IMG/VR virus record: IMGVR_UViG_3300026549_001501
Coordinates: 35,348-99,347 of that record
Reading direction: 5' to 3' (one strand)
Length of the DNA: 64,000 nucleotides
From: a virus
Lineage: Duplodnaviria > Heunggongvirae > Uroviricota > Caudoviricetes
Numbering within the stretch: the first letter of the stretch is position 1; every line of letters begins with the position of its first letter. The translations under genes were made by a program, and so were the position numbers. Positions 1 to 64,000 of this stretch are shown here, in pieces. A model generated the notes under the pieces. It saw only the letters and a program-made list of their open reading frames with translations, had not been told where the DNA came from and made no database searches.

Positions 1-68
1 GCATTTCAGTTCTCATTGCATTCCTGCAAGCAATTATACTTTCACGAAGGTCATATACCTTCACATTT

Positions 69-341
69 TTAATTTCTAGCATTCTTTCTATATTTTATTA
101 TTAATGCGAAAATTATAACAGACAAAATAAATTCAGAGACATACATGATAAACAATTCGGGACGTTTCAACAGTATAGAATAAACCGTACCGCAAGCCGT
201 TGAAAACAGCCATATCGACCACGAGGTAATGCTCAAATCTTTCGAATATTTTGTCTTAATTAGCGTAATAATTTGGGGAATATACCCAATGTAAGCACAT
301 ACGGTTATAATCCCCATTAACGCTGAAAGAATAAAATCCAT
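69..341 (-). CDS. small hydrophobic (membrane) protein, 90 aa
   Basis: ORF with two or three hydrophobic segments. No recognisable motif. Confidence 0.35.
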   Translation of the reverse strand: MDFILSALMGIITVCAYIGYIPQIITLIKTKYSKDLSITSWSIWLFSTACGTVYSILLKRPELFIMYVSEFILSVIIFALIIKYRKNARN

Positions 342-955
342 TATTCTCCGTATTTTTCCTTGATTGCTTCTTTAACCTCTTCTCCCGGCTCAGGAATTTT
401 CATTTCTTCCCTGATTTGCTGAAGTTTATCCTTTATATTATCAGAATCAAAAATATCCGAAATTGCATCCTCAGGTTTGTCGTAGTCTGGATTGAGGATA
501 TCAGTCACTTTCTTGTCAAGTTTCTCCATTGCTGCATTCCACCTGTCGTCGGCATCGTCAGAAAGCTCCTCTACGTCCGCATAGTCTGTTTTTTCCTCGT
601 CAGAAATCTCGTCCCAATTAACGTTCTCCTCCTCAGTAAGCCAAGGAAGGTCAAAATCCTTAAATTTCTGCTCCTGCCAATTGATGAGCTCCCAATCGTC
701 GCTGAGCATATCAGTCTGACTTGCAACCCAACCTGTTAGAATCTTATTGTCGGCAGTTTTCATGCAGATGGTGCCGAGTGCCTTTATTTCACCTCCGTTC
801 TCGTGTGCAATTTCCTTAAGGATAGGATCCTTGCACCATTCTTCCTTTATTACCGTCGCGGGCTTGAGCCATAGGAACATGCCTTTACCGTTCCAACCCC
901 TTCGTAGCACTTTCTCTCCGTGTTTAAGTGCCTCTAATGCTTCACTGAAATTCAT
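341..955 (-). CDS. DUF2829 (Tad2-like) domain protein with long acidic C-terminal tail
   Basis: The N-terminus (MNFSEALEALKHGEKVLRRGWNGKGMFL) matches my recollection of the DUF2829 signature seen in Thoeris anti-defence Tad2 proteins. The C-terminal half is strongly D/E-rich. Confidence 0.45.
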   Translation of the reverse strand: MNFSEALEALKHGEKVLRRGWNGKGMFLWLKPATVIKEEWCKDPILKEIAHENGGEIKALGTICMKTADNKILTGWVASQTDMLSDDWELINWQEQKFKDFDLPWLTEEENVNWDEISDEEKTDYADVEELSDDADDRWNAAMEKLDKKVTDILNPDYDKPEDAISDIFDSDNIKDKLQQIREEMKIPEPGEEVKEAIKEKYGE

Positions 956-977
956 TTTTTAATTTGTTTTTACCGTA

Positions 978-2138
978 TTATTTTCTGAACGAACCATCTC
1001 CCGACAGGTTGATAATCAGTTCTGTGTTTTCTCTCATTTCTTCTATTGTCCTGCAGCCAGTATACGACATGCAACTTCTCATATAAGAAGCCATATTGTC
1101 CGCCCACTTAGCGATAGGGTATTCCACAGGAATTGGACGTGCAATTCCTTCAGCCGTAACGTCGCCCTTTCCGCCCGTTTTCTTCTGTGCGAGCTTCGTA
1201 CTCATTCCATAGTAAAGGCGATATGGCTTTCTTTGCGATAGTTTACGGTATGCAACCCAATATTCGTTATCGTCAGTACCCCAATATAAGTCGCTACGCT
1301 CCTTGAGCTCCGCCAACTTCTCTGCATATTCCTCTGCGGGAATCGCATCTGCCATATTGAGGTTGTCTGGGTGAAGGAATACAATTGGCTCACATGCTTC
1401 CTGAGCCTTAGCAAAAATACTACCGCTCATAACAGCCCAAGCGCCAAGTGCAATACACTTCTGAATGTCGTCGAAATTTGAAATTCCTCCGTCGACTATG
1501 ATATTTGTTCTTGATTTTCTGTCATGAGATTGATCCCAATCTTCCTTTTCCATACGAAGCCTGTCTACGAGCGTGGCAGTTGGATAATGCACGCCAACAT
1601 TACAGGACGTAGTACAACGGCTTCCCGTTCCAACACAGGCACGCATAAAGTCTATCTCGTAGTTTTCGTAGAATGCATATGCGAACGGATTTGCGACATT
1701 TCCTGTCATGATAACGATATTGTCGCCGAATATCGCCTTGAGATTTTTACACACTGAATAAAGACACTGCATTGTTCCGTGTGCGATGTCGATACAAATG
1801 AAATGACGTTTATCTTTCTTCATATCGAGATGGTCGGCAAGATAACGAGCCTCAGCCAACGAAAATGAGGCAAACGTCTCTTCGCTAATTTTGATTCGCG
1901 TTTGATAATCTACAGTCCTTGGTACAACACAAAGGAAATTGTTGTCAAGCCATACCTTGTAGTTTTCTTCATTGGTGACAGCCCCCATCGGAGAAACTAT
2001 TACTGGGTAAGCCTTTTTACCGTAGAAGTCAATCATAGGGTCGCATTCAGCCCTGTGCTCAATGTCTGAAACGGGAGCCTGAATAATGTGAATACTTTCA
2101 AGCTCATAACCAACCTGTGTAAGTTTACTTTTCGCCAT
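978..2138 (-). CDS. IMPDH/GMP reductase family protein (GMP reductase-like; no CBS domains)
   Basis: The catalytic-loop-like segment is CVGTGSRCTT. IIVDGGI...MSGSIFA matches the IMPDH/GMPR TIM-barrel phosphate-binding segment. At 392 aa it lacks the CBS insert. The start is trimmed to MAKSKL to avoid overlapping the upstream gene. Confidence 0.55.
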   Translation of the reverse strand: MAKSKLTQVGYELESIHIIQAPVSDIEHRAECDPMIDFYGKKAYPVIVSPMGAVTNEENYKVWLDNNFLCVVPRTVDYQTRIKISEETFASFSLAEARYLADHLDMKKDKRHFICIDIAHGTMQCLYSVCKNLKAIFGDNIVIMTGNVANPFAYAFYENYEIDFMRACVGTGSRCTTSCNVGVHYPTATLVDRLRMEKEDWDQSHDRKSRTNIIVDGGISNFDDIQKCIALGAWAVMSGSIFAKAQEACEPIVFLHPDNLNMADAIPAEEYAEKLAELKERSDLYWGTDDNEYWVAYRKLSQRKPYRLYYGMSTKLAQKKTGGKGDVTAEGIARPIPVEYPIAKWADNMASYMRSCMSYTGCRTIEEMRENTELIINLSGDGSFRK

Positions 2139-2994
2139 TACTAATATAATTTTCAAATTTTGAAATTGTTGTGTTCAAGTCCTCTGTTAGTAGGCTTTGT
2201 ACCTTTTCTCTGTATCCATCAGGAATGCCGTAATATGCGGCGGCAAGGGCGCAAGCCATATCGGCAATAGTATCGCTATCTCCGCCAATCCAAATAGCCT
2301 TTTTGAATACATCGTCGAATGAATCCCCTTCAAGGAATGCGATTATTGCCTCAGGAACCGTAACCTGACAGGTTGCATCGAACTTATGAGAGCCGTGAAT
2401 TTCGTCCACAGTCTTGCTCAAATCATAGCCAAAATTACGCTCTATGTCTTGCTTGAGATATTCTTTGTCGGGGTATCCGCAAAGTGTGCTCCAAATTGCA
2501 TAGCATAATGCCTGTGCACCCTTTATACCCTCTGGGTGATTGTGTGTAACCGCCGCAGACTGTTTAGCCAACTCCATGAGCTCATCGTAACTTTCGGCAA
2601 CACAAGCGCAAGCACTGCAACGCATTGCCGCGCCATTTCCGAATGAATTCATTGGTTCCTTGTTCTTCATAGCAAGCCACTCACGGAAAATGTGCCCATA
2701 TCCTGCGTTTGGATGAGCCTTTCCGTATTTGTCGAGCCTGTCTTTTAAAATCTGTTCTTGATCTTCCGTCGTTCCGTTCTTTCCGTCAACAAGCCATTCT
2801 GCAATGGCGCAACTAAGAACGGTATCGTCAGTAAATCGACTCGGAGAATCGAAACTCAGCTTAATTTCTTGCTTGGTCTTAGCATTGTGCCATTCATAAC
2901 CGCTTCCACAAACGTCTCCGATAATAGCTCCAATTAGCGGGTCAATTGTCTTTGTAACAGTTTTTATTGTTGAAATATTGTCAAATTTTGCCAT
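2125..2994 (-). CDS. ADP-ribosylglycohydrolase family protein
   Basis: It has the N-terminal GAIIGDVCGSGYEW motif (GDAlG-type) and the C-terminal GGDSDTIADMACALAAAYYG motif typical of ARH/DraG hydrolases. Confidence 0.6.
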   Translation of the reverse strand: MAKFDNISTIKTVTKTIDPLIGAIIGDVCGSGYEWHNAKTKQEIKLSFDSPSRFTDDTVLSCAIAEWLVDGKNGTTEDQEQILKDRLDKYGKAHPNAGYGHIFREWLAMKNKEPMNSFGNGAAMRCSACACVAESYDELMELAKQSAAVTHNHPEGIKGAQALCYAIWSTLCGYPDKEYLKQDIERNFGYDLSKTVDEIHGSHKFDATCQVTVPEAIIAFLEGDSFDDVFKKAIWIGGDSDTIADMACALAAAYYGIPDGYREKVQSLLTEDLNTTISKFENYISNGEK

Positions 2995-2996
2995 AT

Positions 2997-3620
2997 TTAG
3001 CTCTTTATATATTCTGCAAATTGTTTTAGCGAATCAAATCTTGTGGCAGTTTTACAGTTAGAGATTTCAAGAATTTTGTCAAGGGCAGCGTCGCTTGTAC
3101 TAACTTCCTCTCCGTTCTCGTTGTATTGTTTTATACCGATGTTGTATGGCGCAGTAATGAGAACCGCATTTTCTGAATGTGAACCCATGAAATTGCTGAT
3201 ATTATCGTCAACAAAATAATCGCACCTGAAGAGCCCCTTGTCCTTGAGGAAGCAAACATCGTCGCACATTAGCTTATTTCGGCAAAGCCATTCAATCGTA
3301 TGCAGCTTGTTCTCGCAGCTCCTTTGGTAAGTTACAATAACCACCTTTCCAAACTGCTTAAGAATTCGCATTGCCCACTGCACGCCTTTGATAGGCTTAG
3401 AATCCCTGAATAGTTCTTCGCTATGACAGTCAAAAAACCATTCGGCGGCAGGGATTCCTGTTTCAGTGTAAATTCTCGGGAAAGACACGTCGACATTGAA
3501 GTCTTTAATATCTTCCACCCTTTTATTGTCGCCAATCTCAGCATTGTATATACGAACCATATCCTTCAAACTATCTCGAAGAACACCGTCGCAGTCTATT
3601 CCGAAAATTAAATCTTTCAT
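2997..3620 (-). CDS. HAD-superfamily 5'(3')-deoxyribonucleotidase-like phosphatase
   Basis: It has the N-terminal DxDGVL motif (IFGIDCDGVL), as in cytosolic deoxynucleotidases, followed by a later FVDDN segment. Confidence 0.5.
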   Translation of the reverse strand: MKDLIFGIDCDGVLRDSLKDMVRIYNAEIGDNKRVEDIKDFNVDVSFPRIYTETGIPAAEWFFDCHSEELFRDSKPIKGVQWAMRILKQFGKVVIVTYQRSCENKLHTIEWLCRNKLMCDDVCFLKDKGLFRCDYFVDDNISNFMGSHSENAVLITAPYNIGIKQYNENGEEVSTSDAALDKILEISNCKTATRFDSLKQFAEYIKS

Positions 3621-3904
3621 TATTCGTCTGTAATGCCGGGAATTGGATAAAGGATAATCGGCGCCATTGCCCCGGCGTATGGAATGGCACGCTCCGTATT
3701 ATAAGAAATAAAGTCAATCGCATCCTCCTCCGTCATGCCGTCGGTTTCTACGAGGTGCGTGATCATTTTATCGTATGAATAAACAACCCTGCCATCTTCT
3801 GTCATTCCCACTATCGCGGAAACATAATCGGGGTTCTCGAATACTACACTTTCGTCATGCTCAAGCTCGTGCAGTGTCTCTTTTACATCATTTACTGTTA
3901 TCAT
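3620..3904 (-). CDS. hypothetical protein, 94 aa
   Basis: ORF in an operon-like minus-strand run. No motif. Confidence 0.4.
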   Translation of the reverse strand: MITVNDVKETLHELEHDESVVFENPDYVSAIVGMTEDGRVVYSYDKMITHLVETDGMTEEDAIDFISYNTERAIPYAGAMAPIILYPIPGITDE

Positions 3905-4374
3905 TTTACTAAAATGTCTTTTACGTCTTTATATAAGTCCCAAAGGCTATCTTCATTTATTTCATCACCACTGTATTGCTCACTTTTATCGGTTATAATA
4001 TAAAGAATATCTTTGAATACCTTTCCTTCCTCAAAAATGTCGGTATATCCTATTTCTTCTATCTTAACAACGCGGTATATTTCACCCTCTGTCCATCCAT
4101 GTGCCCCATATATATCGTTCACGCTTATTTGAGCGTCAACATTGCTGCCCAAATATATGCTAGTGCACCCTGTTTTCTTGAGCAAGCCAATAAGCCTGTT
4201 CTTTATTTCAGTACCAACATTTGAGACAATTTCAAAAATTTCCTTGTCAGTACATTTTCCTAAAAATTCTTTAACATCTTTCATACGAGCCAAATATACA
4301 AAAAACCGCGAATTTCTTCGCGGCTTAAAGTATGAAATTCTCATGAATATCAAAGGACGCATATTTGTAGCCAT
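3901..4374 (-). CDS. hypothetical protein, 157 aa
   Basis: ORF whose stop/start overlaps its neighbours, consistent with an operon. Confidence 0.4.
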   Translation of the reverse strand: MATNMRPLIFMRISYFKPRRNSRFFVYLARMKDVKEFLGKCTDKEIFEIVSNVGTEIKNRLIGLLKKTGCTSIYLGSNVDAQISVNDIYGAHGWTEGEIYRVVKIEEIGYTDIFEEGKVFKDILYIITDKSEQYSGDEINEDSLWDLYKDVKDILVK

Positions 4375-5245
4375 CCTCGGGCGGGGATTGATTTTCTAAG
4401 AAACGTTTTGTCTTGAGTGCTTTCTCATATGTACCAAATACTCCGATTAACTCACTTCCTTCCGTGGTATCGTGTCCATCATCAATTACCATTTCGTAAT
4501 TTCCGATAAGGGGATAACAAACGTCAGGGCGATATCCGTAATCCTCGATAATCAATGGCTCGTGAGTTGGATTATAATCCTCGTCCATTATAGAGACATT
4601 TGCCATTTTAATTCCGTCTACCTCTTCAAGATTGTGGTTTCCGCTATGGATATGCCCACAGAAATAGTACTTTGGCTTTACACGCTTAAGGTGCTGCGCA
4701 AGTGCCACATTTCCTGCGTTTTCTCCCTTGTACCAACCCATTTGGATTAGTCCGAGATTGTTAATGTCCGCGGCGTCATGAGTGACTAAGATATCAATGC
4801 CCTCGGGTATTACCGAATAATACTTTTCAAGATTCTCCCTCATAAAAGCCCAACTTCCGAACACCTTGCAATACGGACAGCCAAATATCTTTATTGACTT
4901 CATTTCATTTACTTCAAAATATTCGAAAGTGTATTCTTCATTATCAAGATAAACGAGACGATTATCCTTTATATGAGAAAGCCACTCCTGTTTTCTTGTT
5001 TTTGAAATGCCCTCAAAATAGCCGTCATGATTACCCGCAATCATAACGACACGACTGAACACATTTCTGCATGGAAGCGAATTTATCCACGTTGAAAATG
5101 TGCCGTTAAGCCAATCTTCCTGAAAATGCCTATTGTGATTAGTAACAGGGCATACGTCCCCTCCGATAATCAATAAGTCGAAATCGGGCAACTCAGGCAA
5201 ATGCCCGTGTAAATCAGATATTACTATAATTCTCATTAATCCCAA
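4325..5245 (-). CDS. calcineurin-like metallophosphoesterase
   Basis: Motifs DLHGH, GGDV, GNHD and GHIH are present. Confidence 0.6.
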   Translation of the reverse strand: MGLMRIIVISDLHGHLPELPDFDLLIIGGDVCPVTNHNRHFQEDWLNGTFSTWINSLPCRNVFSRVVMIAGNHDGYFEGISKTRKQEWLSHIKDNRLVYLDNEEYTFEYFEVNEMKSIKIFGCPYCKVFGSWAFMRENLEKYYSVIPEGIDILVTHDAADINNLGLIQMGWYKGENAGNVALAQHLKRVKPKYYFCGHIHSGNHNLEEVDGIKMANVSIMDEDYNPTHEPLIIEDYGYRPDVCYPLIGNYEMVIDDGHDTTEGSELIGVFGTYEKALKTKRFLENQSPPEDGYKYASFDIHENFIL

Positions 5246-5481
5246 AAATTTTTACAATCTAATTCCTCTTTCCACATAGTATCTTCTGAGGTTGGGTAAA
5301 ATGGGCATGTTTCAGGGTTTCTGAAATTGTCACAATTAACACAATATCTTTCGAAGTCATACCTATCGACTACCTCAGGGCCCTTTTCTTTATCACTTAC
5401 TCTCTTGCTGAGCTTCTGCCCGAGCTTCCCATGATGGAGTCTCTTCTTACTGCCATCAACGTCCTTATTGTTTTTACCCAT
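5236..5481 (-). CDS. small Cys-containing protein, 81 aa
   Basis: ORF with a CVNCDNF...CPF segment (possible zinc ribbon). It lies just upstream of the first tRNA. Confidence 0.3.
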   Translation of the reverse strand: MGKNNKDVDGSKKRLHHGKLGQKLSKRVSDKEKGPEVVDRYDFERYCVNCDNFRNPETCPFYPTSEDTMWKEELDCKNFWD

Positions 5482-5500
5482 AATATAAAAATTAGAAGTG

Positions 5501-5675
5501 TGCCCACGACAGGATTCGAACCTGTGACCGACGGATTAGCGCGTAAACTACGCTTCGAACGTAAACAGAGCTACATGCATGTACTCAACCCCGCTTTCTC
5601 CCATAATACGCGTGTTCGTCTCGGTGAACAATACCGTATGAAATCCGTTGCTCTATCCAACTGAGCTACGTGGGC
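5501..5675 (-). tRNA. tRNA-Arg(TCT) interrupted by a ~101-nt intervening sequence (about 5540..5640) inside the anticodon, after T34
   Basis: The 5' half (GCCCACG-TAGCTCAGTTGGATAGAGC-ACGGA-TTT) and 3' half (CTAA-TCCGT...ACAGGTTCGAATCCTGT-CGTGGGC) have 7/7 acceptor complementarity. The body closely resembles E. coli tRNA-Arg(UCU). The insert carries a GGGAGAAAG box and a 3'-proximal TACGTTCGAAGCGTA hairpin. Confidence 0.55.
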
Positions 5676-5950
5676 AAATTTTTCTATCGTCCCTGTCCGC
5701 GATAGGGCTTCACATAATTCTTTGAAGTCTTATTCTTTGAAATAACTCCCGGACGCTTTTTGTGTAACTTTACTAACATAATACAAATATAATTATTTTT
5801 CTTTCTTTTCCAAAATTCTTTCGTTTATCCAATCTTTTGCCTCGAGGATACTATGGAATAAATGAGGACCGTCGCTCAGGTTTATAACCTTGAACAGCCT
5901 TCTATGCTCTATCTTATATCCCTTATAATATGTAATTTCAATCTTTGGCA

Positions 5951-6799
5951 TTAGACACAATGTATATCCTTAAAATAAACTATATTCTCGTCTTCGTAAC
6001 TTTCAACAGTAACTTCGTACTTAATGAAGTCAATGAGGCTGTCGCTTGTAAATCCAACGAGAACAACCGTACTTCTATCACAGGCGTATCCGTGCTCTAT
6101 ATCGGATTTAATTTGACCGCCATCTCTAACGATGGTATATGAACGAAGCACGTGTTCCTTTTTCTTCTTCGGAATTTGCTTATTTGTCACTACTTCCCAT
6201 TCAAAATCATCAATTTCATGGTCAAAATCCATAAAGAATAATTTTCCCAACGGCGGTGATAACGGGCACGGTTCTATTTTTGTAAGCTTGCCGATTTTAC
6301 GAACCCAATCCCTCGAAGTGTTCCGTCCATGTAAATAACTATCCTTATATTCCCCTTTCCATAGGTTTCCTGTGAATTTTTTGTTCTTGATATCGTACTC
6401 CATTTCGACGAATATATGCTTTTCGTCAGGAGTGTCGTCGTTATATTCTACGCGGTATGTAATACCTTCATGAGTGTACTTATCTAAATTATCGTAATTT
6501 CCACAACAGAACATTTGCGTCATTGCGGGCCATTCTATCCCGTCAGGAGTTTTTCTCTTCTCATCGCAGGCTGCCTTGATCTTATCAAAAAGCGGAATCA
6601 GACGAGGCTCATTAATTTCTTGAAATTTACCTTTAAATTTTACAGGTATCTTATTGAGAGCCTTATCTATTGCTTTCTGACATTCAGCACAGTAATCCAT
6701 GCTGCACCCTTCCTCAGTGCCATACTCAGGACCATTTCCGTAGGTGCAATAGGTGTATTCCCTCTGACAGTGCTTACAGCGTAAAATTAGATGTTGCAT
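5951..6799 (-). CDS. hypothetical protein with N-terminal Cys cluster, 282 aa
   Basis: Long ORF with N-terminal CxxC...CxxC pairs. No other motif. Confidence 0.5.
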   Translation of the reverse strand: MQHLILRCKHCQREYTYCTYGNGPEYGTEEGCSMDYCAECQKAIDKALNKIPVKFKGKFQEINEPRLIPLFDKIKAACDEKRKTPDGIEWPAMTQMFCCGNYDNLDKYTHEGITYRVEYNDDTPDEKHIFVEMEYDIKNKKFTGNLWKGEYKDSYLHGRNTSRDWVRKIGKLTKIEPCPLSPPLGKLFFMDFDHEIDDFEWEVVTNKQIPKKKKEHVLRSYTIVRDGGQIKSDIEHGYACDRSTVVLVGFTSDSLIDFIKYEVTVESYEDENIVYFKDIHCV

Positions 6800-6980
6800 T
6801 GTGTTGTTTTCTTTTTAAAAATTCACAAAATAGCATCGTTGCGGCGAATTTAGTTTTTTTCTTTGCGGCTTTGAACTTATTTTTATCAATTGTTCTTTCA
6901 CGATGCTCTTCCAATTTCTCAAATAACCGTATCATAGTAATAATTTATGAACATTCTATTCAAATATACTAAAAAAATGC

Positions 6981-7020
6981 AAAAAACCCGCCAGGTGGGA
7001 ACCTAACGGGCATTTTTTTG
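6981..7020. terminator. bidirectional intrinsic terminator-like hairpin
   Basis: AAAAAACCCGCC-loop-GGGCATTTTTTT: a stem flanked by an A-run and a T-run. Confidence 0.45.
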
Positions 7021-7549
7021 CCGCTTATTGCATCGCTGCGACTGGGGAACTACGGTTGTTCGGAGCATCTTGTCCCCCAAGACAAGACTCTGTACGTAGA
7101 TTACACTACCTTTGGAATCCTAAGATTCTTTACAAGGTTTTACCCTCCTGTTGGCAAGACGCTTCTCTGGTGGTTTATGAATTATATCCACATTAGCCGA
7201 CACGCGGCTCAGTACAAGACTCACGAGCAACCCAACACTAATTATTGGCGCCGTTGGTTTCATACCCTTGTCAGGGATTGCCTCGCTACTACTTGGCAAG
7301 TTCCTTCCTCAAGGAAAGGATGAAGCGGGACGTTTTTACAAGACGTCGTACTTGTTGAAAACTGTTCAGACATTGCACTATCGCACTTTCCGCAGTTGGA
7401 TGTCGTACCGCCGAAGCGATAAAGCTTATCTGTGCATAACAACCTCCCGTTTATTATGACGGGCGTGCTCCCCGAACAATTATATTTCAAATTTACAAAT
7501 CTCCTTTGGAAAAGTGTATATTTTCAGTTAAATTTCCTTTGGAAAAGCG

Positions 7550-8332
7550 TTAATTATTTTTTATGTCATTGATAGTAAGTTTTTTACGGTGAAACCTTTT
7601 ACTATCTTTATTTAATGAGCCAAAATTAGGTGTTAAACTATGGCAATTCGGGCAAAGTAATTGCAGATTTTCAAGTTTGTTGTTTGTGCAATCACCGTCT
7701 ATATGGTGTACTTCTAAAGGTATTTTTCCTGTAGTTTCATTCTTTTTTCCCCACCCGCATTTTTCACATTTGTTATTATGTATTTTTAGAAGATATTTTT
7801 TTATAAACTCAGGTAATTGCCCTCCTGCTCCTCTTGTAAAATTTTCTCCTTGCAGCCATCGTTCAATTTTCTTTTTTCTTTCATATTCTATATGGCAAGT
7901 ATTACTACAAAATTGTCCACGTTTTATTGGTTTCCCGCAATTAGCGCATTTTTTATTGATTTCTTCTTCAATAAGGTTTCCGCCAAGGGACTTAGATATT
8001 TTTATTCTTGTTTCTAAAGAACGCGGCCCTCGTATTACATTGTTATATTTCGCGGCGCAAGAAGAAGAACAAAATTTATTAAACCTTTGTTCATACGTAA
8101 GTTTTTTACCACACGTCTCGCAATATCTCGGTTTTTTTTCGTACTCTTCTCTTGTAATCCTATTTTTATAATACTTTCCGTCTATTCCGGCTTGTTTTTT
8201 AATCTTTTCTATGAAACGCCAAGATGCACCATTATTCTTTCTGCCAAAATATCTTATTACTTCAAGTTCTGAATTACATTGTTCAAATGCTTTTAATATC
8301 TCCGCAGTTGTTATGCTATTTTTTTCTTTCAT
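7550..8332 (-). CDS. HNH homing endonuclease with repeated Zn-finger modules
   Basis: C-terminal HNH motif (VHHIDGDCTNN...LCPNCH). There are three KFCSSSCAAKYNN-type Cys modules. It sits between tRNA genes. Confidence 0.7.
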   Translation of the reverse strand: MKEKNSITTAEILKAFEQCNSELEVIRYFGRKNNGASWRFIEKIKKQAGIDGKYYKNRITREEYEKKPRYCETCGKKLTYEQRFNKFCSSSCAAKYNNVIRGPRSLETRIKISKSLGGNLIEEEINKKCANCGKPIKRGQFCSNTCHIEYERKKKIERWLQGENFTRGAGGQLPEFIKKYLLKIHNNKCEKCGWGKKNETTGKIPLEVHHIDGDCTNNKLENLQLLCPNCHSLTPNFGSLNKDSKRFHRKKLTINDIKNN

Positions 8333-8400
8333 ATTTTTCCCTTTTATTAATAAATATATAAAAGGGAGAAAAAATCAAGCCGAACGTACATTTTTTCTTA

Positions 8401-8475
8401 GGGTGAGTAGTCAGGTTCGAACTGACATAAACCACATCCACAGTGTGGCCCCTAAACCATTCGGGCATACTCACC
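8401..8475 (-). tRNA. tRNA-His(GTG)
   Basis: Cloverleaf with acceptor GGTGAGT/ACTCACC, anticodon stem CCACA/TGTGG, loop CTGTGGA, T-loop TTCGAAC and discriminator C. Confidence 0.7.
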
Positions 8476-8941
8476 ATATAAACAGACTTTCAGTTATACG
8501 TATGCTGCCCGTCTGTCGTGGGCCCACGCATGGGTTCCTATTCGTTTCGCGGCTTGTCCATGAGCCGTCATAGCACATATGACTGAATTTTGCTATGCTT
8601 TTACCCCCTTTTGAAAAGCCTTTTCGGCTGGGTTTCAGTCGGTCAATTACCTGCAGTTCAGTGCCCTTATTGTTGCCTTACTCCCTGAATGATTGGAACA
8701 TTTCTGTCGAACGCCCATACGGGGCTTACATGCCTAGATAACCGCCACTTTACATGGACGCCGTGGGAGGATAACTTTCATTTGCAACCACGGCATTCGT
8801 CTGCCAATCTTTTTACTGCATATGTCTCAACGCTCAATGTGGTAATGCGCACTTCCGCAAATTTTACAGTCGGTGTTTTACTCTCATAAACTATCTCCTT
8901 ATTCGGACTCTGCAGACTTGAACACGCTTCTCCGACTTGTA

Positions 8942-9013
8942 GCGTTGTCTTGAGCGGTAGAGGAGGCTCGAACTCCCAACCTTCTGCATGGCAAGCAGAC
9001 TATCTACCATTGA
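8942..9013 (-). tRNA. tRNA-Gly(GCC)
   Basis: GCGGTAG...TCTGC-TTGCCAT-GCAGA...GGGAGTTCGAGCCTCC-CTACCGC-T. Confidence 0.8.
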
Positions 9014-9144
9014 TATACTACCGCATAATACTTCTTTTATACTAACCCCAGAGAAGTATAGAACTGTGCCAACCTACGATTTGGAGGAATAGTATGCTTC
9101 TTCGAGAGAGGCCTTTCCCATCTTCGTTCCCGCCGCGGTACGGG

Positions 9145-9387
9145 CTAATCTCCTTCTTTTAACGTCTTCTCCCGCTTAACTATTTTTAACCCATCATTGA
9201 TACGTTCAAGCCATTTTTCCTTGTCGGGAAGTTCAGTATCTTTCAATACATCCTTGAAACCATTTAACAATCTTTCATTATTTTCGCACGCTTCTATAGA
9301 AACAAGTGAATCTGCGCTGATCAAATTTACATAAAAAAAATCAAGCTGCCCTGTGTTAAATAATTGATTAATGAATAAAGGCGTCAT
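9145..9387 (-). CDS. hypothetical small protein (start moved to an internal Met because the long ORF overlaps tRNA-Gly)
   Basis: The 5' part of ORF 9145..9462 is occupied by tRNA-Gly(TCC). The internal start is at MTPLFINQ. Confidence 0.3.
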   Translation of the reverse strand: MTPLFINQLFNTGQLDFFYVNLISADSLVSIEACENNERLLNGFKDVLKDTELPDKEKWLERINDGLKIVKREKTLKEGD

Positions 9388-9404
9388 AAAATTATTTTTT
9401 TTAG

Positions 9405-9477
9405 AGCGGGAAACGGGGCTCAAACCCGCGACCTGGAGCTTGGAAGGCTCCCGCTCTATCAACTGAGCTATTCCCGC
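9405..9477 (-). tRNA. tRNA-Gly(TCC)
   Basis: GCGGGAA-TA-GCTCAGTTGATAGAGC-G-GGAGC-CTTCCAA-GCTCC...GCGGGTTTGAGCCCCGT-TTCCCGC-T. Confidence 0.8.
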
Positions 9478-9585
9478 GTTAAATCTACAGCCACTACCCT
9501 GTAGAACGGTACGTACCTACGATTACGCTGCAACGATAGGAGTATGCAGGGTTACGATTCCCGGCGCCTTATTGGGACCGTATTT

Positions 9586-9972
9586 TTAACTAACTTTCGT
9601 TATAAAAATCACCTCAGGGTGTTCCCCGAAAACTGTGTGAGTAACATTGCAAAGCCAAACGGTTAACGGAAATTTGCTATCTTCATTAAGAGTCTTATCC
9701 ATTATTTCATTGAATAAAAATCCATTTAATGAATATGTTGCTCCGTCATCGTCATGATCAAGAATTGTCAACTTTAATAAATATTGTTTCGGCTCGACAA
9801 TACTTAGGACAAACCCCGTTTCCATTTCAACTTCAACAGAATCTTTTCCATTTGATAGCAATTCACACATTTCGTCAGCACCCAAAACCATCTCATTATC
9901 TTCAAGACTATGCTCGGGAACGTCGGCATACCAACGCCCGTCTTGCTTGAAAAATTTAAGTTTTGTTTTCAT
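9586..9972 (-). CDS. hypothetical protein, 128 aa
   Basis: ORF downstream of, and apparently co-oriented with, the endonuclease gene. Confidence 0.45.
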   Translation of the reverse strand: MKTKLKFFKQDGRWYADVPEHSLEDNEMVLGADEMCELLSNGKDSVEVEMETGFVLSIVEPKQYLLKLTILDHDDDGATYSLNGFLFNEIMDKTLNEDSKFPLTVWLCNVTHTVFGEHPEVIFITKVS

Positions 9973-10820
9973 AATAAGTTATTATAAAAAGTCAAAAACT
10001 CGTTTATCTTTTCCCGCATTTTCTGTCGTCCCGCATCGTTATTTATTGTATTCCATTCAATTCGATAAATTGTGTACCCATGTTCTCTAAGGAAACAATC
10101 TCTTTCGGCGTCATGCGTTTGTCTACGTTTATGCTGTCTACCGTCAATTTCTAAATCTATCTTCTTCCCGTTTCTTTCAATTAAAAAATCAAGAAAGTAC
10201 TTTTTTGTTGAAAAATCCTCTTTTATAAAAGGTATTTTATTGTTTATTAAAACTTTTTCCCAAAATATCTCCGGGTATGAGTGAATGTTTCTTGTTTGCC
10301 ATCCGGAAAACGTCCCTTCTTTTATCCTTTCGTATGCCTTCTCTCTAATTTTATTTTTTACTTCTTCACTGTTATGTGCACATTGTTGACAACAATACTG
10401 GGCATTCTTATTTACTGAGGTAAATACTTTTCCGCAATGTTTGCAAACTATCTCATACTCTTTTTTACCAACTTGTCCATTCTTCAGTAATGAATGTTGT
10501 TGCAACGCCTCAGAAATCTTTTGCTTTGTCTCTTCTGATAAAGTTCTCTTTCGGTTGTTGTATTTAGCAGCACAAGATGAACTACAAAATTTTCTATTCC
10601 CGTGTATTACCTTACCGCATTGAAGGCAGCGCTTCTCTTTGTTTTGTTGTATTATATTTACAATATCAATATTGTACTCACGAGAGCAGTATTCAATTAT
10701 TTTCTTTTGTACGTTACCATTTGTGTATTTTACACCATAAATGATATTAGCGCATTCAGTAAATGTCTTACACTTCAAAAGTTCGTCTAGTTTTGTTTTA
10801 TTTTCCATAAAAATTGCCAT
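9969..10820 (-). CDS. homing-endonuclease-like protein: Zn-finger modules plus C-terminal Vsr-like (DUF559, PD-(D/E)xK) nuclease domain
   Basis: KFCSSSCAAKYNN modules as in 7550..8332. The C-terminus (FLDFLIERNGKKIDLEIDGRQH...DAERDCFLREHGYTIYRIEW) matches the Vsr/DUF559 pattern. Confidence 0.6.
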   Translation of the reverse strand: MAIFMENKTKLDELLKCKTFTECANIIYGVKYTNGNVQKKIIEYCSREYNIDIVNIIQQNKEKRCLQCGKVIHGNRKFCSSSCAAKYNNRKRTLSEETKQKISEALQQHSLLKNGQVGKKEYEIVCKHCGKVFTSVNKNAQYCCQQCAHNSEEVKNKIREKAYERIKEGTFSGWQTRNIHSYPEIFWEKVLINNKIPFIKEDFSTKKYFLDFLIERNGKKIDLEIDGRQHKRRQTHDAERDCFLREHGYTIYRIEWNTINNDAGRQKMREKINEFLTFYNNLL

Positions 10821-10875
10821 ATACTATAAATATAGCAATAAATCGAAAAATGTCAAGTCGAACCAAGTTTTTTTG

Positions 10876-11029
10876 TCGGGGTGACAGGACTCGGACCTGC
10901 GGCCTGATGGTCGAGCGACACGTAAGATTCGAACTTACGAAACTTCCAATATTGTGTCGCTTCACCAATTTCTCAGCCATTGGTTAACTGTAACCAAACC
11001 ACCCGCTCTACCAACTGAGCTACACCCCG
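10876..11029 (-). tRNA. tRNA (probably Pro(TGG); Glu(CTC) not excluded) interrupted by a ~81-nt insert in the anticodon loop
   Basis: 5' half CGGGGTG-TAGCTCAGTTGGTAGAGC-G-GGTGG. 3' half CCATC-AGGCC-GCAGGTCCGAGTCCTGT-CACCCCG-A. Acceptor 7/7. The insert contains hairpin TTGGTTA/TAACCAA and a T-loop-like hairpin CGTAAG-TTCGAAT-CTTACG. Confidence 0.5.
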
Positions 11030-11173
11030 ATATGTGGACTCGCTTTTTGGTTTTGTATAGCGATATCTACTATTACGTATTCCAAATGTTTTACCGCGTC
11101 GAGTCCGCACGCGAACCGATATTTTAAGTGCTCGGTATACAGTTTCGACCATCCTGCTTCCATTACACTTTTG

Positions 11174-11295
11174 CGCAACCGTTGGGCGTCGAACCCAAAG
11201 CCTTCTGTAGTACTTTTGCCATTAAGCTGTTAGCAAAAGCAGATGGTATCGCGCTCACCGCGACGGGAGCTACCCGTAAACCAATGTTCAGTTGC
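11174..11295 (-). ncRNA. tRNA-like structured RNA element, copy 1 of 2 (homolog at 56835..56953)
   Basis: A closing 7-bp helix GCAACTG/CGGTTGC plus a T-arm-like hairpin TTGGG-TTCGACG-CCCAA. It is about 75% identical to the plus-strand copy, with compensatory changes in both helices. Confidence 0.45.
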
Positions 11296-11476
11296 GTTTT
11301 CTTCTACCAAGCAATTTCTTGCCCGTTTACCTTTAATTTATCACATTTACCCCGCCTGAGCCTTGTGTGAAAAATTTTTTTCATTTTCTTCCTGAATTTT
11401 AGCCATTGCTTTCCTTTGCTTCCGGTAAATTCTTCAGGATACTCTTTTAATGAATACATAAATTTTAATGTTTTGC

Positions 11477-11745
11477 GGAGAGGGAGGGATTCGAACCCCC
11501 GGGCCCGTGAAGGCCAACGGTTTTCCTTGCTACATCGCTTTCACATTGTAGTCTGGACTTTCTCTTCGTCCGTTCTGGACGTCTCCTGTAAAGTCTCTAC
11601 ACACTGTCTTTAAACATTGGCTCGGTATTACCATCAGCATTACATGTTAAGGCTTCACCGAATTAGGGAGATTCTACTTTTATCATTCCTGATAAAGCAC
11701 TCGAATTAACAAGACCGCCGCAATCGACCACTCTGCCACCTCTCC
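11477..11745 (-). tRNA. tRNA-Ser(TGA) containing a 184-nt group I intron (11527..11710) between U34 and G35
   Basis: The exons give a class II tRNA (GGAGAGG-TG-GCAGAGTGGTCGATTGC...GCGGT-CTT|GAAA-ACCGT, long variable arm, T-arm). The intron carries ACCGAGCCAA and GTGTAGAGACT, which match 9 of 9 and 11 of 11 nt of my recollection of the Azoarcus tRNA-Ile group I intron. The 5' exon ends in U and the intron ends in G. Confidence 0.6.
11527..11710 (-). other. compact group I intron (IC3-like) in tRNA-Ser(TGA)
   Basis: See the tRNA entry above. The P7-region motif GUGUAGAGACU and the CCGAGCCAA motif are shared with the 599-nt intron in tRNA-Leu(TAA) at 54927..55525. Confidence 0.55.
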
Positions 11746-11938
11746 ATATATTTCAACAACGGTTATCGGATTTCCGTAGTCACCGATATTTGGAAACCTC
11801 TCGTAGTTACATATTGACGAGCCTTACCCGTGACCATTTCCTTATCCAATTTTCACACCCTTCTCCGTCATCCATTTTCAGACAGATATGCTATAGGCGT
11901 CCCATCTTGGCCGTTGTATTTTTCAAAGAACGTTTTTG

Positions 11939-12020
11939 TGCGCCTGGCAGGACTCGAACCTGCACCCCTTACGGGACCAGATCCTAAGTCTGGCGCGTCT
12001 ACCAATTCCGCCACAGGCGC
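11939..12020 (-). tRNA. tRNA-Leu(TAG)
   Basis: Class II tRNA. Acceptor GCGCCTG/CAGGCGC, anticodon loop CTTAGGA, long variable arm, T-loop TTCGAGT. Confidence 0.8.
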
Positions 12021-12077
12021 TTTTAAAGAGATTTTTGCAAATATACAGATTTTGATCAAAATTTACAATTTTTTTTG

Positions 12078-12160
12078 TGCGGCAGGTGAGACTCGAACTC
12101 ACACGGGATTGCTCCCACCACCCCCTCAAAGTGGCGCGTCTACCATTCCGCCACTGCCGC
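12078..12160 (-). tRNA. tRNA-Leu(GAG)
   Basis: Class II tRNA. Acceptor GCGGCAG/CTGCCGC, anticodon stem CCACT/GGTGG, loop TTGAGGG. Confidence 0.7.
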
Positions 12161-12317
12161 ATTAGACGAGCGTTATATATTGCCTACTCCAAGTGCACTT
12201 TGTTTCAGCCTCATTGAGCCCCTATCTTCACCTTGCCTTATCCTTCGGCAGGAATCATTATCAGACTCTGTTTTGCTCTATATGAAGTGTTGGTTGGATG
12301 TTCCCTTCACTCCTTTG

Positions 12318-12399
12318 TGGCGAGAGTGGGACTCGAACCCACACCCCTTACGGGACCCGCTTTTGAGACGGGCGCGGCTACCAATTACGCCATCTCGCC
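12318..12399 (-). tRNA. tRNA-Leu(CAA)
   Basis: Class II tRNA. Acceptor GGCGAGA/TCTCGCC, anticodon loop CTCAAAA. Confidence 0.75.
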
Positions 12400-12422
12400 A
12401 AAATAATATCAATTTATCTTTG

Positions 12423-12496
12423 TGGGCAAGAGAGGATTTGAACCTCTGACCCCCGCCTTATCAGGGCGGTGCTCTGACCAACTGAGCTACTTGCCC
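12423..12496 (-). tRNA. tRNA-Ile(GAT)
   Basis: GGGCAAG-TA-GCTCAGTTGGTCAGAGC-A-CCGCC-CTGATAA-GGCGG...AGAGGTTCAAATCCTCT-CTTGCCC-A. Confidence 0.8.
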
Positions 12497-12779
12497 ATAT
12501 CATATCACTCAATGTGTTATTACACCAAATCCGCTTTGCGCACAATCTTAAATTCACGGGTGGCAGTTCCGACGCAATCGATCCCTCAGCCACACGTATT
12601 AACGAATTTCCATTACAGTCCATACCATTGAAAGGCTTTCTAAGGATGTATAGGTTTTAATGTGGTGCCTTCACTGATGTTCCTTAGTTTTCTCCTTTCG
12701 GCTTCAGGCTAATATGGGTTTTTTGTAAACTCTTTAACCGATGGCTACTTCCAAGCCCACGGTTTGAGCGATATATATT

Positions 12780-12801
12780 TCAATGAACTTTTACAAATAT
12801 A
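12780..12801 (-). promoter_or_regulatory. repeated minus-strand promoter module, copy 1 (TATATTTG -7 box followed by conserved AAAAGTTCATTGA)
   Basis: The reverse complement reads TATATATTTGTAAAAGTTCATTGA, which fits the Bacteroidetes -7 consensus TAnnTTTG. The same module recurs at 15207, 16236 and 19728. Confidence 0.45.
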
Positions 12802-12811
12802 TAAATTTTGA

Positions 12812-13108
12812 TCAGCGTTCCAAATATTTCTCAATATTCTCTTCCGTCATCTCCTCTGATTTGGAAGTATAATATTCAAATGCTTCTTGAAGGAGTTCCT
12901 TGAAAAGCTCGAAATCCATCCATGCCATTTTATACATAGGCGTGGGGTTTCCGTACATATCCTTTGCCTCATCGTCGTAACGTTCAAGATGACGGCGGAA
13001 AATTGGCTCATATCGGGTATCGTTGAGATAGCCACAAACGAAATACCAAATGTTCGACGGAACGAACTTGTCTTTAATCTCTTTCATAATATTTCCTCCT
13101 TTTTGCAA
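12812..13108 (-). CDS. hypothetical protein, 98 aa
   Basis: Compact ORF between tRNA blocks. No motif. Confidence 0.45.
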   Translation of the reverse strand: MQKGGNIMKEIKDKFVPSNIWYFVCGYLNDTRYEPIFRRHLERYDDEAKDMYGNPTPMYKMAWMDFELFKELLQEAFEYYTSKSEEMTEENIEKYLER

Positions 13109-13145
13109 AGATAGGAATAAAAAATATAATTTCCAAATTTTATTT

Positions 13146-13218
13146 TGCAGGAGTGAAAGGATTTGGACCCTTACCGGACGAGTTTGGAGTTCGCCATGCT
13201 AACCGTTACACCACACTC
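13146..13218 (-). tRNA. tRNA-Trp(CCA)-like with unusual 9-nt anticodon loop
   Basis: Acceptor GGGAGTG/CACTCCT (one G-U pair), T-arm AAGGG-TCCAAAT-CCTTT, anticodon stem GGCGA/TCGTC closing the loop ACTCCAAAC. Confidence 0.5.
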
Positions 13219-13288
13219 CCGTATGTTGCTTTCTAAATTAGTATGTCGCCACCAATAGTCCATAATTTAATTCTTTATTTTAGCCAAG

Positions 13289-13374
13289 CGGAGAGCAGTG
13301 GGATCGAACCACATCCGAAAATATGGACGCACAACTTAGCAGGTTGCCGCTGTCACCGTTCAGCATTACTCTCC
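13289..13374 (-). tRNA. tRNA-Ser(GCT)
   Basis: Class II tRNA. Acceptor GGAGAGT/GCTCTCC, anticodon stem GCAAC/GTTGT, loop CTGCTAA, long variable arm. Confidence 0.65.
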
Positions 13375-14148
13375 TTTATAATAAAAATTTTTCCAATCTT
13401 TATATTCTTTTTCTATACTTAAGCTTCGTAAGAAATCATAAGAATAAAGTTCTTTTTTTGTGTGTAAAATTCTATGATGATTTGGACACACAACTATTAA
13501 ATTTCCATTTTCATCACTGCCTCCATCTTTTTTGGGTACAATGTGATGCACATCGCAAGTTGATTCATTCCAACCACAAATAGCACATTTACAATTTGCT
13601 TTTTTTAAAATTTTTATCATGGTTGTTTTTGGCAGTTCCAAAATTGATTCAACCTTATCAATATATTTTCTACCTATGCTTTTTTTACATTTCTTACAAA
13701 GGCAATTTCTTCCTTCTTTTACTTTCCTTCTAGAAAAAAATTCTTCTCCACAGTTCTCACAAATGTAGCGATATAGAACCTTTTCTCTTGGATTACTCTT
13801 GTTAAATTCTTTAAGGGATTTAGACGTCTTTTCTCTATGCGCAACTGTAATTACACGTTCTTTATTATTGAACTTTGCAGCGCAGCTTTTTGAACAAAAT
13901 TTATCTTGCCCTTTTTTTAACTTTTTTCCGCAGCAAGTGCAAAACTTAGAAGGATGTTGCCTCTCTTTGTATACTGAAAAATCAAACCCTACAAGTTCTC
14001 CAACTTTCTTTAGAATCTTATTATGCTCAGTATTATCAGATACACCAAAATACTCAAAGATTTGTTTCTTACTCTTGAAAGAGTCAAAAAGCTCAAAGTA
14101 TTTTTTTATATCTTCTTTACTGTTTATTTCAATATTAAATTTTTTCAT
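13366..14148 (-). CDS. HNH homing endonuclease with Zn-finger modules
   Basis: KFCSKSCAAKFNN-type module. C-terminal HNH motif CDVHHIVPKKDGGSDENGNLIVVCPNHH. Confidence 0.7.
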   Translation of the reverse strand: MKKFNIEINSKEDIKKYFELFDSFKSKKQIFEYFGVSDNTEHNKILKKVGELVGFDFSVYKERQHPSKFCTCCGKKLKKGQDKFCSKSCAAKFNNKERVITVAHREKTSKSLKEFNKSNPREKVLYRYICENCGEEFFSRRKVKEGRNCLCKKCKKSIGRKYIDKVESILELPKTTMIKILKKANCKCAICGWNESTCDVHHIVPKKDGGSDENGNLIVVCPNHHRILHTKKELYSYDFLRSLSIEKEYKDWKNFYYKGE

Positions 14149-14213
14149 TGTTTTACCCTTTTCTAATAAATATAAGAAAAGGTGGAAAAGTAAAGGTTTA
14201 AACTTGAAAAAAG

Positions 14214-14302
14214 TGGGAGAGAGTGGATTCGAACCACCAATGTTTACCCTGTGGGAACGGATTTACAGTCCGTTACGACACCACCATCGTCGCTGCTCTC
14301 CC
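14214..14302 (-). tRNA. tRNA-Tyr(GTA)
   Basis: Class II tRNA. Acceptor GGGAGAG/CTCTCCC, anticodon loop CTGTAAA, long variable arm, T-loop TTCGAAT. Confidence 0.7.
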
Positions 14303-14718
14303 ATAATCTCAGTCTATCCTGAGTGTCACCGTACGATTTTTTTAACTTAACGAGCGCAGGAGTCCCGGTGAAACCTGCTCAGATTTAAGGCACTTAACTG
14401 TAGGATGGACTCTCACCATCGTCTCCCGGTAAAATCCAGGGCTTCTCTCTCTTAAAGCTTCTACAATGCCTTTTTGTACCGTATGTTGGAATCGAACCAA
14501 CTTCCTCTCCCTGCCCCGGGAGCGAGTTTTGTGTCTCCGCAGACTTGCAATCTGCAAAATAAGCCGTGTTGCAAATTAACTTATTCCCGAATGCAGTATC
14601 CACTTCTGTGCGTCTCCAACACTCTCATACGGCGACAAGTCAGCGTGTATGCATCACCTTCTGACGTTGTGGGGCAAGTTTATATTAACCTATCGCGTAG
14701 GCAACTTCGCCTGCCTTG

Positions 14719-14790
14719 TGGACCGTAGGGGACTCGAACCCCTCCTATAGGCTTGCAAAGCCCACGTGCTACCACTATCACTAACGGCCC
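14719..14790 (-). tRNA. tRNA-Ala(TGC)
   Basis: Acceptor GGGCCGT/ACGGTCC including G3-U70, anticodon stem TGGGC/GCCTA, loop TTTGCAA. Confidence 0.75.
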
Positions 14791-14797
14791 AATTAAG

Positions 14798-15202
14798 TGG
14801 AGATGACGCGACTCGAACGCGTGTCTTTCAATGTGAAAAAATGCTTTCTACATGCTTATTCACTGTTAGTCAATTTTAAACGGTACGGTAGCGAAGAACC
14901 TTATCCATTCTACATCCATTTTGGAATCTTATTCTTTGGACAAATGGAAATCCTCAGAAAGTACCTCAGTGTCGATGATATCCGTATTGACGAACCCACC
15001 TCGGTTCAGAAATCCGTCACGGATAATGGCCCTCCCGCTGCCTTGGCGGAAATGGGTTAAGCAAATCTACTCTGTAGATTAAGCAGCCATTCTGAAAGTG
15101 TTGTTGCCAACTATTGTTTGGAAACTGAGATCAAAGGGCAAATTTCCGACGCCCTGCATGCTTGCACTCTCCCTTCAATGAAGTCAAAGCCAAAACATCC
15201 CC
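14798..15202 (-). ncRNA. ssrA: tmRNA (ssrA), phage-encoded. Predicted tag peptide (A)GNNTFRMAA
   Basis: The 5' end (GGGGATGTTTTGGCTTTGAC) parallels E. coli GGGGCTGATTCTGGATTCGAC. The 3' tRNA-like end is GACACGCGTTCGAGTCGCGTCATCTCC-A. The acceptor helix has a G3-U70 pair (alanine identity). Internal AAUAGUU|GGC AAC AAC ACU UUC AGA AUG GCU GCU UAA mirrors the E. coli AAUAGUC|GCA resume context and ends in -AA plus a stop. It sits immediately downstream of a TATATTTG promoter. Confidence 0.7.
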
Positions 15203-15206
15203 ATTT

Positions 15207-15229
15207 TCAATGAACTTTTGCAAATATAT
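15207..15229 (-). promoter_or_regulatory. repeated minus-strand promoter module, copy 2 (drives tmRNA and the downstream tRNAs)
   Basis: -7 box TATATTTG, with a -33 TTTG (AAATTTGGAT) about 20 nt upstream on the minus strand. Confidence 0.5.
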
Positions 15230-15262
15230 GGATTATATTTTAATAATCCAAATTTTTCTTTG

Positions 15263-15335
15263 TGGAGCCGATGGGAATTGAACCCACCACAGTCTGCTTG
15301 CAAGGCAATCTCGCCACCTTGGATCATGCGACCCC
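15263..15335 (-). tRNA. tRNA-like, Ala(TGC)-type anticodon loop but weak D-arm (possible pseudo or atypical tRNA)
   Basis: Acceptor GGGGTCG/CGGCTCC. The T-arm is good (GTGGG-TTCAATT-CCCAT). Anticodon loop CTTGCAA with a 4-bp stem. The D-stem pairs poorly. Confidence 0.4.
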
Positions 15336-15348
15336 ATATATTTCAATC

Positions 15349-15419
15349 TTTTGTGCTCCCGTCGGGAATCGGACCCGAAGCCGCGGATTAAGAGTCCGCT
15401 AGTCTACCATTAGCCTACA
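15349..15419 (-). tRNA. tRNA-Lys(CTT)
   Basis: Acceptor GCTCTTG/CGGGAGC, anticodon stem GCGGA/TCCGC, loop CTCTTAA. Confidence 0.7.
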
Positions 15420-15427
15420 AGAGCTTT

Positions 15428-15498
15428 TCCTGTGCTCCCGACGGGGCTCGAACCCGGATCCGACGGTTAAAGGCCGCCTAGTCTACCATTGACCTACA
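15428..15498 (-). tRNA. tRNA-Lys(TTT)-like (C33 in the anticodon loop CCTTTAA)
   Basis: Paralog of the preceding tRNA (same acceptor and D-arm). Anticodon stem GGCGG/CCGTC. Confidence 0.5.
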
Positions 15499-15506
15499 AG
15501 AGCAAT

Positions 15507-15578
15507 CCAAGTGCTCCCTGAAGGATTCGAACCCTCACTAAAACATCCGTAGTGTTTCGTGCTTTCCATTACACCAAG
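15507..15578 (-). tRNA. tRNA-Arg(ACG)
   Basis: Acceptor GCTCCCT/AGGGAGC, anticodon stem AAACA/TGTTT, loop CTACGGA. Confidence 0.75.
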
Positions 15579-15585
15579 GGAGCAT

Positions 15586-15658
15586 TTCGGTGGCCCCGGC
15601 GGAACTCGAATCCGCGACCCCCTCATTAAAAGTGAGGTGCTCTGCCAACTGAGCTACA
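15586..15658 (-). tRNA. tRNA-Lys(TTT)
   Basis: GGCCTTG-TAGCTCAGTTGGCAGAGC-A-CCTCA-CTTTTAA-TGAGG. The loop is identical to E. coli tRNA-Lys(UUU). Confidence 0.8.
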
Positions 15659-15763
15659 AGGCCATGTTGTATTCCTACCCATCTGCCCCGAGTCAGTCGG
15701 TTAGCAGACGTTTATATCCGTTTTCGTATTTGCTTTCGTTTTATCATAACTTTAAATCTTTTG

Positions 15764-15836
15764 CGGGGCGGGGTGGATTCGAACCACCGACGCCGGGCTC
15801 TTCAGGCCCGCGCTCTACCTACTGAGCTACCGCCCC
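15764..15836 (-). tRNA. tRNA-Phe(GAA)
   Basis: GGGGCGG-TAGCTCAGTAGGTAGAGC-G-CGGGC-CTGAAGA-GCCCG...GGTGGTTCGAATCCACC-CCGCCCC-G. Confidence 0.8.
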
Positions 15837-15856
15837 AATTAATATTTCAAATTTCG

Positions 15857-15930
15857 AGTCGAGAATCGGATTCGAACCGATGAATGCTAGTTTTGCAGAC
15901 TAGCGTGTTAGACCACTTCACCACCTCGAC
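15857..15930 (-). tRNA. tRNA-Cys(GCA)
   Basis: Acceptor GTCGAGG/TCTCGAC, anticodon stem CTAGT/ACTAG, loop CTGCAAA, T-loop TTCGAAT. Confidence 0.75.
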
Positions 15931-15965
15931 ATTTATCACTATTTAATTTTTGGGAAAGCCTTTGT

Positions 15966-16005
15966 CCAAAAAAAACCTCCGAATGTCTTTTGGACTTGGA
16001 GGTTG
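15966..16005 (-). terminator. intrinsic terminator-like hairpin (minus strand) upstream of the tRNA block
   Basis: Minus-strand sequence AACCTCC-(17 nt)-GGAGGTT followed by TTTTTTTT. Confidence 0.4.
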
Positions 16006-16235
16006 GAGAGTTTGATATATGTTGTACCGCTTAGCGGTTGTGGGTTCGGCTTTACCCTATTATATCTTATTATTCCTACCTCCATACGACGGCCATCCAA
16101 AGCGGGCTTTGAGAAGCGCCTTGGGTGCAATACTTGAAAAATAATATGAACACAATGCCGTCATGTCTCTGACTTTTTAATTGATCAAAAAATTCTATTC
16201 GTAAATAAATATACGAAACTTTCAAAAAGTTTCAA

Positions 16236-16258
16236 TATCACTTTGCAAATATACGGAA
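16236..16258 (-). promoter_or_regulatory. repeated minus-strand promoter module, copy 3 (variant)
   Basis: TTCAATATCACTTTGCAAATATA is the same module with three substitutions. The -7 box is TATATTTG. Confidence 0.35.
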
Positions 16259-16321
16259 AATTTTTTAAAAAAACAAATTTCATTAAACAAATAAAGCCGT
16301 AGGATTTTCCCTTCGGCTTTT

Positions 16322-16576
16322 TTACTGCTCCTTTACATATAGTTTACAGCAACATTTATTTTTTAATCTGTAATTTGAACAAGCGCATTTCTTGTCTTCC
16401 GAATCATTATCGCAAGGGCAGTTTCCGTCATTGCGGTTTATTGCCTTAATAATTCCGTTCACAATTTTCTCATTTGGATTTAGTATCCACCCCTTTTTAC
16501 AATTCTTTTTCGCTTCTTCTATTGTCATAATATATTTGTTAACGTCTATATACGAAAAAAACGCGCCTTTCGGCAC
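16322..16576 (-). CDS. small Cys-rich protein, 84 aa
   Basis: The C-terminus (GNCPCDNDSEDKKCACSNYRLKNKCCCK) is likely metal-binding. Confidence 0.4.
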   Translation of the reverse strand: MPKGAFFSYIDVNKYIMTIEEAKKNCKKGWILNPNEKIVNGIIKAINRNDGNCPCDNDSEDKKCACSNYRLKNKCCCKLYVKEQ

Positions 16577-18231
16577 GTTTCCTCTTTGTGGTTAGAAGAA
16601 ATTTCGCAACGTCTTCTACCTGTGAGTCGGGCTGAGTCGTGACCCTCTCGCCACACCGTTTTCGTCCCTTTCAGGCCTAGAACACATCCTTGTTTCCAAA
16701 GATAGGTGGGATGCAGACGGATTCTAAGTTCCGCAACTACTACGTGATGTTATATAAAGTACTTCGTTCTGCCCTTGCTCCTTGCGAGATACGGAAGCGC
16801 TACCCTCCTACAAGTTGCATACTTGTTTCGTTTCTACGATTTCCTTGCGGTACTCTCGCAGCCACCATATTACAGGTGGATAACTGCATTGTTGCATCAC
16901 GTGCGCAACACTTTTGCTGAATTTTTTGATTTACACATAACCATAAAAACGTGCTTTTCATCGTTTTGCGCAAATACACCGAGTTTGGAAGACGTGGTTG
17001 CGCTTTATACCATTCCACCTTTTGAGTGGAGTAGGCATATACGCCTTCCTGCTTTCACCTGCCAAGGCTACTAACTATACAACCTATCCTTCCTACCATT
17101 TCTGAGCCGCGTTGCCACACGCAGCCGTTGCATTGGCTACGACATAGGAAGAAGATCTTCTTCATAGACTCCATAAGACTGGCAATCTTTTTTAGTCTAT
17201 GCATACCCTATATGTCGGAGTTACCTCCCAAGACGACGCCAGTGCTGCGCCGCCGCGCCCAACTATCGGCTCTGCCCGAGCCTACAAACCGTTGAAGCGT
17301 TTAGAGTATGGCTTTCACGTGAAGTGAAATACCCTCCGTAGAGGAGTAAATCACCGCCGATGGATGCATTTGCATACAGAGCCTTCGACTTTCCCAGCTT
17401 ATGGATTCACTGGTTATTCTGTTGACGGGAAGCCCGCCATCTCTTCTTTTCAAAGAACTTCGCAGCGCTTGCGTCCGCTGCTGGACTGCTTGCCGCTTTT
17501 TGCGGCGTGACGGCTGACAACCGTCGTGGAAATTCGCCGCCCAAAGGAGTCGCGCCGTTTTCACGCGTCGGGGGCGGCACGCCCGGCTTGTCACACCGGG
17601 GAGTGAGTTGGCTTTGGGGGAGCCGGGGAGCCAAGGGCAGCGGTTTTCGCTGTCGGGGCTGCCGGCATATTCATATTCGGACTGCCAACCAAAGTCCGCT
17701 GCGGCCGTGCCAAGGGGCGCTAACTAATTCCGAGTTTTCGGGTAGATGGCCCGGGCATTTTTTGCCGCAAATCCTGCCAAGGTGTGAAGTCGTTCGAATT
17801 TTCGAAAATATCTGTTCACGAAACCGAGGCGATTTATAAATACACCGTTGTTTCCAAAAGTGCACTTATTTTTCTAAAATTTCTCAAAGAACTTTCACTT
17901 TTTTGCTCGACGCAGACTTGCTGTCTCAATCGAACAATGCAAATATACACCTTTTTTTCTTAAAAACCAAATTTTTTTGATTTTTTTTTTCGAAAAAATG
18001 ATCAAATTTTAACCACTCGCGTCCCACCGTCCTGTTGCTTTCTTTCTCATTGGTATAACGCCCAAAACATTTCCCCGCCGGGATTTGTTTCTTAAATAGG
18101 CTCCCACATCGGAAGTACCCGTGTACTGTTCGCTTACGCCGTTCCAGCGCCACCGACAGGGACAGATACACTGTTGCTCATACGCCCAAGCCTTGTCCGT
18201 TGATTTGATCAAATATTTCAAAGATGTATGG

Positions 18232-18302
18232 CGGTCATTAGGGGAGTTGAACCCCTGACTCCGGCGTGACAAGCCGGAAGTTTACCGCTAGCCTAAATGA
18301 CC
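18232..18302 (-). tRNA. tRNA-Asp(GTC)
   Basis: Acceptor GGTCATT/AATGACC, anticodon stem CCGGC/GCCGG, loop TTGTCAC, discriminator G. Confidence 0.75.
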
Positions 18303-18657
18303 ATTTTAACCGTTCACGCGCACGGTAGACACGCTTGACTTACGATTCAACCCGCAACGATAGTAGTATACGGTGTTACGTTCTGCCCGTCAGCAGCCAA
18401 TCATACGGCGGTGACTCATTATGCGGAGCCGAAACTCTCTCTGTACAGTAATGATGCGCACCGTTTATAAGTTATCTCCTGTTAGCTTCGGGTGGGCATG
18501 CCGGACCAAATCGTCCATCACCCTTGGCACCTTACCGTTATACTATGGCACTCACAGTCCGTCTTGTATAAAGGGTTTCCTATCCACATGAGCAAAAATA
18601 TAAGTCGGATTTTTCACCTATTATACGCTCCCTCGGAGATTATTTTCAAAGAACTTG

Positions 18658-18729
18658 CGGGGACACATGGATTCGAACCATGATAGACGGATTAACAGTC
18701 CGCAGTAATAGCCTTTATACGATATCCCC
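18658..18729 (-). tRNA. tRNA-Asn(GTT)
   Basis: Acceptor GGGGATA/TGTCCCC (one G-U pair), anticodon stem GCGGA/TCCGT, loop CTGTTAA, T-arm CATGG-TTCGAAT-CCATG. Confidence 0.7.
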
Positions 18730-18962
18730 AAATTTTACAGGCACGTAAACGAAATGCCCTCAGACTTCCCAATAGTTTACATTTACCGTCTTCAAACTAT
18801 TATGTGGCTCCTTCACACCTACGAAAAACCGACTTTATCAACTATCCATGGTATAGTATATAGGCAATTTGTCAACGCACCACTGCCAAAACCGATGGTT
18901 CTCTTATTACGCTACACCAAAAAGAGCGGGTCTGTTTACTTTATTAATTCCATTTTTTTTCG

Positions 18963-19138
18963 TGGGAACGCACAGATTCGAACTGTGGACCCCCTGCTTG
19001 TGCTGGTAAATTACGCTTCGGACGTAAATTGATGCAACAATTGATTTGCAATTCACTTTCTCCCGTTTTACCAAATATCCGTCACAGTGGATAATTCTGT
19101 AGAAGGCAGGTGCTCTAAACCAGCTGAGCTACGTTCCC
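18963..19138 (-). tRNA. tRNA-Val (probably CAC anticodon) interrupted by a ~101-nt insert in the anticodon loop
   Basis: 5' half GGGAACG-TAGCTCAGCTGGTTTAGAGC-A-CCTGC-CT. 3' half CACAA-GCAGG-GGGTC-CACAGTTCGAATCTGTG-CGTTCCC-A. Acceptor 7/7. The insert carries ACGGGAGAAAG and TACGTCCGAAGCGTA followed by 9 nt, homologous to the 5540..5640 insert. Confidence 0.55.
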
Positions 19139-19727
19139 TTTTTAATCACCTAAGACTAACGCGCTTGTGTGTCATTCGCAATGCACTAGGTGTATAACTT
19201 TTTTTATACGTGCAGTTTCTAACCCCTTTTGCAACCCCTTTTCGCTACTTTACGTGTCCTATATTTGAGTTAATGACGCCATCCTACGAATACTCATTGC
19301 AACATTTAACCGTGGCTTCTTCACATTGTCTCAATCTGTGAAGTTCCCTCCTACGGTGAGGCCGTTAGTCGGATTTGACTTTTCTCTATATATTTTCAAT
19401 GAACTTTTTCAACTTGTGTGGAATGGGGCATCTTCGCGCCACACACGCCGTTATTACGCTCCCCATCAGCGCTCGTACCGTCCCTGCACGCGGCACGCTT
19501 ATTCCGTAACATAGTCGGCTTGATTTCTCAAGAACCAAATGTAACCACCATTGAATTTCCGACACAGGTGAAATCAATATCTCAAGACTGCCCTTAGATT
19601 TAAGCTTACCTACGCACAGTGAGGTACTAAGGCGGTTCGTTCAGGTTGCCCGATATTATCTAGAATTAAGCGGGTCCTCGTGCGTGTCAAACGGGCATGG
19701 ACAGACAGCCTTCCACAGTCTTAATTT

Positions 19728-19751
19728 TCAATGAACTTTTTGCAAATATAA
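19728..19751 (-). promoter_or_regulatory. repeated minus-strand promoter module, copy 4
   Basis: The reverse complement reads TATTATATTTGCAAAAAGTTCATTGAA. The -33-like AAATTTGGATG lies 20 nt upstream. Confidence 0.45.
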
Positions 19752-19781
19752 TAAAAATAGATCAAACATCCAAATTTTTTT

Positions 19782-19934
19782 GTACTCCCGCTGTGAATCG
19801 AACACAGATTTAGGGTTTAGTCGGTATTTTACGCTTCGGACGTATACAGTTCTGCATTCTCCCATATTACCGAAGCCCGTTTCGGTGGGCTACTCCGTAT
19901 GGAAACCCTCGTTCTATCCGTTGAACTACGGAAG
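19782..19934 (-). tRNA. tRNA-Arg (probably CCT anticodon) interrupted by a ~80-nt insert
   Basis: 5' half GCTTCCG-TA-GTTCAACGGATAGAAC-G-AGGGT-TTC. 3' half CTAA-ACCCT-AAAT-CTGTGTTCGATTCACAG-CGGGAGT-A. The insert begins CATACGG, as in the 5540..5640 insert, and contains TATGGGAGAATG and TACGTCCGAAGCGTA followed by 9 nt. Confidence 0.5.
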
Positions 19935-19936
19935 CA

Positions 19937-19984
19937 TTTTTAAAACTAAACCCACTAACTTGAATATTTTCAGAGGTTAGTGGG
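19937..19984 (-). terminator. intrinsic terminator-like hairpin downstream of the 20030..20374 gene
   Basis: A perfect 9-bp stem CCCACTAAC/GTTAGTGGG followed, on the minus strand, by TTTAGTTTTAAAAATG. Confidence 0.4.
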
Positions 19985-20029
19985 ACTCAGATTTAAAATT
20001 TTCGGAAATTTCGCTAATAATAAATACTG

Positions 20030-20374
20030 CTAACTTTCAGAAAGTTTACCCACTTTACTTGGAAACCAAGTTTTTACGAATTTCTTGACAGCTTCAATAT
20101 CATAGAAACCATTACTTGACAGTCCTGTAACTACGCAAAGCGCAACTACGCCAACCCAAGTGGGGGTTCCGAATGAAATCAGCCCAACGAGCCAAGACAG
20201 AACGGACAGAACTGCAGCTACGCCCCACGCAATAGCCTGCTTAACGCTATTCTTCTGCACATTGAAAAGCTGATTGATAAAGCCGGCGACGGCTGTGGTT
20301 ACGGCAACAATAACCGGAGCGATATACCAAAAAGCGTCCGAAAAGATACCTGCAACATTAATAACTGTATCCAT
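20030..20374 (-). CDS. small membrane protein (holin-like?), 114 aa
   Basis: Three hydrophobic segments and a basic C-terminus. Confidence 0.4.
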   Translation of the reverse strand: MDTVINVAGIFSDAFWYIAPVIVAVTTAVAGFINQLFNVQKNSVKQAIAWGVAAVLSVLSWLVGLISFGTPTWVGVVALCVVTGLSSNGFYDIEAVKKFVKTWFPSKVGKLSES

Positions 20375-20387
20375 ACCTTATTATATA

Positions 20388-20894
20388 TTAATACTTCTTA
20401 TTTTTCTTCTTTGCTTCACGCTCCGCTTTCTTCTCTTCCTTCTCCTTCTTCTTCAAGTCAGCCATTTGCTGAATTGTAAGGATAGCGAGTTCTTCCTTCT
20501 GAATGGAAACGTTCTTATACTTATGGTACATACCGATTGAAACGTTCAATTCAGGCTTGGTAAGGACAACCTTATCCTTTTCGCTGTCGTATGAAATTTG
20601 ATTAAGAAGAGCTTCAATCCAATAGTTCTGTGTTTCGTCGTCAACTCGGTTCTCTCCCGTCTTAGGGTCAATGAACAAATCCTCATAGAGCGCAACGCAC
20701 ACAAGGTAAGGGTCATTGGTGAAGAGCGTCACAAGGTCGTTGCCCTTTACAACCTCTCCATATGTCTTTGACTTCTTAAGCCTTACAGCCTCAATGGTAA
20801 TGCCCATTTCGCGGAATCCGATTGCGGATGCTAATTCTTTTACTTTCTTTTCCAATCTCTCGTCGAGATCACGTGAATATTTTCCCATAAACAA
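20388..20894 (-). CDS. hypothetical protein with Lys/Glu-rich C-terminal tail, 168 aa
   Basis: ORF only. The C-terminus is KKKEKEEKKAEREAKKKNKK. Confidence 0.5.
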   Translation of the reverse strand: MFMGKYSRDLDERLEKKVKELASAIGFREMGITIEAVRLKKSKTYGEVVKGNDLVTLFTNDPYLVCVALYEDLFIDPKTGENRVDDETQNYWIEALLNQISYDSEKDKVVLTKPELNVSIGMYHKYKNVSIQKEELAILTIQQMADLKKKEKEEKKAEREAKKKNKKY

Positions 20895-21156
20895 TTGAAA
20901 TTTTTAATTCTGACACAAACATACAATTTTAGAATCAATTTTTCAAGGCATTTTCGCGCTGATCTTGAAATTTGCTATATTATATAATTTACCTTATATT
21001 AACGCGCACGCGATGGGGCGCCCGCCAGCGCCCGAGGACCAGAGTACCTAGGCACCATGATTTTGAAGATTTGAAAAAAAAGAAAAATAAATTTTGAAGT
21101 TAAAATATTGAAAAGTTACAAGGACCTGGGTCCTAAGGCGCTACATTGCGGATTTA

Positions 21157-22314
21157 TTGAATTTTTTTTGTATGTTTGTGAAAACAATTTTTTTAAATAT
21201 GGATAAAGTTAAACTTGAATTTGACGGCGGTTACACTGAGCAGTGCAACGCCTGTGTGGATGAAAATCCAATTGAGCCTTGCGATGACGTTGAATACGAA
21301 GGCGTAAAAGATGAAGATGAGTCCGCCCCGAAACCGCAGGATTTAAAGGTATCCCAATGGTCGGTTGTTGGTGAGAACGCTATTATCGCCGTATCCAATA
21401 CGTTCAGCACGCTTAAGCCGGGCTACTATTCACTTGGAAGCTCTCCGAATATCGGAATGTATTTTGTTCATGAGAAGGTTGAACTCAACAAGCTTTACAG
21501 GCTACCGAACAGCGCGACGGACATTATTCTCAATGATATCAGCAAGTTCTGGACGCTCGAGGAAACCTACAAGAAATATAATCGCGTATTCAGGCGTAAC
21601 TACCTTCTTTATTCTGCACCCGGCACAGGAAAGACGAGTTTGATCAACCTTATGTGCCAAGAACTTATCGAGAAGTATAACGGAATCGTGTTCAGCCTTA
21701 CCTGTGAAAGCGATATCCGTATGTATCCTGACGCTGTAAGACGTATCAGAGCAATTGAGCCTGACAGGAAGATTATCACCATTATCGAGGATATTGATAA
21801 CTTCATTGCAGCAAATGAATATGACAGGTCGTCTGTTGATAGCCACCTTCTTAATATTCTTGACGGTAATCTCAAGGCGGGCGGTATCGTAACTATTGCA
21901 ACCACCAACTATATTGACAAGATTGCGGGACGCTACAAGAATCGTCCGAGCCGTTTTGACAGGGTTGTCGAGTTCCCTCTTCCTAATAGGGAGAGTCGTA
22001 AGATATTCATTGAGAAGACGGTTCGTCCTGAGGATTTGGAAAAAATTGATATCAACTACTGGGTTGACAGGACAGAAGGCTTCACGATTGACCATATCAA
22101 TGAACTTATCCTCCTGTACTTTGTCTTTGACCATACTGAGGAAGAGTCGTTCGCCACGATTGAAGCAATGGTTGACGGAAACGATAGGCTGAGAAATATT
22201 ACGAGTGTCAACAAGAAATCTGAAATCGGCTTTGGTACACAGAAGCCTGCAAAGAAAAAGGCTCATTATGAAGACGATGACGCAGATTGCAGTCCTTGTA
22301 AGGGTAGGGGTTAA
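21157..22314 (+). CDS. AAA+ family ATPase
   Basis: Walker A LLYSAPGTGKTSL, Walker B IITIIEDID, sensor-1-like ATTNY. The N-terminal ~150 aa have no motif. Confidence 0.65.
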   Translation: MNFFCMFVKTIFLNMDKVKLEFDGGYTEQCNACVDENPIEPCDDVEYEGVKDEDESAPKPQDLKVSQWSVVGENAIIAVSNTFSTLKPGYYSLGSSPNIGMYFVHEKVELNKLYRLPNSATDIILNDISKFWTLEETYKKYNRVFRRNYLLYSAPGTGKTSLINLMCQELIEKYNGIVFSLTCESDIRMYPDAVRRIRAIEPDRKIITIIEDIDNFIAANEYDRSSVDSHLLNILDGNLKAGGIVTIATTNYIDKIAGRYKNRPSRFDRVVEFPLPNRESRKIFIEKTVRPEDLEKIDINYWVDRTEGFTIDHINELILLYFVFDHTEEESFATIEAMVDGNDRLRNITSVNKKSEIGFGTQKPAKKKAHYEDDDADCSPCKGRG

Positions 22315-22391
22315 AATAATTACTTATAGCCGTGGAAGAATTTCCGCGGCTTTTGTATATTTGTAGAAGTTGAATTATAAGATTTTTACAA

Positions 22392-23360
22392 ATGGCATTT
22401 AAACTTAGAATAATACCTGAGGTTCTATGTGACTTGTCTGTATTCCCTGAATTCTTGGAAACAGAGGAAGATGCTGTCAATATGAACGAAAATTTAGCGG
22501 ACGTGTTTAGTGAGGATGATTATGAGTTAGAAGAAAATTCTGACGGAATACGTTGCTCATTCGGATTCGATTTCAAAGCTACGGAAGAGCCGGAGAACGA
22601 CAAGGGGCTTCTCAATAATGATAATATCATTAAGAACATCTCATTCGATCAAAGTGAGATACTATACAATATCATGAAGCTCTACAATAACGGAAAGGCA
22701 TTCGATTGTGATATTACAGCGAGTGAGTTAAAATTCTATGAAGGTCGTGGACGTGGTGGTAAATATGATATTCCGCTTCCAAGGCTCCTATTTGACGTTT
22801 TTCCACAAGACGAGAGGGTTAAGAAACTCGAGAAGTGGGGTGCTGTTCCGTTGGAAGACAACAGCATTGACAGCGTTGTCGTTGATTTGCCGTTTGTAAT
22901 TTCTCCCGCAAATTCTCCGTCAGCAAAGAATCCGAACGAGGGTTCTCAACTTATAGCCAGACGCTTTGCAGCATATTATCCTGTAGATAACCTGTATTAC
23001 AGTTACTACCATTGGATTAAAGAATGCTATCGCGTTCTTAGGGAAGGTGGTATCCTTGTGTTCAAGGAGCAGAGTGTTATTAGTGGTGGTATTCGTCACA
23101 ATACCGACGAATTCAGTTTCATGGCGGGCGAAAAAGTCGGGTTTAAAATGATTGACAAATTTATTTTGGAAGCGAAGGCTCGTTTAATTTCCAATGCGAA
23201 ATATAAGAACGGACAGCTTCATTCAAGGAGTTATACTTCACAATTCCTTGTTTTCAAAAAAGAAGAAAAGTTCAAGTCAAAGGAGTTCAAATACTATGAG
23301 TTGCTTGACAAGTGCGAGGAAATGGAACAGGACGGTTACACGAAAATTGTAGAGAAATAG
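22392..23360 (+). CDS. DNA methyltransferase-like protein (PF01555-like core with degenerate DLPF in place of DPPY and no FxGxG motif)
   Basis: NSIDSVVVDLPF...HWIKECYRVLREGGILVF resembles the DPPY region plus the Rv-LK-pgG segment of N4/N6 MTases. No SAM-binding motif I was found. Confidence 0.35.
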   Translation: MAFKLRIIPEVLCDLSVFPEFLETEEDAVNMNENLADVFSEDDYELEENSDGIRCSFGFDFKATEEPENDKGLLNNDNIIKNISFDQSEILYNIMKLYNNGKAFDCDITASELKFYEGRGRGGKYDIPLPRLLFDVFPQDERVKKLEKWGAVPLEDNSIDSVVVDLPFVISPANSPSAKNPNEGSQLIARRFAAYYPVDNLYYSYYHWIKECYRVLREGGILVFKEQSVISGGIRHNTDEFSFMAGEKVGFKMIDKFILEAKARLISNAKYKNGQLHSRSYTSQFLVFKKEEKFKSKEFKYYELLDKCEEMEQDGYTKIVEK

Positions 23361-23396
23361 AAAATTTACTATCTTTACCTAAATTTAAGAAACAAT

Positions 23397-23975
23397 ATGT
23401 CAGAAAGTACTATCGTTAAGAATTTTAAGACGTACAAGGGCGGATTGATAAAGCTCTTCGGTGAGGAGATTGCAGAAAGGATTATAGAAGCCCTTGGTGG
23501 AGAAGAGAAGGTATCAAATGCAACCTACGCCAATTCAAAGGACAGTGGCGCTGCATACAACGGCGCCTTCATTAAGAACGTGGTTCGCTTGACAAAGACG
23601 GCGAACGAATTGAACAATGTATTACCTGAAGAAATCAGGGCAAATGTTACCTCTATTAATAAGGTGTGCATGCTTTCTCAGATTGCGAAGGTTCAAATGT
23701 TCAAGGAGAATGACAACAACTACGAGATAATTAATCGTGGTATCCTTTATAAGTTTGAAACACTTAGCGGTGCACTTCGTACGGGTGAACGCTCAACACT
23801 TATCGCTTCAAATGCGGGTGTTGTGTTTTCCGAGGTTGAATATGAGGCTATGCGTGCAATTGACAATCTTTCGGTAGATGACAACTATACGAAGTTCTTC
23901 TCGAGCCCGTTATCCCTTGTGATTCGTCAAGCATATGAAATTATAAACTTAGCTAACAAGGTTACTGCAGAATAA
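23397..23975 (+). CDS. hypothetical protein, 192 aa
   Basis: ORF only. Confidence 0.5.
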   Translation: MSESTIVKNFKTYKGGLIKLFGEEIAERIIEALGGEEKVSNATYANSKDSGAAYNGAFIKNVVRLTKTANELNNVLPEEIRANVTSINKVCMLSQIAKVQMFKENDNNYEIINRGILYKFETLSGALRTGERSTLIASNAGVVFSEVEYEAMRAIDNLSVDDNYTKFFSSPLSLVIRQAYEIINLANKVTAE

Positions 23976-24113
23976 GTATGGAATTTAATCCGGCTACAAA
24001 AGCACAAATTGCCCAGATTCAGGGCATAGAGATTATCAAGAAGGTAATTAATATCGTACAATATTATTATACTTCAGATAAGCATATGAATAAGTTACAA
24101 CGAATGTTCGATA

Positions 24114-24935
24114 TTGCAAATGAAAAAGATACTGAATAAAAACGTTGATATTTTCATATATGGAGTGAAGGCATTCACTCCTCTTGTGTCTAATCCTGTC
24201 TATAAGATATTGGTTAATTCCCACGATAAGGAGGAAGATTTTCATACAACGCTTCCTATCTACAGGGACTACGAAGGACTGAACATATCAGACAACAACC
24301 TTGTATACAATGAATACACGGGGTTGTTTTGGATCTGGAACAATTGGGAATTGAAGGACTATATCGGCGTTAACCACTATCGTAGATATTACGACTTCCT
24401 TGACAACGTTCCCAATATCAACGAACTGTTCAAGGGGCATAAGATTATACTTAATAATAAGTTCCCGCTTCAGATTGAAGGAAAACCAGCCAACAACAGG
24501 GATTTCTATGCTGAGTGGCATAATGTGAAGGATTTTGACTTAATGGGTAAAATCGTTAAGGAACTATATCCTGAATATGCGGATGGTTGGGACAAGATGG
24601 CTGAATCCACACACATTTATCCAAGTTCTATCTTTATCATGCCGAAGCGTCTTTTCAACGACTATATGCAGTATATCTTCGACGTAACTGAAGAATTTAA
24701 TTATAGAATGGGTTGTCAAACGAACGACGACTATATCAAGTACGTTGAAGCGCATAAGGACGAATATGTGAGGGAGAATCATAAGTATTATGACGTGAAG
24801 ATGCAGGCGCGTATGGTAGGATATCTTATCGAGCGTTGTTTATGCGCGTTCCTTATGAGTGGTGGAAATAAGTCACTTGAGGCGAACTCTGTTCAGTTAC
24901 CTTGGCACGTTTATGACGTTAAGTATAACGTTTAA
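24114..24935 (+). CDS. DUF4422-like (capsule/LPS glycosyltransferase-associated) protein
   Basis: The YNEYTGLFWIWNNWE motif resembles the DUF4422 signature (NEYTGLYWxWKN) found in polysaccharide gene clusters. Confidence 0.45.
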   Translation: MQMKKILNKNVDIFIYGVKAFTPLVSNPVYKILVNSHDKEEDFHTTLPIYRDYEGLNISDNNLVYNEYTGLFWIWNNWELKDYIGVNHYRRYYDFLDNVPNINELFKGHKIILNNKFPLQIEGKPANNRDFYAEWHNVKDFDLMGKIVKELYPEYADGWDKMAESTHIYPSSIFIMPKRLFNDYMQYIFDVTEEFNYRMGCQTNDDYIKYVEAHKDEYVRENHKYYDVKMQARMVGYLIERCLCAFLMSGGNKSLEANSVQLPWHVYDVKYNV

Positions 24936-25766
24936 TGCCTTGTAGAACGCTCCCAAATTTTCTTATTCTTCCACCCGGTTTTCTGTCGTATCATTTCGAT
25001 TAGCTCACCACCGCGTTCTCCGTGCCCACCTGTGGCGCCCCTGAGAATGACACGCTTCCTGAATTTTTTAGTCTTTTCCTCTATTAGATTGTACATTCTT
25101 ATAGAATCACGGATACATTTACATATAACGAAGTCAAATTCCTCATCGTCGTATTTGAATATTACCTTATTATTATAAACGTAAACAAATACTATCGTTT
25201 GATGATTTTCTATTTTATTGATAATAAACTCGTTAAATATCCACGAGAACGTTTTCCTTTCCTTCTTATTATCATATCCGTAAACCCAGAATGTTTCTTC
25301 TTTGAGGCATGGAAATTTATCGACAATAATCCACTTTCCGCCAACCACCTCATGATCAACGAGTTTTCCATATTCGTTTCTGAGTTTGGATGGTTCTTCT
25401 CTCTTGTAGTTCTTTTTTAATATAAGGTATTCAGGTTTCCTTTCGAAAATTTCAGCGTCTTTCCTTCCGTTATTGGCATTCTCAATAGGGAATATTACCG
25501 ATGAGTTCTTAGCTAGTAATTCGTCTTTCTTAGCAAATGCATCTGCAGAAGTATGGTACCTTCCTATATATTTTGCTTGTTTGTTTTCGTTGGAAATTAT
25601 TATGATGTAGTCCCAAGGAGGGTATACCCTTTCTTTCGGTGGCTTCGGTTTCTTCTTCGGTCCTGATTTTTTACGGCGCCCATGATGTCTTTTAGGATAG
25701 TAGTACCACACTTTCCCGTTAACACTTACGCGCTTTCCTGATTTGACGAATTTTCTCTTACTCATA
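24932..25766 (-). CDS. hypothetical protein with highly basic N-terminus, 278 aa (start at MSKRKF)
   Basis: The ORF was trimmed to an internal Met so that it does not run through the divergent promoter. K/R/P-rich N-terminal region. Confidence 0.4.
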
Positions 25767-25844
25767 TATAAAAATATATACAAACTTTTGGAAAAATAAA
25801 TCTTTCTCCTTATCTTTGCGTTGGTAAACAAAATTTCAACAAAT

Positions 25845-26240
25845 ATGAAAAAGATTTTTAGTATCATTTTGATCATCGCGGCTATGATTGCCGCAGACAG
25901 TTGTTCTACAGCGTCCAAGGTTTCTAACAATCCTTACGAGGCTGAGGGATACGGTGTATCTACGGATAGGGATATTGCCTATGATAAGGCATATCACAGT
26001 GCCGTTGTGAAAATCGCCGAGAAGGCTAACGTAGTCGTAGTTGCTGATTCCTATCGAGAGTACAATAGCAACGAGGCAGCACGCCGTAATGGCAATGAAT
26101 CACTTGTGTTCAGCGAGACAAGCACTGCAAAGTCAAAGGTTAACGCCTCCGACTTGGTTATTGATGCAAAGTATCGGAAGTCTCGATCTGGATGGGTATG
26201 CACTGTTGTCGTTAAGGTTTCACCAGACAATCTCTACTAA
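25845..26240 (+). CDS. lipoprotein, 131 aa
   Basis: MKKIFSIILIIAAMIAADSCS: signal peptide with a lipobox Cys. A TATCTTTG -7 box lies about 30 nt upstream. Confidence 0.5.
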   Translation: MKKIFSIILIIAAMIAADSCSTASKVSNNPYEAEGYGVSTDRDIAYDKAYHSAVVKIAEKANVVVVADSYREYNSNEAARRNGNESLVFSETSTAKSKVNASDLVIDAKYRKSRSGWVCTVVVKVSPDNLY

Positions 26241-27145
26241 TGAAAAAAATCCTTTTACTCGTCATAATGCTTGGGGCGACTGTAATCTGTCACTCCCAAG
26301 TTTTTCTGAATAACTCCGAATACATATACGGGGTTGGGGAAACCGATGACGAGGCGCTTATCTCCCTATCGAAATCCGTTCAGGTTAGTATAAGCAGTGA
26401 GCAGACATATAGTGTATCGGAGAGGCGTGGTAAGATTAAGGAAGAATATGACAAGATTTCTTCCGTTTCTTCCTCTATTAACTTGGTTTCTGTCTCCAAT
26501 TGCGAGGTTATTAACGGACATTACTACCGATATATAAATAAGGTAAAATATGTCCTCGATAGAAATGAAGAATATTTCGTGAACATTCAAGAGATTGAAA
26601 GGTTGTTATCGAATACAACACGCATAAGAGAGAAACACGAGATAAACCTGATTTTGGGGTATTATTATTCAGCGTATTGTGCAATGAATGATCCATTGGC
26701 AATCGCTTTCTTAGGACATACTGCTCTTGATAAGGCAAATTACGCAAAGACTATGGCAGAGACGCTTTATCGTTCTAGGAAATACGGATTTCTTTCTACA
26801 TATTGGAAGGAGCCGTCAGGGTATTCGATTGACGTATGTAGCGGATATGATATTCCTGATACGGCGCAGCCCGCAGACTTGTTTGGATTTGAATACCTGA
26901 ACAATGGGAAGTGGGAGAATGCGTTTATATATTACGATAGTATATTACTGAGTGAGGGAAATAAATCGTATGATGATAGTGACGAAACACGTAATAAAAT
27001 CTGCATTGTACGTTCATCAACTCCTGTAATGAGATACCGTATTCTTTATGAATGTAAGGAAGAAGGGCGTCTTATGAAAATTTCAGTTCCCGAAGATTGG
27101 TATTTTGCTGACTTCAAGACAGCAAATATGCGTTGTCTTCGATAA
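26240..27145 (+). CDS. secreted hypothetical protein, 301 aa
   Basis: N-terminal signal peptide MKKILLLVIMLGATVICHSQ. Confidence 0.5.
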   Translation: MKKILLLVIMLGATVICHSQVFLNNSEYIYGVGETDDEALISLSKSVQVSISSEQTYSVSERRGKIKEEYDKISSVSSSINLVSVSNCEVINGHYYRYINKVKYVLDRNEEYFVNIQEIERLLSNTTRIREKHEINLILGYYYSAYCAMNDPLAIAFLGHTALDKANYAKTMAETLYRSRKYGFLSTYWKEPSGYSIDVCSGYDIPDTAQPADLFGFEYLNNGKWENAFIYYDSILLSEGNKSYDDSDETRNKICIVRSSTPVMRYRILYECKEEGRLMKISVPEDWYFADFKTANMRCLR

Positions 27146-27353
27146 AAATTGTACATTTGAGATATGTTATTCTGTTTATTCATAGCGATTTTATCGACAA
27201 TTATTTGGCTCAATATCACAATTGCTGAAATATTGGAAGCAAAGTTGAACCCATACAAGGAAACGGACGCATCTGACAATAAGCGTACCGTCCTTAAGAA
27301 TTACCTCTCTTTAATAATGGCTCTGTTTTGGGCTATAGTCATCAGGTTCTGAT

Positions 27354-28106
27354 ATGGAAGGAAACAACTTTTTCAGTGTCGTCATAGCAGGGGATAAGCC
27401 AAAAAAGATTATCTCCAAGTATAACTCCACCAACAAGGGGGATAAACATATTATATATGAGTTTGATAAGGCGGAAGAATATCAGAAAAAACAAATTTCC
27501 GTCTACGAGGAACTATTGAAGAGCGATAAACTTGGCGATGCTGAAAAAGAATATTTTCAAGGTGAGGTAGACTATTGGAAGAAATTGTCTCCGAATGACT
27601 TTTACCTTGAAATGACAGCTGGATATGAGATAGACGAAAACGGTAATGCCATTACAGATAAGAATCTTGATGGAAAATTCAGTTCTTATAAGACATCACC
27701 GGTACATTGTACGCCGTTAATTTTGAAGAACGGCGCGAAAGCGTATTCGGCAAGGAAGAAAGACGTAGATTGGAATAAGACACACCTTGGTAACACTTGG
27801 AAGTATGAGGTTGCTTGGGATACGGTGGTGGACAATAAGGCTCCGAAAAACAAGACAGAAGAGGAGATAAAACGGAATATGACACCTTGGAAGTTCTATC
27901 TTCAAAGTTGCTTCGGAAGTAAGGAAAACTATATTAAGGGAAGTGATTCTTTCTGGGGCTACGCCTTTGTATCAGAAGAAAAGGGTTGGATTGAACTTGA
28001 AGACAATATCCCACAGTTTCAGTGGGTAGCAGATTTTTACGATAGGTTCATCGCACCGCTATCCGACGACACGTTGCTCACTATCTACGAGTGTACTAGG
28101 AATTAA
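27354..28106 (+). CDS. hypothetical protein, 250 aa
   Basis: ORF only. Confidence 0.5.
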   Translation: MEGNNFFSVVIAGDKPKKIISKYNSTNKGDKHIIYEFDKAEEYQKKQISVYEELLKSDKLGDAEKEYFQGEVDYWKKLSPNDFYLEMTAGYEIDENGNAITDKNLDGKFSSYKTSPVHCTPLILKNGAKAYSARKKDVDWNKTHLGNTWKYEVAWDTVVDNKAPKNKTEEEIKRNMTPWKFYLQSCFGSKENYIKGSDSFWGYAFVSEEKGWIELEDNIPQFQWVADFYDRFIAPLSDDTLLTIYECTRN

Positions 28107-28284
28107 TTTTCTCTTTGATTGCATCAATCGCACGCTCGATATGAAGAATCTGAAAATCCTTCTCGTCAAGAGCCTCGTGGATGTCGTTTATTTCTTCGAG
28201 AATTTTATCTAGCTTTTCGTTTAATTCTGCTATATCCATTTTCGATTTTGTTTTTAATATAAATACTATAAAACTATAAAACAT

Positions 28285-28731
28285 ATGTATTCTGAAGTAG
28301 TTGATCATAATATTGCAAAGTTCTTAAAGGGGAATGATGCAGTTAATCTTGCAGTTTGGAGGAGTATCAAGGCTGAGTTCCTCAATTATAAGACTGCAAA
28401 GGCAGGGAATGTGCTCAACGACGCCGTTGAGCTTAACATTCTTGGTAAGATGCTTGCACAGAGAAAGGACTCCGCTTCTCAGTTCAGAGAGGGTGGACGT
28501 GTTGACCTTGCAGAGAAAGAAGAGAAGGAAGCTGAGGTTCTTTCGGCATTGATTCCCAAGGAGCCAACAGAGGATGAACTCGAGGCGGCAATCAAGGAAG
28601 CCATTGCCACGTTCCCTGAGGGTTACGCTGTATCTATGAGGGACATGAAAACCATTCAAGGTGCGGTGAAGGAAAAATATCCTACCGCAAATGGTGGCGT
28701 AGTTGCTAACATTTTTAGGAAATTCATTTAA
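28285..28731 (+). CDS. GatB/YqeY-domain protein
   Basis: The sequence pattern (DAVNLAVWRSIKAEFLNY...ILGKMLAQRKDSASQF...TEDELEAAIKEAIA) is typical of YqeY. Confidence 0.55.
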   Translation: MYSEVVDHNIAKFLKGNDAVNLAVWRSIKAEFLNYKTAKAGNVLNDAVELNILGKMLAQRKDSASQFREGGRVDLAEKEEKEAEVLSALIPKEPTEDELEAAIKEAIATFPEGYAVSMRDMKTIQGAVKEKYPTANGGVVANIFRKFI

Positions 28732-28774
28732 AAAACAGTATATTTGTACAAGAAAATTTAACACAAAATTTGAT

Positions 28775-29296
28775 ATGCAAAAGATTACACTTATTGGACG
28801 CCTCGGGCGTGACGCTGCTATCCGCGAAACTCAGGATGGTGGCAAGGTAGTATCCTTTACCGTAGCTTGCAACGGCCGCTATCGTGGCGTTGAGAAGACT
28901 TCTTGGTATGAGGTTTCCACTTTCAATTATGAGCGCTATAAGAACATGGTACAGTATCTCACCAAGGGTTCCAGCGTGGTTGTCGTCGGTGAGCTTGATG
29001 CCGACATCGATGAGGGTCGTGATGGCGTGAAGCGCTGCCGTCGCTCCGTTACCGCTGATTCTATCGAATTCAATTCCAACGGTTCTTCCGGCAATACCCA
29101 GAGCAACTCTTCTTCTGAGTCCGCTCCCGCCGACCAGTCAAAGGCTACCGCAAAGCCCGCCGATGAGGAGGTTCCTGCCGATGCAGAGGTGACGGTTCCG
29201 AAGAGAAGCCGCAGTAGCAAGGCAACCGCTCCCGCACCTGCTCCCGAGCCCGTCAATGAGGAAGACGGCGATAATCCTGACGATTTGCCGTTCTAA
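28775..29296 (+). CDS. ssb: single-stranded DNA-binding protein
   Basis: OB-fold-like N-terminus (ITLIGRLGRDAAIRETQDGGKVVSF...WYEV), a Gly/Ser/Pro-rich linker and the acidic tip DDLPF. Confidence 0.7.
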   Translation: MQKITLIGRLGRDAAIRETQDGGKVVSFTVACNGRYRGVEKTSWYEVSTFNYERYKNMVQYLTKGSSVVVVGELDADIDEGRDGVKRCRRSVTADSIEFNSNGSSGNTQSNSSSESAPADQSKATAKPADEEVPADAEVTVPKRSRSSKATAPAPAPEPVNEEDGDNPDDLPF

Positions 29297-29353
29297 TCGT
29301 TCAAATAGTCAATACCCCGGGAAACACTTCCCGGGAATTTTTAACTTATTTCT

Positions 29354-30415
29354 ATGGCACAGAAAGATTATTATTCAATACTCGGTGTAGACAGAAACGC
29401 GTCCGCAGACGATATTAAAAAGGCATATAAGAAATTATGCCTCAAGTATCATCCGGATAGGTGGGCGAACGCAACAGACGCTGAAAAGAAAGAAGCCGAG
29501 GATAAATTCAAGGAGATTAATGAGGCGAACAGTGTTCTCTCCGACCCGAAGAAAAAGCAAAGCTACGACTTGTTCGGAAACGCTGATATGGGTACTAGTG
29601 CCGATGATGAATTTGATCCATTTGAAAGGTTAAGAAGAAGCAGTGGGTGGAATCCATTTGGAGCACCACAGAAAAGAAAGGGCGCTGACGTTCAGGCTGA
29701 GGTTACAATATCAATGAAGGAAGCTTTCAGCGGTGTCGGAAAGAACGTAACGGTGAATAAACCGAGGCCTTGCCACTACTGTAATGGAACAGGCGCCGCC
29801 GACGGTAAGGAGCACAAGTGCCCTCATTGTAATGGAACGGGCGTACATAGGCAGGTTCAGAGGTTCGGAAACGCTACATTTGAATCAACTCGTACGTGTC
29901 CGTACTGTGGTGGTACAGGTAAGGATATTAAGGAACCTTGCCAACACTGCCACGGAACAGGTGTTGAATATGCGCCAGAGACAAACTACGTAGATATCCC
30001 TGCAGGCATTTTTGACGGGGCAACACTCGTAGTGAAGGGTGCAGGCTGTGAATCAGAAGAATATGGCGGCCCTAATGGAGATTTGTTCGTCAAGGTTAAC
30101 GTTATCTCAGAGGATGGATATTCACGCGAAGACGCGAACATTGTATACACGCTCAAGGTTAATTTGATCGATGCGTGGGTTGGATGTAAGAAAACTGTTC
30201 TTGCCCTTGACGGCACGAGTGTCGGCGTTCAGATTCCACCGCTTACAAAGTCAGGCAAAAATTTCGTAGTTCGCGGAAGAGGATTCATTGTAAACACTCC
30301 ATTTGGGCAGGATAGAGGTGATTTCGTTATCCGTATTGAATATGATATTCCAAGCAAACCGTTAACAGAAAAACAGAAAAAAGCTCTTGAGGAGTTTTAT
30401 AATTTGGAGAAGTAA
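29354..30415 (+). CDS. dnaJ: DnaJ-family co-chaperone
   Basis: J-domain with the HPD motif (YHPDR), four CxxCxGxG zinc-finger repeats and a C-terminal domain. Confidence 0.8.
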
Positions 30416-30459
30416 AAATTTTCCTCTACATTTGCACAATAAAACAAACACAGATTGTA

Positions 30460-31146
30460 ATGAATAACAAATTTGAAAGAGATTTTACCTTGTTCGCAAG
30501 AGATCACAAGGTTCCTACCACAACACTTGAAGGATATACCAGAATGATGGACTCCTACATTGAGCCTACCATTATCGAGGAACGTCGGCTTAATGCTACG
30601 CAGATTAGCGTTTTCAGCCGTCTGTTTATGGAGCGTATTCTTTTTGTCGGCACCGCCATTGACAGCGACGTAGCTAATATCGTCAACTCTCAGCTTCTGT
30701 ACCTTCAGACTGAGAACCCGAGCAAGCCCGTCACTATGTATATCAACTCCCCCGGCGGTTCTGTTTATGACGGAATGAGTATCTATGACGTCGCCAAGTA
30801 TATTTCCTGTCCTATTGGGACTACTTGCTGTGGCACCGCCGCTTCTATGGCAGCAGTTCTGCTTGCCTCAGGTGACAAGGGACTTCGTAACGCCCTTCCT
30901 CACAGTCAGATTATGCTTCACGCTCCTTCTACCGCCACCGGGCGTACCACTGCCCCTGACTTCAGGATTGCAGCAAAGGAGATGGAGAAGTGCGAGGAAA
31001 TGCTTTACCGCGTGCTTGCAGACGACATGGGTAAGGATATCGACTATATTCGTACCATTTGCGACCGCGACCACTGGCTCACCCCCGAGGAAGCCGTCCG
31101 CGAAGGTGTGATTGACTCCGTTATCCGTAAAAATCAGGAAGACTAA
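30460..31146 (+). CDS. clpP: ATP-dependent Clp protease proteolytic subunit ClpP
   Basis: INSPGGSVYDGMSIYD, GTAASMAAVLL (catalytic Ser), MLHAPS (His). Confidence 0.8.
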   Translation: MNNKFERDFTLFARDHKVPTTTLEGYTRMMDSYIEPTIIEERRLNATQISVFSRLFMERILFVGTAIDSDVANIVNSQLLYLQTENPSKPVTMYINSPGGSVYDGMSIYDVAKYISCPIGTTCCGTAASMAAVLLASGDKGLRNALPHSQIMLHAPSTATGRTTAPDFRIAAKEMEKCEEMLYRVLADDMGKDIDYIRTICDRDHWLTPEEAVREGVIDSVIRKNQED

Positions 31147-31426
31147 TTTTTTAGGATATATGATTTACAAACTTATCATTGGGCTATTGGTTTTAGCCAC
31201 ATTCATTTATTACATTTTCTGCTTCTTGGAAATTTTCGAAGTGATTAAATTTACAGAGAAAAACACAAAGGTAGAAATGCCACAGATGTTCATTCCATTT
31301 TACTATCTTTTTAAGAAGGACAAGGAAGTAGAACAGCCTACGAAAAAGGTTCAAAAAGAACCTAAGGGTAAAAAGTATCATCTTTAAAAACAATAAAAAA
31401 TTTTTAATTTAAAACTTTTAAAAAAA

Positions 31427-32608
31427 ATGATTAATCTTACTAAGAAAAAAGTTACTGCCATTATTTTTGGCGTGTTTACACTTGTCGTTCTTTGCCTTAT
31501 GGGTAGCGTCGCCGAGGACGTTAAAAACGAGCAGATTGTCGTCAACCAGTATCCCATTACGGGTAACATGGCTTATTGGACTGATGCGGGTTTAAAGTGG
31601 CAGTGGTTCGGACGTACCACCAAGTACTACAAGACTCAGCAGTTCTGGTTCGGAGGTAAAGACGTTGAGGGAGAATCTCACGGAACGCCTATCAAGGTTA
31701 TTTTCAACGACGCTTCCGTTGGCTACATTTACGGCTCTCTCCGCGTTGTTCTTCCTACCGATGTTGAGCACCTAAAGCTTATTCAGACAGCATATACAGG
31801 TATGGATAGACTTATGAATGACTTGGTTGCGCAGAATGTTGTTAAGGTTATCTACGCATCGGGCCCTCTTATGTCAGCATTCGAATCTTATGCTGAGAAG
31901 AAAAACGATATGGTGTTTTACATTACCGATCAGCTTACTAACGGAGTTTATAAGACAGCTATTCGTGAAGAAGAGTCTGTTGATACATTTACCGGTGAGG
32001 TTAAGAAGGTGAAGGTTGCTTCTCTTGTTGCAAATGAGAATGCGCCTAATGGGTATGTCCGTTCCGAGAAGTCTCCATTTACAAGCTACGGCGTAACAAT
32101 CGACCAGGTTTCTATTACCGAAATTACCTATGATGAGAAAGTGAACCAACAAATTCAAACCCAGCAACAGGCTAATATGTCCATTCAGACTAAGAAAGCC
32201 GAGGCTCTCGCTGCACAGCAGGACGCTATCAAGGCTGAGGCTGAGGGTAAGGCTGCCGCCGCAAAGGCTAAGTGGGAACAGGAACGCGTTAAGGCTACCG
32301 AAGTTACCAAGGCTGAGCAGGAGCGTGAAGTTGCTCGTCTCGCCGCTGAGAAGGCTGAATTTGATAAGAAGCGTATTATTGCCGAGGGTGAGGCTGAGGC
32401 TGCCGCTAATCGCGCACTTGTTGCTGCAGGACTTACTCCACTTGAACGAGCCAAAATTGATAAGGAAACAAAAATTGGTGTGGCTGAAGCATTAGCTAAG
32501 ACTAAATGGCCTACTGTTGTTATGGGCGGAAATTCAGGAAATAATACGGCTATGGACGTAATTGCCCTCAAACAAATGACTGACTTGGTTGATAAACTGA
32601 GTAAGTAG
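31427..32608 (+). CDS. SPFH/band-7 domain membrane protein
   Basis: N-terminal transmembrane segment, a central band-7-like region and a long Ala/Glu/Lys coiled coil, as in HflK/C and prohibitin-type proteins. Confidence 0.55.
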   Translation: MINLTKKKVTAIIFGVFTLVVLCLMGSVAEDVKNEQIVVNQYPITGNMAYWTDAGLKWQWFGRTTKYYKTQQFWFGGKDVEGESHGTPIKVIFNDASVGYIYGSLRVVLPTDVEHLKLIQTAYTGMDRLMNDLVAQNVVKVIYASGPLMSAFESYAEKKNDMVFYITDQLTNGVYKTAIREEESVDTFTGEVKKVKVASLVANENAPNGYVRSEKSPFTSYGVTIDQVSITEITYDEKVNQQIQTQQQANMSIQTKKAEALAAQQDAIKAEAEGKAAAAKAKWEQERVKATEVTKAEQEREVARLAAEKAEFDKKRIIAEGEAEAAANRALVAAGLTPLERAKIDKETKIGVAEALAKTKWPTVVMGGNSGNNTAMDVIALKQMTDLVDKLSK

Positions 32609-32786
32609 TTTCGATAGCAAATTTCTAAAAAATAAACCTATAATGTTATTATAGGTTTATTTTTTTGTTATTTTTTGTATATTTCCTACAAATTATGGTT
32701 ATAAAAGAAAAAGTTATAATTGTTAGTTTTATTAGGCGATTATTTAGAGTTTAGAAAGTATTTATAAATAAAGAAAATATTATATT

Positions 32787-33722
32787 ATGCCAAAAAAACG
32801 AACAAGAGAAGACTTTATTAACATAGCTAATAAAATACATGGCAATAAGTATGACTATAATAAATCAGAATATGTAGACTCTGACACTAAATTATGTATA
32901 ACTTGTCCAGAGCATGGAGATTTTTGGATGACGCCTAGAAATCATATAAACTTGAAGCAAGGCTGTAAATTTTGTAGCCACCAAAGTTATTCGTCCAATG
33001 ATGAAGAGTTTATTAAGAAAGCTAATAAAGTTCACGGGAATAAGTATAATTATTCAAAAGTTAACTATAAAAACAATAAAGAAAAAATTTGTATAATTTG
33101 CGAAAAACATGGTGAGTTCTATGTCAGACCAGATAACCACCTTCATGGTTCTGGCTGTCCAAAATGCGCTTGTGAGAGAACACATATTCAACAAAAATGG
33201 ACGACAGAAAAATTTATAAATGAAGCTGTAAAAATTAATGGGAACCAATATGACTATAGTAAAGTTATTTATAATGGAACAACCAAGAAAGTATGCATAA
33301 CTTGCCCGAAGCATGGAGATTTTTGGGTCACTCCAACAAATCATCTACAAGGGCATGGCTGCCCAGTTTGTAAACAAAGTAAAATGGAAACAGATATCAA
33401 GCAACTTTTAATTGACAACAATATTAATTTCGAGCAGCAAAAAACTTGGGAATGGTTAGTCTATAAATCAAATTTAAAAGTCGATTTTCATTTACCAGAT
33501 TACAACGTTGTAATAGAATGCCAAGGGCAGCAACATTTTGAACCTGTAGAATTTTTTGGCGGTAAATGTGCATTTGAAGATATAATAAAGAGAGATTCAA
33601 TAAAAAAAGAAATTTGTGAACAACATGGAATGAAGGTTATTTTATATTCTTCATGCAAAAAAATCTTTCAAAAAAATATTGTAAGAAGTAAAAAGAAATT
33701 ATTAAATTTAATTTATGAATGA
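32787..33722 (+). CDS. homing-endonuclease-like protein: three HGNKYDY...CPxC zinc-ribbon repeats plus C-terminal Vsr-like (DUF559) nuclease domain
   Basis: Three repeats, each about 60 aa. The C-terminus (FHLPDYNVVIECQGQQHF...EICEQHGMKVILY) fits the Vsr/DUF559 pattern. Confidence 0.55.
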   Translation: MPKKRTREDFINIANKIHGNKYDYNKSEYVDSDTKLCITCPEHGDFWMTPRNHINLKQGCKFCSHQSYSSNDEEFIKKANKVHGNKYNYSKVNYKNNKEKICIICEKHGEFYVRPDNHLHGSGCPKCACERTHIQQKWTTEKFINEAVKINGNQYDYSKVIYNGTTKKVCITCPKHGDFWVTPTNHLQGHGCPVCKQSKMETDIKQLLIDNNINFEQQKTWEWLVYKSNLKVDFHLPDYNVVIECQGQQHFEPVEFFGGKCAFEDIIKRDSIKKEICEQHGMKVILYSSCKKIFQKNIVRSKKKLLNLIYE

Positions 33723-34482
33723 GGCAGAAATTGTATTAATTCCCGATATACATGGTAGAACTTTTTGGAAAGATGCTGTGAAAGGAAGGGAAAATAATCC
33801 TATAATTTTTTGTGGTGACTACATGGACCCGTATGACGATGAATGCATTGGATACAACAAGGCAAAAGAAAACTTCAAGGAGATAATCGAATTCGCAAAC
33901 TCTCGTTATAACGTCACTTTATTATTAGGAAATCATGACTGTCATTATCTTTGCGGAATAGAACACTGTTCAAGATATGATTTCTTCCACGTTCCTGAAA
34001 TAAGAAAAGTGTTCAAATCATATAAGGGAACATTTAAAATCGCTACAGAGAGGACCATTGACGGTAAACGTTTCATATTCTCACACGCAGGGCTTTCAAG
34101 GACGCAGTTCAATAATCACGAATTACTTTTCAGAGGGATAGATTGGGATAAGATAAACGTTGTCGATTGGGTAAATAATGCTTGGGAAGTAAAGGACGGG
34201 CATTTTATATCTATATTGGACGATATATCGTTCAGACGTGGTGGATTTGATAACTTAGGCTCCGTTATTTGGGCAGATATATTGGACCATTATGTAGATG
34301 GAAAGGGAAAGAATCTGTTCGGAGATTATCAAATTTTCGGGCATACTCAGTTGGTAAAGGATCCGATAATCTTTGATAAATTTGCTTGTGTGGACTGTAG
34401 AAGGGCTTTTATTCTCAATGATAAGGGAAAGATATGTGAACTTGACGGAAAAGAAATTGAATTAACAAAAGAAGGAAAATGA
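33715..34482 (+). CDS. calcineurin-like metallophosphoesterase (Ser/Thr phosphatase-like)
   Basis: Motifs DIHG, GDYMD, GNHD and SHAG are present. Confidence 0.6.
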   Translation: MNEAEIVLIPDIHGRTFWKDAVKGRENNPIIFCGDYMDPYDDECIGYNKAKENFKEIIEFANSRYNVTLLLGNHDCHYLCGIEHCSRYDFFHVPEIRKVFKSYKGTFKIATERTIDGKRFIFSHAGLSRTQFNNHELLFRGIDWDKINVVDWVNNAWEVKDGHFISILDDISFRRGGFDNLGSVIWADILDHYVDGKGKNLFGDYQIFGHTQLVKDPIIFDKFACVDCRRAFILNDKGKICELDGKEIELTKEGK

Positions 34483-35402
34483 ATATATTAGTAACAGGCG
34501 CTAATGGGCAACTTGCGCAATGCCTTAAACGACTAGTGTACGCACACGGAAACGGACACCCTGATTCATACGTTGGAGAAAAGGACTATTGGATATTTGC
34601 CGATAGAGAAACACTCGATATCACAAAATTGGATGATGTCGTAGATTTCATAAAGAAAAATTACATCAATGTTATCGTCAATTGCGCCGCCTATACCAAT
34701 GTTGCTAAGGCAGAAGTAGATTACGATTCTGCTTATGCCGTAAATGTTTGTGGCTCAGAAAATCTTGCGTTTGCCTCTAAAGCAAACGGCGCGGGTCTTA
34801 TTCATATATCAACGGATTATGTTTTCGACGGAAAGAAAGGTTTACCTTATCTTGTTGATGACGCCACTAATCCGCTAAATGCATATGGAAAAAGTAAGTG
34901 TGATGGCGAAAAGGTAATTGTTCTGCAAGGAGGAAGATACTTAATTTTTAGAACTTCTTGGCTATATTCCCAGTACGGGAAGAACTTTGTGAAGACGATT
35001 GCCGGTAAATGTATAGGTGGTGAGCCCTGTACTGTTGTGAATGACCAATTCGGCTGCCCTACAAATGCTAATGATTTGGCAAGATTCATTTATAGGATTA
35101 TAACTGAGAATAACGCCGACAACAGGTACCTGAGCAAGAGTGGAATCTATCACTATTGCAATAGCGGAGAGGCTACATGGTACGACTTTGCACGTGCGAT
35201 TTATGATAAGATTGGAGACAAGGTTGATAAGGTTCAGCCAATGAAAACAACAAATTCAGGTGTTGAACGTCCAATGTATAGTGTAATGGATACGTCCCTT
35301 ACCTCAGAAATTTTCAATGAAGAATTTAAATCTTGGGAAGATTCACTATCCGAGGTTATTAACGAAATATTAACAGAAGTAATTAGTCTAATAAAGGCAT
35401 AA
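34479..35402 (+). CDS. rmlD: dTDP-4-dehydrorhamnose reductase
   Basis: MNILVTGANGQL Rossmann fold and the overall RmlD pattern (YTNVAKAE, STDYVFDG). Confidence 0.7.
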   Translation: MNILVTGANGQLAQCLKRLVYAHGNGHPDSYVGEKDYWIFADRETLDITKLDDVVDFIKKNYINVIVNCAAYTNVAKAEVDYDSAYAVNVCGSENLAFASKANGAGLIHISTDYVFDGKKGLPYLVDDATNPLNAYGKSKCDGEKVIVLQGGRYLIFRTSWLYSQYGKNFVKTIAGKCIGGEPCTVVNDQFGCPTNANDLARFIYRIITENNADNRYLSKSGIYHYCNSGEATWYDFARAIYDKIGDKVDKVQPMKTTNSGVERPMYSVMDTSLTSEIFNEEFKSWEDSLSEVINEILTEVISLIKA

Positions 35403-35514
35403 AAGGAATGTTTCTTTTTGGTGGTTTTTCTAAAAGATAAAACTAATTATTCTGATAAAAAATACTCAAACGACATAATAATAAATAAAGAAGAAATATT
35501 AACAGAAATTAGAA

Positions 35515-36417
35515 ATGCGTGCGATAATTTTGAGCGGCGGTAGCGGAAGCAGACTTTTTCCTATAACAAAAGGAGTCAGTAAACAAATATTACCGGTTTA
35601 TGATAAGCCAATGGTATATTATCCCCTGTCAACACTTATGCTTGCAGGAATTAGGGATATCCTAATCATTACTACTCCTGAGGATAATGATTCGTTCAAG
35701 AGGCTTCTTTTTGACGGGAGGCAATTTGGCGTAAGCCTTTGCTATGCAATGCAGCCACGTCCTGAGGGATTGGCGCAGGCATTCCTTATTGCAGAAGAAG
35801 AAGGCTTCTTAAAGGACGGTGAGCCTTGCGCACTTATCCTTGGAGACAATATATTTTATAGTGCAGGGCTTTCAGAAGGACTTGAAGACGCAGCAGCATA
35901 TGCCAAGTCAACAAAGGTTCCGCTCGCTACGATATTCGGCGTTACTGTAAAGGATCCTGAAAGGTATGGAATTGTAGAGGTTGCTGATGACGGATATGGT
36001 GAATATATCGTTAGTATTGAAGAGAAGCCGAAGGAGCCAAAATCAAACATTTGCGTTACAGGACTCTATTTCTATCCTGGCGACATTTTGGAGAAGGCTC
36101 ACAACGTTAAACCGTCAGCACGCGGTGAACTTGAAATTACATCAATAAATCAAATGTATTTGAAGGAAGGTAAGCTAAGGCTCAATAAGTTACAGCGTGG
36201 AGCAGTTTGGCTTGACACGGGAACATTCGATAGTCTATATGAGGCTTCTGCATTCGTAGAGACAATTGAAAAGCGTTCAGGCACAATGGTTTGCTGTCCC
36301 GAAGAAATCGCATTCACTAATGGATGGCTCACTAAGGAAGAACTTTCCGAGACGGGTAAGTCTATGATTAAAAACGAATACGGACAATATCTCATTCGTC
36401 TTTCGGAGGGAAAATAA
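35515..36417 (+). CDS. rmlA: glucose-1-phosphate thymidylyltransferase
   Basis: [55 protein letters not shown] is a near-canonical RmlA N-terminus. Confidence 0.8.
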
Positions 36418-36540
36418 TGACAAGTAAGGAAATTTTAGATAAGGCGGCTAAGAACTGTCCATATGAAAACGCAGAATGCGTAATATATCGTAGCGGGTAT
36501 CTTGAGGGGTATATAGAATGTCTAAAAGACTTAGGACAAT

Positions 36541-37083
36541 ATGATGCGGTTTATAGAGAAAATAATATGGAAGATTAAAAACTTCCCGAAAGCAATATAC
36601 ACAACTTATCTGTGTATCAGATTCCCATTCTTGAAATCTCGAGGATGGGATAATAAGCCTTCATATAAATTTCTTCAATGGGGCTCGTGGTACGGATGTA
36701 TTCCGAAGGGTTGGAGGAAAGCATTCGGAATTCAACTATGTAAAGAGTTGAAAGACGCGCTCAAGCGCTGTAACTATCTGAAAAAGTATAGGATAATTGA
36801 CGTAAAGGAGAAGTTCGGCGCATTGAATATATATGACTGTGGCGCACCAATAAGAGACGTGCATGACATCGTAAACAAATACGAATATATATCAGCAAGA
36901 ACGTGTATCGAGTGTGGGCGCCCAGCAAGATACTTTACAACAGGATGGTTCTCACCGTACTGCGAGGATTGTATAGACGAATATCGCAAAATGAGTGCGC
37001 GTGAATACTATTATGATATACCTTGGTACGGTTGGACAAAGAGTAAGTCAGAAGATAAACAACAGCAACAAGTACAACAATAA
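36541..37083 (+). CDS. Cys-rich hypothetical protein, 180 aa
   Basis: Several CxxC pairs. Gln-rich tail. Confidence 0.45.
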   Translation: MMRFIEKIIWKIKNFPKAIYTTYLCIRFPFLKSRGWDNKPSYKFLQWGSWYGCIPKGWRKAFGIQLCKELKDALKRCNYLKKYRIIDVKEKFGALNIYDCGAPIRDVHDIVNKYEYISARTCIECGRPARYFTTGWFSPYCEDCIDEYRKMSAREYYYDIPWYGWTKSKSEDKQQQQVQQ

Positions 37084-37331
37084 TATGGTAGAACAGACAA
37101 CAACTAACGGAAACGGCTACATTCCTGAAACACAGCCACTTTGTTCATTTGAAGATTACTATAATCTCTTTATGAAGATGGAGAAAGAGGATTTGGCTCG
37201 ACTTCTTGCGGCAAAAGAACTTGCAAGACAGACAAATATTCCTCAATTTCCTCAATTGCCGACATATCCACCATTTTATCCAAACACCCCATCCCCATAT
37301 CCTTGGATAACTTGGTATATTTCTATTTGTT

Positions 37332-37357
37332 AAAACCGCAAATTTTGCGGTTTTTTC
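37332..37357 (+). terminator. intrinsic terminator
   Basis: AAACCGCAAATTTTGCGGTTTTTT. Confidence 0.6.
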
Positions 37358-37560
37358 TTTTTTCTCGCCATTTTTCTCGCCACGTGGCGAGATAATTTTT
37401 GTATTTAAAAGAAAAAATTGTTATATTTGTACTATGAAAAAAACTGTAAAGAAATGTTGCGGATTATGCAAGTTCATATCGAACCTGTCTGACAATTCGA
37501 AGCGCACTGAGCCGAATGTATTAGGTGGTTGTTTGATTGACGGGCATTTTGTGACGACGG

Positions 37561-38076
37561 ATGAGAAAGCATGCAGGAAGTTCAAAAATTATGAAGAGAA
37601 TAATATTTCTTGATATAGACGGTGTTGTTAATCACGATAACTGGTACTATGAACAGCGAGTGGTTAACAAGAATTGGGAGTGCGGAGATGCAGATCCAAA
37701 ATGCATAGCGCTTCTCAATTCACTGTATGATATCGGTGCAGAGGTTGTAATAAGTTCTTCGTGGGGAGAAGACGCAGATAAGTTGCTTAATGAAACGGGG
37801 CTAATGCTTCATATTATTGGGCATACCGACCACTATCATAGTGATTTTATTTGCCGTGGAAATGAGATTGAGAAGTGGATTGTTGAACATACGGACAGTA
37901 GACTCGGAACAAAATTCGGAAAAGAGTATAAGAATAAGGACTATACATATGTAATTTTTGATGATGATTGTGATATGCTTCTTGGGCAGAAAGATAATTT
38001 CATTAGGATAGATTCAAAGACAGGGCTTACTCAGGAAGACATTGACAATGCAAGGAAAATTTTATTGGATGAATAA
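37561..38076 (+). CDS. HAD-like phosphatase, 171 aa
   Basis: IIFLDIDGVVNHD (DxDGV motif I). Confidence 0.45.
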   Translation: MRKHAGSSKIMKRIIFLDIDGVVNHDNWYYEQRVVNKNWECGDADPKCIALLNSLYDIGAEVVISSSWGEDADKLLNETGLMLHIIGHTDHYHSDFICRGNEIEKWIVEHTDSRLGTKFGKEYKNKDYTYVIFDDDCDMLLGQKDNFIRIDSKTGLTQEDIDNARKILLDE

Positions 38077-38410
38077 GAAGATAGTATTTTGGATTGACGA
38101 TGAGAGGTGCCCCGATTGGTTTTTCCCGAAGGAATTCTATGAGGAGTTTACCGTCATATGGATAAAAGATTACCATATGTTCGAGTTTTATCTCGTGCAT
38201 TTGGGCGTACCGTATGAAATACACTTTGATCACGATTTAGGCAATTCCGACATGCATACAGGGCTTGATTGTGCAAAGCTGTTGGTTCAATATTGTATGG
38301 ACAACTGCGAGAGCCTGCCAGAAAGGTACGCCTGCCATAGTTCAAATCCATCAGGAAGGGACAATATCCTGAGCGTACTTGATTCGTATAAAAAGTCACT
38401 TGAATTATAA
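38042..38410 (+). CDS. hypothetical protein, 122 aa
   Basis: ORF only. Confidence 0.4.
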   Translation: MTMQGKFYWMNKKIVFWIDDERCPDWFFPKEFYEEFTVIWIKDYHMFEFYLVHLGVPYEIHFDHDLGNSDMHTGLDCAKLLVQYCMDNCESLPERYACHSSNPSGRDNILSVLDSYKKSLEL

Positions 38411-38415
38411 AAGAT

Positions 38416-38805
38416 ATGATAATAGCAATAGATTTTGACGGAACGTGCGTAACACACGAATACCCGGAAGTTGGAGAATCCATAGGCGCCGAGGACGTTC
38501 TAAGGAAATTAGTAGAGAACGGGCATAAGCTTATTCTCTATACAATGAGAAGCCATAAGGAAAACGACGGAAGAGACACCCTTTCAGAGGCTGAGAAATG
38601 GTTTAAAGATAACGGTATTGAGTTATACGGTGTCAACGAGAACCCGACGCAGGTGCTATGGACAGAATCGCCGAAAGTATACGCAAATTTGTATATTGAC
38701 GATTCCGCGCTCGGTTGTCCTAAGAAGAAATTGGACAACGGACGTATTGTTGTGGACTGGGAGGTAATCGGCGCACTATTCAAGAACGCAAATTTAATTG
38801 ATTAA
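38416..38805 (+). CDS. HAD-like hydrolase, 129 aa
   Basis: IAIDFDGTCV (DxDGT motif) and a later YIDDS. Confidence 0.5.
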   Translation: MIIAIDFDGTCVTHEYPEVGESIGAEDVLRKLVENGHKLILYTMRSHKENDGRDTLSEAEKWFKDNGIELYGVNENPTQVLWTESPKVYANLYIDDSALGCPKKKLDNGRIVVDWEVIGALFKNANLID

Positions 38806-39571
38806 CAATATGGGAACTTACGCAAATTTTTTAATTGAAGTAAAGGATACATCTGACAGTAAGTGGAGCTTGCTTGACGGCTATTACCCATTCTTGCAGA
38901 AGGAGGAAAGTTATTATGAGAATGAGCAATGGGTAAAAAAGGTGAGTGAGCCAGACTTGGTTTGCACTAGCGGAGAGAAACTTACGAAGGCAAACAGGCT
39001 ATGGAGGCAGGGCTCTATCAGGGATATATTTTCCAATAGTTACTTTAACGACACCCATCTCAACAGCCGTGGGCTTCCTGTTGATATCAGTGAAGGAGCG
39101 AAGGCTATTTTTGACGAGAAGATGGCAAAGGTTGAGAAGGAGCAACAGGAGTACCGCGAGAAATACGGTATGGAGAAGCCGTTTGGCGGTAAATGGTGGT
39201 GGGGTGAATCCTATGCAACAATGGCTGAATTGGAAAAGCTCTTTGAAAGTGAACTCGAAAAATGGAAAGCCAATTTGAAAAAACAAATTGAAAAGAAATT
39301 CAAGGACGAGATTCTGTATAAGAAGAGCGACGAGATATTCAACCTGCTGAATGACGTTCTCGTGAAAGTCGGGGGCGACAAGAAGAAAGAGAAAAATGTT
39401 AAAATAGATAAGGAAGAAATCGGCGCCGCCGATGAAACTATCGACTATCTTCTTGAAGAAGATATATGGGATATTTTCAATATCCACTCTTTTGTTCAAA
39501 CTGTTAACGAGATTTGCGACTTACTCACGAATGATTATTATGAGGCACGTGTGATTGTTTGGCTAGATTAA
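38798..39571 (+). CDS. hypothetical protein, 257 aa
   Basis: ORF only. Lys/Glu-rich central region. Confidence 0.5.
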   Translation: MINNMGTYANFLIEVKDTSDSKWSLLDGYYPFLQKEESYYENEQWVKKVSEPDLVCTSGEKLTKANRLWRQGSIRDIFSNSYFNDTHLNSRGLPVDISEGAKAIFDEKMAKVEKEQQEYREKYGMEKPFGGKWWWGESYATMAELEKLFESELEKWKANLKKQIEKKFKDEILYKKSDEIFNLLNDVLVKVGGDKKKEKNVKIDKEEIGAADETIDYLLEEDIWDIFNIHSFVQTVNEICDLLTNDYYEARVIVWLD

Positions 39572-39583
39572 AAACTTTATAAT

Positions 39584-40198
39584 ATGGAAATTAATAATTT
39601 TGAGTACATTAAGCCATTGCTTAAATTCGGTACTGACGCATTCTATCTAATTCAGATTATGCAGCGCGGAAAGGACGCAGGTAATGAGGGTAAGCCAAGC
39701 ACAAGGGTTATCCGTTCCTACTATGTTAACACCGAGGAGTACTTCGATTCCCACGAGGAGGAAATTAAGAAGCTGTGCCGCGTTTTCAACGCAAGGGCAT
39801 ACATTCGTCTTAACCCTTCTTCTTGGAAGACTTGTTGCCTGAAGTCCCTTGGCGAAATCGCAAAGCTCATTGAGAACGAGCAGTACCCTTGCCTCAAGAG
39901 TGTTATTGACGGGCTCGCTGGGCAGTACGGTGCAGGCAAGGAGTATCAGAAGACTTGGATTGTTGATATTGACACCAAGGATGATAAGTATATCCGTGAG
40001 GTTCTTGACGTGATTGATACAAAGTGCGAGCCTGCAGGCGGGAAACTCGTCTGTGCGCTTAATACAAAAAATGGTTGCCATTTGATCACAACCCCGTTCA
40101 ATCTTGCGGAATTCAGAAAATATTATACTGAGGCTGAGCTTCAGGTTCACAAAAATAATCCTACTTTATTGTATTATTGTGATGAAGGAATCGAATAA
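39584..40198 (+). CDS. hypothetical protein, 204 aa
   Basis: ORF only. Confidence 0.5.
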   Translation: MEINNFEYIKPLLKFGTDAFYLIQIMQRGKDAGNEGKPSTRVIRSYYVNTEEYFDSHEEEIKKLCRVFNARAYIRLNPSSWKTCCLKSLGEIAKLIENEQYPCLKSVIDGLAGQYGAGKEYQKTWIVDIDTKDDKYIREVLDVIDTKCEPAGGKLVCALNTKNGCHLITTPFNLAEFRKYYTEAELQVHKNNPTLLYYCDEGIE

Positions 40199-40217
40199 TT
40201 TGGAAGTTAAGAAGAAA

Positions 40218-40619
40218 ATGACTATCTTTGAATTGTTAGGAAATTTATTAAACTTTAATACCCGAAGAAAAATGAAAAATTTGAATTATCAGAAGGAACA
40301 GTACCGCGGTACTATCAAGCAGATTATGAAGGTTCGTGGCCTTCGTACCATCTCCCTCGCCAATTACAACGCATGGAAGGGCAACACTCCCGGAGCCAAT
40401 GGCATCCACTCTCTCAAGCTCGACATTCAGGACGGCTATCTGAATATCTACGGCTACCGTCTTAACGGCAAAGGCAACCTCGCCTGCGGAGAAGCCATTC
40501 AGGACGCTCCCGAGAGCCTCTATGAGAAGGCATACCGTCAGGTTATGAACCTTATCGGCGACGAGGCGAAGATTCCATACAGCGTGCGCAAGAATATCCT
40601 TGTGAAGCTCGCACGATAA
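40218..40619 (+). CDS. hypothetical protein
   Basis: ORF. The start is trimmed to the MTIFELL Met to avoid overlapping the upstream gene. Confidence 0.4.
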   Translation: MTIFELLGNLLNFNTRRKMKNLNYQKEQYRGTIKQIMKVRGLRTISLANYNAWKGNTPGANGIHSLKLDIQDGYLNIYGYRLNGKGNLACGEAIQDAPESLYEKAYRQVMNLIGDEAKIPYSVRKNILVKLAR

Positions 40620-41126
40620 AAAGGCGGAAGGCGGGTTCATCACGCCCGCCTCCCTAATCACAGTCCTTTAAAATAAGTGTAGCGAAATTCCCTTTTCTCC
40701 GAACCTGTGAGATATCACGAAAATAAGGGACACAATAGCCCCTTATCATTTTTTATCATATATTAGAAATATTTCCTACCATTCAAAATCATTTCTATAT
40801 ATAAATACCGGATTAAACAGCAAAAAAAGCCATGACACTTGAAGAGTTTAAAGCAAATGCTTCGGCTATCAAGAAAGCCGTTTGCACAAGAGACGACGTT
40901 ATCAACATCGAGGGCGGTTTAATGGAAATCCATGAGGAGAATTTGGACAGGTACCTCGAGAAGTACGCTTGCAAGAATCTACAGGACTTGCAGGACACCC
41001 TTTATTACCGCTGTGGCATATTTGTTAAGATAATTGAGGAATGAGCAACAGTGATTTTACTGATCATACATAATTTGAAGCTGGTAGCATTGAATGCGGT
41101 GTTTAAACACCGCATTTTTTGTATAT

Positions 41127-43270
41127 TTGTTCATATGGTTGAAGTTAACGGAACAATAGATAGAGTTATTTTCCACAATGCGGAAAATGGATATTCGGTT
41201 CTCGACGTTTCATTTGAAAACGTCGGAAAGAACTATACTGTCGTATGTAAGGGAATGCTTGAACCGCGTATTGGCACTACCTATCACTTCTCAGGCGAAT
41301 GGAAACTTGATAAGTATGGGCACAAGCTTGACGTTCAATCATATGAGGAGATTCTTCCTTCCGATGTTGATGCCATCGAGAAGTATCTTGCAAGTGGACT
41401 TGTGAGAGGTATTGGCCCGGCGTTCGCAAAGCAGATTGTTCACACACTAGGAAAGGATACCTTCGAAGTTATTGAGAGCAAGTCAGACAGAATTTTCGAG
41501 GTAAAGGGCGTTGGTAAGAAGCGTGCCGAATCAATATGGGCTGCGTGGGAGGAACACAGGTACATTAGATCCTTGGTATCTTTCCTTCGCGAGTTCGATA
41601 TCAGTATGAACTTCATCGTAAAAATCTATCATAGGTACGGTGACGAATCAATCGAAATCATTAAGAGTAATCCATATCGTCTTGTTCACGACATTGAAGG
41701 ATTAGGATTTAACCGTGTTGACAGGCTCGCTCTTAAAATGGGATATGAGCGTACTGGCAAGGAGCGCTGTATGGCGGGTATCAAGTACGAACTACTTGAA
41801 TTGTCCGCAGACGGGCACGTTTACTATGAGGAAACGCCTCTTATTCAATTGACTGCTATTCTTCTTGAGATAGACAATGAATACGTTGAGGAAGCGCTCA
41901 GGGATATGATTTGTGAGGGATATGTTATAAAGGAAGATAAGGGAATCTACTTACCTAATTTATATCAAGACGAAGTATCCGTTGCGAATAAACTGTCCTC
42001 AATGACGTTCTATAATGCACCGAAGGTTGAGTGCAATATCGAACATATAGAATCACTTACGGGTGTTGAATATGACGAGGTGCAGAGGAACGGTATCAGG
42101 ACAATGCTCGGAGCTGGCGTTTCAGTAATTACGGGCGGACCAGGTACGGGAAAGACCACGATACTTCTCGGCGCAATCAAGGCACTTCAGGAACAGCGTC
42201 TTACAATTGCCGCCGCCGCTCCTACCGGTAAGGCTGCAAAGAGAATGGCTGAGGTTACGGGGCTTGACGCTAAGACTATCCATAGACTTCTCAGTTACAA
42301 TCCAGATACGGGATATGAGTTTAATGAACAAAACAATCTTGCGTATGATGTCGTGATTATTGACGAGGTTTCTATGGTGAACATACAGCTTATGGCTGTT
42401 CTTCTGAATGCCCTGTCATATTCCACAAAGTTAATTCTTGTTGGCGACGTTGACCAGCTACCCGCTATCGGACCCGGCAACGTCCTGTTGGATATAATAA
42501 ATTCGGGAGTTATTCCTGTCGTAAGACTTACTAAAATTTACCGTCAGGCTGAGAATAGTGACATTGTTGTAAATGCCCATAGGGTAAACAACGGATTAAT
42601 GCCTAATGTCAAGAATTCGAAGCCGAACACCGATTTCTTCTTTATTAAGGAAACGAACTACGACAGTATTCAGCGAATGATACCTGAACTTGTACGAGAC
42701 AGGCTCCCAAGTGCATTCAAGGTAAAACCGTACGATATACAGGTTCTATCGCCTATGAGAAAGAATGAGATTGGCTCCATTAATCTTAACGTTATACTTC
42801 AGGAAGCGCTTAACCCTAACGGCCCGTCAGTTACCTACGGCTCTACGATATTCAGACTTGGTGACAAGGTAATGCAGATTAAAAACAACTACGAAAAGGG
42901 TATATTCAATGGGGAAACCGGTAAAGTTATTGACGTAAACCTTGATATGAAATCAATTACGGTTGATTTTGATGGAAATATAATAGATTATGAAAAGGGA
43001 GATTTTGACGAGATTGTCCTTGCCTATGCCTCCACTATCCATAAGTCTCAAGGTTCAGAATATCCTATCGTCGTAATACCGATTGTTCGCGGGCACTACA
43101 ATATGATGCAGCGCAATCTTATCTATACCGCCATTACGAGAGCACGTAATATCTGTGTTATCATTGGTGATACCGAAATGGTGCAACGCGCCGTCGGAAA
43201 TGTGAACGCAAAGCATAGGAACACCAAACTATGCGACAGATTAAAATTAACGCCTAAAAATTTGATATGA
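41127..43270 (+). CDS. RecD-like (RecD2 / superfamily 1) DNA helicase
   Basis: N-terminal domain, HhH-like GIGPAFAKQIV, Walker A GGPGTGKTT, DEVSMV, and a C-terminal SF1 motif (IHKSQGSEYP...TAITRAR). Confidence 0.75.
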
Positions 43271-43552
43271 TGGTTGAAGGAGTTTACTACGAAAGTTATC
43301 TCTATAAACTTTCTTGCGAGAAGATAGTGTGCAGAGACTGCAGGGACGTTCCGCAAAGGGAACCCATATCAGTAATGTTCAATACAGAAATGGAATTGAA
43401 CGGATACAAGGAACGGTTCAAGAACACCCATTCCAACGATATGAAATATTATAACGAATGGTGCCGTGAATGGACTGAGGGAAAGAACAAATACACGGAA
43501 TTCATAATGGGATTTGTGTCAGACAATCAAGGAGACGATTTCTATGAGAGAG

Positions 43553-44368
43553 TTATTCTGCCTCGCAAATCCTCTTGATTGCGTTTACGTGTATCTTTGT
43601 GATAGCTTCCCTACCCTCCTCGCTCATAAGGAACTTAACGTCCGTCTTATTATCCATGAATAGATTCTCGGTTAATACAGACGGGCATTTTGACATGTAG
43701 ATAATTGTGAAATTTTCCTCATAGTCAGGATCCCCGTCGCTCCATTCAGAACGGAGTGTCATATTGTATTCTGGTAGGACTTTCTCTGCCTCTTCAAAAA
43801 ATATAGTAGCATACTCGTCGCTCTTGGTTACACCCTTAGTCGTATAGATTGACCATCCGCGCCCGCTCTGCCATTCACCGTTGCTTCCTGCGTTTGCGTG
43901 TACGGAGATAAGAAGGCAATTATTTGCACCGTATTCATTGCAGAAGTTGTTTGCCCTTGCAGCACGAACAGAAGGACGTATATCTTCCTCGACTTCAGGA
44001 ACGAGTATCTTATACATAATACCCTCCTTTTCAAGCTCATTCGCGATTCTGTTCACAATATCGCGGTTAAATTCATATTCAAAAAATTGGGAGCCATCAG
44101 GTAGGACGGGGCTTCTCTTACCGGCTGTTGATTTTGCGTGCCCGTTGTCCAATAAAATAACCATATCCTTATAATGTGTTTGCGCAGTTATTGTTTCGGT
44201 TGAAGATGTTACTGCAATATCTATCGTATCCGTCGTTTCCGTTTCTCCTGATTCAATCGTTTCTGTCTCGCCACTATCAGGGATTTCGGTAACAACGGGT
44301 TCTTCTTTCTTCGAGAAAAGGTTCTTCAAGAATTCTATGATTGCAGAAATTACATTTCTCATACCCAT
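43553..44368 (-). CDS. N-acetylmuramoyl-L-alanine amidase (Amidase_3-type endolysin candidate)
   Basis: VILLDNGHAKST...LISVHANAG...SIYTTKG pattern, with an N-terminal acidic repeat region. Confidence 0.65.
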   Translation of the reverse strand: MGMRNVISAIIEFLKNLFSKKEEPVVTEIPDSGETETIESGETETTDTIDIAVTSSTETITAQTHYKDMVILLDNGHAKSTAGKRSPVLPDGSQFFEYEFNRDIVNRIANELEKEGIMYKILVPEVEEDIRPSVRAARANNFCNEYGANNCLLISVHANAGSNGEWQSGRGWSIYTTKGVTKSDEYATIFFEEAEKVLPEYNMTLRSEWSDGDPDYEENFTIIYMSKCPSVLTENLFMDNKTDVKFLMSEEGREAITKIHVNAIKRICEAE

Positions 44369-44410
44369 AAATACGATTTTTGTATATTTAAAGATATAAC
44401 TGAAATAAAT

Positions 44411-44782
44411 ATGGGTAAAGTTTTTGAAAGTTGGGAGGAATTAATCCAAGCCAGCGAGAGGAATAGGGTGCTCATTACCGAGGACGGTAAACGAGACAGG
44501 GGAAAATTCGTTAAAATGCACGGAAGCGGACAGTACGCACTTCTTCTCGGAGTCGTCGAAGGGTATGACGATTTCTATTGGGTTACAATAAGACACGACT
44601 TAAAGGTAATGCTTGAAACCTGTGTCGGAGGCTACGATGTTATAGAAGGAGAGCTTCCACCCGCCTTAAGTGTCTTAAAATGGATGCAGGACAATGACGA
44701 GGAAGGGCTTCTTGACAGAGTTAAAAATAATCTCATTCTTGATGATACTGATAAAATAATTGTTGACATTAAAGTAAAATAG
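44411..44782 (+). CDS. hypothetical protein, 123 aa
   Basis: ORF, followed by an intrinsic terminator at 44782..44804 (GGGGCAAGTTTAGCCCCTTTTTT). Confidence 0.45.
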   Translation: MGKVFESWEELIQASERNRVLITEDGKRDRGKFVKMHGSGQYALLLGVVEGYDDFYWVTIRHDLKVMLETCVGGYDVIEGELPPALSVLKWMQDNDEEGLLDRVKNNLILDDTDKIIVDIKVK

Positions 44783-44831
44783 GGGCAAGTTTAGCCCCTT
44801 TTTTCGTATTTATTCTAAAAGGGCTAAATGT

Positions 44832-45188
44832 ATGAAGATTAAAAATTTACTACTGTTTGTCGTAACAATGCTTTTAGTTGCGAACTGTTGCCTGTTCAGA
44901 AAGGTTCCGAAAGAGAACAATAACGATGAAGGCGACGCCATAATGTATGGGATTACGATGATGCTTAACGAGCGTCAGCTTGATTCTATGATTACCGTAG
45001 ATAACCTTCCACTGTTGGAGGATTGGATAAATGCCGGATTCTACGATTACGAAACAAATGCGAGAGTGTATAAATACACATATATTAAGGAGTTGAACGA
45101 GAATAACGAATTGATATACGTTACTACCGTAAAGGATACGCTCTACAAGGTTGTGAAAAGAATGACTGAGATTAACAAAGCTGAATAA
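44832..45188 (+). CDS. secreted hypothetical protein, 118 aa
   Basis: N-terminal signal-peptide-like segment. Confidence 0.45.
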   Translation: MKIKNLLLFVVTMLLVANCCLFRKVPKENNNDEGDAIMYGITMMLNERQLDSMITVDNLPLLEDWINAGFYDYETNARVYKYTYIKELNENNELIYVTTVKDTLYKVVKRMTEINKAE

Positions 45189-45814
45189 TGAAAACACTAG
45201 GACTTAAACTATCGAAGATAGACGGAACCGAACATGTGTTCGGAGCGGGCGCACCCATAACGGAGCGAATACCTGCGCACTATTCATATAAGAGATATCT
45301 ACCGGGCGTTCTAGACCAGGGCTCACAGCCTTACTGCGTTCCTTATTCTGTTTCCACATTCCTTAATTGGAGGGAGAATATGGCAAAGAGGAGCAAGAAG
45401 GACAACAAGGTTAACTACGCTGAAATCTATGCAAGCAAGACTTCTCAGGGCGAGGGAATGACATTCAAGGAAGCATTCAAGTACCTTCGTCACAACGGAG
45501 TTTCCTCAAAGGCGGGCATTTTAAAAATTGACGAATATTCAAAGGTGGGCAGTGCGATTCTACTTAGGGTTGCACTTATTATGAACGGACCTTGCTTCGG
45601 CGCTCTTCCAGTATACAACTACAGCAAGTCTTTCTGGAAAAAGAACAACGGGGATTCTCTCTTGGGCTATCACGCCATTGCAATTGTCGGATACGACGAG
45701 AAAGGATTTATAATCAGGAACTCTTGGGGAAAGACATATGCCGACGGAGGATATACATACATTCCCGAGGGAGAGATAAACAATTTCTTGGAACTTTGGA
45801 CAATATCCGAATAA
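45188..45814 (+). CDS. papain-like (C1 family) cysteine peptidase
   Basis: QGSQPYCVPYS (Cys), GYHAIAIVGYD (His), IRNSWGKTYADGGY (the NSWG signature). Confidence 0.6.
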   Translation: MKTLGLKLSKIDGTEHVFGAGAPITERIPAHYSYKRYLPGVLDQGSQPYCVPYSVSTFLNWRENMAKRSKKDNKVNYAEIYASKTSQGEGMTFKEAFKYLRHNGVSSKAGILKIDEYSKVGSAILLRVALIMNGPCFGALPVYNYSKSFWKKNNGDSLLGYHAIAIVGYDEKGFIIRNSWGKTYADGGYTYIPEGEINNFLELWTISE

Positions 45815-45817
45815 ATG

Positions 45818-45846
45818 AAAAAGCCGCAGATTTCTGCGGCTTTCTT
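45818..45846. terminator. bidirectional intrinsic terminator
   Basis: AAAAAGCCGCAGATTTCTGCGGCTTTCTT. Confidence 0.55.
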
Positions 45847-45847
45847 A

Positions 45848-46129
45848 TTATTCTTCGTTGTCAACTCCTTTTTGCATAAATTCTTTTAGTTCTTGTCTCA
45901 TTCCCTTAATCGAGCCTACGGTGTACATACCAACGCCGAACACAGAAGCGGCGTAAACAAGTCCCTGTCCAAGAATCCATAGAACAGAATCAGTTACTTC
46001 TCCGATTGGAGGAACACAGAATCCCGCTATCGTCATACCCCATCCTAATATGAATGCGGCAATCGCCGTAATGTAAGCAATCTTTGTTCTTATATCAAGC
46101 TCCGGCCATTTCTTTTTTAATACGCCCAT
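45848..46129 (-). CDS. small membrane protein (holin-like?), 93 aa
   Basis: Two transmembrane segments. Convergent with the peptidase gene. Confidence 0.4.
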   Translation of the reverse strand: MGVLKKKWPELDIRTKIAYITAIAAFILGWGMTIAGFCVPPIGEVTDSVLWILGQGLVYAASVFGVGMYTVGSIKGMRQELKEFMQKGVDNEE

Positions 46130-46218
46130 AGCATGTACCCTTTTCTAATAATAAATACTAGTTTATTTGGAAATCTCATTTTTTCTCCCTATCTTTGCAA
46201 AGTAAGAAAAATTAGATT

Positions 46219-46647
46219 ATGAAATTGATCAGAACATTAAAGGTTGGACGTGAGAAAATTAATATATATCACGATAATTTCCAATATTTTCAACCGAACA
46301 TCCACAAGTGCGGTGACTGCCATATCAGGGCTGTATGCGCCGCAACGGGGCAGGATTGGCTCGAGGTGTTTGACGGGCTCTACAAGGTTGCAAGGGAGAT
46401 GCGTTATCCCCTTGGAAGTACTGAGAGTATTGAGGAATACCTCAAGAATTACGGGTTCACTTGGGTTCCGATTAAGCCCAAACGCGGAAGCAGTCGCCCT
46501 ACCGTCTCAGAGTTCGCTAAGAGCCACGCAAAGGACAGATACGTACTTCGTGTCAGCAACCATGTTGTCGGCGCCTACGGCGGGCATTATCACGATATTT
46601 GGGACTGTGGTGACAAGAGTCTCTACGGTTATTGGGAGAAAAAGTAA
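46219..46647 (+). CDS. hypothetical protein with Cys/His pairs, 142 aa
   Basis: CGDCHIRAVC and GGHYHDIWDCGD segments. Preceded by a TATCTTTG promoter-like box. Confidence 0.45.
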   Translation: MKLIRTLKVGREKINIYHDNFQYFQPNIHKCGDCHIRAVCAATGQDWLEVFDGLYKVAREMRYPLGSTESIEEYLKNYGFTWVPIKPKRGSSRPTVSEFAKSHAKDRYVLRVSNHVVGAYGGHYHDIWDCGDKSLYGYWEKK

Positions 46648-47055
46648 AAACATAATAATATGGCATATAAATACGCATATCGGCACGTTGCGTTCCTCTA
46701 TACCAAAGAGGCTGTTGACGAGGAACTGAACTCAATCTACAAGAATAACAACGACGGAAAGGACATTATGTCCCTTCAGGTTATTCCGCGCTACCGAGAG
46801 AACGACCAGCTTCCGTTTCGTTACGAAATTTCGTATGTTTATAGGTGGGAAGAAGATGAGTAAACATTCAGAGCAAATTTCTGAAGCCATTGACAAGTTC
46901 AATAATATGCTTCATTCGGGAAAACATTCAAGAGAAGAGTGTTATTCTTATCTCTATAATGAGAAAGCCAAAATTGAGAACAATTTTTACAAAGAACACG
47001 GGTTCTTTATGGACATGGGATTTAGTTTCCTTTACCCAGAAAGATTTGTATAATT

Positions 47056-47448
47056 ATGACTGATAAAGAGTTTCTTGTACTACAGGTAGACATGTCCGCC
47101 CGAGTGCCTTACGGACTGAAGGCATTATACGGCGGACTGGCGATAATTGATGTGGAAGGCGTCAATTATTATGGTGAGGTTACGCCTCGTGGATGTAACT
47201 ATACCGTTCCACTCGAAGAGGTTAAGCCTTATCTTCGTCAGTTGTCAAGTATGACTGATGAAGAAAAGAAAGAATGGTTTAAATATAGCCATGTTGATTA
47301 TGACTGCGAGTTCAAACCGGATGCGACACTATCAGTATATGACTGCCATTTATCTATTGATTGGCTCAATGAGCACCACTTTGATTATCGTGGACTTATA
47401 GAAAAGGGGCTTGCTCTTGAAGCAACAGAAGATATGTATAAAGATTAA
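47056..47448 (+). CDS. hypothetical protein, 130 aa
   Basis: ORF only. Confidence 0.45.
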   Translation: MTDKEFLVLQVDMSARVPYGLKALYGGLAIIDVEGVNYYGEVTPRGCNYTVPLEEVKPYLRQLSSMTDEEKKEWFKYSHVDYDCEFKPDATLSVYDCHLSIDWLNEHHFDYRGLIEKGLALEATEDMYKD

Positions 47449-47458
47449 TAATTAATAT

Positions 47459-48250
47459 ATGAAACAGCAATTATTATATTGGATGCGTAAGGATGAAATT
47501 GATGACAAAATGCTTTGGAAAAAAGCAGCGAGTCATCAGGAGATATTTGTCCGCGATCAAATCGGTTCCCTTATCCAAATGCCGGTGTTCGTGATATCAC
47601 TACACCGTTCAAAGTCAATTACTCTACCCGTTTACGGCTTCACAATGCGTAACGGAATCAAGGTTATTGCGCGAGAAAACTTCTATGGGTGGAAACTTAG
47701 TGTGACACTTCCGAGGGAAAGACCATACGCTGAAATCATTCCTGAGGATATTATTAGCGAGGGATACAAGGGAAAGAGGATCCCGAGTTGCTATTTCGAG
47801 GGATTCAAGGAAGAATGGTGTCATTGCAGTTACCGTCCTGACGTGAAGCAACGCAAGTTCTCCATTGGTATCTACAGCGATTACAAGTTCTACACTGCGA
47901 TGTATATCCTTTCTCACCTGTACGAAGACATTGACTTCACTAAGGAAGCGGAGAATCTCACTAAGGATAACGTGGCTAAGGCAATCAGGAAAGTCTATGC
48001 CGAACAGGGAAATAGTGAAATGGAGAAGGATAGTTGGGGTGGCTACAGTCCTGTAATGAGCGGATTTGAAATCCTGTGGCAAACATACAAGCTTTTCGAT
48101 GACTATCGTTTCCGCGAAAAGAATCACATCGAAGGTTTTGCAATGGACGATTCAGATAACCCTGACAAATATGCGGAGCATATCGTGAAATATCCCGAAC
48201 TCCGCAAGGTGTTCTGTCAAGAAATGTTTGGATATAATCAGAAATACTAA
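47459..48250 (+). CDS. hypothetical protein, 263 aa
   Basis: ORF only. Confidence 0.5.
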   Translation: MKQQLLYWMRKDEIDDKMLWKKAASHQEIFVRDQIGSLIQMPVFVISLHRSKSITLPVYGFTMRNGIKVIARENFYGWKLSVTLPRERPYAEIIPEDIISEGYKGKRIPSCYFEGFKEEWCHCSYRPDVKQRKFSIGIYSDYKFYTAMYILSHLYEDIDFTKEAENLTKDNVAKAIRKVYAEQGNSEMEKDSWGGYSPVMSGFEILWQTYKLFDDYRFREKNHIEGFAMDDSDNPDKYAEHIVKYPELRKVFCQEMFGYNQKY

Positions 48251-48872
48251 TATGCAGAAAATAGTTATAGTATCTGCTCTTGACGAAGAAATTAAACTTG
48301 CCGAAGAGCTTAAGAATACCCTATTGAAAGCAAATTTCGAGGTATATCTTACTAAGTGTGGAATCGGTAAGGTTAATGCCGCGATAGCTACGTACAAGGC
48401 TATCAAGGAGTATGAACCTGATTATGTGATTTCGTTCGGATTGGCTGGCTGCCTGCGACAAAATTTCCTTAATATAGGTAACACTATAGTATTAGCGAAA
48501 CAGGCGTTTTATTGGGACGCTTGGTGCGGAGAACCGAATATTTGCGGACAGATACAGGGATTCCCGTTATTCTATCCTTGCGTTGACAATCAGGAAATTT
48601 CAGATGCTATTATCAACCACTTCTCTAAGGAGTATAACGTAGTGAAAGGCTTTTCCGTCGCAACTTCTGACAAGTTTGCAGATAAACCGTGGTATGAGGA
48701 AGATATTCTTGAAATAGATTACCTCGCAGGCGCTGTTGATATGGAGGCTGCTGCAGTCGCTCAGGTTTGCCACATGGAAAACACTGCGTTTATCGCATGC
48801 AAGATAATTTCAGATTATGTCGGGCAGGAAAATCAAATGGACGAATATCTGAAAATTAAACACAGCTTATGA
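48228..48872 (+). CDS. 5'-methylthioadenosine/S-adenosylhomocysteine nucleosidase (MTAN/Pfs-like)
   Basis: KIVIVSALDEE...GIGKVNAAIATYKAIKEYEPDYVISFGLAGCL and a C-terminal MEAAAVAQVC, consistent with the PNP/UDP phosphorylase fold of MTAN. Confidence 0.65.
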   Translation: MDIIRNTNMQKIVIVSALDEEIKLAEELKNTLLKANFEVYLTKCGIGKVNAAIATYKAIKEYEPDYVISFGLAGCLRQNFLNIGNTIVLAKQAFYWDAWCGEPNICGQIQGFPLFYPCVDNQEISDAIINHFSKEYNVVKGFSVATSDKFADKPWYEEDILEIDYLAGAVDMEAAAVAQVCHMENTAFIACKIISDYVGQENQMDEYLKIKHSL

Positions 48873-49180
48873 CAGTAATTCCTATTTTTATCTATCGGGA
48901 AAAGAAATCCGATAAGGAAATCAGAGAGGAAATGGAACGCGAACGCCGTTGGCAGGAGTTAATGAAGAAAGAGGAGGAAATGAAACGTCAACGGGAACGC
49001 GAGGAAAAGGAGCGCAAGCGCCAAGAGGAAGAGAACAGGAAGAAACGTATCAATGACGAATACGAAACTCTCAGAAGGAAGGACGAGTGGCAGACGCAGT
49101 TCCTACCGGAAGGATGGAGCATATTCGGACAGACAAATTTTGGTATATTAGAAGAATATTTTGAAGATGGTAACAATTAG
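48869..49180 (+). CDS. charged coiled-coil protein, 103 aa
   Basis: ERERRWQELMKKEEEMKRQREREEKERKRQEEENRKKR. Confidence 0.4.
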   Translation: MTVIPIFIYREKKSDKEIREEMERERRWQELMKKEEEMKRQREREEKERKRQEEENRKKRINDEYETLRRKDEWQTQFLPEGWSIFGQTNFGILEEYFEDGNN

Positions 49181-49884
49181 AATTGGCGCAGGGCGCACAA
49201 AATACGGAAAGATTCTTGACAGAGATACGGAATGGTACACTCTTGAACAAAAAGAACACGCTATCAATGCCGCAATCCGCACAGGAAAGAAGATATACAT
49301 ATCCGATAAGAGACAACCATACCAAGAAATAACGCTTGAAGAACTGAGAAACTTATGAAGCCGTACGGACGAAAGAAAAAGATTAACGGAAGCAGTCACG
49401 TTTTCGGTTCCCATTGGAAAAAAGACTATCACCTCCACGACAAGAACGGGAGGAAAGTCGAAAGCTGGTGGGAGGGAATCGCTTGCTACCTATCACGTTC
49501 GAAAATGAAGCAGGATATTATGCAACGCATAAGGGAAGAATATCCTCCCGAACAGTTCGAAAAGGACTATATGTCGAACGATTTCAATAAAGAAAAAGAG
49601 ACAGAAGAATAACCATTCCGGTATTTATATGAAAACGTCATCAGTATGGATGAAACTGTTTTCAAAAATGCCTTAACCGCAATTTCTGCGGGTTATTATA
49701 CGCAAAGCGACTTGGAAATTGTCAAGAAACGCCTTTCCATATTGTCTAAGAAAGAACTATCACTAAAGCGGGAAATGGAGAAAAAGACAAACGACTTTGT
49801 GAAGTCCAAACGTAAATCAAACTCCGAACTCAAGGAAGTCAGGAAAGATATTAAGGATATTAACAACATATTGAAGAAAATATA

Positions 49885-49912
49885 AAAGCCGCGATTTCTC
49901 GCGGCTTTTTTC
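49885..49912 (+). terminator. intrinsic terminator
   Basis: AAAAGCCGCGATTTCTCGCGGCTTTTTT. Confidence 0.6.
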
Positions 49913-50029
49913 GTTGCTTATATCTAACAAGGGTTTCCGGTAAATTCAAGTTCCTTACATTCTCCGCAAGTAGGGCAACAAGTATATTCAGAGTTACAGA
50001 AAACAGTTCCGCACACATTACAAATCAAT

Positions 50030-52072
50030 TTAGTCTGATGCGACAGCTATATCGGCGGCGCCGCAGACATTAACCAATGAGCCACAAAGCTCATTCCAAG
50101 TATGTGTGTATGTAGAGCCTGCGTTATCTGTGTTAAATGTTTCATATATCTCGCTGTAGCCACCTATTCCCCAACATTTGTTATATAACGTTTGGCAGAC
50201 TCCTTCTAATGACAAATCGTAATAATTAGAATTATTAGTGCTAATACCTATATATGATATATATGCAGATCCATAGTTAGAAGAGCCGTCTCCGTACATA
50301 AAATCAGCATCTGTAAGGTTGTATAAATTCCATGTATCTGATATTGCACCCGGTCCTGTTGAACAAGCCGTATAATCAGAATAGTAGACATTGCCTATAA
50401 CTCCAGTCTCCCATACGTCACCTTTTGCATCGTAAACCATCTTTGAGAAATCATAAACTAATGTTCTTGTACGTGATTTTCCTGAGTTATAGCTACTATT
50501 CTGATAAACTAGTTGTATCTTAAAATATAAATGCTGAAGTCTGTTTTGACTATCTAAAGGCATCGCATTTCCTAGTTCTGGATCAGCGGTGAATGACATC
50601 GTAACGCTGTCCCAGTCAAAATATATATAAGCGTCAAATCCGCAACCTACCGCCGCACAACCGTTTGACGTAATGAGAAAATCATATAATCCTGCCTGAA
50701 CAAATGCGGAATACGATATTGTTGAAGGAATTGGATATTCACTATCCCAGTCCTCATATGCTATACTATCACATGAAGAAGCGGCTGTTGGATACACAGT
50801 ATCATAAAATGTTGTAGGGAGATACCATACAGTGTCATATCCTGGAAGTGTTTCCCAATATGAAAATGGAACATAATCATGGTTTTCATCCTCTGTGTCA
50901 GGTATATCAAAAACAAGCCCAAATGGGTCATCAGCATAGTTTTCAATATTACTACGAGTAAGGTAAGTTCCATTTTCAGTTACTATCCTAAACGGAAAAT
51001 AATGCATTTGTACAGACGGATTTACTGTTATCTGAACCGTATTTCCGGTTCCCGGATAACTACTGAAACCATAATTGCTACCATAATACCAATCCGTTAC
51101 AGAAGGTGTTATAGTAACAGTTCCCTGCGTAGTAGTACTAGGCGCCGTATAAGTAAACGTAACTGTTGCATACGATGGCGAGCTCTGATTAGTTGTTCTA
51201 CTAATCGTTATTCCCGTCGCCTCAACATAACTTGTTGATGAAGAACCGCCCCAAGCAATTGTGCCTGCATTTCCAGAGAAGCCGCTTCCGGATAATGTAA
51301 GCCTTACCTTAACTTTTTGAAGGCTGTACGTACCACCAGAGGCGCTTGTCTTTCCGTCGTTCCTGTTATACACTTTACAAGTAAGAGTAACCGTCGCTCC
51401 ACTGTTCACGTTTCCGCTACCGGTTCTCGTCATCTCGACATACGGGCGCATTAGTATAGGACGTCCAAGGGGACCGCTTGTATCATAATACGGTACCGGC
51501 ATTGCTTCAAGATTCTTTCCTAAATCAGTATTTCCAGAAGAAATTAATGTGCCATTTGTACCACCCTGACCACTAAAAACAACTGTAGGAACATTGGCTA
51601 AGTCCGTACCCCAAATAATTTCAGGCGATGGAACAGTGATGTTAATAGTGGTATTTGTTGTACTTGAATTTGCCGCAATATTTGATGTCGCCGGAATTGT
51701 AAAATCAAAGGTAGGTGGAATACTTGTGAATACAAAAGCTGCGCCAATCACCGCAGAATTAAGTTTATAATTGAACGGATTGTATATCTTTCTAACAATA
51801 CTCGCGCTTTGTCCTGCAACCCAGAACGTAGCAGAACCGGTTGGTGTTAGTTGAACCTTGTATGAACACGAGCCTAAATCAGTAAATAAAAGGTACCTAT
51901 TATCTTCCTTAGAAGGATCATTAAACCATAATGCGCCATTATTGTTGTTGACGTCTTCAACAGGCGCAATAGTTGTATATGCATCCTCTTGCGTTATACA
52001 TTGATTCATAGCCTTCCCGTACACGTTTTCTCCGCCTATTGGCTGTTGGTAAAATAATTTAGTTGTCGCCAT
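50030..52072 (-). CDS. tail fibre / receptor-binding-like structural protein, 680 aa
   Basis: Long Thr/Ser/Gly/Asn-rich beta-rich sequence with short repeats, typical of phage fibre or spike proteins. No enzymatic motif. Confidence 0.5.
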   Translation of the reverse strand: MATTKLFYQQPIGGENVYGKAMNQCITQEDAYTTIAPVEDVNNNNGALWFNDPSKEDNRYLLFTDLGSCSYKVQLTPTGSATFWVAGQSASIVRKIYNPFNYKLNSAVIGAAFVFTSIPPTFDFTIPATSNIAANSSTTNTTINITVPSPEIIWGTDLANVPTVVFSGQGGTNGTLISSGNTDLGKNLEAMPVPYYDTSGPLGRPILMRPYVEMTRTGSGNVNSGATVTLTCKVYNRNDGKTSASGGTYSLQKVKVRLTLSGSGFSGNAGTIAWGGSSSTSYVEATGITISRTTNQSSPSYATVTFTYTAPSTTTQGTVTITPSVTDWYYGSNYGFSSYPGTGNTVQITVNPSVQMHYFPFRIVTENGTYLTRSNIENYADDPFGLVFDIPDTEDENHDYVPFSYWETLPGYDTVWYLPTTFYDTVYPTAASSCDSIAYEDWDSEYPIPSTISYSAFVQAGLYDFLITSNGCAAVGCGFDAYIYFDWDSVTMSFTADPELGNAMPLDSQNRLQHLYFKIQLVYQNSSYNSGKSRTRTLVYDFSKMVYDAKGDVWETGVIGNVYYSDYTACSTGPGAISDTWNLYNLTDADFMYGDGSSNYGSAYISYIGISTNNSNYYDLSLEGVCQTLYNKCWGIGGYSEIYETFNTDNAGSTYTHTWNELCGSLVNVCGAADIAVASD

Positions 52073-52080
52073 GTTCTAAA

Positions 52081-52353
52081 TTATTCTATTACAGCAATTA
52101 TCTTTTGAGAAAAATCAGAAAGAGCAGATATGTCATTGAGGTCGTTCATTATAAGGTTAAGTTGGCTCCTTAACTGCTTGAACGTTATTCCAATCTGTCC
52201 GACGAATCTCTTGCTTTCATCTTCCCGTGTCTCATAGGCAGCCCCGGCGACGTTTTTTACTTCGCCGTCCTCTTTTGTCAATTTTCCTACGAAACTATAA
52301 TTTCCGTTTTCGTACACGAAATTCTCTATAGTTGTATTGTTAATGTCGCCCAT
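52081..52353 (-). CDS. small protein, paralog of 52384..52689
   Basis: ENFVYENGNYSFVGKLTKEDG in this protein aligns with EKFVYQSDIYYFKGYLTRYPNG in the neighbour. Confidence 0.45.
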   Translation of the reverse strand: MGDINNTTIENFVYENGNYSFVGKLTKEDGEVKNVAGAAYETREDESKRFVGQIGITFKQLRSQLNLIMNDLNDISALSDFSQKIIAVIE

Positions 52354-52383
52354 AATAATAAAGATAATAAGTTTGTTTATATT

Positions 52384-52689
52384 TTACTTCACAACAGAGG
52401 TAATCTTCTGTGCGAGTTCAAACATATATTTGAAGTCATCAGACTTCTCAAGAACGATATTGGATGAAGGATGCCCGTTCATTACATAATAGATAAGGAT
52501 TGAACCCATACGTACCTTCTCCTCTCCTTCGCCAAATTTAAATCCGTTTCCGCGAAGGCTTATAATCTTTCCGTTCGGGTACCTCGTCAAATAACCCTTG
52601 AAATAATATATATCGCTTTGATATACAAATTTCTCAGTAGTAATTCCAGACTCTTCTTGTACCACAGTGCTACCAGTGATTTCTTCCAT
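52384..52689 (-). CDS. small protein, paralog of 52081..52353
   Basis: See the paralog above. Confidence 0.45.
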   Translation of the reverse strand: MEEITGSTVVQEESGITTEKFVYQSDIYYFKGYLTRYPNGKIISLRGNGFKFGEGEEKVRMGSILIYYVMNGHPSSNIVLEKSDDFKYMFELAQKITSVVK

Positions 52690-52929
52690 AATTCTAACAA
52701 TTTACAGCAATAATATGTCACTATAAATACAATCTTAATGAGTAAATGTTGATACTTTTTTCCAAAATGGTATATTTATAATCGTATATGAAATTTTTCT
52801 ACAACATAGAGCAACAAGAAGAACAGTTAGTGAGGAGAAGCAGTTCGCCCCATTGCATTCTCGTATGATCAAAATTTTGGCATAATTAAAAATTGGGGCG
52901 ATTTCTTTGGAAATCGTCTTTTTTTTAAG

Positions 52930-52940
52930 TATATTTGCAA
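52930..52940 (+). promoter_or_regulatory. TATATTTG -7 promoter box immediately upstream of the plus-strand tRNA cluster
   Basis: TATATTTGCAAG lies 13 nt upstream of the tRNA-Glu 5' end. An intrinsic terminator (52897..52927) precedes it. Confidence 0.45.
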
Positions 52941-52951
52941 GAGAATTATTC

Positions 52952-53023
52952 CGCGCTGTCTACTAATGGCTAGGTAGCGGCTCTCTCACAGCCGAAATCG
53001 GAGTTCGAATCTCCGCAGCGCGA
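52952..53023 (+). tRNA. tRNA-Glu(CTC)
   Basis: Acceptor CGCGCTG/CAGCGCG, anticodon stem CGGCT/AGCCG, loop CTCTCAC, T-arm CGGAG-TTCGAAT-CTCCG. Confidence 0.7.
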
Positions 53024-53031
53024 CAAATCTT

Positions 53032-53100
53032 GGGGTGTAGTACAGAGGTAGTATGTCAGATTCTGGCTCTGAAGACTCGGGTCCGATTCCTGACACCCCA
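53032..53100 (+). tRNA. tRNA-Gln(CTG), short (69 nt) with 3-bp D stem
   Basis: Acceptor GGGGTGT/ACACCCC, anticodon stem TCAGA/TCTGA, loop TTCTGGC, T-loop TCCGATT. Confidence 0.55.
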
Positions 53101-53116
53101 ACTTAAAATAGAGTAA

Positions 53117-53192
53117 CGTGCCGTCGTCTAATTGGCTAGGACATCGCCCTTTCACGGCGAAGATTTTACGGGTTCGAGTCCCGTCGGCACGA
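53117..53192 (+). tRNA. tRNA-Glu(TTC)
   Basis: Acceptor CGTGCCG/CGGCACG, anticodon stem TCGCC/GGCGA, loop CTTTCAC, T-arm ACGGG-TTCGAGT-CCCGT. Confidence 0.7.
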
Positions 53193-53273
53193 CAACATTT
53201 TCTTTGAAATAATTTATGAAAGTTCGACTTATTTAGCCGCTACTAAATATTTATAGTATATAACAGATTTGAA

Positions 53274-54113
53274 ATGGGTTATAAATGTAAATATTGCGGA
53301 AAGGTTTTTGAAAATAGAAGGGCGTTAGCTGGTCATGTAAGCCACTGTGCTTGTAACGATAATAAAAAGCGAAATATTGCCACTTATAAGAGTGTTTCCC
53401 AACAAAGTAGACGCACTTATATTGAAAAACACCCTGAAAAATATGTGAAAAACGCACATATATTTCATTGTAAAAAATGTAATAAAGAATATACTTTAAA
53501 CTTGACGGATGAAGAGTTTAAAAAAGGAAAATATACCAAATATTGTTCTTTGTCGTGTAGAAATGGGCACAAGGTAAGTGCTGAAACAAAAAAGAAGATA
53601 TCTGAATCGTTGGTGAGAAATGGAAACCATTACATCGCGCCAAACAAAATATATAAATGTAAATATTGTGGAAAGGAATTTACAATAAAAGATGACGGAG
53701 TAAAGGGAAGAAATTTTTGCTCAGATACGTGTCGCGAGAAATGTATGGAAGAAGAGGTATATGCTAAAAACCAACACGGCAAAGGCAAAAGCGGGTGGTA
53801 TAAAGGAATTCATTGTGATAGCTCTTGGGAATTAGCTTTTGTTCTATACCATATGGACAATGATATTCCAATACAGCGTTGTAAAGAAAGAAGAACATAT
53901 ATTTTTGAAGGCAAAACATATAAATATTATCCCGATTTTTGTATAGGCAAAGAGATTATTGAAATAAAAGTGTATAAGAATAAGAAATGGTTTGCTAAAG
54001 AACAGCAAAATAAGGACATAAAAGTTTTAAATCTGAAAGAGATTACACCATATTTAAAATATGCGATAAACAAATACGGAAAAGATTTTACGAAATTATA
54101 CGAGAAAAAATAA
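53274..54113 (+). CDS. homing-endonuclease-like protein: C2H2/CxxC zinc fingers plus C-terminal PD-(D/E)xK (Vsr/DUF559-like) domain
   Basis: CKYCGKVF...HVSHC, CSLSCRNGH and CSDTCREKC modules. The C-terminus is YYPDFCIGKEIIEIKVYKNKKW. It sits inside the second tRNA cluster. Confidence 0.5.
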   Translation: MGYKCKYCGKVFENRRALAGHVSHCACNDNKKRNIATYKSVSQQSRRTYIEKHPEKYVKNAHIFHCKKCNKEYTLNLTDEEFKKGKYTKYCSLSCRNGHKVSAETKKKISESLVRNGNHYIAPNKIYKCKYCGKEFTIKDDGVKGRNFCSDTCREKCMEEEVYAKNQHGKGKSGWYKGIHCDSSWELAFVLYHMDNDIPIQRCKERRTYIFEGKTYKYYPDFCIGKEIIEIKVYKNKKWFAKEQQNKDIKVLNLKEITPYLKYAINKYGKDFTKLYEKK

Positions 54114-54146
54114 TAAACTTCAATAAAATTTTTAAAATTAAACATT

Positions 54147-54647
54147 ATGAAGAAATTTATGATTCTTTTGATGGCTATCGCTATGTTGGCAATGACATCA
54201 TGCAAAGACAAACTCGGCGTTGTTTATAACGTCGCGATTGATGGAAATGCTTCCGGCGATGTAGTTGTTACATTCCCTAACGGAGATTTGGAACTTAACG
54301 GCGATACTGCCCTTCTCTTCCACTACTCCAATGAAACTGATACAACCCCTGTTGTTGAGGTTGTTGATCCAAATGTGGTAACAGACACCACTTCCGTTCT
54401 TGCCGACAGCACTGCTGTTGCTGAGCTTGCTGATGGTGAGCTCCTTCTTGGCGCAGCACTTACATCTGAGGACAAGGACGTGAGGACATTCGCAACGGCT
54501 GTCAACGATGGCTTCTCTGTAAGCCTCAAGGATGCAAAGGCAGGCGGTTCCTATCATGTGCATATTTACGGTTATGCTAAGGAGCCTAATACTGGCATTA
54601 CTATTGTGATCGACAAGTCATTCGATTATCCAGAAGTGACGGAGTAA
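54147..54647 (+). CDS. lipoprotein, 166 aa
   Basis: MKKFMILLMAIAMLAMTSCKD lipobox. Thr/Val/Asp-rich. Confidence 0.5.
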   Translation: MKKFMILLMAIAMLAMTSCKDKLGVVYNVAIDGNASGDVVVTFPNGDLELNGDTALLFHYSNETDTTPVVEVVDPNVVTDTTSVLADSTAVAELADGELLLGAALTSEDKDVRTFATAVNDGFSVSLKDAKAGGSYHVHIYGYAKEPNTGITIVIDKSFDYPEVTE

Positions 54648-54792
54648 TTTTTTTCGCAAAAATCAGCCGTTTTTTGGAAATTTCAAATAAAATGGCTATA
54701 TTTGCAAACGAAAGGCTGATTGGTAGGATAGCCATAGCGCGAACAGCGTGAGCACGACGGTGCGGTGTTCGAGTCACAATATCAGCCCAAAA

Positions 54793-54867
54793 GGGCCCGT
54801 AGCTCAATTGGTTAGCAGCAACTGACTCATAATCAGTAGGTTATAGGTTCAAGTCCTATCGGGCCCA
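54793..54867 (+). tRNA. tRNA with CAT anticodon (elongator Met or lysidine-type Ile2)
   Basis: Acceptor GGGCCCG/CGGGCCC, anticodon stem ACTGA/TCAGT, loop CTCATAA. Confidence 0.7.
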
Positions 54868-54892
54868 CAAAAATAAGTTCATTGAAAATATT

Positions 54893-55576
54893 GCCATGGT
54901 GGCGGAAAGGTAGACGCGAGGGACTTTAACGGTAGACGAACTTACACTGATAACTTACACTTGGGGATTACAGACTGAGACACCCTGTATACGGGTAAGC
55001 GTTCGCCTATAATTTGAGTGCACCAAGGGAAACCTTGGATGTAGAACCTCCCTAATTCGGTGAAAGCTATAGTTTGGATTTACAGGAATATATCGGATAA
55101 TCGTCTAAATTAGTTGGTGCATTGCCAACAGTAGTACATAGTTAACTGAATTTCAGTAATGATAGCAGTCGTTTAGAATCTATGTGTAAGAAGACAGTCC
55201 AAATATGCTAATACCGAGCCAATGTCACTAATAGAACAGTTCCTAAGAAGTGAACTTAATTGAAACGTTTATCGTTAATGTAATCTATTAGACAGTGTGT
55301 AGAGACGAGATACAGGAGGAACCTAAGTTGAAATGAATTGTTGATGTGGAAGGATATTAACAAGCATTCGCAAAATGCTTCGTTACATCTATAATGTTCA
55401 ACAATTTTACTTGCGCAAGATTTCAATATGGTTAAGATACAGTCCAGACCACAAACAAATAAATAAAAGTGAAAGTGAACGCTAATAGGCGTATGTTATT
55501 TGGTAACGAAAGTTATAGTGGTATGAAAATCCCTTGGGCCGAAGGGCCCGTGTGGGTTCGAGTCCCACCCGTGGCA
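54893..55576 (+). tRNA. tRNA-Leu(TAA) interrupted by a 599-nt ORF-less group I intron (54927..55525) between U34 and A35
   Basis: Exon 1 is GCCATGG-TG-GCGGAAAGGTAGACGC-G-AGGGA-CTT. Exon 2 is AAAA-TCCCT, a long variable arm, GTGGGTTCGAGTCCCAC and CCGTGGC-A. The intron contains AATACCGAGCCAATGT and GACAGTGTGTAGAGAC, the same motifs as the Ser(TGA) intron. It ends in G, and the 5' exon ends in U. Confidence 0.7.
54927..55525 (+). other. group I intron (no ORF of 60 aa or more) in tRNA-Leu(TAA) at the canonical U34/A35 position
   Basis: See the tRNA entry above. The insertion site is the same as the ancient cyanobacterial and plastid tRNA-Leu(UAA) intron. Confidence 0.6.
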
Positions 55577-55585
55577 CATGGTAAT

Positions 55586-55659
55586 TGAAGCGTAGCGCAA
55601 TTTGGCAGAGCATCAGATTTTGGTTCTGAGGGTTGCCCGTTCGAGCCGGGCCGCTTCAA
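55586..55659 (+). tRNA. tRNA-Gln(TTG)
   Basis: The acceptor TGAAGCG/CGCTTCA begins with U1-A72. Anticodon stem TCAGA/TCTGA (the same stem as Gln(CTG)), loop TTTTGGT. T-arm GCCCG-TTCGAGC-CGGGC. Confidence 0.6.
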
Positions 55660-56432
55660 CAAAAAAATCCAAAAGCGTCTGCACAATGTTAGTAGGTGGC
55701 GTTGGACAATATCGAAATGGAAAGCCGTGCAGGGTAAGTAAAGAGTAGAGACGATACTTCGAAAAATCGTATTGGTGTAGCGGTAGCACGGCCCCCGTGA
55801 AGGGGGTAGGCAGTGGGTTCGAATCCCCTATCACGAACTAATGAATTCTTTGAAACAGGATTAAACCTCACCTTTTATTGTAGGGACGGGAATTAAGGTA
55901 CTAAACTCAATCATAAGATAAGGAGTGTTAATCCAAAGTACCGTACTTTAGATTCGTGGGCAGGTTGGCTAGTATAGTAAACCACGATGCAATAAGTTTC
56001 AGGTTTCAATCAATTTCATCGTTTTGGAAGGGTATCGTAAACCTTTTCCGCATCAAGGCAAGCGATGCGTTACTGACCGTATTGGAATGCCCCATAAGGT
56101 AGGAGGGGTTTTTCGGGATTGAAACCCGACATTCTGAAATCGGAGGAGTCGATTGCACAGGTTTGCAGAATTAGCGTATGGTGATGCGAACCCACTCGGG
56201 GCCCTATGAGTGAGACCGTAATGCAGTTTATCGGTAGGAGTAGGGAGACATGCGTGAGAGAACAGCCGAAGGCGCTTGGGGATGGCGTTAGTCCTAAGGG
56301 TTGCCAAGAGTAAGCTTAGTATCAAGAGGGAACTTGCAAGAGTTACTGTGACTTGGGGGCGTTTGTCCGCCTTTGTGCAAGGGAAGTTATTTACGCCAAT
56401 GATGGAAGATAGTGATTATATGACTATGAGCC

Positions 56433-56789
56433 GTGGGGCGCCATCACGCCCACGACAGAACGGCTCAACTGACAAAAATTTTAAAACAACATATGTTCAA
56501 TTTATTCAAGAAGAAGCCGGAGAAAATGCCCGTTATTAAAAATGACGAGTATCCTCCTGACGATAAATTGACTATAACCAAGCCAATGACTATAGTGCTT
56601 GACGAGATTGAGGCTTGGAGATTTGACGACTTCAAGGAGAGGCACCTGAAATGCGTAAGAGGTAAATTTGGCGCGATTGGCGGTGGAATTTCCATAAATG
56701 TCAGGGGCACGGGGCTTGGAAATATCTTTCAATGCAAATGTCACGGATGCGGGGCGGAAGAGGATATTACGAACGTTGACAATTGGTAG
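56433..56789 (+). CDS. hypothetical protein (start uncertain)
   Basis: ORF. The 5' part overlaps the structured non-coding region, so the true start may be the MFNLFKKK Met. Confidence 0.3.
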   Translation: MGRHHAHDRTAQLTKILKQHMFNLFKKKPEKMPVIKNDEYPPDDKLTITKPMTIVLDEIEAWRFDDFKERHLKCVRGKFGAIGGGISINVRGTGLGNIFQCKCHGCGAEEDITNVDNW

Positions 56790-56834
56790 TTGTTCACTAA
56801 ATTACCATTGTTCACAAATAACGAACAGACACAT

Positions 56835-56953
56835 ACAACTGAACATTGGCTTACGGGTAGCTCCCGTCGCTGCGCCGTTAGATTCGGATCCATAAGGAAA
56901 CAGCTTAAAGTACTTATGCTTGTAGGGCTTCAGGTTCGACGCCTGGCGGTTGT
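56835..56953 (+). ncRNA. tRNA-like structured RNA element, copy 2 of 2 (homolog of 11174..11295)
   Basis: Closing helix ACAACTG/CGGTTGT and hairpin TCAGG-TTCGACG-CCTGG. Both helices differ from copy 1 by compensatory changes. Confidence 0.45.
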
Positions 56954-56996
56954 ACAAAAACATAACACATCCTTTTATAACTTTATTGCAATTTTT

Positions 56997-57038
56997 GGGA
57001 ACAGTCTTAGTGGAATAGTGAGCTGTTCCCATTTTTTG
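56997..57038 (+). terminator. intrinsic terminator
   Basis: GGGAACAG-(18 nt)-CTGTTCCC followed by ATTTTTTG. Confidence 0.5.
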
Positions 57039-57070
57039 TATAATAGGGAAATTTTCATTATATTTGCAGT

Positions 57071-57403
57071 ATGAAAGCAACATTTATCACCTTATTATCA
57101 GTTATTTTGGCTCTCTGCGTTTTCGTATCGTGCGCAGAAAGATTAGACAGCGGGTACGCGATCCGTAAGGTATATACTCCAGCCCGCGTTATTTATCAAC
57201 CGGTATACAATGGAAAGACTATTATGCTTATTCCGTTATCTCATCCTGAAACGCGCAAAATCGTATTTGGAAAAGATGGTAGGAAAAGATGCGTAGGTGT
57301 AAAGAAGGAGATGTTCGACAAGGCTGAAATAGGTGATTCTGTTTATGTTCACAATAACGAGATTAAAATATTCAGACGCATATGCAACGAAGAAACTTTC
57401 TAA
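57071..57403 (+). CDS. secreted hypothetical protein, 110 aa
   Basis: Signal peptide. Preceded by a TATATTTGCAG box. Confidence 0.45.
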   Translation: MKATFITLLSVILALCVFVSCAERLDSGYAIRKVYTPARVIYQPVYNGKTIMLIPLSHPETRKIVFGKDGRKRCVGVKKEMFDKAEIGDSVYVHNNEIKIFRRICNEETF

Positions 57404-57837
57404 AGAACCTGTTTGGGTTCAGTGCGCTCGCGGCAGCCACTATGGTTGGAGCAAAGCCGTTGAAGGACGATGATACGTTTACGATTGACGACATTGCCAT
57501 TCAATGTACGGGAAATAAGGGCCTGTTCTATATTAAACAGGATTGCTGGCTTAATAAGGAACTTAATGAGATAATGGGAGAGCGGGTTGTTGATAAAAAG
57601 TATTTTAGCTATTACGACCCTCATCGCGATATCCTTATCCCCGTGAAAGATAAGTACACAAAGGAAGATTTTAAAGGTGTTCTTCTGTGGGCTAAATCGT
57701 TGTATCCGTTCAACTACTACTGCAATGGAACAGGTAATGGCGGTATTGAGACGGGGCTTTGCAGGTTTATCAGAGATAATCGTCACGGAATGTATGAAGT
57801 AGAATTTTTCTCTGCAAGAAATCCAAATACATATTAG
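57382..57837 (+). CDS. hypothetical protein with Tat-like signal (RRNFLK), 151 aa
   Basis: MQRRNFLKNLFGFSALAAATMVGA. Confidence 0.45.
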   Translation: MQRRNFLKNLFGFSALAAATMVGAKPLKDDDTFTIDDIAIQCTGNKGLFYIKQDCWLNKELNEIMGERVVDKKYFSYYDPHRDILIPVKDKYTKEDFKGVLLWAKSLYPFNYYCNGTGNGGIETGLCRFIRDNRHGMYEVEFFSARNPNTY

Positions 57838-59018
57838 CATGAATGCATTAAAAGTAAAATTTCTAAAGCGTAAAATTGAGAGACGCGAATATTATCGTGA
57901 TCAAGCTATATCTTTTTTCGAACAATCTGCCGCATTATACGCTGATTACGAAATAGCAATACGCCTTGGCGACGTTTGTTTCAAGAATCTGTATAAAGAG
58001 AGCATAGTACTTCGTAAGAAGGCTGAATGGTACGTAAAAAAGGCGTTCCTGCGCGAGTTAGAGATACGCAGACTTACAGGAGAAGTTTCGGACAACCTTA
58101 GTATCTACGACAATGAAAAATAAAACGGTATATCTTTACGTCATTGAGCATTGGGAAAACGGAAACCCAAGTGGCGAAATTGCAAGCGCATTCGAAAATT
58201 ATGAAGACGCCAAGAAAGAGCTTATTAATGACCACTCAATACAGAAGAGTATAGAGCGTGAGGCTTGTACAACAGTGTATGACTATGACAGGGATATCAA
58301 TACATTGGAAGCCGCTCCGAACGCAGGCTTGTGGAGATTCAGTTGCCCCCTCATTATGATTGAAACCGTTACGAAGGCGAAGTATTTTCCTGAGGGTAGA
58401 ACCATTCGTGCAATTTTTGAAATTAAATTAGGATAAACATGAAAACGATTGGCAAAATTGACAATTTTCCGCTTTATTTAATCAGCGTATTCCTGTTGTT
58501 GATAGTCATTCTTCCCTGCGTAGCCTATTCAACGTCAGATAGGAGGGTATGGAACGGCGTTATCAAACATTCTGACGAATTTGTACTCGACCATGCAGGC
58601 GATAGCTACGCAAAATTTAAATTGTACGACAAAGATAGTACTTGCGTGTGTTCCGTTCTTTTAAGTATGGCCGATGAAAGGGCTTCCGTATGGAACGAGG
58701 GAACACTTATCGGCAGCAGTTTCAACAGGAGAAAAAGCAAGAAGGCGTTTAACCTCCTATATGAGAAGATTCCAGTAGAAAAACGCCCTGCATATCATTC
58801 AAAGGAAGAAGTAATAGAATATTTTAAGCATAAGGACAAATGAAAGTAAAGGAACTTATTGAAAAACTGCAGGAGTTCAATCAGGACGCCGAAGTACTTG
58901 GTATCTACGACTATGTAGGCTACCCGCTGTATTGGGTATCATTTGGCGGTGGTGACGGATGCACAAAGGAGAACTGCGATGACGTGCACCTTCTTCTATC
59001 AGAAGATAACAATACAGA

Positions 59019-59927
59019 ATGTACAGGGACAATCTAATGGGCAGCAGAAAGACAAATAAGAAATGCTCCGATTTTAAATTTTCAGAGGGCTTCATACAGG
59101 AAGCCCTAAATACGTTTTTCGCATATAATTCCGTCAAATATAACATTGACGGGCTTTACGTTTTTGGGTGGGAAAGCGATAAACTTCTTGAAACAAAATC
59201 AGGATATATCTATGAATTCGAGATAAAAATTTCGAAGGCAGACTTCAAGAATGACTTCAAACACAAGAAGGATAAACATATAATCCTTGAGGGAGAAGAA
59301 AAATACGGGGATAAATATCTCCCGAAATACTATGAGTTACTCGAAGATAATAAGAAACTTGGCGCGTGGGCTGAGCAGTCATTCCACAAATGGGCTGATA
59401 ATAGTGAAAGATATCTTGTAGGTGTACATAAGCGCCCCAATTACTTCTACTATGCCGTTCCTACCGACTTAATATCGGTAGAGGATGTTCCTGAATACGC
59501 CGGACTTATCTACGTTAACGAATATGGGGGGCTGACTATTAAGAAAAGCGCACCATGTCTGCATAAGGAGAAATATTCCGACGAATCTCTCAACTTCGGA
59601 GAGAAGTTCTACTACAACATGGACAGTTGGCGTAGGAAGTGCAAGAAAGCGTGGGAAGACAAGAAATTTTGGAGAGAGAAGCTTGAAGCCGAACTTGAAG
59701 CGAAAGGACAGGGGAGGGTTTACAAGGACTTGGAGAATGAACTTGAAGGTTACAGGAAGGCATATCACGAGTTGGAGGAACAGAGGAGGAAGTCAGACGA
59801 ACAACTGCACAGGGACTTGTATCACCAGAACAGGATGGTGCGGGCACTTGCGCACGAGATACAGAAATACAATCAAGAGTTCAATTTCTTTAAATTTGAA
59901 GACGAATTATTTGGACCTTCGAAATAA
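59019..59927 (+). CDS. hypothetical protein with C-terminal coiled coil, 302 aa
   Basis: ORF only. Confidence 0.5.
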   Translation: MYRDNLMGSRKTNKKCSDFKFSEGFIQEALNTFFAYNSVKYNIDGLYVFGWESDKLLETKSGYIYEFEIKISKADFKNDFKHKKDKHIILEGEEKYGDKYLPKYYELLEDNKKLGAWAEQSFHKWADNSERYLVGVHKRPNYFYYAVPTDLISVEDVPEYAGLIYVNEYGGLTIKKSAPCLHKEKYSDESLNFGEKFYYNMDSWRRKCKKAWEDKKFWREKLEAELEAKGQGRVYKDLENELEGYRKAYHELEEQRRKSDEQLHRDLYHQNRMVRALAHEIQKYNQEFNFFKFEDELFGPSK

Positions 59928-59945
59928 ATTTCCTATCTTTGCAGT

Positions 59946-60377
59946 ATGAAAAAGGCTTTATTTATCGTGGCTGCAATGTTCCTCATGACTTCTTGCTATA
60001 CTGAGGACAATCTTATTTCGCTCACAAACGAATGCCACAAGCTCGAGAACAGCAAGTATGAGTTGACACAGCAGATTAGCAACCTTCGTGCTGAGGTTAC
60101 AAGCCTAAGGCAAGAGCGCAATGTCCTTAAGAGCGGACGCGAGCCAAGGTATATCGTGAAGTTCACGATCAAACAGGGTACATTCACCTTGGATATCTTT
60201 GAGCATATCAAGAACGACATGAATGCTATTGAGGTTGAATTTCCTGTTACCAAGGATTTCTACAACAGAGTTAAAGTCGGACAGGATATGACAGACGCCT
60301 TCAAGTGGGGTTCCCTTGTGTTCAACGGGGACTTCTCTACGCTCCATATGCGAGTGACAGGCAAACGAGTCGAATAA
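59946..60377 (+). CDS. lipoprotein, 143 aa
   Basis: MKKALFIVAAMFLMTSCYTE. Preceded by a TATCTTTGCAG box. Confidence 0.5.
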   Translation: MKKALFIVAAMFLMTSCYTEDNLISLTNECHKLENSKYELTQQISNLRAEVTSLRQERNVLKSGREPRYIVKFTIKQGTFTLDIFEHIKNDMNAIEVEFPVTKDFYNRVKVGQDMTDAFKWGSLVFNGDFSTLHMRVTGKRVE

Positions 60378-60988
60378 AAATAGTATATTTAAAATTAGGT
60401 ATTATGAGTGAAGCAAAGAAAATATTAGTCGTCGTTGACGTACAGAACGATTTCATTACAGGCGCCCTCAGGAACGAGGAAGCCATTAAAAAGGTTCAGA
60501 ATATCGTCAAGAAGATTCGCAACTTTAAGGGTGATTGCATTTGTGTAACGCTTGATACCCATAGTACTGACTACCTTGATACTAAGGAAGGAAATAAACT
60601 TCCGGTTCCTCACTGTCAGTATGCAACTGAAGGTTGGGAACTTGAGCCGAATGTCAAGGCGGCGCTTGAAGACGCAAAACTCAGAAATATTCTTGTTTTC
60701 TCTTTTCAGAAGCCAACATTCGGAAGTCTGGAATTAATAGAACAGATGGTGTTCAGTTACGGAAAAGAGTACGGGCACTTAGAAGAATGTGATATTGAAA
60801 TCGTTGGCTTCTGCACGGACATTTGCGTCGTCAGTAATGCAATGCTTATCAAGACGGCGTTCTACGAACAGGCTGAGATTACGGTTGACGCCTCCTGCTG
60901 CGCCGGTGTTACCAAAGAAACACATAAGGCTGCGTTGGAGATTATGAAAATGTGCCAAATTAATGTAATAAACGAAGATGAAGAATAA
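60305..60988 (+). CDS. isochorismatase-family hydrolase, nicotinamidase (PncA)-like. The likely true start is near 60404 (MSEAKKILVVV)
   Basis: LVVVDVQNDF, the metal and catalytic region DTHSTDYLD, and GFCTDICV with the catalytic Cys. Confidence 0.65.
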   Translation: MGFPCVQRGLLYAPYASDRQTSRIKIVYLKLGIMSEAKKILVVVDVQNDFITGALRNEEAIKKVQNIVKKIRNFKGDCICVTLDTHSTDYLDTKEGNKLPVPHCQYATEGWELEPNVKAALEDAKLRNILVFSFQKPTFGSLELIEQMVFSYGKEYGHLEECDIEIVGFCTDICVVSNAMLIKTAFYEQAEITVDASCCAGVTKETHKAALEIMKMCQINVINEDEE

Positions 60989-61394
60989 TGAATTATATCG
61001 CTACTTAGTTGCCGTTCGTGCGATTATGAAAGAATACGGCAAAATGGAGGACGCGGATTTCATTGAGCACGTCGCCACCTGCTGCAAGGAGGCTGAAGGC
61101 TTAACAACAACCCTTGAAGAGGAGATTTACGAGCTTACCGAACTGAAAAGACAGATAGAATCTCTGATTTCAAAGAAGAAAAAAGAACTTTTTGAAAGGG
61201 ATAATCGCTTCGATATCGGCGAGCATATTCTTTTTGATCAATGTGGAAATGGAAAATTTAAAGAAGGAATCTATCTTGGAAACAGGATGGAATACGGAAA
61301 CGTTGTTCCGATTGTTGCAAAACTAAAGAAGGATGGAACGCAAAGTAAAAATCACTTCTATAACACATTCAAGACAGTAATTAAAAAGAAATAA
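60978..61394 (+). CDS. hypothetical protein, 138 aa
   Basis: ORF only. Confidence 0.45.
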   Translation: MKNNELYRYLVAVRAIMKEYGKMEDADFIEHVATCCKEAEGLTTTLEEEIYELTELKRQIESLISKKKKELFERDNRFDIGEHILFDQCGNGKFKEGIYLGNRMEYGNVVPIVAKLKKDGTQSKNHFYNTFKTVIKKK

Positions 61395-61397
61395 TAT

Positions 61398-61721
61398 ATG
61401 GAGACAATTGTAAATTATAATAACAGCGAAATTTCAAAGAGGCTTTATGTCCTTGTTAACAAGAGACTTAATCCTATCTACGGGTGCGTTCAGGCGGGGC
61501 ACGCCGTAGCGAAGTTCGTCATGGAGAATGGCGATCAAAAGTGGAATAATGAGTATCTAATTTATTTGTGGGCAGATACTTATTATTGGATGGCGAAATT
61601 CGATGAACTCGGAATTCCTTATACCGCTTTCAATGAGCCGGATCTTAATGGAACCGTAACCGCAATCGCCGTTCAGGAAGATACAGGGCTTCTGTTTCAG
61701 GGTCTTAAACTTGTTGAATAG
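61398..61721 (+). CDS. peptidyl-tRNA hydrolase PTH2-like protein
   Basis: At 107 aa, LYVLVNKRLNPIYGCVQAGHAVAKF aligns with the PTH2 GKxAAQCSHAA segment, and the downstream pattern is similar. Confidence 0.4.
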   Translation: METIVNYNNSEISKRLYVLVNKRLNPIYGCVQAGHAVAKFVMENGDQKWNNEYLIYLWADTYYWMAKFDELGIPYTAFNEPDLNGTVTAIAVQEDTGLLFQGLKLVE

Positions 61722-61723
61722 AT

Positions 61724-62026
61724 ATGATAGTACTATTACTTATTTTAATCATTTCCGTTATAATTGCTTCTTTGAAATTATTCGAGAGGCAAGAAGAAAT
61801 TAAAATCCATCTTATCAACACAGAAACCAGAAAGGTTTATTGCGTAAAGAACGATAAGGATGGAAAATATACGCGTGGAAAAGTCGGATACACAATTTCG
61901 AAAGTTGAATTCGGAAAGGTTCTCGTTAGCTTTGGGAAAGACGAGGCTTATTGGATACCCGTCGATGAAATAAGTATTATCGAAGAAAAAAATACGACAA
62001 ATAGCGCCGGAATGGGACAGTGGTGA
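61724..62026 (+). CDS. hypothetical protein, 100 aa
   Basis: ORF. Its 3' end overlaps the tRNA start by about 20 nt. Confidence 0.35.
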   Translation: MIVLLLILIISVIIASLKLFERQEEIKIHLINTETRKVYCVKNDKDGKYTRGKVGYTISKVEFGKVLVSFGKDEAYWIPVDEISIIEEKNTTNSAGMGQW

Positions 62027-62090
62027 CTCCATCGGTTTCGTAATCCGACTCACTTATGTGGCACGCAGGTTCGAATCCTGCTTCCGGCTC
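62007..62090 (+). tRNA. tRNA, class II-like architecture (long variable arm), anticodon uncertain (loop TTCGTAA gives CGT with a U-U closing pair)
   Basis: Acceptor GCCGGAA/TTCCGGC is 7/7 and the T-arm GCAGG-TTCGAAT-CCTGC is canonical. The anticodon stem has only 4 clean bp. Confidence 0.5.
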
Positions 62091-63014
62091 ATAAAATTTG
62101 CGTTTCAAAAAATTTATTATTATATTTGTGTAGTAATTTAAAATTTTAAAAATATGATTGTTATTAACATTCTTGGAATTGTTTTTTGCATTGCCATGCT
62201 CATCATTGCCTTCATCTTTGACCAGGTAGGAACCGGAATCCTTGGCGCGTTATTACTTTGTCTTAATACGGTTCTTCTCATTCATAATATTGAAAAGAGG
62301 AATGGACAAGAGAATGTTGATGTGACTATCGTCGAGACAAAAACGCCTCCGACTATTGATACTATTATCAGGCACGGTTCAGTTACCGATACAACTTATG
62401 TAATAACCGCAGTAGACGCAAAGGTACGATGAAAGAAATTATTATACGTCGTAACATTTACGACGAAACCAAGGAGCACAAGCTCGTTGAAACAGATACA
62501 AATGGCGAATGGCTTTTCGTCCCTGCAGAGGATTGGATGCCGGTATACCTAAATTATGATTCCCATAATCGTGGCGAGACTATTGTGTCGTTGGATAGCG
62601 ATGGGTTTGGTAGCCCATTGTATCTTGGAGATACCGTGAGGGATTTGTCTTGCGAGGATAAGCAGCCCGATAAGGTTGTGAAGAAAATTTACTTTAAATA
62701 TAATGTTGGATATATAGTTGTTCTTGAAGATGCTAATAAAAGATAAAATTTTCCTCGTGCTTTACGTTGACGTAAGCAGAATTCCAATTGAAGACACGTA
62801 TGAATATCTCTCAACTGTGACTGATGCATTCGAGAGGATAAAAGACGAATCGGTTCAAATGGTTATTCTCCCTGTACGGGAACAGGAGACAAGGCTTGAA
62901 TGTATCAACCCCGTACTATTGAATGAAGAACAGTACGCTCAGGTTCAGGAGAAGTTAAATGACTTACAGAAAGTATTTGACGAATTAATGGAACAGGTGA
63001 AGGAAAAGAATAAT

Positions 63015-63043
63015 GGGTAGCAAATTGCTACCCATTGTTTTTA
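63015..63043 (+). terminator. intrinsic terminator-like hairpin
   Basis: GGGTAGCAAATTGCTACCC followed by ATTGTTTTT. Confidence 0.45.
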
Positions 63044-63185
63044 TGATAAACTCGGGAGAAAACCAACGGCTTTAGCCGTCGGGATGAATCCCGTTTTTTG
63101 CAAATATAAACATTTTTTTTTGAAAAATACAACTTTTTTGCAAAGCAAAAAGTATTTATTGTTATAAGATAACAATAAAAGACAA

Positions 63186-64000
63186 TGATAACCTACAAGT
63201 ACAAACTCTACAAGAGCAAGCGTACCAAAGAGTTGGACGCCCTACTGCGCGAAGCGTGCTTCGTGTGGAATCATTGCCTTGCCCTTCAGAAACGTTATTA
63301 CTCCCTGTTTCATAAGTACGTCAGCGGGAACCGCATGAAGACGCGCTTTGCAAAGCGCTATAAGATGAACGGTATGCATTCGCAAAGCGTTCAGGAAGTG
63401 ATAGAACGCCTTGACTTGGCGTACAGGCGTTTCTTCGAACATACGGCGAAACGCCCGCCGAAGTTCAAAAGATTCGAGGACTTTTCTAGCATCGTCTACA
63501 AGCAGGGTGGCTTCGTGCTGAAGGGAAACACTTTTAAGATAAACAAAATAGGCAAGACGTTCAGGTTTTCGCTCAGCCGCCCCATCAGGGGCGAGGTGAA
63601 GCGCCTGTCCGTAAAGAAAAGCCATATTGGTGACTACTATATAACGGTAGTCACGGACGCAGAACCGAAACGCTACGGAAAGACACACAATGGTGCATCC
63701 GTCGGCATAGATTTCGGGCTCAAGACGTATATGACACTTTCGGACGGCAGTCACGTGGAAAACCCGGAGTTCCTCAAGCACAACCTCGCAACGCTTCGCA
63801 GGGCTTCGAGGAAACTGTCTCGGGCGCAGCATGGCTCGAACAACCGCAAGCGCCGCAAGGCGGAGCTCAACCGTTGTTACGAAAAGGTGTGCAACTCGCG
63901 CACGGATTGGCAGTGGAAGCTCGCGCACGAAGTGTGCTGTCTCTACGACAACATATTCATCGAGGACTTGAGTCTAGATGGAATGTGCCGTAGGTTGGGA
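63186..64000 (+). mobile_element. tnpB: IS200/IS605-family TnpB (OrfB) gene, 5' two-thirds. It runs off the window end
   Basis: The plus-strand translation from ATG 63186 (MITYKYKLYKSKRTKELDALLREACFVWNHCLALQ...YITVVTDAEPKRY...GIDFGLKTYMTLSDG...) matches the TnpB N-terminal and RuvC-I regions. The track's minus-strand ORF 63242..63928 is its antisense shadow. Confidence 0.65.

Follow-up and report, generated by a model that had tools for sequence, protein, structure and literature searches.

Four minus-strand tRNA genes of the window, by which we mean the whole 64,000-nucleotide stretch of phage DNA analyzed here, are interrupted in the anticodon loop by an insert of 81 or 101 nt. There is good support for assigning these inserts to an intron family of large phages whose members are small, structured, and apparently mobile and interrupt tRNA genes in the anticodon loop.

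Split tRNA genes in the window

The interrupted genes encode tRNA-Arg(UCU), tRNA-Pro(UGG), tRNA-Val(UAC), and tRNA-Arg(CCU), with inserts of 101, 81, 101, and 81 nt, respectively (Table 1). ARAGORN called 0/4 of them in the window. The Rfam tRNA model covered each gene end to end (Arg(UCU), 5675..5501, 56.3 bits; Pro, 11029..10876, 48.5 bits; Val, 19138..18963, 52.4 bits; and, in a sensitive scan, Arg(CCU), 19935..19783, 43.8 bits), confirming that the four split genes proposed in an earlier sequence-only reading are real and lie on the minus strand. Both exons are intact in each gene, and the window has no second gene for Val, Pro, Arg-UCU, or Arg-CCU. In a relative with 95% overall identity (L129), the tRNA and its intron are identical at 201/201 positions, and the Arg(UCU) intron is 100% identical.

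In a corrected register, each intron extends from N-TACRG at its start to a helix plus C at its end, and the starts read ATACGG, CTACAG, or TTACAG. This register rests on the intron-less tRNA-Pro of L041, which is identical across the Pro junction and fixes it exactly; on the Val tRNA of L080 and the Asn tRNA of L038, which have sensible anticodons in this register only; and on the joined Val exons, which rebuild a 28-nt anticodon arm of tRNA-Val(UAC) that more than 120 viral contigs contain uninterrupted. Insertion falls at 34/35 in Val (anticodon TAC), at 35/36 in both Arg-TCT and Arg-CCT, and at 36/37 in Pro, replacing the positions 33/34, 34/35, 35/36, and 37/38 that had been proposed. The earlier claim that two inserts begin with CATACGG, and the discussion of a "U...G rule", were built on a register one nucleotide off, and the "exactly 9 nt" said to follow the 3'-proximal hairpin resolve into a 2–3-nt spacer and the 3' strand of the closing helix, after which comes one more intronic C. 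Devoto et al. 2019 (PMC6784885) state that the Thr intron predicted in Lak megaphages moves by one nucleotide when intron-less alleles are considered. Judged by the family rule, the Lak "Tyr-GTA" would more likely be Asn-GUU.

Table 1. Exons, introns, and intron elements of the four split tRNA genes, in window positions.
Feature	Position	Strand	Description	Basis
tRNA-Arg(UCU) 5' exon	5640..5675	-	36 nt, ends ...ACGGA-TTTC	Rfam tRNA model; boundary from family rule
Arg(UCU) intron	5539..5639	-	101 nt, A-TACGG ... TACGCG-C, position 35/36	Covariance model, 86.1 bits
Arg(UCU) 5' module	5613..5638	-		S1/S2 covariation, 18 sequences
Arg(UCU) S1	5638-5634 / 5624-5620	-	TACGG/CCGAG, the latter inside hairpin S2	
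Arg(UCU) hairpin S2	5630-5626 / 5617-5613	-	TGTTC/GAACA	
Arg(UCU) 3' module	5540..5612	-	Includes a variable hairpin	
Arg(UCU) closing helix	5612-5607 / 5545-5540	-	CGCGTA/TACGCG	
Arg(UCU) joiner	5602-5594	-	GGGAGAAAG	
Arg(UCU) T-loop arm	5563-5549	-	TACG-TTCGAAG-CGTA	
Arg(UCU) terminal C	5539	-	Unpaired	
tRNA-Arg(UCU) 3' exon	5501..5538	-	38 nt, starts TAA-TCCGT	Rfam tRNA model
tRNA-Pro(UGG) 5' exon	10994..11029	-	36 nt	36/36 identical to intron-less L041 tRNA-Pro
Pro intron	10913..10993	-	81 nt, T-TACAG ... GTGTCGCT-C, position 36/37	Junction from intron-less L041 gene
Pro 5' module	10964..10992	-		Nearly identical in L080 Pro
Pro S1	10992-10988 / 10976-10972	-	TACAG/CTGAG	
Pro S2	10984-10979 / 10969-10964	-	ACCAAT/ATTGGT	
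Pro 3' module	10914..10961	-	8-bp helix AGCGACAC/GTGTCGCT	
Pro T arm		-	GTAAG-TTCGAAT-CTTAC, directly abuts 8-bp helix (8+5 = 13 stacked bp)	
Pro terminal C	10913	-		
tRNA-Pro(UGG) 3' exon	10876..10912	-	37 nt	Rfam tRNA model; L041 comparison
tRNA-Val(UAC) 5' exon	19103..19138	-	36 nt, ends CCTGC-CTT	Rfam tRNA model; rebuilt anticodon arm
Val intron	19002..19102	-	101 nt, C-TACAG ... TTTACCAG-C, position 34/35	Covariance model, 90.6 bits
Val 5' module	19076..19101	-	S1 TACAG/CTGTG; S2 TATCC/GGATA	Covariation
Val 3' module	19003..19074	-	Helix TTGGTAAA/TTTACCAG, joiner, variable hairpin, T-loop arm	
Val joiner	19064-19056	-	GGGAGAAAG	
Val T-loop arm	19026-19012	-		
Val terminal C	19002	-		
tRNA-Val(UAC) 3' exon	18963..19001	-	39 nt, starts ACAA-GCAGG	Rfam tRNA model
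tRNA-Arg(CCU) 5' exon	19901..19935	-	35 nt	Rfam tRNA, 43.8 bits, sensitive scan
Arg(CCU) intron	19820..19900	-	81 nt, A-TACGG ... TACCGA-C, position 35/36	Covariance model, 91.2 bits
Arg(CCU) 5' module	19874..19899	-	S1 TACGG/CCGAA; S2 AGCCC/GGGCT	Covariation
Arg(CCU) 3' module	19821..19873	-	Helix TCGGTA/TACCGA, joiner, short hairpin, T-loop arm	
Arg(CCU) joiner	19863-19855	-	GGGAGAATG	
Arg(CCU) T-loop arm	19844-19830	-		
Arg(CCU) terminal C	19820	-		
tRNA-Arg(CCU) 3' exon	19783..19819	-	37 nt	Rfam tRNA, sensitive scan

An intron family with a common architecture

With a covariance model and three search patterns independent of one another, we gathered 27 distinct copies of the intron in large-phage contigs, every one in an anticodon loop. 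The covariance model, built from the Arg-TCT, Val, and Arg-CCT inserts and three relatives, scored these three window inserts at 86–91 bits (E about 1e-20) and missed the Pro insert, although that insert shares their architecture and is closely related to one in the tRNA-Pro of another phage (L080). The homology first proposed for the four inserts is supported, and it is clear for the three that the model scored. A GGGAGAA(A/T)G box described as common to the inserts is present in 3/4 (GGGAGAAWG) and absent from one, and the 3'-proximal hairpin TACGTYCGAAGCGTA is exact in 3/4, the Pro copy reading GTAAG-TTCGAAT-CTTAC. Family introns measure 61–136 nt, and the minimal 61-nt copies (L112 and L118) consist of a pseudoknot and a 13-bp hairpin, with nothing else. 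The same interrupted tRNAs persist in many phages. Apparent mobility is exemplified by an intron that recurs, at 96% identity, in two tRNA-Arg bodies with exons that share only about 58% identity. Solo copies of the 5' module were also found outside tRNAs (L041, L106, and L038).

In the common plan, the first nucleotide is variable and the next five, U-A-C-R-G, are paired with C-Y-G-W-R (S1). In most lineages a hairpin of 4–6 bp (S2) completes an H-type pseudoknot with this pairing, which in Lak phages is a plain hairpin. The 3' module has a closing, acceptor-like helix stacked on a T-loop arm, commonly with about 13 stacked base pairs. Its simplest form is a bare minihelix and its most complete a full cloverleaf, and D-loop-like GG and anticodon-arm-like elements may be present as well. 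The intron ends in a single unpaired C, and the 3' exon begins right after it. Within the 27-nt 5' module, U2, A3, C4, G6, C14, C16, G18, A21, C22, and G23 are invariant in 18 typical copies. Neither the exon nucleotides next to the insert nor the precise place in the loop is constant among introns.

Paired positions covary across the 27 copies. Among 18 sequences, S1 position 5/17 is A-U in nine and G-C in nine, with no mismatch, and S2 shows double changes in 4/5 pairs. In these helices 92% of cells are paired, compared with 19–39% when partners are slid, and the observed value was reached by 0/500 shuffles. The Val intron of L051 carries TACGG/CCGAA in place of the S1 of the window Val intron, a compensated change. 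In a metagenome scan whose pattern left R and Y free, the two agreed in 15/15 tRNA-embedded matches and disagreed in many chance matches. The closing helix is 6–13 bp long in 27/27 copies, with 24 different sequences, and the helices and T stems of the window Pro and L080 Pro introns are fully compensated with the T-loop kept.

That the intron 3' module is a miniature tRNA mimic is also well supported. The intronic element of L115 scores 52 bits on the Rfam tRNA model and folds as a cloverleaf, that of L079 is called as a tRNA by ARAGORN, and within the Lak Thr intron Rfam finds a tRNA. The 3' modules of the window type are degenerate, with a 6–8-bp helix and a 2–3-nt spacer, and have no Rfam tRNA score at threshold.

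Relation to the Lak megaphage introns

The inserts had been thought to be possibly a new class. They are distinct, compact, and apparently mobile, but the class was already in print: four Lak megaphage tRNA introns were called "enigmatic", and one was noted to "encode a tRNA", by Devoto et al. 2019 (Nat Microbiol, PMC6784885), who proposed neither a structure nor a mechanism. Like those of the window, Lak introns are sited in anticodon loops of phage tRNAs, have N-TACA(A/G) paired with (C/T)TG.. and then an A/T-rich linker (Table S6), contain a T arm (e.g., AAGAG-TTCGAAT-CTCTT) that is enclosed by a closing helix and directly abuts the 3' strand of that helix, and place a C before the exon (AC in the Lak Phe copy). 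In contrast, the Lak 5' helix is a simple hairpin with A6-U16, whereas window copies have G6-C16, add a second hairpin to give a pseudoknot, and have a tRNA mimic that is reduced and includes a GGGAGAA joiner. The window phage and Lak are unrelated in composition (GC 41% and 26%, respectively).

Possible routes of intron removal

Because flanking exon nucleotides and exact loop position vary, both cuts appear to be specified by the intron alone. We tentatively favor a model in which the tRNA mimic designates the site of the 3' cut and the UAC helix that of the 5' cut, after which a phage ligase rejoins the exons; the cutting agents are putative. The mimic would give the 3' splice site the appearance of a tRNA 3' terminus, to be cut by an RNase Z/BN-type enzyme or a phage equivalent, the endonuclease that would also mature the phage's own CCA-less tRNAs. 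Since 28/29 tRNA genes of the window lack an encoded CCA and read N73-C, with an A-rich spacer next in most, 3' maturation by host or phage enzymes is required; phage T4 CCA-less tRNAs depend on RNase BN/Z. RNase P would probably cut too, at the 5' edge of the mimic. The invariant UAC helix would mark the 5' splice site. The cut there might be made by RNase P, with the acceptor-like pseudoknot as its substrate, by a dedicated nuclease, or by the RNA itself. Held together by the anticodon stem and the remainder of the tRNA, the exons would then form a nicked anticodon loop, which the phage RNA-repair set would heal and seal.

Genes of the same contig specify an RNA ligase (phrog_968, 4e-34; also Pfam RNA_ligase and PHA02142 OB), an HD + P-loop polynucleotide kinase (kinase–phosphoesterase), and metallophosphoesterases, a repair set lying 4–9 kb past the left end of the window, as well as a Thg1-like protein (1.6e-23). 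HAD_SAK_2 and cREC_REC cyclic-phosphate domains are encoded inside the window. Countering host anticodon nucleases may be the sole purpose of this kit. As for RNA ends, the 2',3'-cyclic-phosphate/5'-OH type is produced by a ribozyme or a metal-independent nuclease.

Several points argue against the favored model. RNase P, which would measure its distance from the T-loop, is expected to cut at the 5' border of the closing helix and not at the 5' splice site, which would leave the 5' module on exon 1. For some RNase Z enzymes, a C in the position right after the helix or discriminator acts as an anti-determinant. Recognition by RNase P or RNase Z would not call for an invariant U2, A3, C4, G6, and terminal C, and their invariance points to catalysis or a sequence-specific factor. 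The kinase and cyclic-phosphate enzymes of the phage fit 2',3'-cyclic-phosphate/5'-OH ends better than they fit RNase P/Z ends. The degeneracy of the window-type 3' modules and the possible use of the kit against host anticodon nucleases alone weigh on the same side.

We think it rather unlikely that the intron is cut by new small self-cleaving ribozymes of its own, one or two in number, with the UAC pseudoknot cutting just upstream of itself and the helix + C end cutting after the C, with the resulting 2',3'-cyclic-phosphate and 5'-OH ends healed by kinase/phosphoesterase and ligase or by host RtcB. The many invariant nucleotides of the 27-nt module would fit a catalyst, exon nucleotides are irrelevant at the cut, as with HDV-like or hatchet ribozymes that cut their own 5' edge, and the phage encodes cyclic-phosphate and kinase functions. 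The solo modules hint at a general "cut upstream of me" element, and phage tRNA ends are known to be processed by HDV-like "theta" ribozymes (PMC10879173). However, the inserts match no Rfam ribozyme family even at E<10, their topology, mapped by hand, is unlike HDV, pistol, or twister folds or the hammerhead core, the Lak 5' module is merely a 5-bp hairpin and very small for a catalyst, and the strictly conserved tRNA mimic would be left without a role.

Distinctly improbable is a dedicated phage or host endonuclease that reads the UAC helix and the helix + C end and makes both cuts, with the mimic as a handle and the phage ligase joining the exons. Although both intron ends have sequence-specific invariants, the ligase kit is present, and many ORFs in and around the tRNA island are without assignable function (e.g., 5951-6799, adjoining tRNA-Arg), in the loci compared we saw no candidate nuclease family that accompanies the introns. 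The endonucleases seen (HNH, Vsr/DUF559+NUMOD3) resemble DNA homing enzymes, and a family found in phages as different as Lak (GC 26%) and the phage of the window (GC 41%) would need a shared enzyme throughout.

It is very unlikely that the inserts stay unspliced, as selfish tRNA-like insertions that kill genes or as processing cassettes that yield tRNA-like RNA or tRNA halves, even though solo elements exist outside tRNAs and mimic release by RNase P/Z would give tRNA halves. The exons are intact and covarying, the Pro T-stem of the window being compensated relative to the intron-less L041 gene, and no other window genes serve these four isoacceptors; together with the perfect conservation in L129 and the covariation across 27 copies, this also makes the inactivated genes considered in the sequence-only reading unlikely. 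The persistence of the same interrupted tRNAs across phages argues likewise, and Lak populations hold intron-containing and intron-less alleles of otherwise identical tRNAs (PMC6784885).

Least probable of all is a new, fully self-splicing class with two transesterifications and no proteins: the exons are irrelevant to recognition and a compact conserved structure in which S1, S2, and the closing helix can stack could unite the splice sites, but introns of 61–136 nt with a hairpin and a tRNA mimic as core are far below any self-splicing intron in size, have no terminal G, exon-pairing guide sequence, or branch-site-like element, and shrink in L112 and L118 to the pseudoknot and 13-bp hairpin alone.

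Comparison with known RNA-processing systems

Group I introns of cyanobacterial tRNA-Leu, Azoarcus tRNA-Ile, and Patescibacteria (PMC13011429) share with the window introns the anticodon loop of bacterial-type tRNAs, mobility, and removal at the RNA level, the last two being apparent and predicted, respectively, for the window introns. Their P1–P9 core, guanosine-binding site, U·G at the 5' site, and size of ~200+ nt are absent here; we rejected this class, in line with the doubts of the sequence-only reading, for want of a terminal G, a core, and an Rfam match. A bulge-helix-bulge intron was rejected as well, there being no bulge-helix-bulge. Under the intron-specified cutting that we favor, the likeness to archaeal and eukaryal introns of that kind, which are ligated by RtcB or by heal-and-seal, would lie in protein-dependent cutting and rejoining, a tRNA body that holds the exons, and a repair-type ligase. 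Unlike theirs, the two sites here have no symmetry relation: one precedes a helix on its 5' side, and the other follows a helix on its 3' side. All recognition elements lie within the intron, and we saw no gene for a splicing endonuclease.

In animal mitochondrial transcripts, plant mitochondrial t-elements, and MALAT1 mascRNA, an embedded tRNA or tRNA-like fold defines RNase P/RNase Z cuts, and the flanks are released and never rejoined. The 3' splice site geometry here (helix plus one nucleotide, then the cut) is likewise that of a tRNA 3' end, but the flanks are two tRNA halves that must be ligated, and exon 1 is separated from the mimic by an additional conserved 5' module. HDV-like theta ribozymes are also small structured RNAs of phage tRNA clusters and define tRNA ends by cutting their own 5' edge, whatever the upstream sequence; they differ in forming a nested double pseudoknot with P1–P4 and in lying downstream of tRNAs, not inside them (PMC10879173), and the window introns gave no Rfam match to them. 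The introns are unlike either known way of tRNA splicing, and the family is widespread in phages.

Four tRNA genes of the window are split in the anticodon loop

The sequence-only reading had proposed that four tRNA genes are each interrupted inside the anticodon loop. We found that the Rfam tRNA model aligned end to end to all four, on the minus strand and with a large insertion, and inspection of the sequences revealed perfect acceptor, D, anticodon, and T arms around an anticodon-loop insert in every gene, which confirms the claim. The loci named by that reading stand, but its strand, register, and insertion positions had to be corrected (see table). ARAGORN, which called 25 uninterrupted tRNAs and one tmRNA in the window, called none of the split genes. 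The window is phage-like, with a GC content of about 41%, and has no close DNA relative among 50,697 GenBank phages, which gave only trivial tRNA matches. A GGGAGAAWG box had been described as common to the inserts; it is present in three of the four, which also carry the exact hairpin TACGTYCGAAGCGTA, whereas the Pro insert has only a related form of the hairpin, with a canonical TTCGAAT loop.

It had also been suggested that the split genes might be inactivated. However, they are the sole Val, Pro, Arg-UCU, and Arg-CCU genes within the window, the tRNA-Arg gene with its intron is identical at 201/201 positions in a relative (L129) that is 95% identical over 6.8 kb, and exons are intact across many phages. 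A set of dead genes is therefore unlikely. Elsewhere, a marginal tRNA match that lies just at the gathering threshold, without an ARAGORN call, may be a degenerate or unusual tRNA.

Coordinates of split tRNA genes, introns, predicted junctions, and associated features (window positions unless a contig is named; a slash marks a splice site)
Feature	Position	Strand	Remark
Split tRNA-Arg-UCU	5675..5501	-	Rfam tRNA 56.3 bits
Split tRNA-Pro	11029..10876	-	Rfam tRNA 48.5 bits
Split tRNA-Val	19138..18963	-	Rfam tRNA 52.4 bits
Split tRNA-Arg-CCU	19935..19783	-	Rfam tRNA 43.8 bits, sensitive scan
Arg-UCU intron	5639..5539	-	101 nt, position 35/36
Pro intron	10993..10913	-	81 nt, position 36/37
Val intron	19102..19002	-	101 nt, position 34/35
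Arg-CCU intron	19900..19820	-	81 nt, position 35/36
Predicted exon–exon junction, Val			...GAGCACCTGCCTT/ACAAGCAGGGGGTC
Predicted exon–exon junction, Pro			...GGTGGTTTGG/GACCATCAGG
Predicted exon–exon junctions, two Arg genes			...ACGGATTTC/TAATCCGT and ...AGGGTTTCC/TAAACCCT
Vsr/DUF559+NUMOD3 endonuclease gene, free-standing	9969-10820	-	directly downstream of intron-bearing tRNA-Pro
HNH homing-endonuclease-like genes, free-standing	7550-8332, 13366-14148	-	among tRNAs
RNA-repair genes	L128 14466-19954		same contig, 4-9 kb beyond window position 1
Window parts of RNA-repair repertoire	37561-38410	+
	4325-5245	-
	33715-34482	+
tmRNA	14795-15202	-	119.7 bits
GOLLD RNA match, full-length, sub-threshold	16642-17049	-	54.7 bits vs gathering score 150, E 4e-12
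Marginal tRNA match	55767-55837	+	29.6 bits
Tad2-like anti-Thoeris domain protein, IMPDH/GMP-reductase-like gene, ADP-ribosylglycohydrolase	341-955, 978-2994	-
Solo intron-like element	L041 8653-8760	+
Solo intron-like element	L106 index ~630	-
Solo intron-like element	L038 index ~10249	-
Interrupted tRNA, different insert	L038 4729-4843	-	shorter insert, roughly 40-50 nt, no TACRG
Interrupted tRNA-Lys(UUU)	L112 40-167	-	insert about 55 nt, TGTACCG at start, ...TATATGCAC at end

An intron-less orthologue and anticodon identity define the intron boundaries

The earlier register, with introns starting CATACGG and a 3' exon with a leading C, is one nucleotide off on five lines of boundary evidence, and the insertion positions that it implied (33/34, 34/35, 35/36, and 37/38) are replaced by those of the table. 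A tRNA-Pro with a C1–G72, A73 body requires an NGG anticodon, and only the corrected register yields the 7-nt loop UUUGGGA; the earlier one gives an 8-nt loop or an Ala anticodon on the Pro body. Contig L041 carries an intron-less tRNA-Pro whose 36-nt 5' part is identical to the window Pro 5' exon and whose junction, GGTGGTTTGG/GACCATC, is exactly the predicted Pro ligation product; the two tRNAs are identical at 69/73 positions overall, and their T-stem differences are compensatory. Sensible anticodons result only from the corrected register in tRNA-Val of contig L080 (CTTA/A-TACAG...GC-C/CAA) and tRNA-Asn of contig L038 (CTGT/A-TACGG...AAG-C/TAA), and under the earlier register the L080 Val body would acquire a Gly anticodon and a short-arm tRNA a Ser one. 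When the Val exons of the window are joined, they form a 28-nt tRNA-Val(UAC) anticodon arm that is intact in >120 viral contigs. In this family, an intron opens with a single variable nucleotide and then TAC-R-G; at its other end, the 3' strand of a helix is followed by one unpaired C. This rule agrees with the report that natural intron-less alleles shift the tRNAscan-predicted Thr intron of Lak megaphages by one nucleotide (Devoto et al. 2019, PMC6784885).

Homologous introns occur in many phage tRNAs

Homologous inserts were sought with motif scans of contigs from IMG/VR and from JGI/ENA metagenomes, with a covariance model, and with a rule-based parser. We recovered 27 distinct ones, each in the anticodon loop of a phage tRNA (Arg-UCU/CCU, Val-UAC, Pro-UGG, Gly-UCC, Thr-UGU, Asn-GUU, Met/Ile-CAU, Glu-UUC, Gln-UUG, and Tyr-GUA). 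Intron lengths across the family are 61–136 nt. Contigs of 112–411 kb bear several copies (L038, L041, L079, L080, and L115). The window belongs to a contig of 131 kb in ENA, and its source sample to the ENA study ERZ27252065. A first combined motif scan of viral contigs used too strict a pattern and gave 0 matches; a hairpin-only scan gave 72, only three of which were true family members, and those inspected were mostly ordinary tRNA-Arg(UCG) anticodon arms on the opposite strand. Aligning the inserts with homologues from related phages, a check that the sequence-only reading had put forward, revealed helices that covary across copies.

Solo intron-like elements, with a UAC pseudoknot and a tRNA-like piece, lie outside any recognizable tRNA anticodon loop. 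The L041 and L106 solo copies have in common the tRNA-like part ATGGTTG...CCAGG-TTCGAGY-CCTG-CAACCAT, but their upstream flanks are unrelated. Possibly the 5' module serves as a general signal to "cut just upstream". Two further interrupted tRNAs, on L038 and L112, contain inserts that could be other intron families or degenerate variants.

A 5' helix, usually a pseudoknot, and a 3' tRNA mimic make up the intron

At the 5' end of the intron, nucleotides 2–6 (U-A-C-R-G) pair with C-Y-G-W-R to form helix S1, and in most copies a 4–6-bp hairpin, S2, holds this partner in its loop, so that an H-type pseudoknot results. Across 18 gap-free sequences, the R5:Y17 pair is A-U in nine and G-C in nine with no mismatches, double changes occur at 4/5 S2 pairs, 92% of cells pair as against 19–39% with slid partners, and the observed covariation was reached by 0/500 shuffles. 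When R and Y were left free in a metagenome pattern, they matched in 15/15 tRNA-embedded matches, whereas many chance matches were mismatched. U2, A3, C4, and G6 never change, even though U2 is paired with A or G and A3 with A or U, which suggests that these nucleotides act beyond pairing.

The 3' module is built on a closing helix of 6–13 bp, which starts 0–5 nt after S2, ends one nucleotide before the exon, and is found in 27/27 copies with 24 different sequences. In a shuffle control, helices of 6 bp or more arose too readily to be informative (22% of shuffles), and only the 8-bp class discriminates (4% of shuffles versus 22/27 observed). Inside this helix sits a T arm, a 4–5-bp hairpin with a 7-nt T-loop-type loop (TTCGAAT, TTCAAAT, or TYCGAAG), which abuts the 3' strand of the helix directly or nearly, and the two commonly stack to about 13 bp. 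Beyond the helix and T arm, modules range from those with no further element, in the 61-nt introns of L112 and L118, that of L118 being a bare 13-bp minihelix, to full cloverleaves with a crippled anticodon arm. The intronic element of L115 scores 52 bits on the Rfam tRNA model, and that of L079 is called by ARAGORN as a tRNA with a 4-base anticodon. Window-type 3' modules have a GG-containing joiner, and the GGGAGAA joiner plausibly fills the role of the D loop; they are degenerate, with the closing helix and T-loop arm in 4/4 and an Rfam tRNA score below threshold. Between the Pro introns of the window and L080 the 5' module is almost identical and the T-loop is kept, while closing helices and T stems are wholly different yet compensated.

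The introns are of the kind sighted in Lak megaphages

In full-text literature searches we found no described mechanism for these introns. Lak megaphage tRNAs have been noted to contain "enigmatic introns", one of which "may itself encode a tRNA" (Devoto et al. 2019, PMC6784885), a remark repeated in a 2026 survey. Read directly from their sequences, the Lak Table S6 introns (Gly, Thr, "Tyr", and Phe) follow the same plan, as in the Gly(UCC) example CTTCC/A-TACAA-GAATAAAC-TTGTA-AAATTAAA-CTATATGC...AAGAG-TTCGAAT-CTCTT-GCATATAG-C/AA. Like the Lak introns, those of the window are inserted in the anticodon loop of a phage-encoded tRNA, contain a tRNA-like fold (acceptor-like helix plus T arm), and have an N-UAC-R-(G/A) helix at the 5' end and a closing helix plus C at the 3' end; the Lak Phe copy deviates, with TAACAG at its 5' end and AC after the helix. 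They differ in detail: the 5' helix is a plain hairpin in Lak and a pseudoknot in the window, Lak has A6–U16 where the window has G6–C16 (further covariation), and the mimic of the window introns is reduced. The window introns therefore belong to a known but uncharacterised kind, so that the proposal of a new class of tRNA intervening sequence was right about a distinct, structured class but not about its being unseen before. By the family rule, the Lak A1/A2 "tRNA-Tyr(GTA)" reads CTGT/intron/TAA, and its GUU anticodon, short variable loop, and G73 indicate that it is probably tRNA-Asn(GUU).

Introns appear mobile and may be paired with an endonuclease

One intron (108/113 identical) is shared by contigs L087 and L092, although the tRNA-Arg(UCU) genes that hold it have exons only 20/36 and 23/38 identical. 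Across phages, insertion positions for one tRNA species can be adjacent (Val 34/35 or 35/36; Gly and Glu likewise). We conclude that these introns are a distinct, structured, and apparently mobile class of tRNA intron, which upholds part of the interpretation of the sequence-only reading, without its register, its novelty, or its dead-gene option.

The pairing of the tRNA-Pro intron with a Vsr/DUF559+NUMOD3 gene recurs in L080, where the protein is 41% identical, and L041, with its intron-less tRNA-Pro, has no such gene. This suggests that the intron and the Vsr-type endonuclease are a mobile pair. "Collaborative homing" of an intron and a free-standing endonuclease is known from cyanophage psbA, and the arrangement here resembles it.

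Known introns, ribozymes, and transposons do not account for the inserts

Bacterial-type tRNAs are generally held to carry group I introns only, and protein-dependent tRNA splicing counts as a feature of archaea and eukaryotes. The inserts had been judged too short for group I introns, and we reject this class as well: Rfam Intron_gpI matches no core in the window, whether at the gathering threshold or at a looser E<5–10, 27/27 copies and likewise the four Lak introns end in C instead of the group I omega G, and the introns are less than half the minimal size. Any of C, T, G, and A can close the 5' exon, according to the tRNA, and the 5' site has no U·G. An exon-complementary guide, sought by inspection as complements of the 5' loop nucleotides in L1, joiner, and linker, gave nothing consistent.

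A bulge-helix-bulge intron is rejected because the nucleotides before the 3' site pair inside the intron, in the closing helix with its 24 covarying versions. The 5' site lies one nucleotide 5' of an intron-internal helix and the 3' site one nucleotide 3' of a helix; the two are not symmetry-related, and MFE folds contained no bulge-helix-bulge motif. Pfam searches for EndA/Sen, which covered some 60 ORFs of the window, six ORFs of the flanks, and, within the 131-kb contig, the ~10 kb to the left of the window, gave no match.

Among small self-cleaving ribozymes (hammerhead, HDV-like/theta, twister, twister-sister, pistol, hatchet, and hairpin), no Rfam model matched at E<10 for the intron alone or E<5 for 16 kb, and hand mapping on HDV-like (P1/P2/P3 order), pistol (including permuted), and hammerhead CUGANGA/GAAA cores produced no fit. 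A DNA transposable element (MITE or IS200-IS605-like) is also rejected, as removing the insert restores the L041 intron-less tRNA-Pro junction without duplication; the intron ends are not inverted repeats, and the helix G·U pairs fit the RNA strand only.

RNA-repair genes and tRNA processing surround the introns

Just past the left end of the window, the same contig (L128) encodes a metallophosphoesterase, a Thg1-like enzyme (3'-5' polymerase; 1.6e-23), an HD plus P-loop polynucleotide kinase (L128 17329-18492), and a 463-aa RNA ligase (L128 18563-19954; phrog_968, 4e-34, full length; Pfam RNA_ligase plus PHA02142 OB; weak DraRnl-type match), whose 27 relatives are all on contigs other than the intron-bearing ones. 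HAD_SAK_2 and cREC_REC cyclic-phosphate-processing domains are encoded inside the window. Counting flank and window together, the tRNA/RNA repair repertoire is extensive and includes more than one metallophosphoesterase.

Encoded CCA is absent from 28/29 window tRNA genes (e.g. 8401-8474 and 15353-15663), which read N73-C followed in most cases by an A-rich spacer (...GCAC/AAAA, the slash here marking the end of N73-C); only tRNA-Asp (18229-18302) encodes full CCA. Their 3' ends must therefore be matured by host or phage enzymes. This C that follows the acceptor end has a parallel in the introns, whose terminal C is invariant. Within arrays, just 5–7 nt separate neighboring tRNAs, and RNase P-type punctuation is therefore presumably how these are normally processed.

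The tRNA island has other noncoding neighbors. The tmRNA, with tag peptide GNNTFRMAA, adjoins tRNA-Ala, and tmRNAs also occur in the tRNA islands of L051, L079 (permuted form), and L095. The GOLLD match, between tRNA-Cys and tRNA-Asp, may be a divergent GOLLD-like large structured RNA. The Tad2-like, IMPDH/GMP-reductase-like, and ADP-ribosylglycohydrolase genes are a counter-defence and nucleotide-metabolism cluster beside the island.

A cut-and-rejoin model for excision

Since neither the exon nucleotides at the two sites nor the distance to the anticodon stem is constant, splice-site recognition must be carried by the intron. The 3' splice site has the geometry of a tRNA 3' end: helix, one nucleotide, cut. 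We propose that the tRNA mimic would turn the 3' splice site into a tRNA 3'-processing site, that the UAC helix would mark the 5' splice site for a cutter, and that the phage repair ligase would seal the nicked anticodon loop. We see about an even chance that these introns represent a third mechanistic class of tRNA splicing, in which a mobile intron is excised via its tRNA-end mimic and UAC helix, by tRNA-end enzymes or a novel mini-ribozyme, with the phage RNA-repair ligase completing the reaction.

RNase P as the 5' cutter, acting through an S1+S2 stack of about 12 bp or an "A-C" after S1 as a 73–74 mimic (ACCA after S1 in the L038 Tyr copy), is an argument by analogy that we set aside, and the invariance of U2 and A3 despite variable partners argues against a simple acceptor mimic at this site. 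Exonuclease trimming of the 5' module is rejected because the distance between splice position and anticodon stem is not fixed (3 to 5 nt). The proposed model has weak points of its own: RNase P and RNase Z leave the invariant U2-A3-C4-G6 and terminal C unexplained, and RNase P should cut at the 5' edge of the mimic rather than at the 5' splice site. Some RNase Z enzymes may act less readily where a C follows the helix. Moreover, the phage kinase and cyclic-phosphate enzymes fit ribozyme-type ends better than those of the model.

Because of these weak points, four alternatives are retained. Cutting by a new small self-cleaving element would suit those kinase and cyclic-phosphate enzymes, but the lack of a match to known ribozyme families and the failed hand mapping leave it unlikely. 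Cutting by a dedicated nuclease appears rather improbable. ORFs of no assigned function by the split tRNAs (5951-6799, 20030-20374, 20388-20894, and others) had no Pfam match, nor did PHROGs match the three named ORFs or PDB the first. That no splicing occurs is very doubtful, and full self-splicing is the least probable of all.

Together, these results describe a compact, structured intron family whose analysed copies share with the four Lak introns one anatomy that fits neither known tRNA-splicing scheme. Large phages of several environments carry it in the anticodon loops of tRNAs that serve at least ten amino acids. New here are this unifying anatomy, exact splice sites anchored by an intron-less orthologue, the extension of the family beyond Lak, and a testable cut-and-rejoin model tied to phage RNA-repair genes; a seven-year-old remark on "enigmatic introns" thus becomes a precise model with defined splice sites and mutable nucleotides. 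If the model is true, it would offer RNA engineers an excisable cassette of about 60–80 nt, and the splicing route could let the element spread into any broken anticodon loop. The RNA-repair ligase, usually viewed as an anti-defence tool, would here complete splicing, and the supply of Arg-AGR, Val, and Pro tRNAs would be made dependent on phage enzymes. If the mimic recruits tRNA-end enzymes and the ligase seals the product, a single system would tie tRNA "punctuation" and RNA repair to intron mobility.

What the first reader, a model, noticed from the sequence alone, without database searches (positions are those of the whole stretch)
11174..11295. Duplicated ~120-nt tRNA-like RNA with compensatory base changes (second copy at 56835..56953 on the opposite strand)
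The two copies are about 75% identical. Shared blocks are CAACTGAACATTGG-TTACGGGTAGCTCCCGTCGC, ACAGCTTAA, AGTACT and GGTTCGACGCC...CGGTTG. In the terminal helix, GCAACTG/CGGTTGC in copy 1 becomes ACAACTG/CGGTTGT in copy 2. In the T-arm-like hairpin, TTGGG/CCCAA becomes TCAGG/CCTGG. In both helices the differences are compensatory, which argues for selection on RNA structure. The element has an acceptor-like stem and a T-loop but no recognisable D or anticodon arms. It could be a tRNA mimic such as a Y-RNA-like or tRNA-like regulatory RNA, or an unusual tRNA-derived element.
Basis: seen in the sequence. Interest (0 to 1): 0.6.

Follow-up and report, generated by a model that had tools for sequence, protein, structure and literature searches.

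The report
Phage tRNA-like RNA gene, two copies
Two diverged copies of a ~121-nt gene inside this large phage's tRNA arrays encode a conserved RNA with a tRNA's acceptor stem and T arm but no anticodon arm; it matches no catalogued RNA family and shares an invariant hairpin with many other unannotated tRNA look-alikes in phage genomes.

Summary
Copy 1 (11174-11295, minus strand) and copy 2 (56835-56954, plus strand) are about 77% identical, and their differences keep the helices paired.

Each copy lies in a tRNA array, on the tRNA strand. Each carries the same 3' flank as the phage's real tRNAs: discriminator base, then CAAA.

I found orthologues in related rumen-metagenome phages up to 383 kb. 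Their neighbouring protein is only 51% identical, yet the RNA keeps five helices:
- a 7-bp acceptor stem (possibly 8 bp);
- hairpin H1, ACGGG-UAGCU-CCCGU;
- hairpin H2, with a T-loop-like loop;
- hairpin H3, with a 13-nt loop UAAYAGCUUAR;
- a canonical T arm.

89.6% of cells pair, against 36-49% in slid controls. Eleven pairs change on both sides.

ARAGORN calls nothing and Rfam 15 has no match. It is not a decoding tRNA. It fails the tmRNA tests: no G3·U70 and no conserved tag frame. It fails the Y RNA tests tried: no Ro60 gene among the 54 ORFs scanned and no Ro-binding helix.

The H1 core GGGUAGCUCCC, followed by a T loop, occurs 94 times in IMG/VR against 4 for a reversed control. These hits are mostly tRNA-like genes missed by ARAGORN, and Rfam matched none of the common types sampled.

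Most likely it is a non-decoding tRNA mimic matured by tRNA-processing enzymes. Its partner is unknown.

The parts
11174..11295 (-). Copy 1, predicted mature RNA: 122 nt, from position 1 of the 7-bp acceptor stem to the discriminator G.
   Evidence: Sequence. CM R1 scores it 156 bits. The boundaries fit the N73-CAAA rule seen at the phage's tRNAs.
11289..11295 (-). Copy 1, acceptor stem 5' strand GCAACUG. C at 11296 can add an 8th pair with G at 11174.
   Evidence: All 8 pairs form in all 6 sequences. Two pairs change on both sides: CG->UA and GC->AU.
11278..11288 (-). Copy 1, linker AACAUUGGUUU that replaces the D arm. The GG is invariant and probably docks on the T loop.
   Evidence: AACAWUGG is conserved in all five lineages. 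The same stem + AAYAWUGG + T arm plan is seen in the insert of tRNA-Pro. The docking role is an inference.
11263..11277 (-). Copy 1, hairpin H1: ACGGG-UAGCU-CCCGU. Its core GGGUAGCUCCC is invariant.
   Evidence: The outer pair changes A-U -> C-G in L191. The motif hits at 11265-11275. The same 11-mer occurs in many other phage tRNA-like genes.
11242..11259 (-). Copy 1, hairpin H2: GGUG-A-G / C-CAUC with a bulged A and a 7-nt loop CGCGAUA. The loop is the T-loop sequence UUCGAUU in L191.
   Evidence: Three of 5 pairs change on both sides: G-C/U-A, C-G/U-A, G-C/A-U. The unconstrained MFE of the L001 orthologue contains this hairpin.
11211..11241 (-). Copy 1, hairpin H3: 9-bp stem UGCUUUUGC/GCAAAAGUA with a 13-nt loop UAACAGCUUAAUG.
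   Evidence: The series U-A -> U.G -> C-G appears across c1, L198/L001 and L191. Copy 2 has a wholly different stem, CAUAAG/CUUAUG, around the conserved AACAGCUUAA.
11199..11210 (-). Copy 1, junction CUACAGAAGGCU between H3 and the T arm. It is variable but always begins CU, ends GCU and contains GG.
   Evidence: Alignment.
11182..11198 (-). Copy 1, T arm: UUGGG-UUCGACG-CCCAA.
   Evidence: 100% of cells pair. Two pairs change on both sides and one on one side.
11175..11181 (-). Copy 1, acceptor stem 3' strand CGGUUGC. The discriminator G is at 11174.
11170..11173 (-). Copy 1, 3' trailer CAAA. Most of the phage's real tRNAs have the same trailer after the discriminator.
   Evidence: most of the 25 tRNAs are followed by N73-C-A-A(-A).
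56835..56954 (+). Copy 2, predicted mature RNA: 120 nt, acceptor ACAACUG/CGGUUGU, discriminator A at 56954.
   Evidence: CM R1 scores it 117.5 bits. Near-identical copies occur in L241 and L242.
56853..56867 (+). Copy 2, hairpin H1: ACGGG-UAGCU-CCCGU, identical to copy 1.
   Evidence: motif at 56855-56865.
56871..56888 (+). Copy 2, H2 region UGCG/CGGA with loop CCGUUAGAUU. It pairs less well than in the copy-1 lineage.
   Evidence: two of the five H2 pairs are not formed in copy 2.
56891..56918 (+). Copy 2, hairpin H3: CAUAAG/CUUAUG with loop GAAACAGCUUAAAGUA.
   Evidence: Sequence. The register differs by 1 nt from the model alignment.
56930..56946 (+). Copy 2, T arm: UCAGG-UUCGACG-CCUGG.
56955..56958 (+). 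Copy 2, 3' trailer CAAA.
56776..56803 (+). Sigma-70-like promoter match (TTGACA-16-TAAATT, 10 of 12), about 30 nt upstream of copy 2. A consensus match only.
   Evidence: The total number of matches in the region is not above the shuffled expectation.
57012..57039 (+). Intrinsic-terminator-like hairpin plus T run, about 55 nt downstream of copy 2.

Best explanation
Each copy is a gene for a stable, non-decoding tRNA mimic of about 121 nt.

Shown:
- It is a conserved RNA with five helices.
- The ends form a tRNA acceptor stem stacked on a canonical T arm.
- The D arm is replaced by a single-stranded AACAUUGG linker, as in the tRNA-like domain of tmRNA.
- The anticodon arm is replaced by three hairpins, each with a conserved loop: a UAGCU pentaloop, a T-loop-like heptaloop, and a 13-nt UAAYAGCUUAR loop.

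Inferred from placement and flanks:
- It is transcribed with, or like, the neighbouring tRNAs.
- RNase P cuts its 5' end.
- Its 3' end is trimmed after the discriminator, as for the phage's tRNAs, which share the N73-CAAA flank.
- A CCA end is then added.

Inferred function: it has no anticodon arm, so it cannot read codons. It most likely acts in trans, presenting a tRNA-shaped acceptor/elbow together with its invariant loops to a tRNA-recognising protein or RNP. That would make it a decoy, or an adaptor, for a host or phage factor during infection.

The H1 hairpin is a module shared with a broad set of unannotated phage tRNA-like genes. In several of these it sits exactly where the anticodon arm or the variable arm should be.

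The confidence of 0.55 combines about 0.9 that this is a real structured tRNA-like RNA gene with about 0.4 that it works as a trans-acting mimic.
For: Real gene under RNA-level selection:
- Orthologues occur in L198-type contigs, in L001/L161/L195 and in L191/L192, the last two of which are parts of 195-383 kb phage contigs (the L198-type contigs are under 5 kb). The neighbouring DUF6717 protein there is 91%, 83% and 51% identical.
- 89.6% of cells pair, against 36-49% in slid controls. Eleven pairs change on both sides, against 1-4.
- Single-nucleotide indels between orthologues exclude protein coding.
- The unconstrained MFE of the L001 and L198 sequences gives acceptor + H1 + H3 + T arm.

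tRNA-like handling:
- Both copies and all orthologues lie in tRNA arrays, on the tRNA strand.
- In L191 the RNA sits between tRNA-Ala and tRNA-Pro, with spacers of about 3 and 9 nt.
- Most of the phage's tRNAs, and both copies, are followed by N73-CAAA.
- A related phage encodes a CCA/poly(A)-type nucleotidyltransferase and RNA ligases within about 10 kb of the array.

Not a decoder:
- ARAGORN makes no call, and Rfam has no tRNA, tmRNA or tRNA-Sec hit even at E<10.

Wider family:
- GGGTAGCTCCC-N4-20-GTTCGANTC gives 94 loci in IMG/VR, against 4 for the reversed-motif control.
- In nearly every locus that has tRNAs, the motif is on their strand.
- 57 distinct elements close with a perfect 7-bp acceptor stem next to a T arm.
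- L225 has the same order as ours: acceptor, GG linker, H1, T-loop hairpin, hairpin, T arm.
Against: - There is no transcript, end-mapping or aminoacylation evidence.
- The partner is unknown. Nothing ties the RNA to a particular protein, and co-occurrence could not be tested because only 10 kb flanks are retrievable.
- Only five lineages are known, three of them close. Part of the covariation count is therefore inherited rather than independent.
- Helices H2 and H3 pair less well in copy 2 under the common alignment.
- One related phage lineage (L194) shows no copy in the 20 kb examined, so the RNA is not indispensable to the group.
- The exact 11-mer also occurs by chance outside tRNA contexts: most of the 159 hits of the 15-mer are not near tRNAs.
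Confidence: 0.55

Rival explanations
1. An aminoacylated but non-decoding carrier. After CCA addition the RNA would be charged by a synthetase that reads the acceptor stem and discriminator. It would then deliver the amino acid outside normal decoding. One route is a template-free or SmpB/RqcH-type ribosome-rescue reaction. Another is transfer by an aminoacyl-tRNA-dependent transferase.
For: - The acceptor-stem sequence is identical over 8 bp between the window and L191, although the flanking protein is 51% identical. Identity elements would produce this pattern.
- The 3' flank is the same as that of real tRNAs.
- The H1 pentaloop reads U-AGC-U, an alanine-type anticodon core. Some motif-bearing cloverleaf relatives (L240, L250) carry G3.U70 and A73, the AlaRS identity set.
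- The phage also encodes a tmRNA and ClpP.
Against: - The focal RNA has A3-U70, not G3.U70.
- The two paralogues differ at 1:72 and 73 (G-C/G against A-U/A), so a single conserved identity is not obvious.
- No charging data exist.
- The alanine reading of H1 is an inference from five letters.
Confidence: 0.13
2. A miniature tmRNA: a tRNA-like domain plus a very short tag reading frame that ends at the GCU-UAA/UAG in the H3 loop.
For: - The acceptor, D-arm-less UUGG linker and T arm match the plan of a tmRNA tRNA-like domain. The phage's own tmRNA begins GGGGAUG-UUUUGGCUUUGAC.
- The H3 loop ACAGCUUAAU resembles the end of that tmRNA's tag frame, GCUGCUUAAUC.
- UAA changes to UAG in L191, so a stop codon is kept.
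Against: - There is no G3.U70.
- The Rfam tmRNA model finds nothing at E<10.
- Two 1-nt indels between copy 1 and L191 shift the frame between the conserved GUCGC and the loop stop codon.
- Copy 1 has an in-frame UGA 10 codons upstream, and the putative tags (..LLLLTA, ..HKETA, ..LSLIA) are not conserved.
- There are no pseudoknots, and 121 nt is far below any known functional tmRNA (own knowledge).
Confidence: 0.06
3. A Y-RNA-like (YrlA-like) scaffold for a Ro60 or RNA-repair complex. H1-H2-H3 would form a permuted tRNA-like module in the order variable arm, T arm, closed acceptor stem, as in YrlA.
For: - The order H1 (variable-arm-like), H2 (T-loop hairpin), H3 (stem closed by a loop) matches the V-T-AS order described for YrlA (PMC4201824).
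- The phage group carries RNA-repair genes: RNA ligases, Tpt1 and the HAD_SAK_2 domain.
Against: - No TROVE/Ro60 domain was found in the 54 window ORFs scanned.
- The GNCGAA motif is absent, and no Ro-binding helix is formed by the ends.
- No Rfam Y RNA hit appears.
- The ends form a tRNA acceptor stem instead.
Confidence: 0.07
4. No trans function. The element would be a decayed or rearranged tRNA gene kept only as an RNase P/Z processing signal within the tRNA-array transcript.
For: - It lies in the arrays with tRNA-like flanks.
- These phages' tRNA genes are heavily remodelled by inserts and homing endonucleases.
Against: - A processing signal needs only the acceptor/T-arm minihelix.
- Here the internal loops are the most conserved parts. 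H1 is invariant, and the H3 loop is conserved between paralogues that are 25% diverged.
- The internal helices covary.
- Two diverged paralogues are both maintained.
Confidence: 0.1
5. A DNA-level repeat (IS end, att site or homing-endonuclease target) or a short protein-coding sequence.
For: - Mechanical ORFs overlap both copies.
- Gene callers placed a 126-aa ORF over the L195 copy.
- Homing-endonuclease genes lie nearby.
Against: - Substitutions are paired across helices, not codon-patterned.
- 1-nt indels separate orthologues.
- The called ORF also runs through tRNA-Pro.
- No other copies or terminal repeats occur in the window.
Confidence: 0.02

Closest known systems
tRNA-like domain (TLD) of tmRNA
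   Same: A 7-bp acceptor stem stacked on a canonical T arm. The D arm is replaced by an unpaired GG-containing stretch: UUGGNUU-AC here, UUGGCUUUGAC in this phage's own tmRNA. The anticodon arm is replaced by other helices. The gene lies in the same tRNA array.
   Different: No G3.U70, no pseudoknots, no conserved tag frame, 121 nt against 406 nt, and no hit to Rfam RF00023.
T4 species 1 and 2 RNAs (rnaC, rnaD): stable small RNAs of unknown function in the T4 tRNA cluster
   Same: A 119-139-nt non-tRNA gene embedded in a phage tRNA cluster on the tRNA strand, next to a homing-endonuclease gene. rnaC ends in a T arm (CCGGG-UUCGAAU-CCCGG) followed by an acceptor-like strand. Its function is likewise unknown.
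   Different: No specific similarity. CM R1 scores rnaC 11.8 bits, no better than ordinary T4 tRNAs. T4 RNAs lack the GGGUAGCUCCC hairpin and the UUGG linker.
Bacterial and phage YrlA Y RNAs (tRNA-mimicking Ro60 partners)
   Same: A tRNA mimic of about 110-120 nt with a T arm. M. smegmatis YrlA is cut by RNase P and receives CCA (PMC4201824). The internal order H1-H2-H3 resembles YrlA's order of variable arm, T arm and closed acceptor stem.
   Different: In YrlA the 5' and 3' ends form the Ro-binding helix. Here they form the acceptor stem. No Ro60 gene, no GNCGAA motif, and no Rfam hit.
Non-canonical tRNAs (allo-tRNAs with 8/4 or 9/3 acceptor/T-stem lengths, tRNA-Sec with 8/5, D-armless mitochondrial tRNAs)
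   Same: A possible 8th acceptor pair that covaries (C:G -> U:A), giving an 8/5 arrangement. The D arm is replaced by a loop. The relative L225 has an 8/4 arrangement.
   Different: Those are decoders with a 7-nt anticodon loop. The focal RNA has none and is 30-45 nt longer. The Rfam tRNA-Sec model gives no hit.

Membership tests
tRNA (RF00005) | 7-bp acceptor stem adjoining a 5-bp T stem with a UUCRANY loop | tested here: met
   GCAACUG/CGGUUGC plus UUGGG-UUCGACG-CCCAA. Pairing is 100% across 6 sequences.
tRNA (RF00005) | D arm: 3-4 bp stem two nucleotides after the acceptor stem | tested here: not met
   An 11-nt unpaired linker, AACAUUGGNUU, follows the acceptor stem.
tRNA (RF00005) | Anticodon arm: 5-bp stem with a 7-nt loop carrying U33 and R37 | tested here: not met
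   No such arm exists. The H1 loop is 5 nt and the H3 loop is 13-16 nt. The CUUAA reading as Leu(UAA) lacks a closing stem. ARAGORN and Rfam give no call, even at E<10.
tmRNA (RF00023) | tRNA-like domain with no D stem | tested here: met
   Acceptor, UUGG linker and T arm.
tmRNA (RF00023) | G3.U70 alanine identity pair and A73 | tested here: not met
   A3-U70 in all copies. The discriminator is G in copy 1 and its orthologues, and A in copy 2.
tmRNA (RF00023) | Conserved tag reading frame with a resume codon and an in-frame stop, plus pseudoknots | tested here: not met
   The frame from the conserved GUCGC to the H3-loop stop codon is shifted by two 1-nt indels between copy 1 and L191. The putative tags are not conserved. 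No pseudoknot is predicted.
Y RNA / YrlA | Encoded next to a Ro60 (TROVE) gene | tested here: not met
   No TROVE domain in the 54 window ORFs scanned with Pfam. The rest of the phage genome was not seen.
Y RNA / YrlA | 5' and 3' ends form the Ro-binding helix, with a GNCGAA(N)G motif | tested here: not met
   The ends form a tRNA acceptor stem and the motif is absent.
T4 rnaC/rnaD-type stable RNAs | Sequence or structure homology to T4 rnaC or rnaD | tested here: not met
   CM R1 scores rnaC 11.8 bits, the level of generic tRNA matches.
T4 rnaC/rnaD-type stable RNAs | Non-tRNA small RNA gene inside a phage tRNA cluster, on the same strand | tested here: met
Phage tRNA-like genes carrying the GGG-UAGCU-CCC hairpin (unnamed set described here) | Exact GGGUAGCUCCC hairpin inside an element closed by a 7-bp acceptor stem next to a T arm, on the tRNA strand of a tRNA array | tested here: met
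   Both copies and the orthologues qualify. 57 distinct elements in IMG/VR loci do too. Enrichment is 94 against 4 for the reversed-motif control.
Phage tRNA-like genes carrying the GGG-UAGCU-CCC hairpin (unnamed set described here) | Common descent or common function of the set | not testable with these tools
   The architectures differ: the motif sits as anticodon arm, as variable arm, or 5' of other hairpins. Only L225 shares the order of the focal RNA.

The most novel reading that the evidence does not exclude
The focal RNA would be one member of a large, so far unannotated class of non-decoding tRNA mimics encoded in phage tRNA arrays across ecosystems (rumen, freshwater, marine and GC-rich phages).

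The class would be unified by an invariant GGG-UAGCU-CCC hairpin that replaces or supplements the anticodon arm, and by extra T-loop hairpins. The hairpin would be the docking site for a widely conserved bacterial or phage factor.

The RNAs would be CCA-tailed, and some charged. They would work as decoys or adaptors in the conflict over the host's tRNA pool or ribosome rescue.
Probability: 0.3. Interest if true: 0.8.

Novelty: new variant of a known kind. Interest (0 to 1): 0.6.

Why it matters
Large phages carry tRNA arrays that are usually annotated only with tRNA finders. This element shows that the arrays also hold conserved, structured, tRNA-shaped RNAs that cannot decode and that current tools miss.

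T4's species 1 and 2 RNAs have sat in the same position for fifty years with no known function. The family found here comes with covariation support, two paralogues, and an invariant sequence module shared by dozens of other phage tRNA look-alikes. Together these give a concrete handle for finding what such RNAs bind: a covariance model, defined ends, and defined loops to mutate.

If the partner turns out to be a tRNA-targeting defence nuclease, a synthetase or a ribosome-rescue factor, that would add a new RNA-based layer to phage-host conflict over translation.

Tried and rejected
**Known RNA families.** Rfam 15 at gathering threshold on the whole window, and at E<10 on each copy, gave only chance hits (bxd_4, mir-973). 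ARAGORN made no call.

**Cultured phages.** BLAST of copy 1, and of the two commonest motif-bearing types, against 50,697 GenBank phage records found no match.

**Pattern scans for homologues.**
- The 20-mer, the 3' pattern and the loop+T-loop pattern found only L001 in IMG/VR. The other hits were coding sequence or tRNA-Leu(UAA) genes.
- The single metagenome scan went on a 15-mer that proved too unspecific.
- The GTDB genome scan found nothing.
- Orthologues came instead from homologues of the neighbouring DUF6717 protein.

**tRNA-Leu(UAA) with an odd anticodon arm.** The loop contains CUUAA, but no 5-bp stem closes a 7-nt loop, position 37 is a pyrimidine in three lineages, and L191 reads UAG. 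Rejected.

**Intron-containing tRNA.** Neighbouring tRNAs do carry introns. However, removing any internal segment from this element leaves no D arm or anticodon arm. A GCUC...GAGC pairing seen in copy 1 is absent from L191 and copy 2. Rejected.

**Mini-tmRNA.** Rejected; see the membership tests.

**Antisense regulator.** The complement of the H3 loop has no match in the window beyond the genes themselves.

**H1 or H3 loop pairing with the junction (GGCU).** Not conserved in L191. The AGCU/AGCU kissing between the H1 and H3 loops cannot be tested, because neither loop varies.

**Homology to T4 rnaC.** None.

**Conserved 144-nt spacer downstream of copy 1.** It is not significantly structured (z = -1.1) and is absent from L191 and L198.

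**Copy-2 orthologues.** Found only in near-identical contigs, so they add no covariation.
Full report
**Observation**

As RNA, copy 1 reads 11295->11174 on the minus strand and copy 2 reads 56835->56954 on the plus strand. They are 77% identical over 171 aligned nt including flanks.

The first 37 nt are nearly identical, and so are the T loop and most of the 3' acceptor strand.
- Acceptor stem: GCAACUG/CGGUUGC against ACAACUG/CGGUUGU.
- T stem: UUGGG/CCCAA against UCAGG/CCUGG.

The 3' pattern occurs twice in the window against 0.02 expected.

**Context**

The window comes from a large phage. It holds 26 ARAGORN tRNA/tmRNA calls, plus further intron-bearing tRNAs that only Rfam detects. They form a minus-strand array at 5.5-19.9 kb and a plus-strand array at 52.9-62.1 kb. 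Copy 1 lies in the first array and copy 2 in the second, each in the orientation of its array.

On its own strand, copy 1 is flanked as follows:
- Upstream: tRNA-Ser(UGA), 11745->11476, interrupted by a group I intron (Rfam 35 bits, E 5e-7, below the gathering score).
- Downstream: tRNA-Pro(UGG), 11029->10876.

Most of the phage's tRNAs are followed by discriminator-C-A-A(-A). Both copies have exactly this flank..CGGUUGC-G-CAAAAG and ..CGGUUGU-A-CAAAAA. This fixes the likely 3' end and argues for the same 3' processing as real tRNAs.

Copy 2 also has a sigma-70-like promoter match about 30 nt upstream and a terminator-like hairpin about 55 nt downstream. These are consensus matches only.

**Homologues**

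DNA pattern scans found one orthologue in IMG/VR: L001, on a 195-kb contig, 94% identical to copy 1.

I reached more orthologues through the neighbouring DUF6717 protein. Contigs encoding homologues 91%, 83% and 51% identical to it all carry the RNA next to tRNA-Pro: L198-L203, L161/L195-L197 and L191/L192 respectively. The sample names point to rumen metagenomes, and the contigs reach 272-383 kb.

In L191 the RNA lies between tRNA-Ala and tRNA-Pro, with spacers of about 3 and 9 nt. A fourth lineage, L194, shows no copy within the 20 kb held. Copy-2 orthologues exist only in near-identical contigs.

**Structure**

The five lineages support five helices.

1. **Acceptor stem.** Seven pairs. An eighth, -1:73, changes C:G -> U:A.
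2. **H1, ACGGG-UAGCU-CCCGU.** The outer pair changes A-U -> C-G in L191. The 11-nt core is invariant.
3. **H2, GGYG-A-G / C-CRYC.** It has a conserved bulged A and a 7-nt loop. In L191 the loop is the T-loop sequence UUCGAUU. Three of its five pairs change on both sides.
4. **H3.** Six to nine pairs. It shows a U-A -> U.G -> C-G series, and copy 2 has a wholly different stem. The loop consensus is UAAYAGCUUAR.
5. **T arm.**

An unpaired AACAWUGG linker follows the acceptor stem in place of a D arm.

On the model-derived alignment:
- 89.6% of cells are paired, against 36-49% when 3' partners are slid by 1-3 columns.
- Eleven pairs change on both sides, against 1-4 in the slid controls.
- None of 500 shuffles reached the observed covariation score.

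The sample is small and three lineages are close, so the shuffle figure overstates independence. The slid control is the fairer one.

For L001 the unconstrained MFE is exactly this structure. For L198 it contains the acceptor stem, H1, H3 and the T arm. Single-nucleotide indels between orthologues rule out a coding explanation.

**What it is not**

- **Decoding tRNA.** There is no D arm and no 5-bp/7-nt anticodon arm. ARAGORN and the Rfam tRNA and tRNA-Sec models are silent even at E<10.
- **tRNA-Leu(UAA).** This reading of the H3 loop fails. Nothing closes a 7-nt loop, and position 37 would be a pyrimidine.
- **Intron-split tRNA.** No excision restores a cloverleaf.
- **tmRNA.** The resemblance is real at the level of the tRNA-like domain. 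The phage's own tmRNA begins GGGGAUG-UUUUGGCUUUGAC and ends its tag frame with GCUGCUUAAUC, compared with ACAGCUUAAU in the H3 loop. Even so, G3.U70 is absent, the frame to the loop stop codon is not conserved because of two 1-nt indels, the putative tags differ, and the Rfam tmRNA model finds nothing.
- **Y RNA.** No Ro60/TROVE gene appears among the 54 window ORFs scanned, there is no terminal Ro-binding helix, and the GNCGAA motif is absent (PMC4201824).
- **T4 rnaC.** It shares only the generic T arm.

**A wider set**

The H1 core turned out not to be private to this family. The pattern GGGTAGCTCCC-N4-20-GTTCGANTC hits 94 IMG/VR loci. The same pattern with the 11-mer reversed hits 4.

Across the loci fetched, I counted 133 motif copies. 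In nearly every locus that has tRNAs, the motif is on their strand, and 91 copies lie within 500 nt of another tRNA. Eighty-one copies, 57 of them distinct sequences, sit in an element closed by a perfect 7-bp stem next to a T arm.

The architectures differ:
- **67-71-nt near-cloverleaves.** The motif is the anticodon arm, with a 5-bp stem and a 5-nt loop (L309, L250, L251, L240). Two of these have G3.U70 and A73.
- **77-nt type.** It has a CAU anticodon arm, no D arm, and the motif as a long variable arm.
- **92-nt type, the commonest.** Its order is acceptor stem, UUGG linker, T-loop hairpin, small hairpin, motif, T arm.
- **~151-nt type.** It begins like the focal RNA: acceptor stem, ~10-nt linker, motif hairpin.
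- **L225, 109 nt.** It comes from a phage that also has a tmRNA. It shares the whole order of the focal RNA: 8-bp acceptor stem, GG linker, H1, a perfect T-loop hairpin, a hairpin, and a 4-bp T stem. R1 scores it 27 bits.

Rfam recognises only the near-cloverleaf ones. I found no paper that mentions the motif.

Whether the set is one family by descent, or a shared module, cannot be decided here. The 11-mer also occurs by chance in coding DNA.

**Mechanism**

Shown: a conserved RNA with a tRNA acceptor/T-arm minihelix, three internal hairpins with conserved loops, embedded and flanked like a tRNA.

Inferred: maturation by RNase P at the 5' end, trimming to the discriminator at the 3' end, and CCA addition. 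A related phage encodes a CCA/poly(A)-type nucleotidyltransferase, several RNA ligases and related RNA-repair proteins within about 10 kb of the array. Another related contig adds Tpt1, and the window has a HAD_SAK_2 RNA-repair domain protein.

Inferred: the invariant GG of the linker docks on the T loop to form a tRNA elbow, as in tmRNA. The second T-loop-like hairpin, H2, may form a second elbow with the GG of the junction or with the H1 loop.

Most likely function, at modest confidence: a non-decoding tRNA mimic that presents its acceptor/elbow and its invariant loops to a tRNA-recognising factor, as a decoy or an adaptor.

The pentaloop U-AGC-U looks like a shrunken alanine-type anticodon loop, and in relatives it occupies the anticodon-arm position. 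This hints at a factor that reads that arm. It rests on five letters and is only a lead.

A charged, non-decoding carrier role is the main rival. It would fit the strict conservation of the acceptor-stem sequence.

**Verdict**

The RNA is a new variant of the tRNA-like small RNA kind. Its closest relatives in plan are the tmRNA tRNA-like domain and the T4 species 1/2 RNAs. It is absent from Rfam 15 and missed by ARAGORN, and it links to a much broader set of unannotated phage tRNA look-alikes. Function and partner remain open.

Noticed in passing
window 10876-11029 (-); L001 12226-12302; L214 ~2060-2140: tRNA-Pro(UGG) carries an 85-nt insert in the anticodon loop. The insert is absent from the orthologous gene in L001. 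It contains a minihelix: a 7-bp stem GCGACAC/GUGUCGC, then AAUAUUGGAAGUUUC, then a T arm GUAAG-UUCGAAU-CUUAC. This is the same 'stem + AAYAWUGG + T arm' plan as the focal RNA. L214 has the same insert with a fully compensated stem, ACGGUAU/AUGCCGU. The fold z-score is -3.4. How such an insert is removed is unknown.
   Followed up: partly
window 5501-5675, 18963-19138, 19779-19939 (-); L191 4558-4735; L194 10610-10742: A family of roughly 60-100-nt inserts sits in tRNA anticodon loops. They share the motifs CACCGARACG, GGGAGAA and UACGUYCGAAGCGUA. They are too short for a group I intron and match no Rfam family. ARAGORN misses these tRNAs; Rfam RF00005 finds them, except 19779-19939, which only CM R1 picked up (17.6 bits).
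   Followed up: no
window 11476-11745 (-), intron about 11530-11720: tRNA-Ser(UGA) is interrupted in the anticodon loop by a ~190-nt group I intron. Rfam RF00028 scores it 35 bits, E 5e-7, below the gathering score.
   Followed up: partly
3' flanks of tRNA genes across the window (for example 11938, 12422, 15763, 53024, 54868): Most tRNA genes are followed by discriminator-C-A-A-A rather than CCA or random sequence. The same ACAAA-type flank follows many motif-bearing tRNA-like genes in unrelated phages. It may be a 3'-processing or CCA-repair signal.
   Followed up: partly
L230 1060-1260, L224 590-780, L219 225-432 (-), L227 8760-8990 (-): GC-rich phages carry a conserved ~200-nt RNA in their tRNA clusters. 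It has a 5' module with helix AGUCCGU/ACGGACU, the same CGGGUAGCUCCCG hairpin, and a CCCCGA...UCGGGG hairpin. A tRNA-like 3' module follows, with acceptor stem, D arm and T arm but only 13-16 nt in place of the anticodon arm. No Rfam family matches; the best hit is mascRNA at E 0.7.
   Followed up: partly
window 14797-15202 (-), 30460-31146 (+), 29354-30415 (+): The phage encodes its own tmRNA (tag GNNTFRMAA), a ClpP protease and a DnaJ chaperone. Related phages also carry a tmRNA in the same array.
   Followed up: no
window 7550-8332, 9969-10820, 13366-14148 (-): ORFs with HNH or DUF559/NUMOD3 homing-endonuclease domains are interspersed among the tRNA genes. The 9969-10820 ORF is absent from the syntenic position in L001.
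   Followed up: partly
window 341-955, 2125-2994 (-); 28285-28731, 37561-38076 (+): Several notable proteins are encoded: a Tad2-like (Thoeris anti-defence) domain protein, an ADP-ribosylglycohydrolase, a free-standing YqeY/GatB-tail-like protein (a tRNA-binding fold, so a conceivable partner for tRNA-like RNAs), and a HAD_SAK_2 RNA-repair domain protein.
   Followed up: no
window 11030-11173 (-): The 144-nt spacer between copy 1 and tRNA-Pro is about 88% identical to L001, more conserved than the neighbouring protein genes. It is not significantly structured (z = -1.1) and is absent from L191 and L198.
   Followed up: partly
window 11303-11458 (-): A 51-codon basic ORF (MYSLKEYPEEF...GQEIAW) ends 7 nt upstream of copy 1. 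Its 3' part is conserved in the L198-type contigs but not in L001.
   Followed up: no
L216 878-3464, L210 9098-10381, L191 14346-20366: In related phages the DUF6717 gene next to the focal RNA sits beside RNA ligase (PF09414) genes. Tpt1 (PF01885) lies nearby in L216, and a PolyA_pol/CCA-type nucleotidyltransferase lies nearby in L191. DUF6717 may therefore belong to the tRNA repair and maturation gene set.
   Followed up: no

Follow-up and report, generated by a model that had tools for sequence, protein, structure and literature searches.

We identified a group I intron of 185 nt in the anticodon loop of a class II tRNA-Ser(UGA) gene, within a stretch of viral DNA of 64,000 nt (hereafter, the window). 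Judged from its sequence and from those of its relatives, the insert belongs with the compact group I introns of the tRNA-Leu(UAA)/Azoarcus type, here called IC3-like by resemblance. It is very probably a functional, self-splicing intron of the compact bacterial/phage tRNA type, housed in the sole tRNA-Ser(UGA) gene seen in the array.

With introns allowed, ARAGORN reports a tRNA-Ser(tga) gene at c[11475,11745] and places a 185-nt intron after its position 35; run on the window with its default settings, the same program missed this locus and all other interrupted tRNAs. The gene is laid out as follows:

11476..11745, minus strand: interrupted tRNA-Ser(UGA) gene, class II, with a long variable arm (ARAGORN with introns; discriminator G at 11476; CCA not encoded)
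11711..11745, minus strand: 5' exon, 35 nt, ending ...GGUCUU, with U34 as the -1 nucleotide (direct reading and ARAGORN)
11526..11710, minus strand: group I intron, 185 nt, between anticodon positions 34 and 35 (RF00028 and model R1)
11476..11525, minus strand: 3' exon, 50 nt, beginning with GAAAACCG (direct reading and ARAGORN)

On the minus strand, the intron begins with GUUAAUUCGAG and ends with GCAAG. Only with the boundary between U34 and G35 is the 5' splice site preceded by U and the intron closed by G, and direct reading bears out both of these predicted letters while correcting the predicted length of 184 nt to 185 nt (11710..11526). When the exons are joined in silico, ARAGORN returns a canonical class II tRNA-Ser(UGA) with a 7-nt anticodon loop, CUUGAAA, in agreement with the proposed split loop CUU|GAAA. 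The 64-kb window contains no intron-less tRNA-Ser(UGA) gene. Two motifs had been described as common to this insert and to an intron in a tRNA-Leu gene of the window. The first, CCGAGCCAA, has exactly two copies in the window, at 11617-11625(-) and 55214-55222(+), and is indeed common to both; the second, GTGTAGAGACT, located at 11592-11602(-), is not, the tRNA-Leu copy matching at 10 of 11 nt (GTGTAGAGACG). The proposed match of both motifs to the Azoarcus intron proved accurate, as they are present in the tRNA-Ile row Aol6.Ile2.5Ug of the alignment of Williams 2020.

The group I assignment was examined with two covariance models. In a 401-nt search, the Rfam model RF00028 matched positions 11541-11720 over 253 of its 253 model positions with 34.5 bits and E = 2.7e-7, which by our own arithmetic rescales to about 4e-5 for the whole window. 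The original prediction had named this model as a check: the local E-value speaks for it, but the score stays under the gathering score of 50, and an Rfam scan of the whole window at gathering thresholds returned tRNAs and the tmRNA only, with no intron. According to Williams 2020 (bioRxiv 10.1101/2020.01.27.920355), the RF00028 seed is non-bacterial, and matches down to 18-20 bits were taken in that study when they lay inside split tRNAs.

Because RF00028 is generic, an independent test was built. Pattern scans of IMG/VR yielded 143 loci, from which ARAGORN combined with a filter for U-1 and omegaG retained 64 phage tRNA group I introns. The covariance model R1 was derived from 22 distinct short phage introns located in tRNA-Leu(UAA), Arg(UCU), Met and Thr(UGU) genes, with no tRNA-Ser intron included. 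Over P1-P9a, P7 and P10, 98.6% of the cells of this 22-intron alignment are paired and 31 pairs show changes on both sides; none of 500 shuffles was as good, and controls in which the structure was slid had 30-42% of cells paired. On the window, R1 matched 11518-11718(-) with 124 bits and E = 4.7e-32, over model positions 1-218 of 218. The core helices P3-P4-P6 and P7-P3-P8, with the P3/P7 pseudoknot, are all present and paired in the Ser intron, whose core strands J6/7-P7, P7' and P4 agree with the family consensus at every base. Since neither P7 strand varies in the 27 members of the family, the support for P7 is of the conservation kind only. A U.G wobble sits at the 5' splice site of all five short Ser introns described below and of 22/22 other introns, and omegaG is in place, the Ser intron ending in ...CAAG. 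The RF00028 E-value, the R1 score and the covariation thus uphold the core of the original prediction, namely that the insert in tRNA-Ser(UGA) is a group I intron and a homologue of both the 599-nt tRNA-Leu intron of the window and the Azoarcus-type tRNA introns.

The R1 alignment and pair counts give the following helix anatomy:

11700..11705, minus strand: internal guide sequence UUCGAG (P1 and P10 pairs intact in 5/5 Ser introns)
11677..11697, minus strand: P2 hairpin, 7 bp plus a closing C-G, with a GGAA tetraloop (compensatory changes in 7/8 pairs among the Ser introns)
11622..11671, minus strand: P3 5' strand, J3/4, P4, J4/5, extended P5/P5a and P4 3' strand (pair counts, R1 alignment)
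11582..11621, minus strand: P6/P6a, J6/7, P7 5' strand (GAGACU within GUGUAGAGACU), J7/3 and P3 3' strand (pair counts)
11555..11580, minus strand: P8, 4 bp with loop AGAAC, J8/7 (GAAGAGAA) and P7 3' strand (AGUCC) (R1 alignment, pair counts)
11526..11551, minus strand: single P9.0/P9 hairpin with a GAAA tetraloop, then CAAG to omegaG 11526 (R1 alignment, pair counts)

Among the closest known systems are the IC3 introns found in tRNA-Leu(UAA) genes from cyanobacteria, plastids and phages ('Leu.3Ug' in Williams 2020), which occupy the same 34/35 site (CUU|N) and share with the Ser intron the helices P1-P9.0 and the core elements AAUUCGGUGAA, CCGAGCCAA, GUGUAGAGACU and AGUCCAGAC. Unlike them, the Ser intron has the guide UUCGAG instead of UUUGAG and the L2 loop GGAA instead of GAAA. 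The R1 alignment further shows that P9a, the second of the terminal hairpins, is missing from the Ser intron, that P8 has lost its inner half, and that P5 is longer than in the Leu introns by a 14-nt insertion; the remaining P8 is reduced to GUCC-AGAAC-GGAC, without the 11-nt receptor. Typical family members have GAAA in L2, a P8 receptor CCUAAA/UAUGG as in Azoarcus, and two GNRA-capped terminal hairpins, whereas in all five Ser introns the P8 receptor CCUAAG/UAUGG is absent and L2 is GGAA. The small size of the Ser intron, 185 nt against 191-215 nt for the Leu introns, follows from its single terminal hairpin and its 4-bp, receptor-less P8. In exchange for these lost elements, it has the longer P5, whose internal loop CCUUAAC/GAUGG appears to resemble the 11-nt tetraloop receptor. 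A relocation of the tetraloop-receptor clamp to P5, with the GAAA loop on P9, is a plausible rewiring. P1 is just 3-4 bp long, and the window copy has mismatches at one P5a pair (U.C) and one P9 position (A.A).

The same tRNA-Ser(UGA) site (CUU|G...G|GAAAACC) is interrupted in seven other phage contigs, by introns of 186-722 nt:

L128 (on a 344,746-bp contig) and L139: Ser introns of 186 nt
L138: Ser intron of 192 nt
L147: Ser intron of 193 nt
L130: Ser intron of 339 nt
L141: Ser intron of 547 nt
L003 (on a 363,317-bp contig): Ser intron of 722 nt

The five short Ser introns have 80-87% of the 185 positions in common with the window copy. Within this subfamily of five sequences, 97.3% of cells are paired and 20 pairs show changes on both sides, against 34-40% of cells paired in slid controls; compensated pairs fall in P2 (7/8), P3 (3/5), P8 (3/4) and P9 (4/8). 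Such a compensatory pattern is of the kind that selection on a working RNA fold brings about, which argues against a decayed relic.

From established group I intron chemistry, we infer how splicing would proceed. Guide GAG and exon end CUU would form P1 and set the U.G wobble at the 5' splice site, which would be attacked by an external guanosine held in P7. The terminal G (11526) would next occupy the G site, while guide UUC would hold the 3' exon GAA through P10, so that the exons would be joined and the loop CUUGAAA restored.

Three other accounts of the insert were weighed against this one. Many group I introns need protein help, and the intron could be genuine and yet depend in vivo on a host or phage protein, such as a chaperone or a maturase-like factor, for its folding or splicing. 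The missing P9a, the GGAA in place of GAAA in L2, and the P8 cut to 4 bp without its 11-nt receptor lend this some weight; since P8 does not offer L2 its usual receptor, folding might need help. We nevertheless hold such a dependence to be unlikely: there is no ORF inside the intron, the CCUUAAC/GAUGG loop in P5 together with the GAAA loop of P9 suggests that the clamp was moved and not lost, and Azoarcus-type relatives self-splice robustly (PMC13168695). An insert that is never removed, in a tRNA-Ser(UGA) pseudogene whose role is filled by the host tRNA-Ser, is very unlikely. It could explain the Rfam score under threshold and the few mismatches in P5a and P9 of the window copy; however, the exons form a perfect cloverleaf, the catalytic-core positions are all conserved, the guide still fits both exons, and five diverged copies (80-87% identical) keep their helices through compensatory changes. 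Finally, the view that the insert is unrelated and resembles group I introns through a coincidence of two short motifs, conceivable in that CCGAGCCAA alone reaches at least two matches in 10 of 100 window shuffles, is refuted by the full-length R1 match, whose E-value excludes chance likeness, and by covariation within the family.

The guide sequence also connects this intron to others. In the Ser intron, P1 joins GAG to the exon CUU, the U.G wobble falling at the splice site, and P10 joins UUC to the 3' exon GAA. Guides follow the exons: UUUGAG in Leu (CUU|AAA), UACGAG in Thr (CUU|GUA), UAGGAG in Arg (CUU|CUA) and UUCGAG in Ser (CUU|GAA), so that P10 and exon identity vary together in these four isotypes, with 3/3 pairs changed on both sides. 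The window itself offers such a pair, owing to a sister group I intron:

54927..55525, plus strand: sister group I intron, 599 nt, at the same position of tRNA-Leu(UAA) (gene 54893-55577)

Reading of the sequence agrees with the tRNA-Leu(UAA) assignment and the bounds first given for this intron. It contains no ORF of more than 56 aa and has large insertions in P1, P5, P6, P8 and P9. R1 matches its two halves at 44.3 and 53.6 bits, and RF00028 gives no match to it at E <= 10, probably on account of these large insertions. The ARAGORN call of 'Ser(tga), 597 nt' at this gene is a mis-parse of tRNA-Leu(UAA), and two further calls, 'Ile gat, 96 nt' and 'Phe gaa, 1029 nt', are artefacts in which two adjacent tRNAs were fused.

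Between the Leu intron (AAUUUGAG) and the Ser intron (AAUUCGAG) of the window, the guide region differs by one base, matching A35 versus G35 in the exon. The two introns also have in common CCCUAAUUCGG and CCAAUGU...ACAGUGUGUAGAGAC, marks that ordinary phage Leu introns do not carry. L147 additionally contains a tRNA-Leu(UAG) copy, with guide CUUGAG for CUU|AGG. Given these common marks and matched guides, one huge-phage intron lineage seems to have spread among anticodon loops beginning with CUU, and now seems to occupy tRNA-Leu(UAA), tRNA-Leu(UAG) and tRNA-Ser(UGA), whose 5' exons all end in CUU. Transfer among these genes may have taken place by reverse splicing or by recombination, and its direction is likewise a matter of inference. 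One tentative scenario, possible though doubtful, is that a single U-to-C substitution in the guide retargeted a tRNA-Leu(UAA) intron from CUU|AAAA to CUU|GAAA, after which P9a and the L2-P8 receptor were lost and the tetraloop receptor was relocated to P5; the Ser introns would in that case be a naturally minimised ribozyme lineage.

With respect to size, the original prediction had put the intron at or below the lower limit of natural group I introns. 'At' is right and 'below' is wrong, the published bacterial minimum being 184 bp: in a 2026 survey, the 333 group I introns of bacterial tRNAs spanned 184-894 bp (PMC13011429). No explicit record for the smallest group I intron was found in the literature. 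The window Ser intron is the shortest of the 64 retrieved phage tRNA introns (185 nt, followed by 186, 186 and 191 nt; median 200 nt). The exceptional compactness claimed for it does not hold, since 32 of the 64 measure 200 nt or less and two sister Ser introns measure 186 nt.

Bacterial tRNA intron classes were raised from 4 to 21 by Williams 2020, whose seed Mun3.Ser.3Ug is a 213-nt tRNA-Ser intron at this very position (CUUG...CGAG). This Ser.3Ug intron has the same isotype, position, CUU|G...CGAG P1, U-1 and omegaG as the window intron, and 132 of 185 positions are shared (about 71%, an identity inflated by the gap-tolerant global alignment). It differs in keeping the P8 receptor and both terminal hairpins, the phage-borne intron being 28 nt shorter. 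The Azoarcus tRNA-Ile(CAU) intron, of 205 nt (PMC13168695), is likewise compact and without peripheral domains, with identical CCGAGCCAA and GUGUAGAGACU, a 3-bp exon-guide P1 and GNRA loops on P2 and P9. In contrast to the Ser intron, it lies at anticodon-loop position 5 in the Williams 0-7 scheme (position 3 for Ser), is GC-rich, is 20 nt longer and makes the L2 contact with the 11-nt receptor in P8. Docking of L9 onto P5 is also known for the Azoarcus intron. Taken with our own 64-intron sample, Williams 2020, PMC13011429 and PMC12880540 place the kind, position, isotype and size range of the Ser intron already on record. New here is that Ser introns form a lineage in phages, with an architecture pruned in a particular way.

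The window holds about 30 tRNA genes and one tmRNA, and its proteins include a RecD2-like helicase, DnaJ, a Tad2-like anti-Thoeris protein and an ADP-ribosylglycohydrolase. Features of the array near the Ser gene include:

7550-8332, minus strand: endonuclease-like ORF, HNH plus treble clef, free-standing between tRNA genes
9969-10820, minus strand: endonuclease-like ORF, DUF559/restriction-endonuclease-like, about 650 bp downstream of the Ser gene
13366-14148, minus strand: endonuclease-like ORF, HNH plus zinc ribbon, free-standing between tRNA genes
14795-15202, minus strand: tmRNA (119.7 bits) with tag peptide GNNTFRMAA, lying amid the tRNA genes of the array

The interrupted tRNA genes may be targets of the three endonuclease-like ORFs, which could encode homing endonucleases. 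A comparable setting is reported for the huge gut 'Jug' phages, whose genomes contain a mean of 18.5 group I introns, averaging about 206 nt, and whose splicing was observed in metatranscriptomes (PMC12880540). There too, small and numerous introns occur per huge-phage genome, with free-standing homing-endonuclease genes alongside; the 'Jug' introns differ in being reported in protein-coding genes, and tRNA is mentioned 0 times in PMC12880540.

Among GenBank phages, the best relative of the Ser locus is the tRNA-Leu intron of the 735-kb phage LR756501 (67.6% identity), and a 24-kb stretch of the window gave no near match. The tRNA array, the gene content and this GenBank comparison fit an uncultured huge phage. 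The Tad2-like (Thoeris anti-defence 2) protein at 341-955(-) and the ADP-ribosylglycohydrolase at 2125-2994(-) adjoin the tRNA array, which is consistent with a phage counter-defence region. Three unusual tRNA calls in the window are an 85-nt Thr(CGU) with a long extra arm at 62006-62090(+), a 90-nt Tyr(GUA) at 14213-14302(-), and a weak tRNA-like match at 55767-55837(+), with 29.6 bits just above the gathering score.

At least three, and probably four, other tRNA genes of the window contain in their anticodon loops small structured inserts of 81-101 nt that are not group I introns, being too small and following no omegaG rule:

5500-5675, minus strand, window: small insert in tRNA
18962-19138, minus strand, window: small insert in tRNA
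19782-19935, minus strand, window: small insert in tRNA
10875-11029, minus strand, window: variant small insert, also in a tRNA anticodon loop
L145 9634-9789; L146 8761-8916 and 9763-9915; L147 1352-1532: relatives
L187 239-392 and 1915-2068; L233 844-996 and 5585-5750; L258 1766-1924: relatives

Twelve copies carrying the core signature, of 79-105 nt, were gathered from the window and from phage/metagenome contigs, and all twelve lie in tRNA anticodon loops. The host tRNAs include Met/Ile2 CAU, Arg UCU, Arg CCU and others, with some anticodons depending on where the junction is placed. For L146 8761-8916 and others, one precursor gives either Thr UGU (CUU + GUAA) or Arg UCU (CUUCU + AA); for such phages, the output of ARAGORN alone is therefore insufficient to draw up tRNA inventories.

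The 5' part of these inserts consists of a leader UAC-R-G followed by a 4-5-bp hairpin with the loop A-C-Y-G-N-R-A-C. A closing stem of 5-8 bp then encloses GGGAGAA, a small variable hairpin and a T-arm-like hairpin, UACG-UYCGAAG-CGUA, and is followed in most copies by a tail ending in AC. In 12/12 copies, the hairpin and closing stem are fully paired despite differing sequences, and a leader triplet is complementary to a triplet of the hairpin loop (CAG/CUG, CGG/CCG or CUG/CAG), which points to a pseudoknot adjoining the 5' junction. The L258 copy was transcribed by hand with one extra adenosine in the hairpin loop, which leaves its stems and triplets intact.

An Rfam search at E <= 10 over 1.1 kb containing two of the copies returned no family, and no description of such inserts was found in the literature. 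Pattern scans yielded five real members among 120 metagenome loci, the others being mostly chance matches, and none among 120 bacterial or archaeal genome loci. Inspection by eye revealed no bulge-helix-bulge sites in the inserts. Two schemes were tried and rejected: pairing between leader and 5' exon in the manner of a group I guide was inconsistent across members, and a fixed cleavage site relative to the conserved UACRG gave non-canonical loops in two members. These inserts are a candidate new kind of tRNA intron, whose removal could be self-catalysed or could involve tRNA-processing enzymes plus a ligase.

Related or analogous anticodon-loop inserts of 69-117 nt were observed at L128 4-179, L138 488-673, L145 6497-6697 and L040 3076-3217. 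They have a genuine-looking T arm (e.g. GGUGG-UUCGAUU-CCACC) inside an acceptor-like closing stem, so that each resembles a small tRNA-like domain set within a tRNA; those of L128 and L138 also have a 5' hairpin, with the loop ACCGAAAC or ACUGUGAC.

The small inserts are more unusual than the Ser group I intron, which does not overturn current understanding. Should the 185-nt RNA prove able to splice itself without help, it would become the shortest natural group I intron with demonstrated self-splicing, and it would also provide a natural example of a tertiary contact for a GGAA loop (the L2 sequence of the Ser introns). As a natural variant without two peripheral elements of the Azoarcus type, it would make a ready minimal scaffold for ribozyme work, with four diverged sister sequences available to guide engineering. 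Since default tRNA finders and the Rfam gathering score miss this gene, tRNA-Ser(UGA), tRNA-Leu(UAA) and several other tRNAs would go uncounted, and inferences on codon usage or recoding in huge phages would be skewed accordingly. The Leu(UAA), Leu(UAG) and Ser(UGA) copies, with their single-base guide adaptations, illustrate how group I introns may hop between similar anticodon loops.
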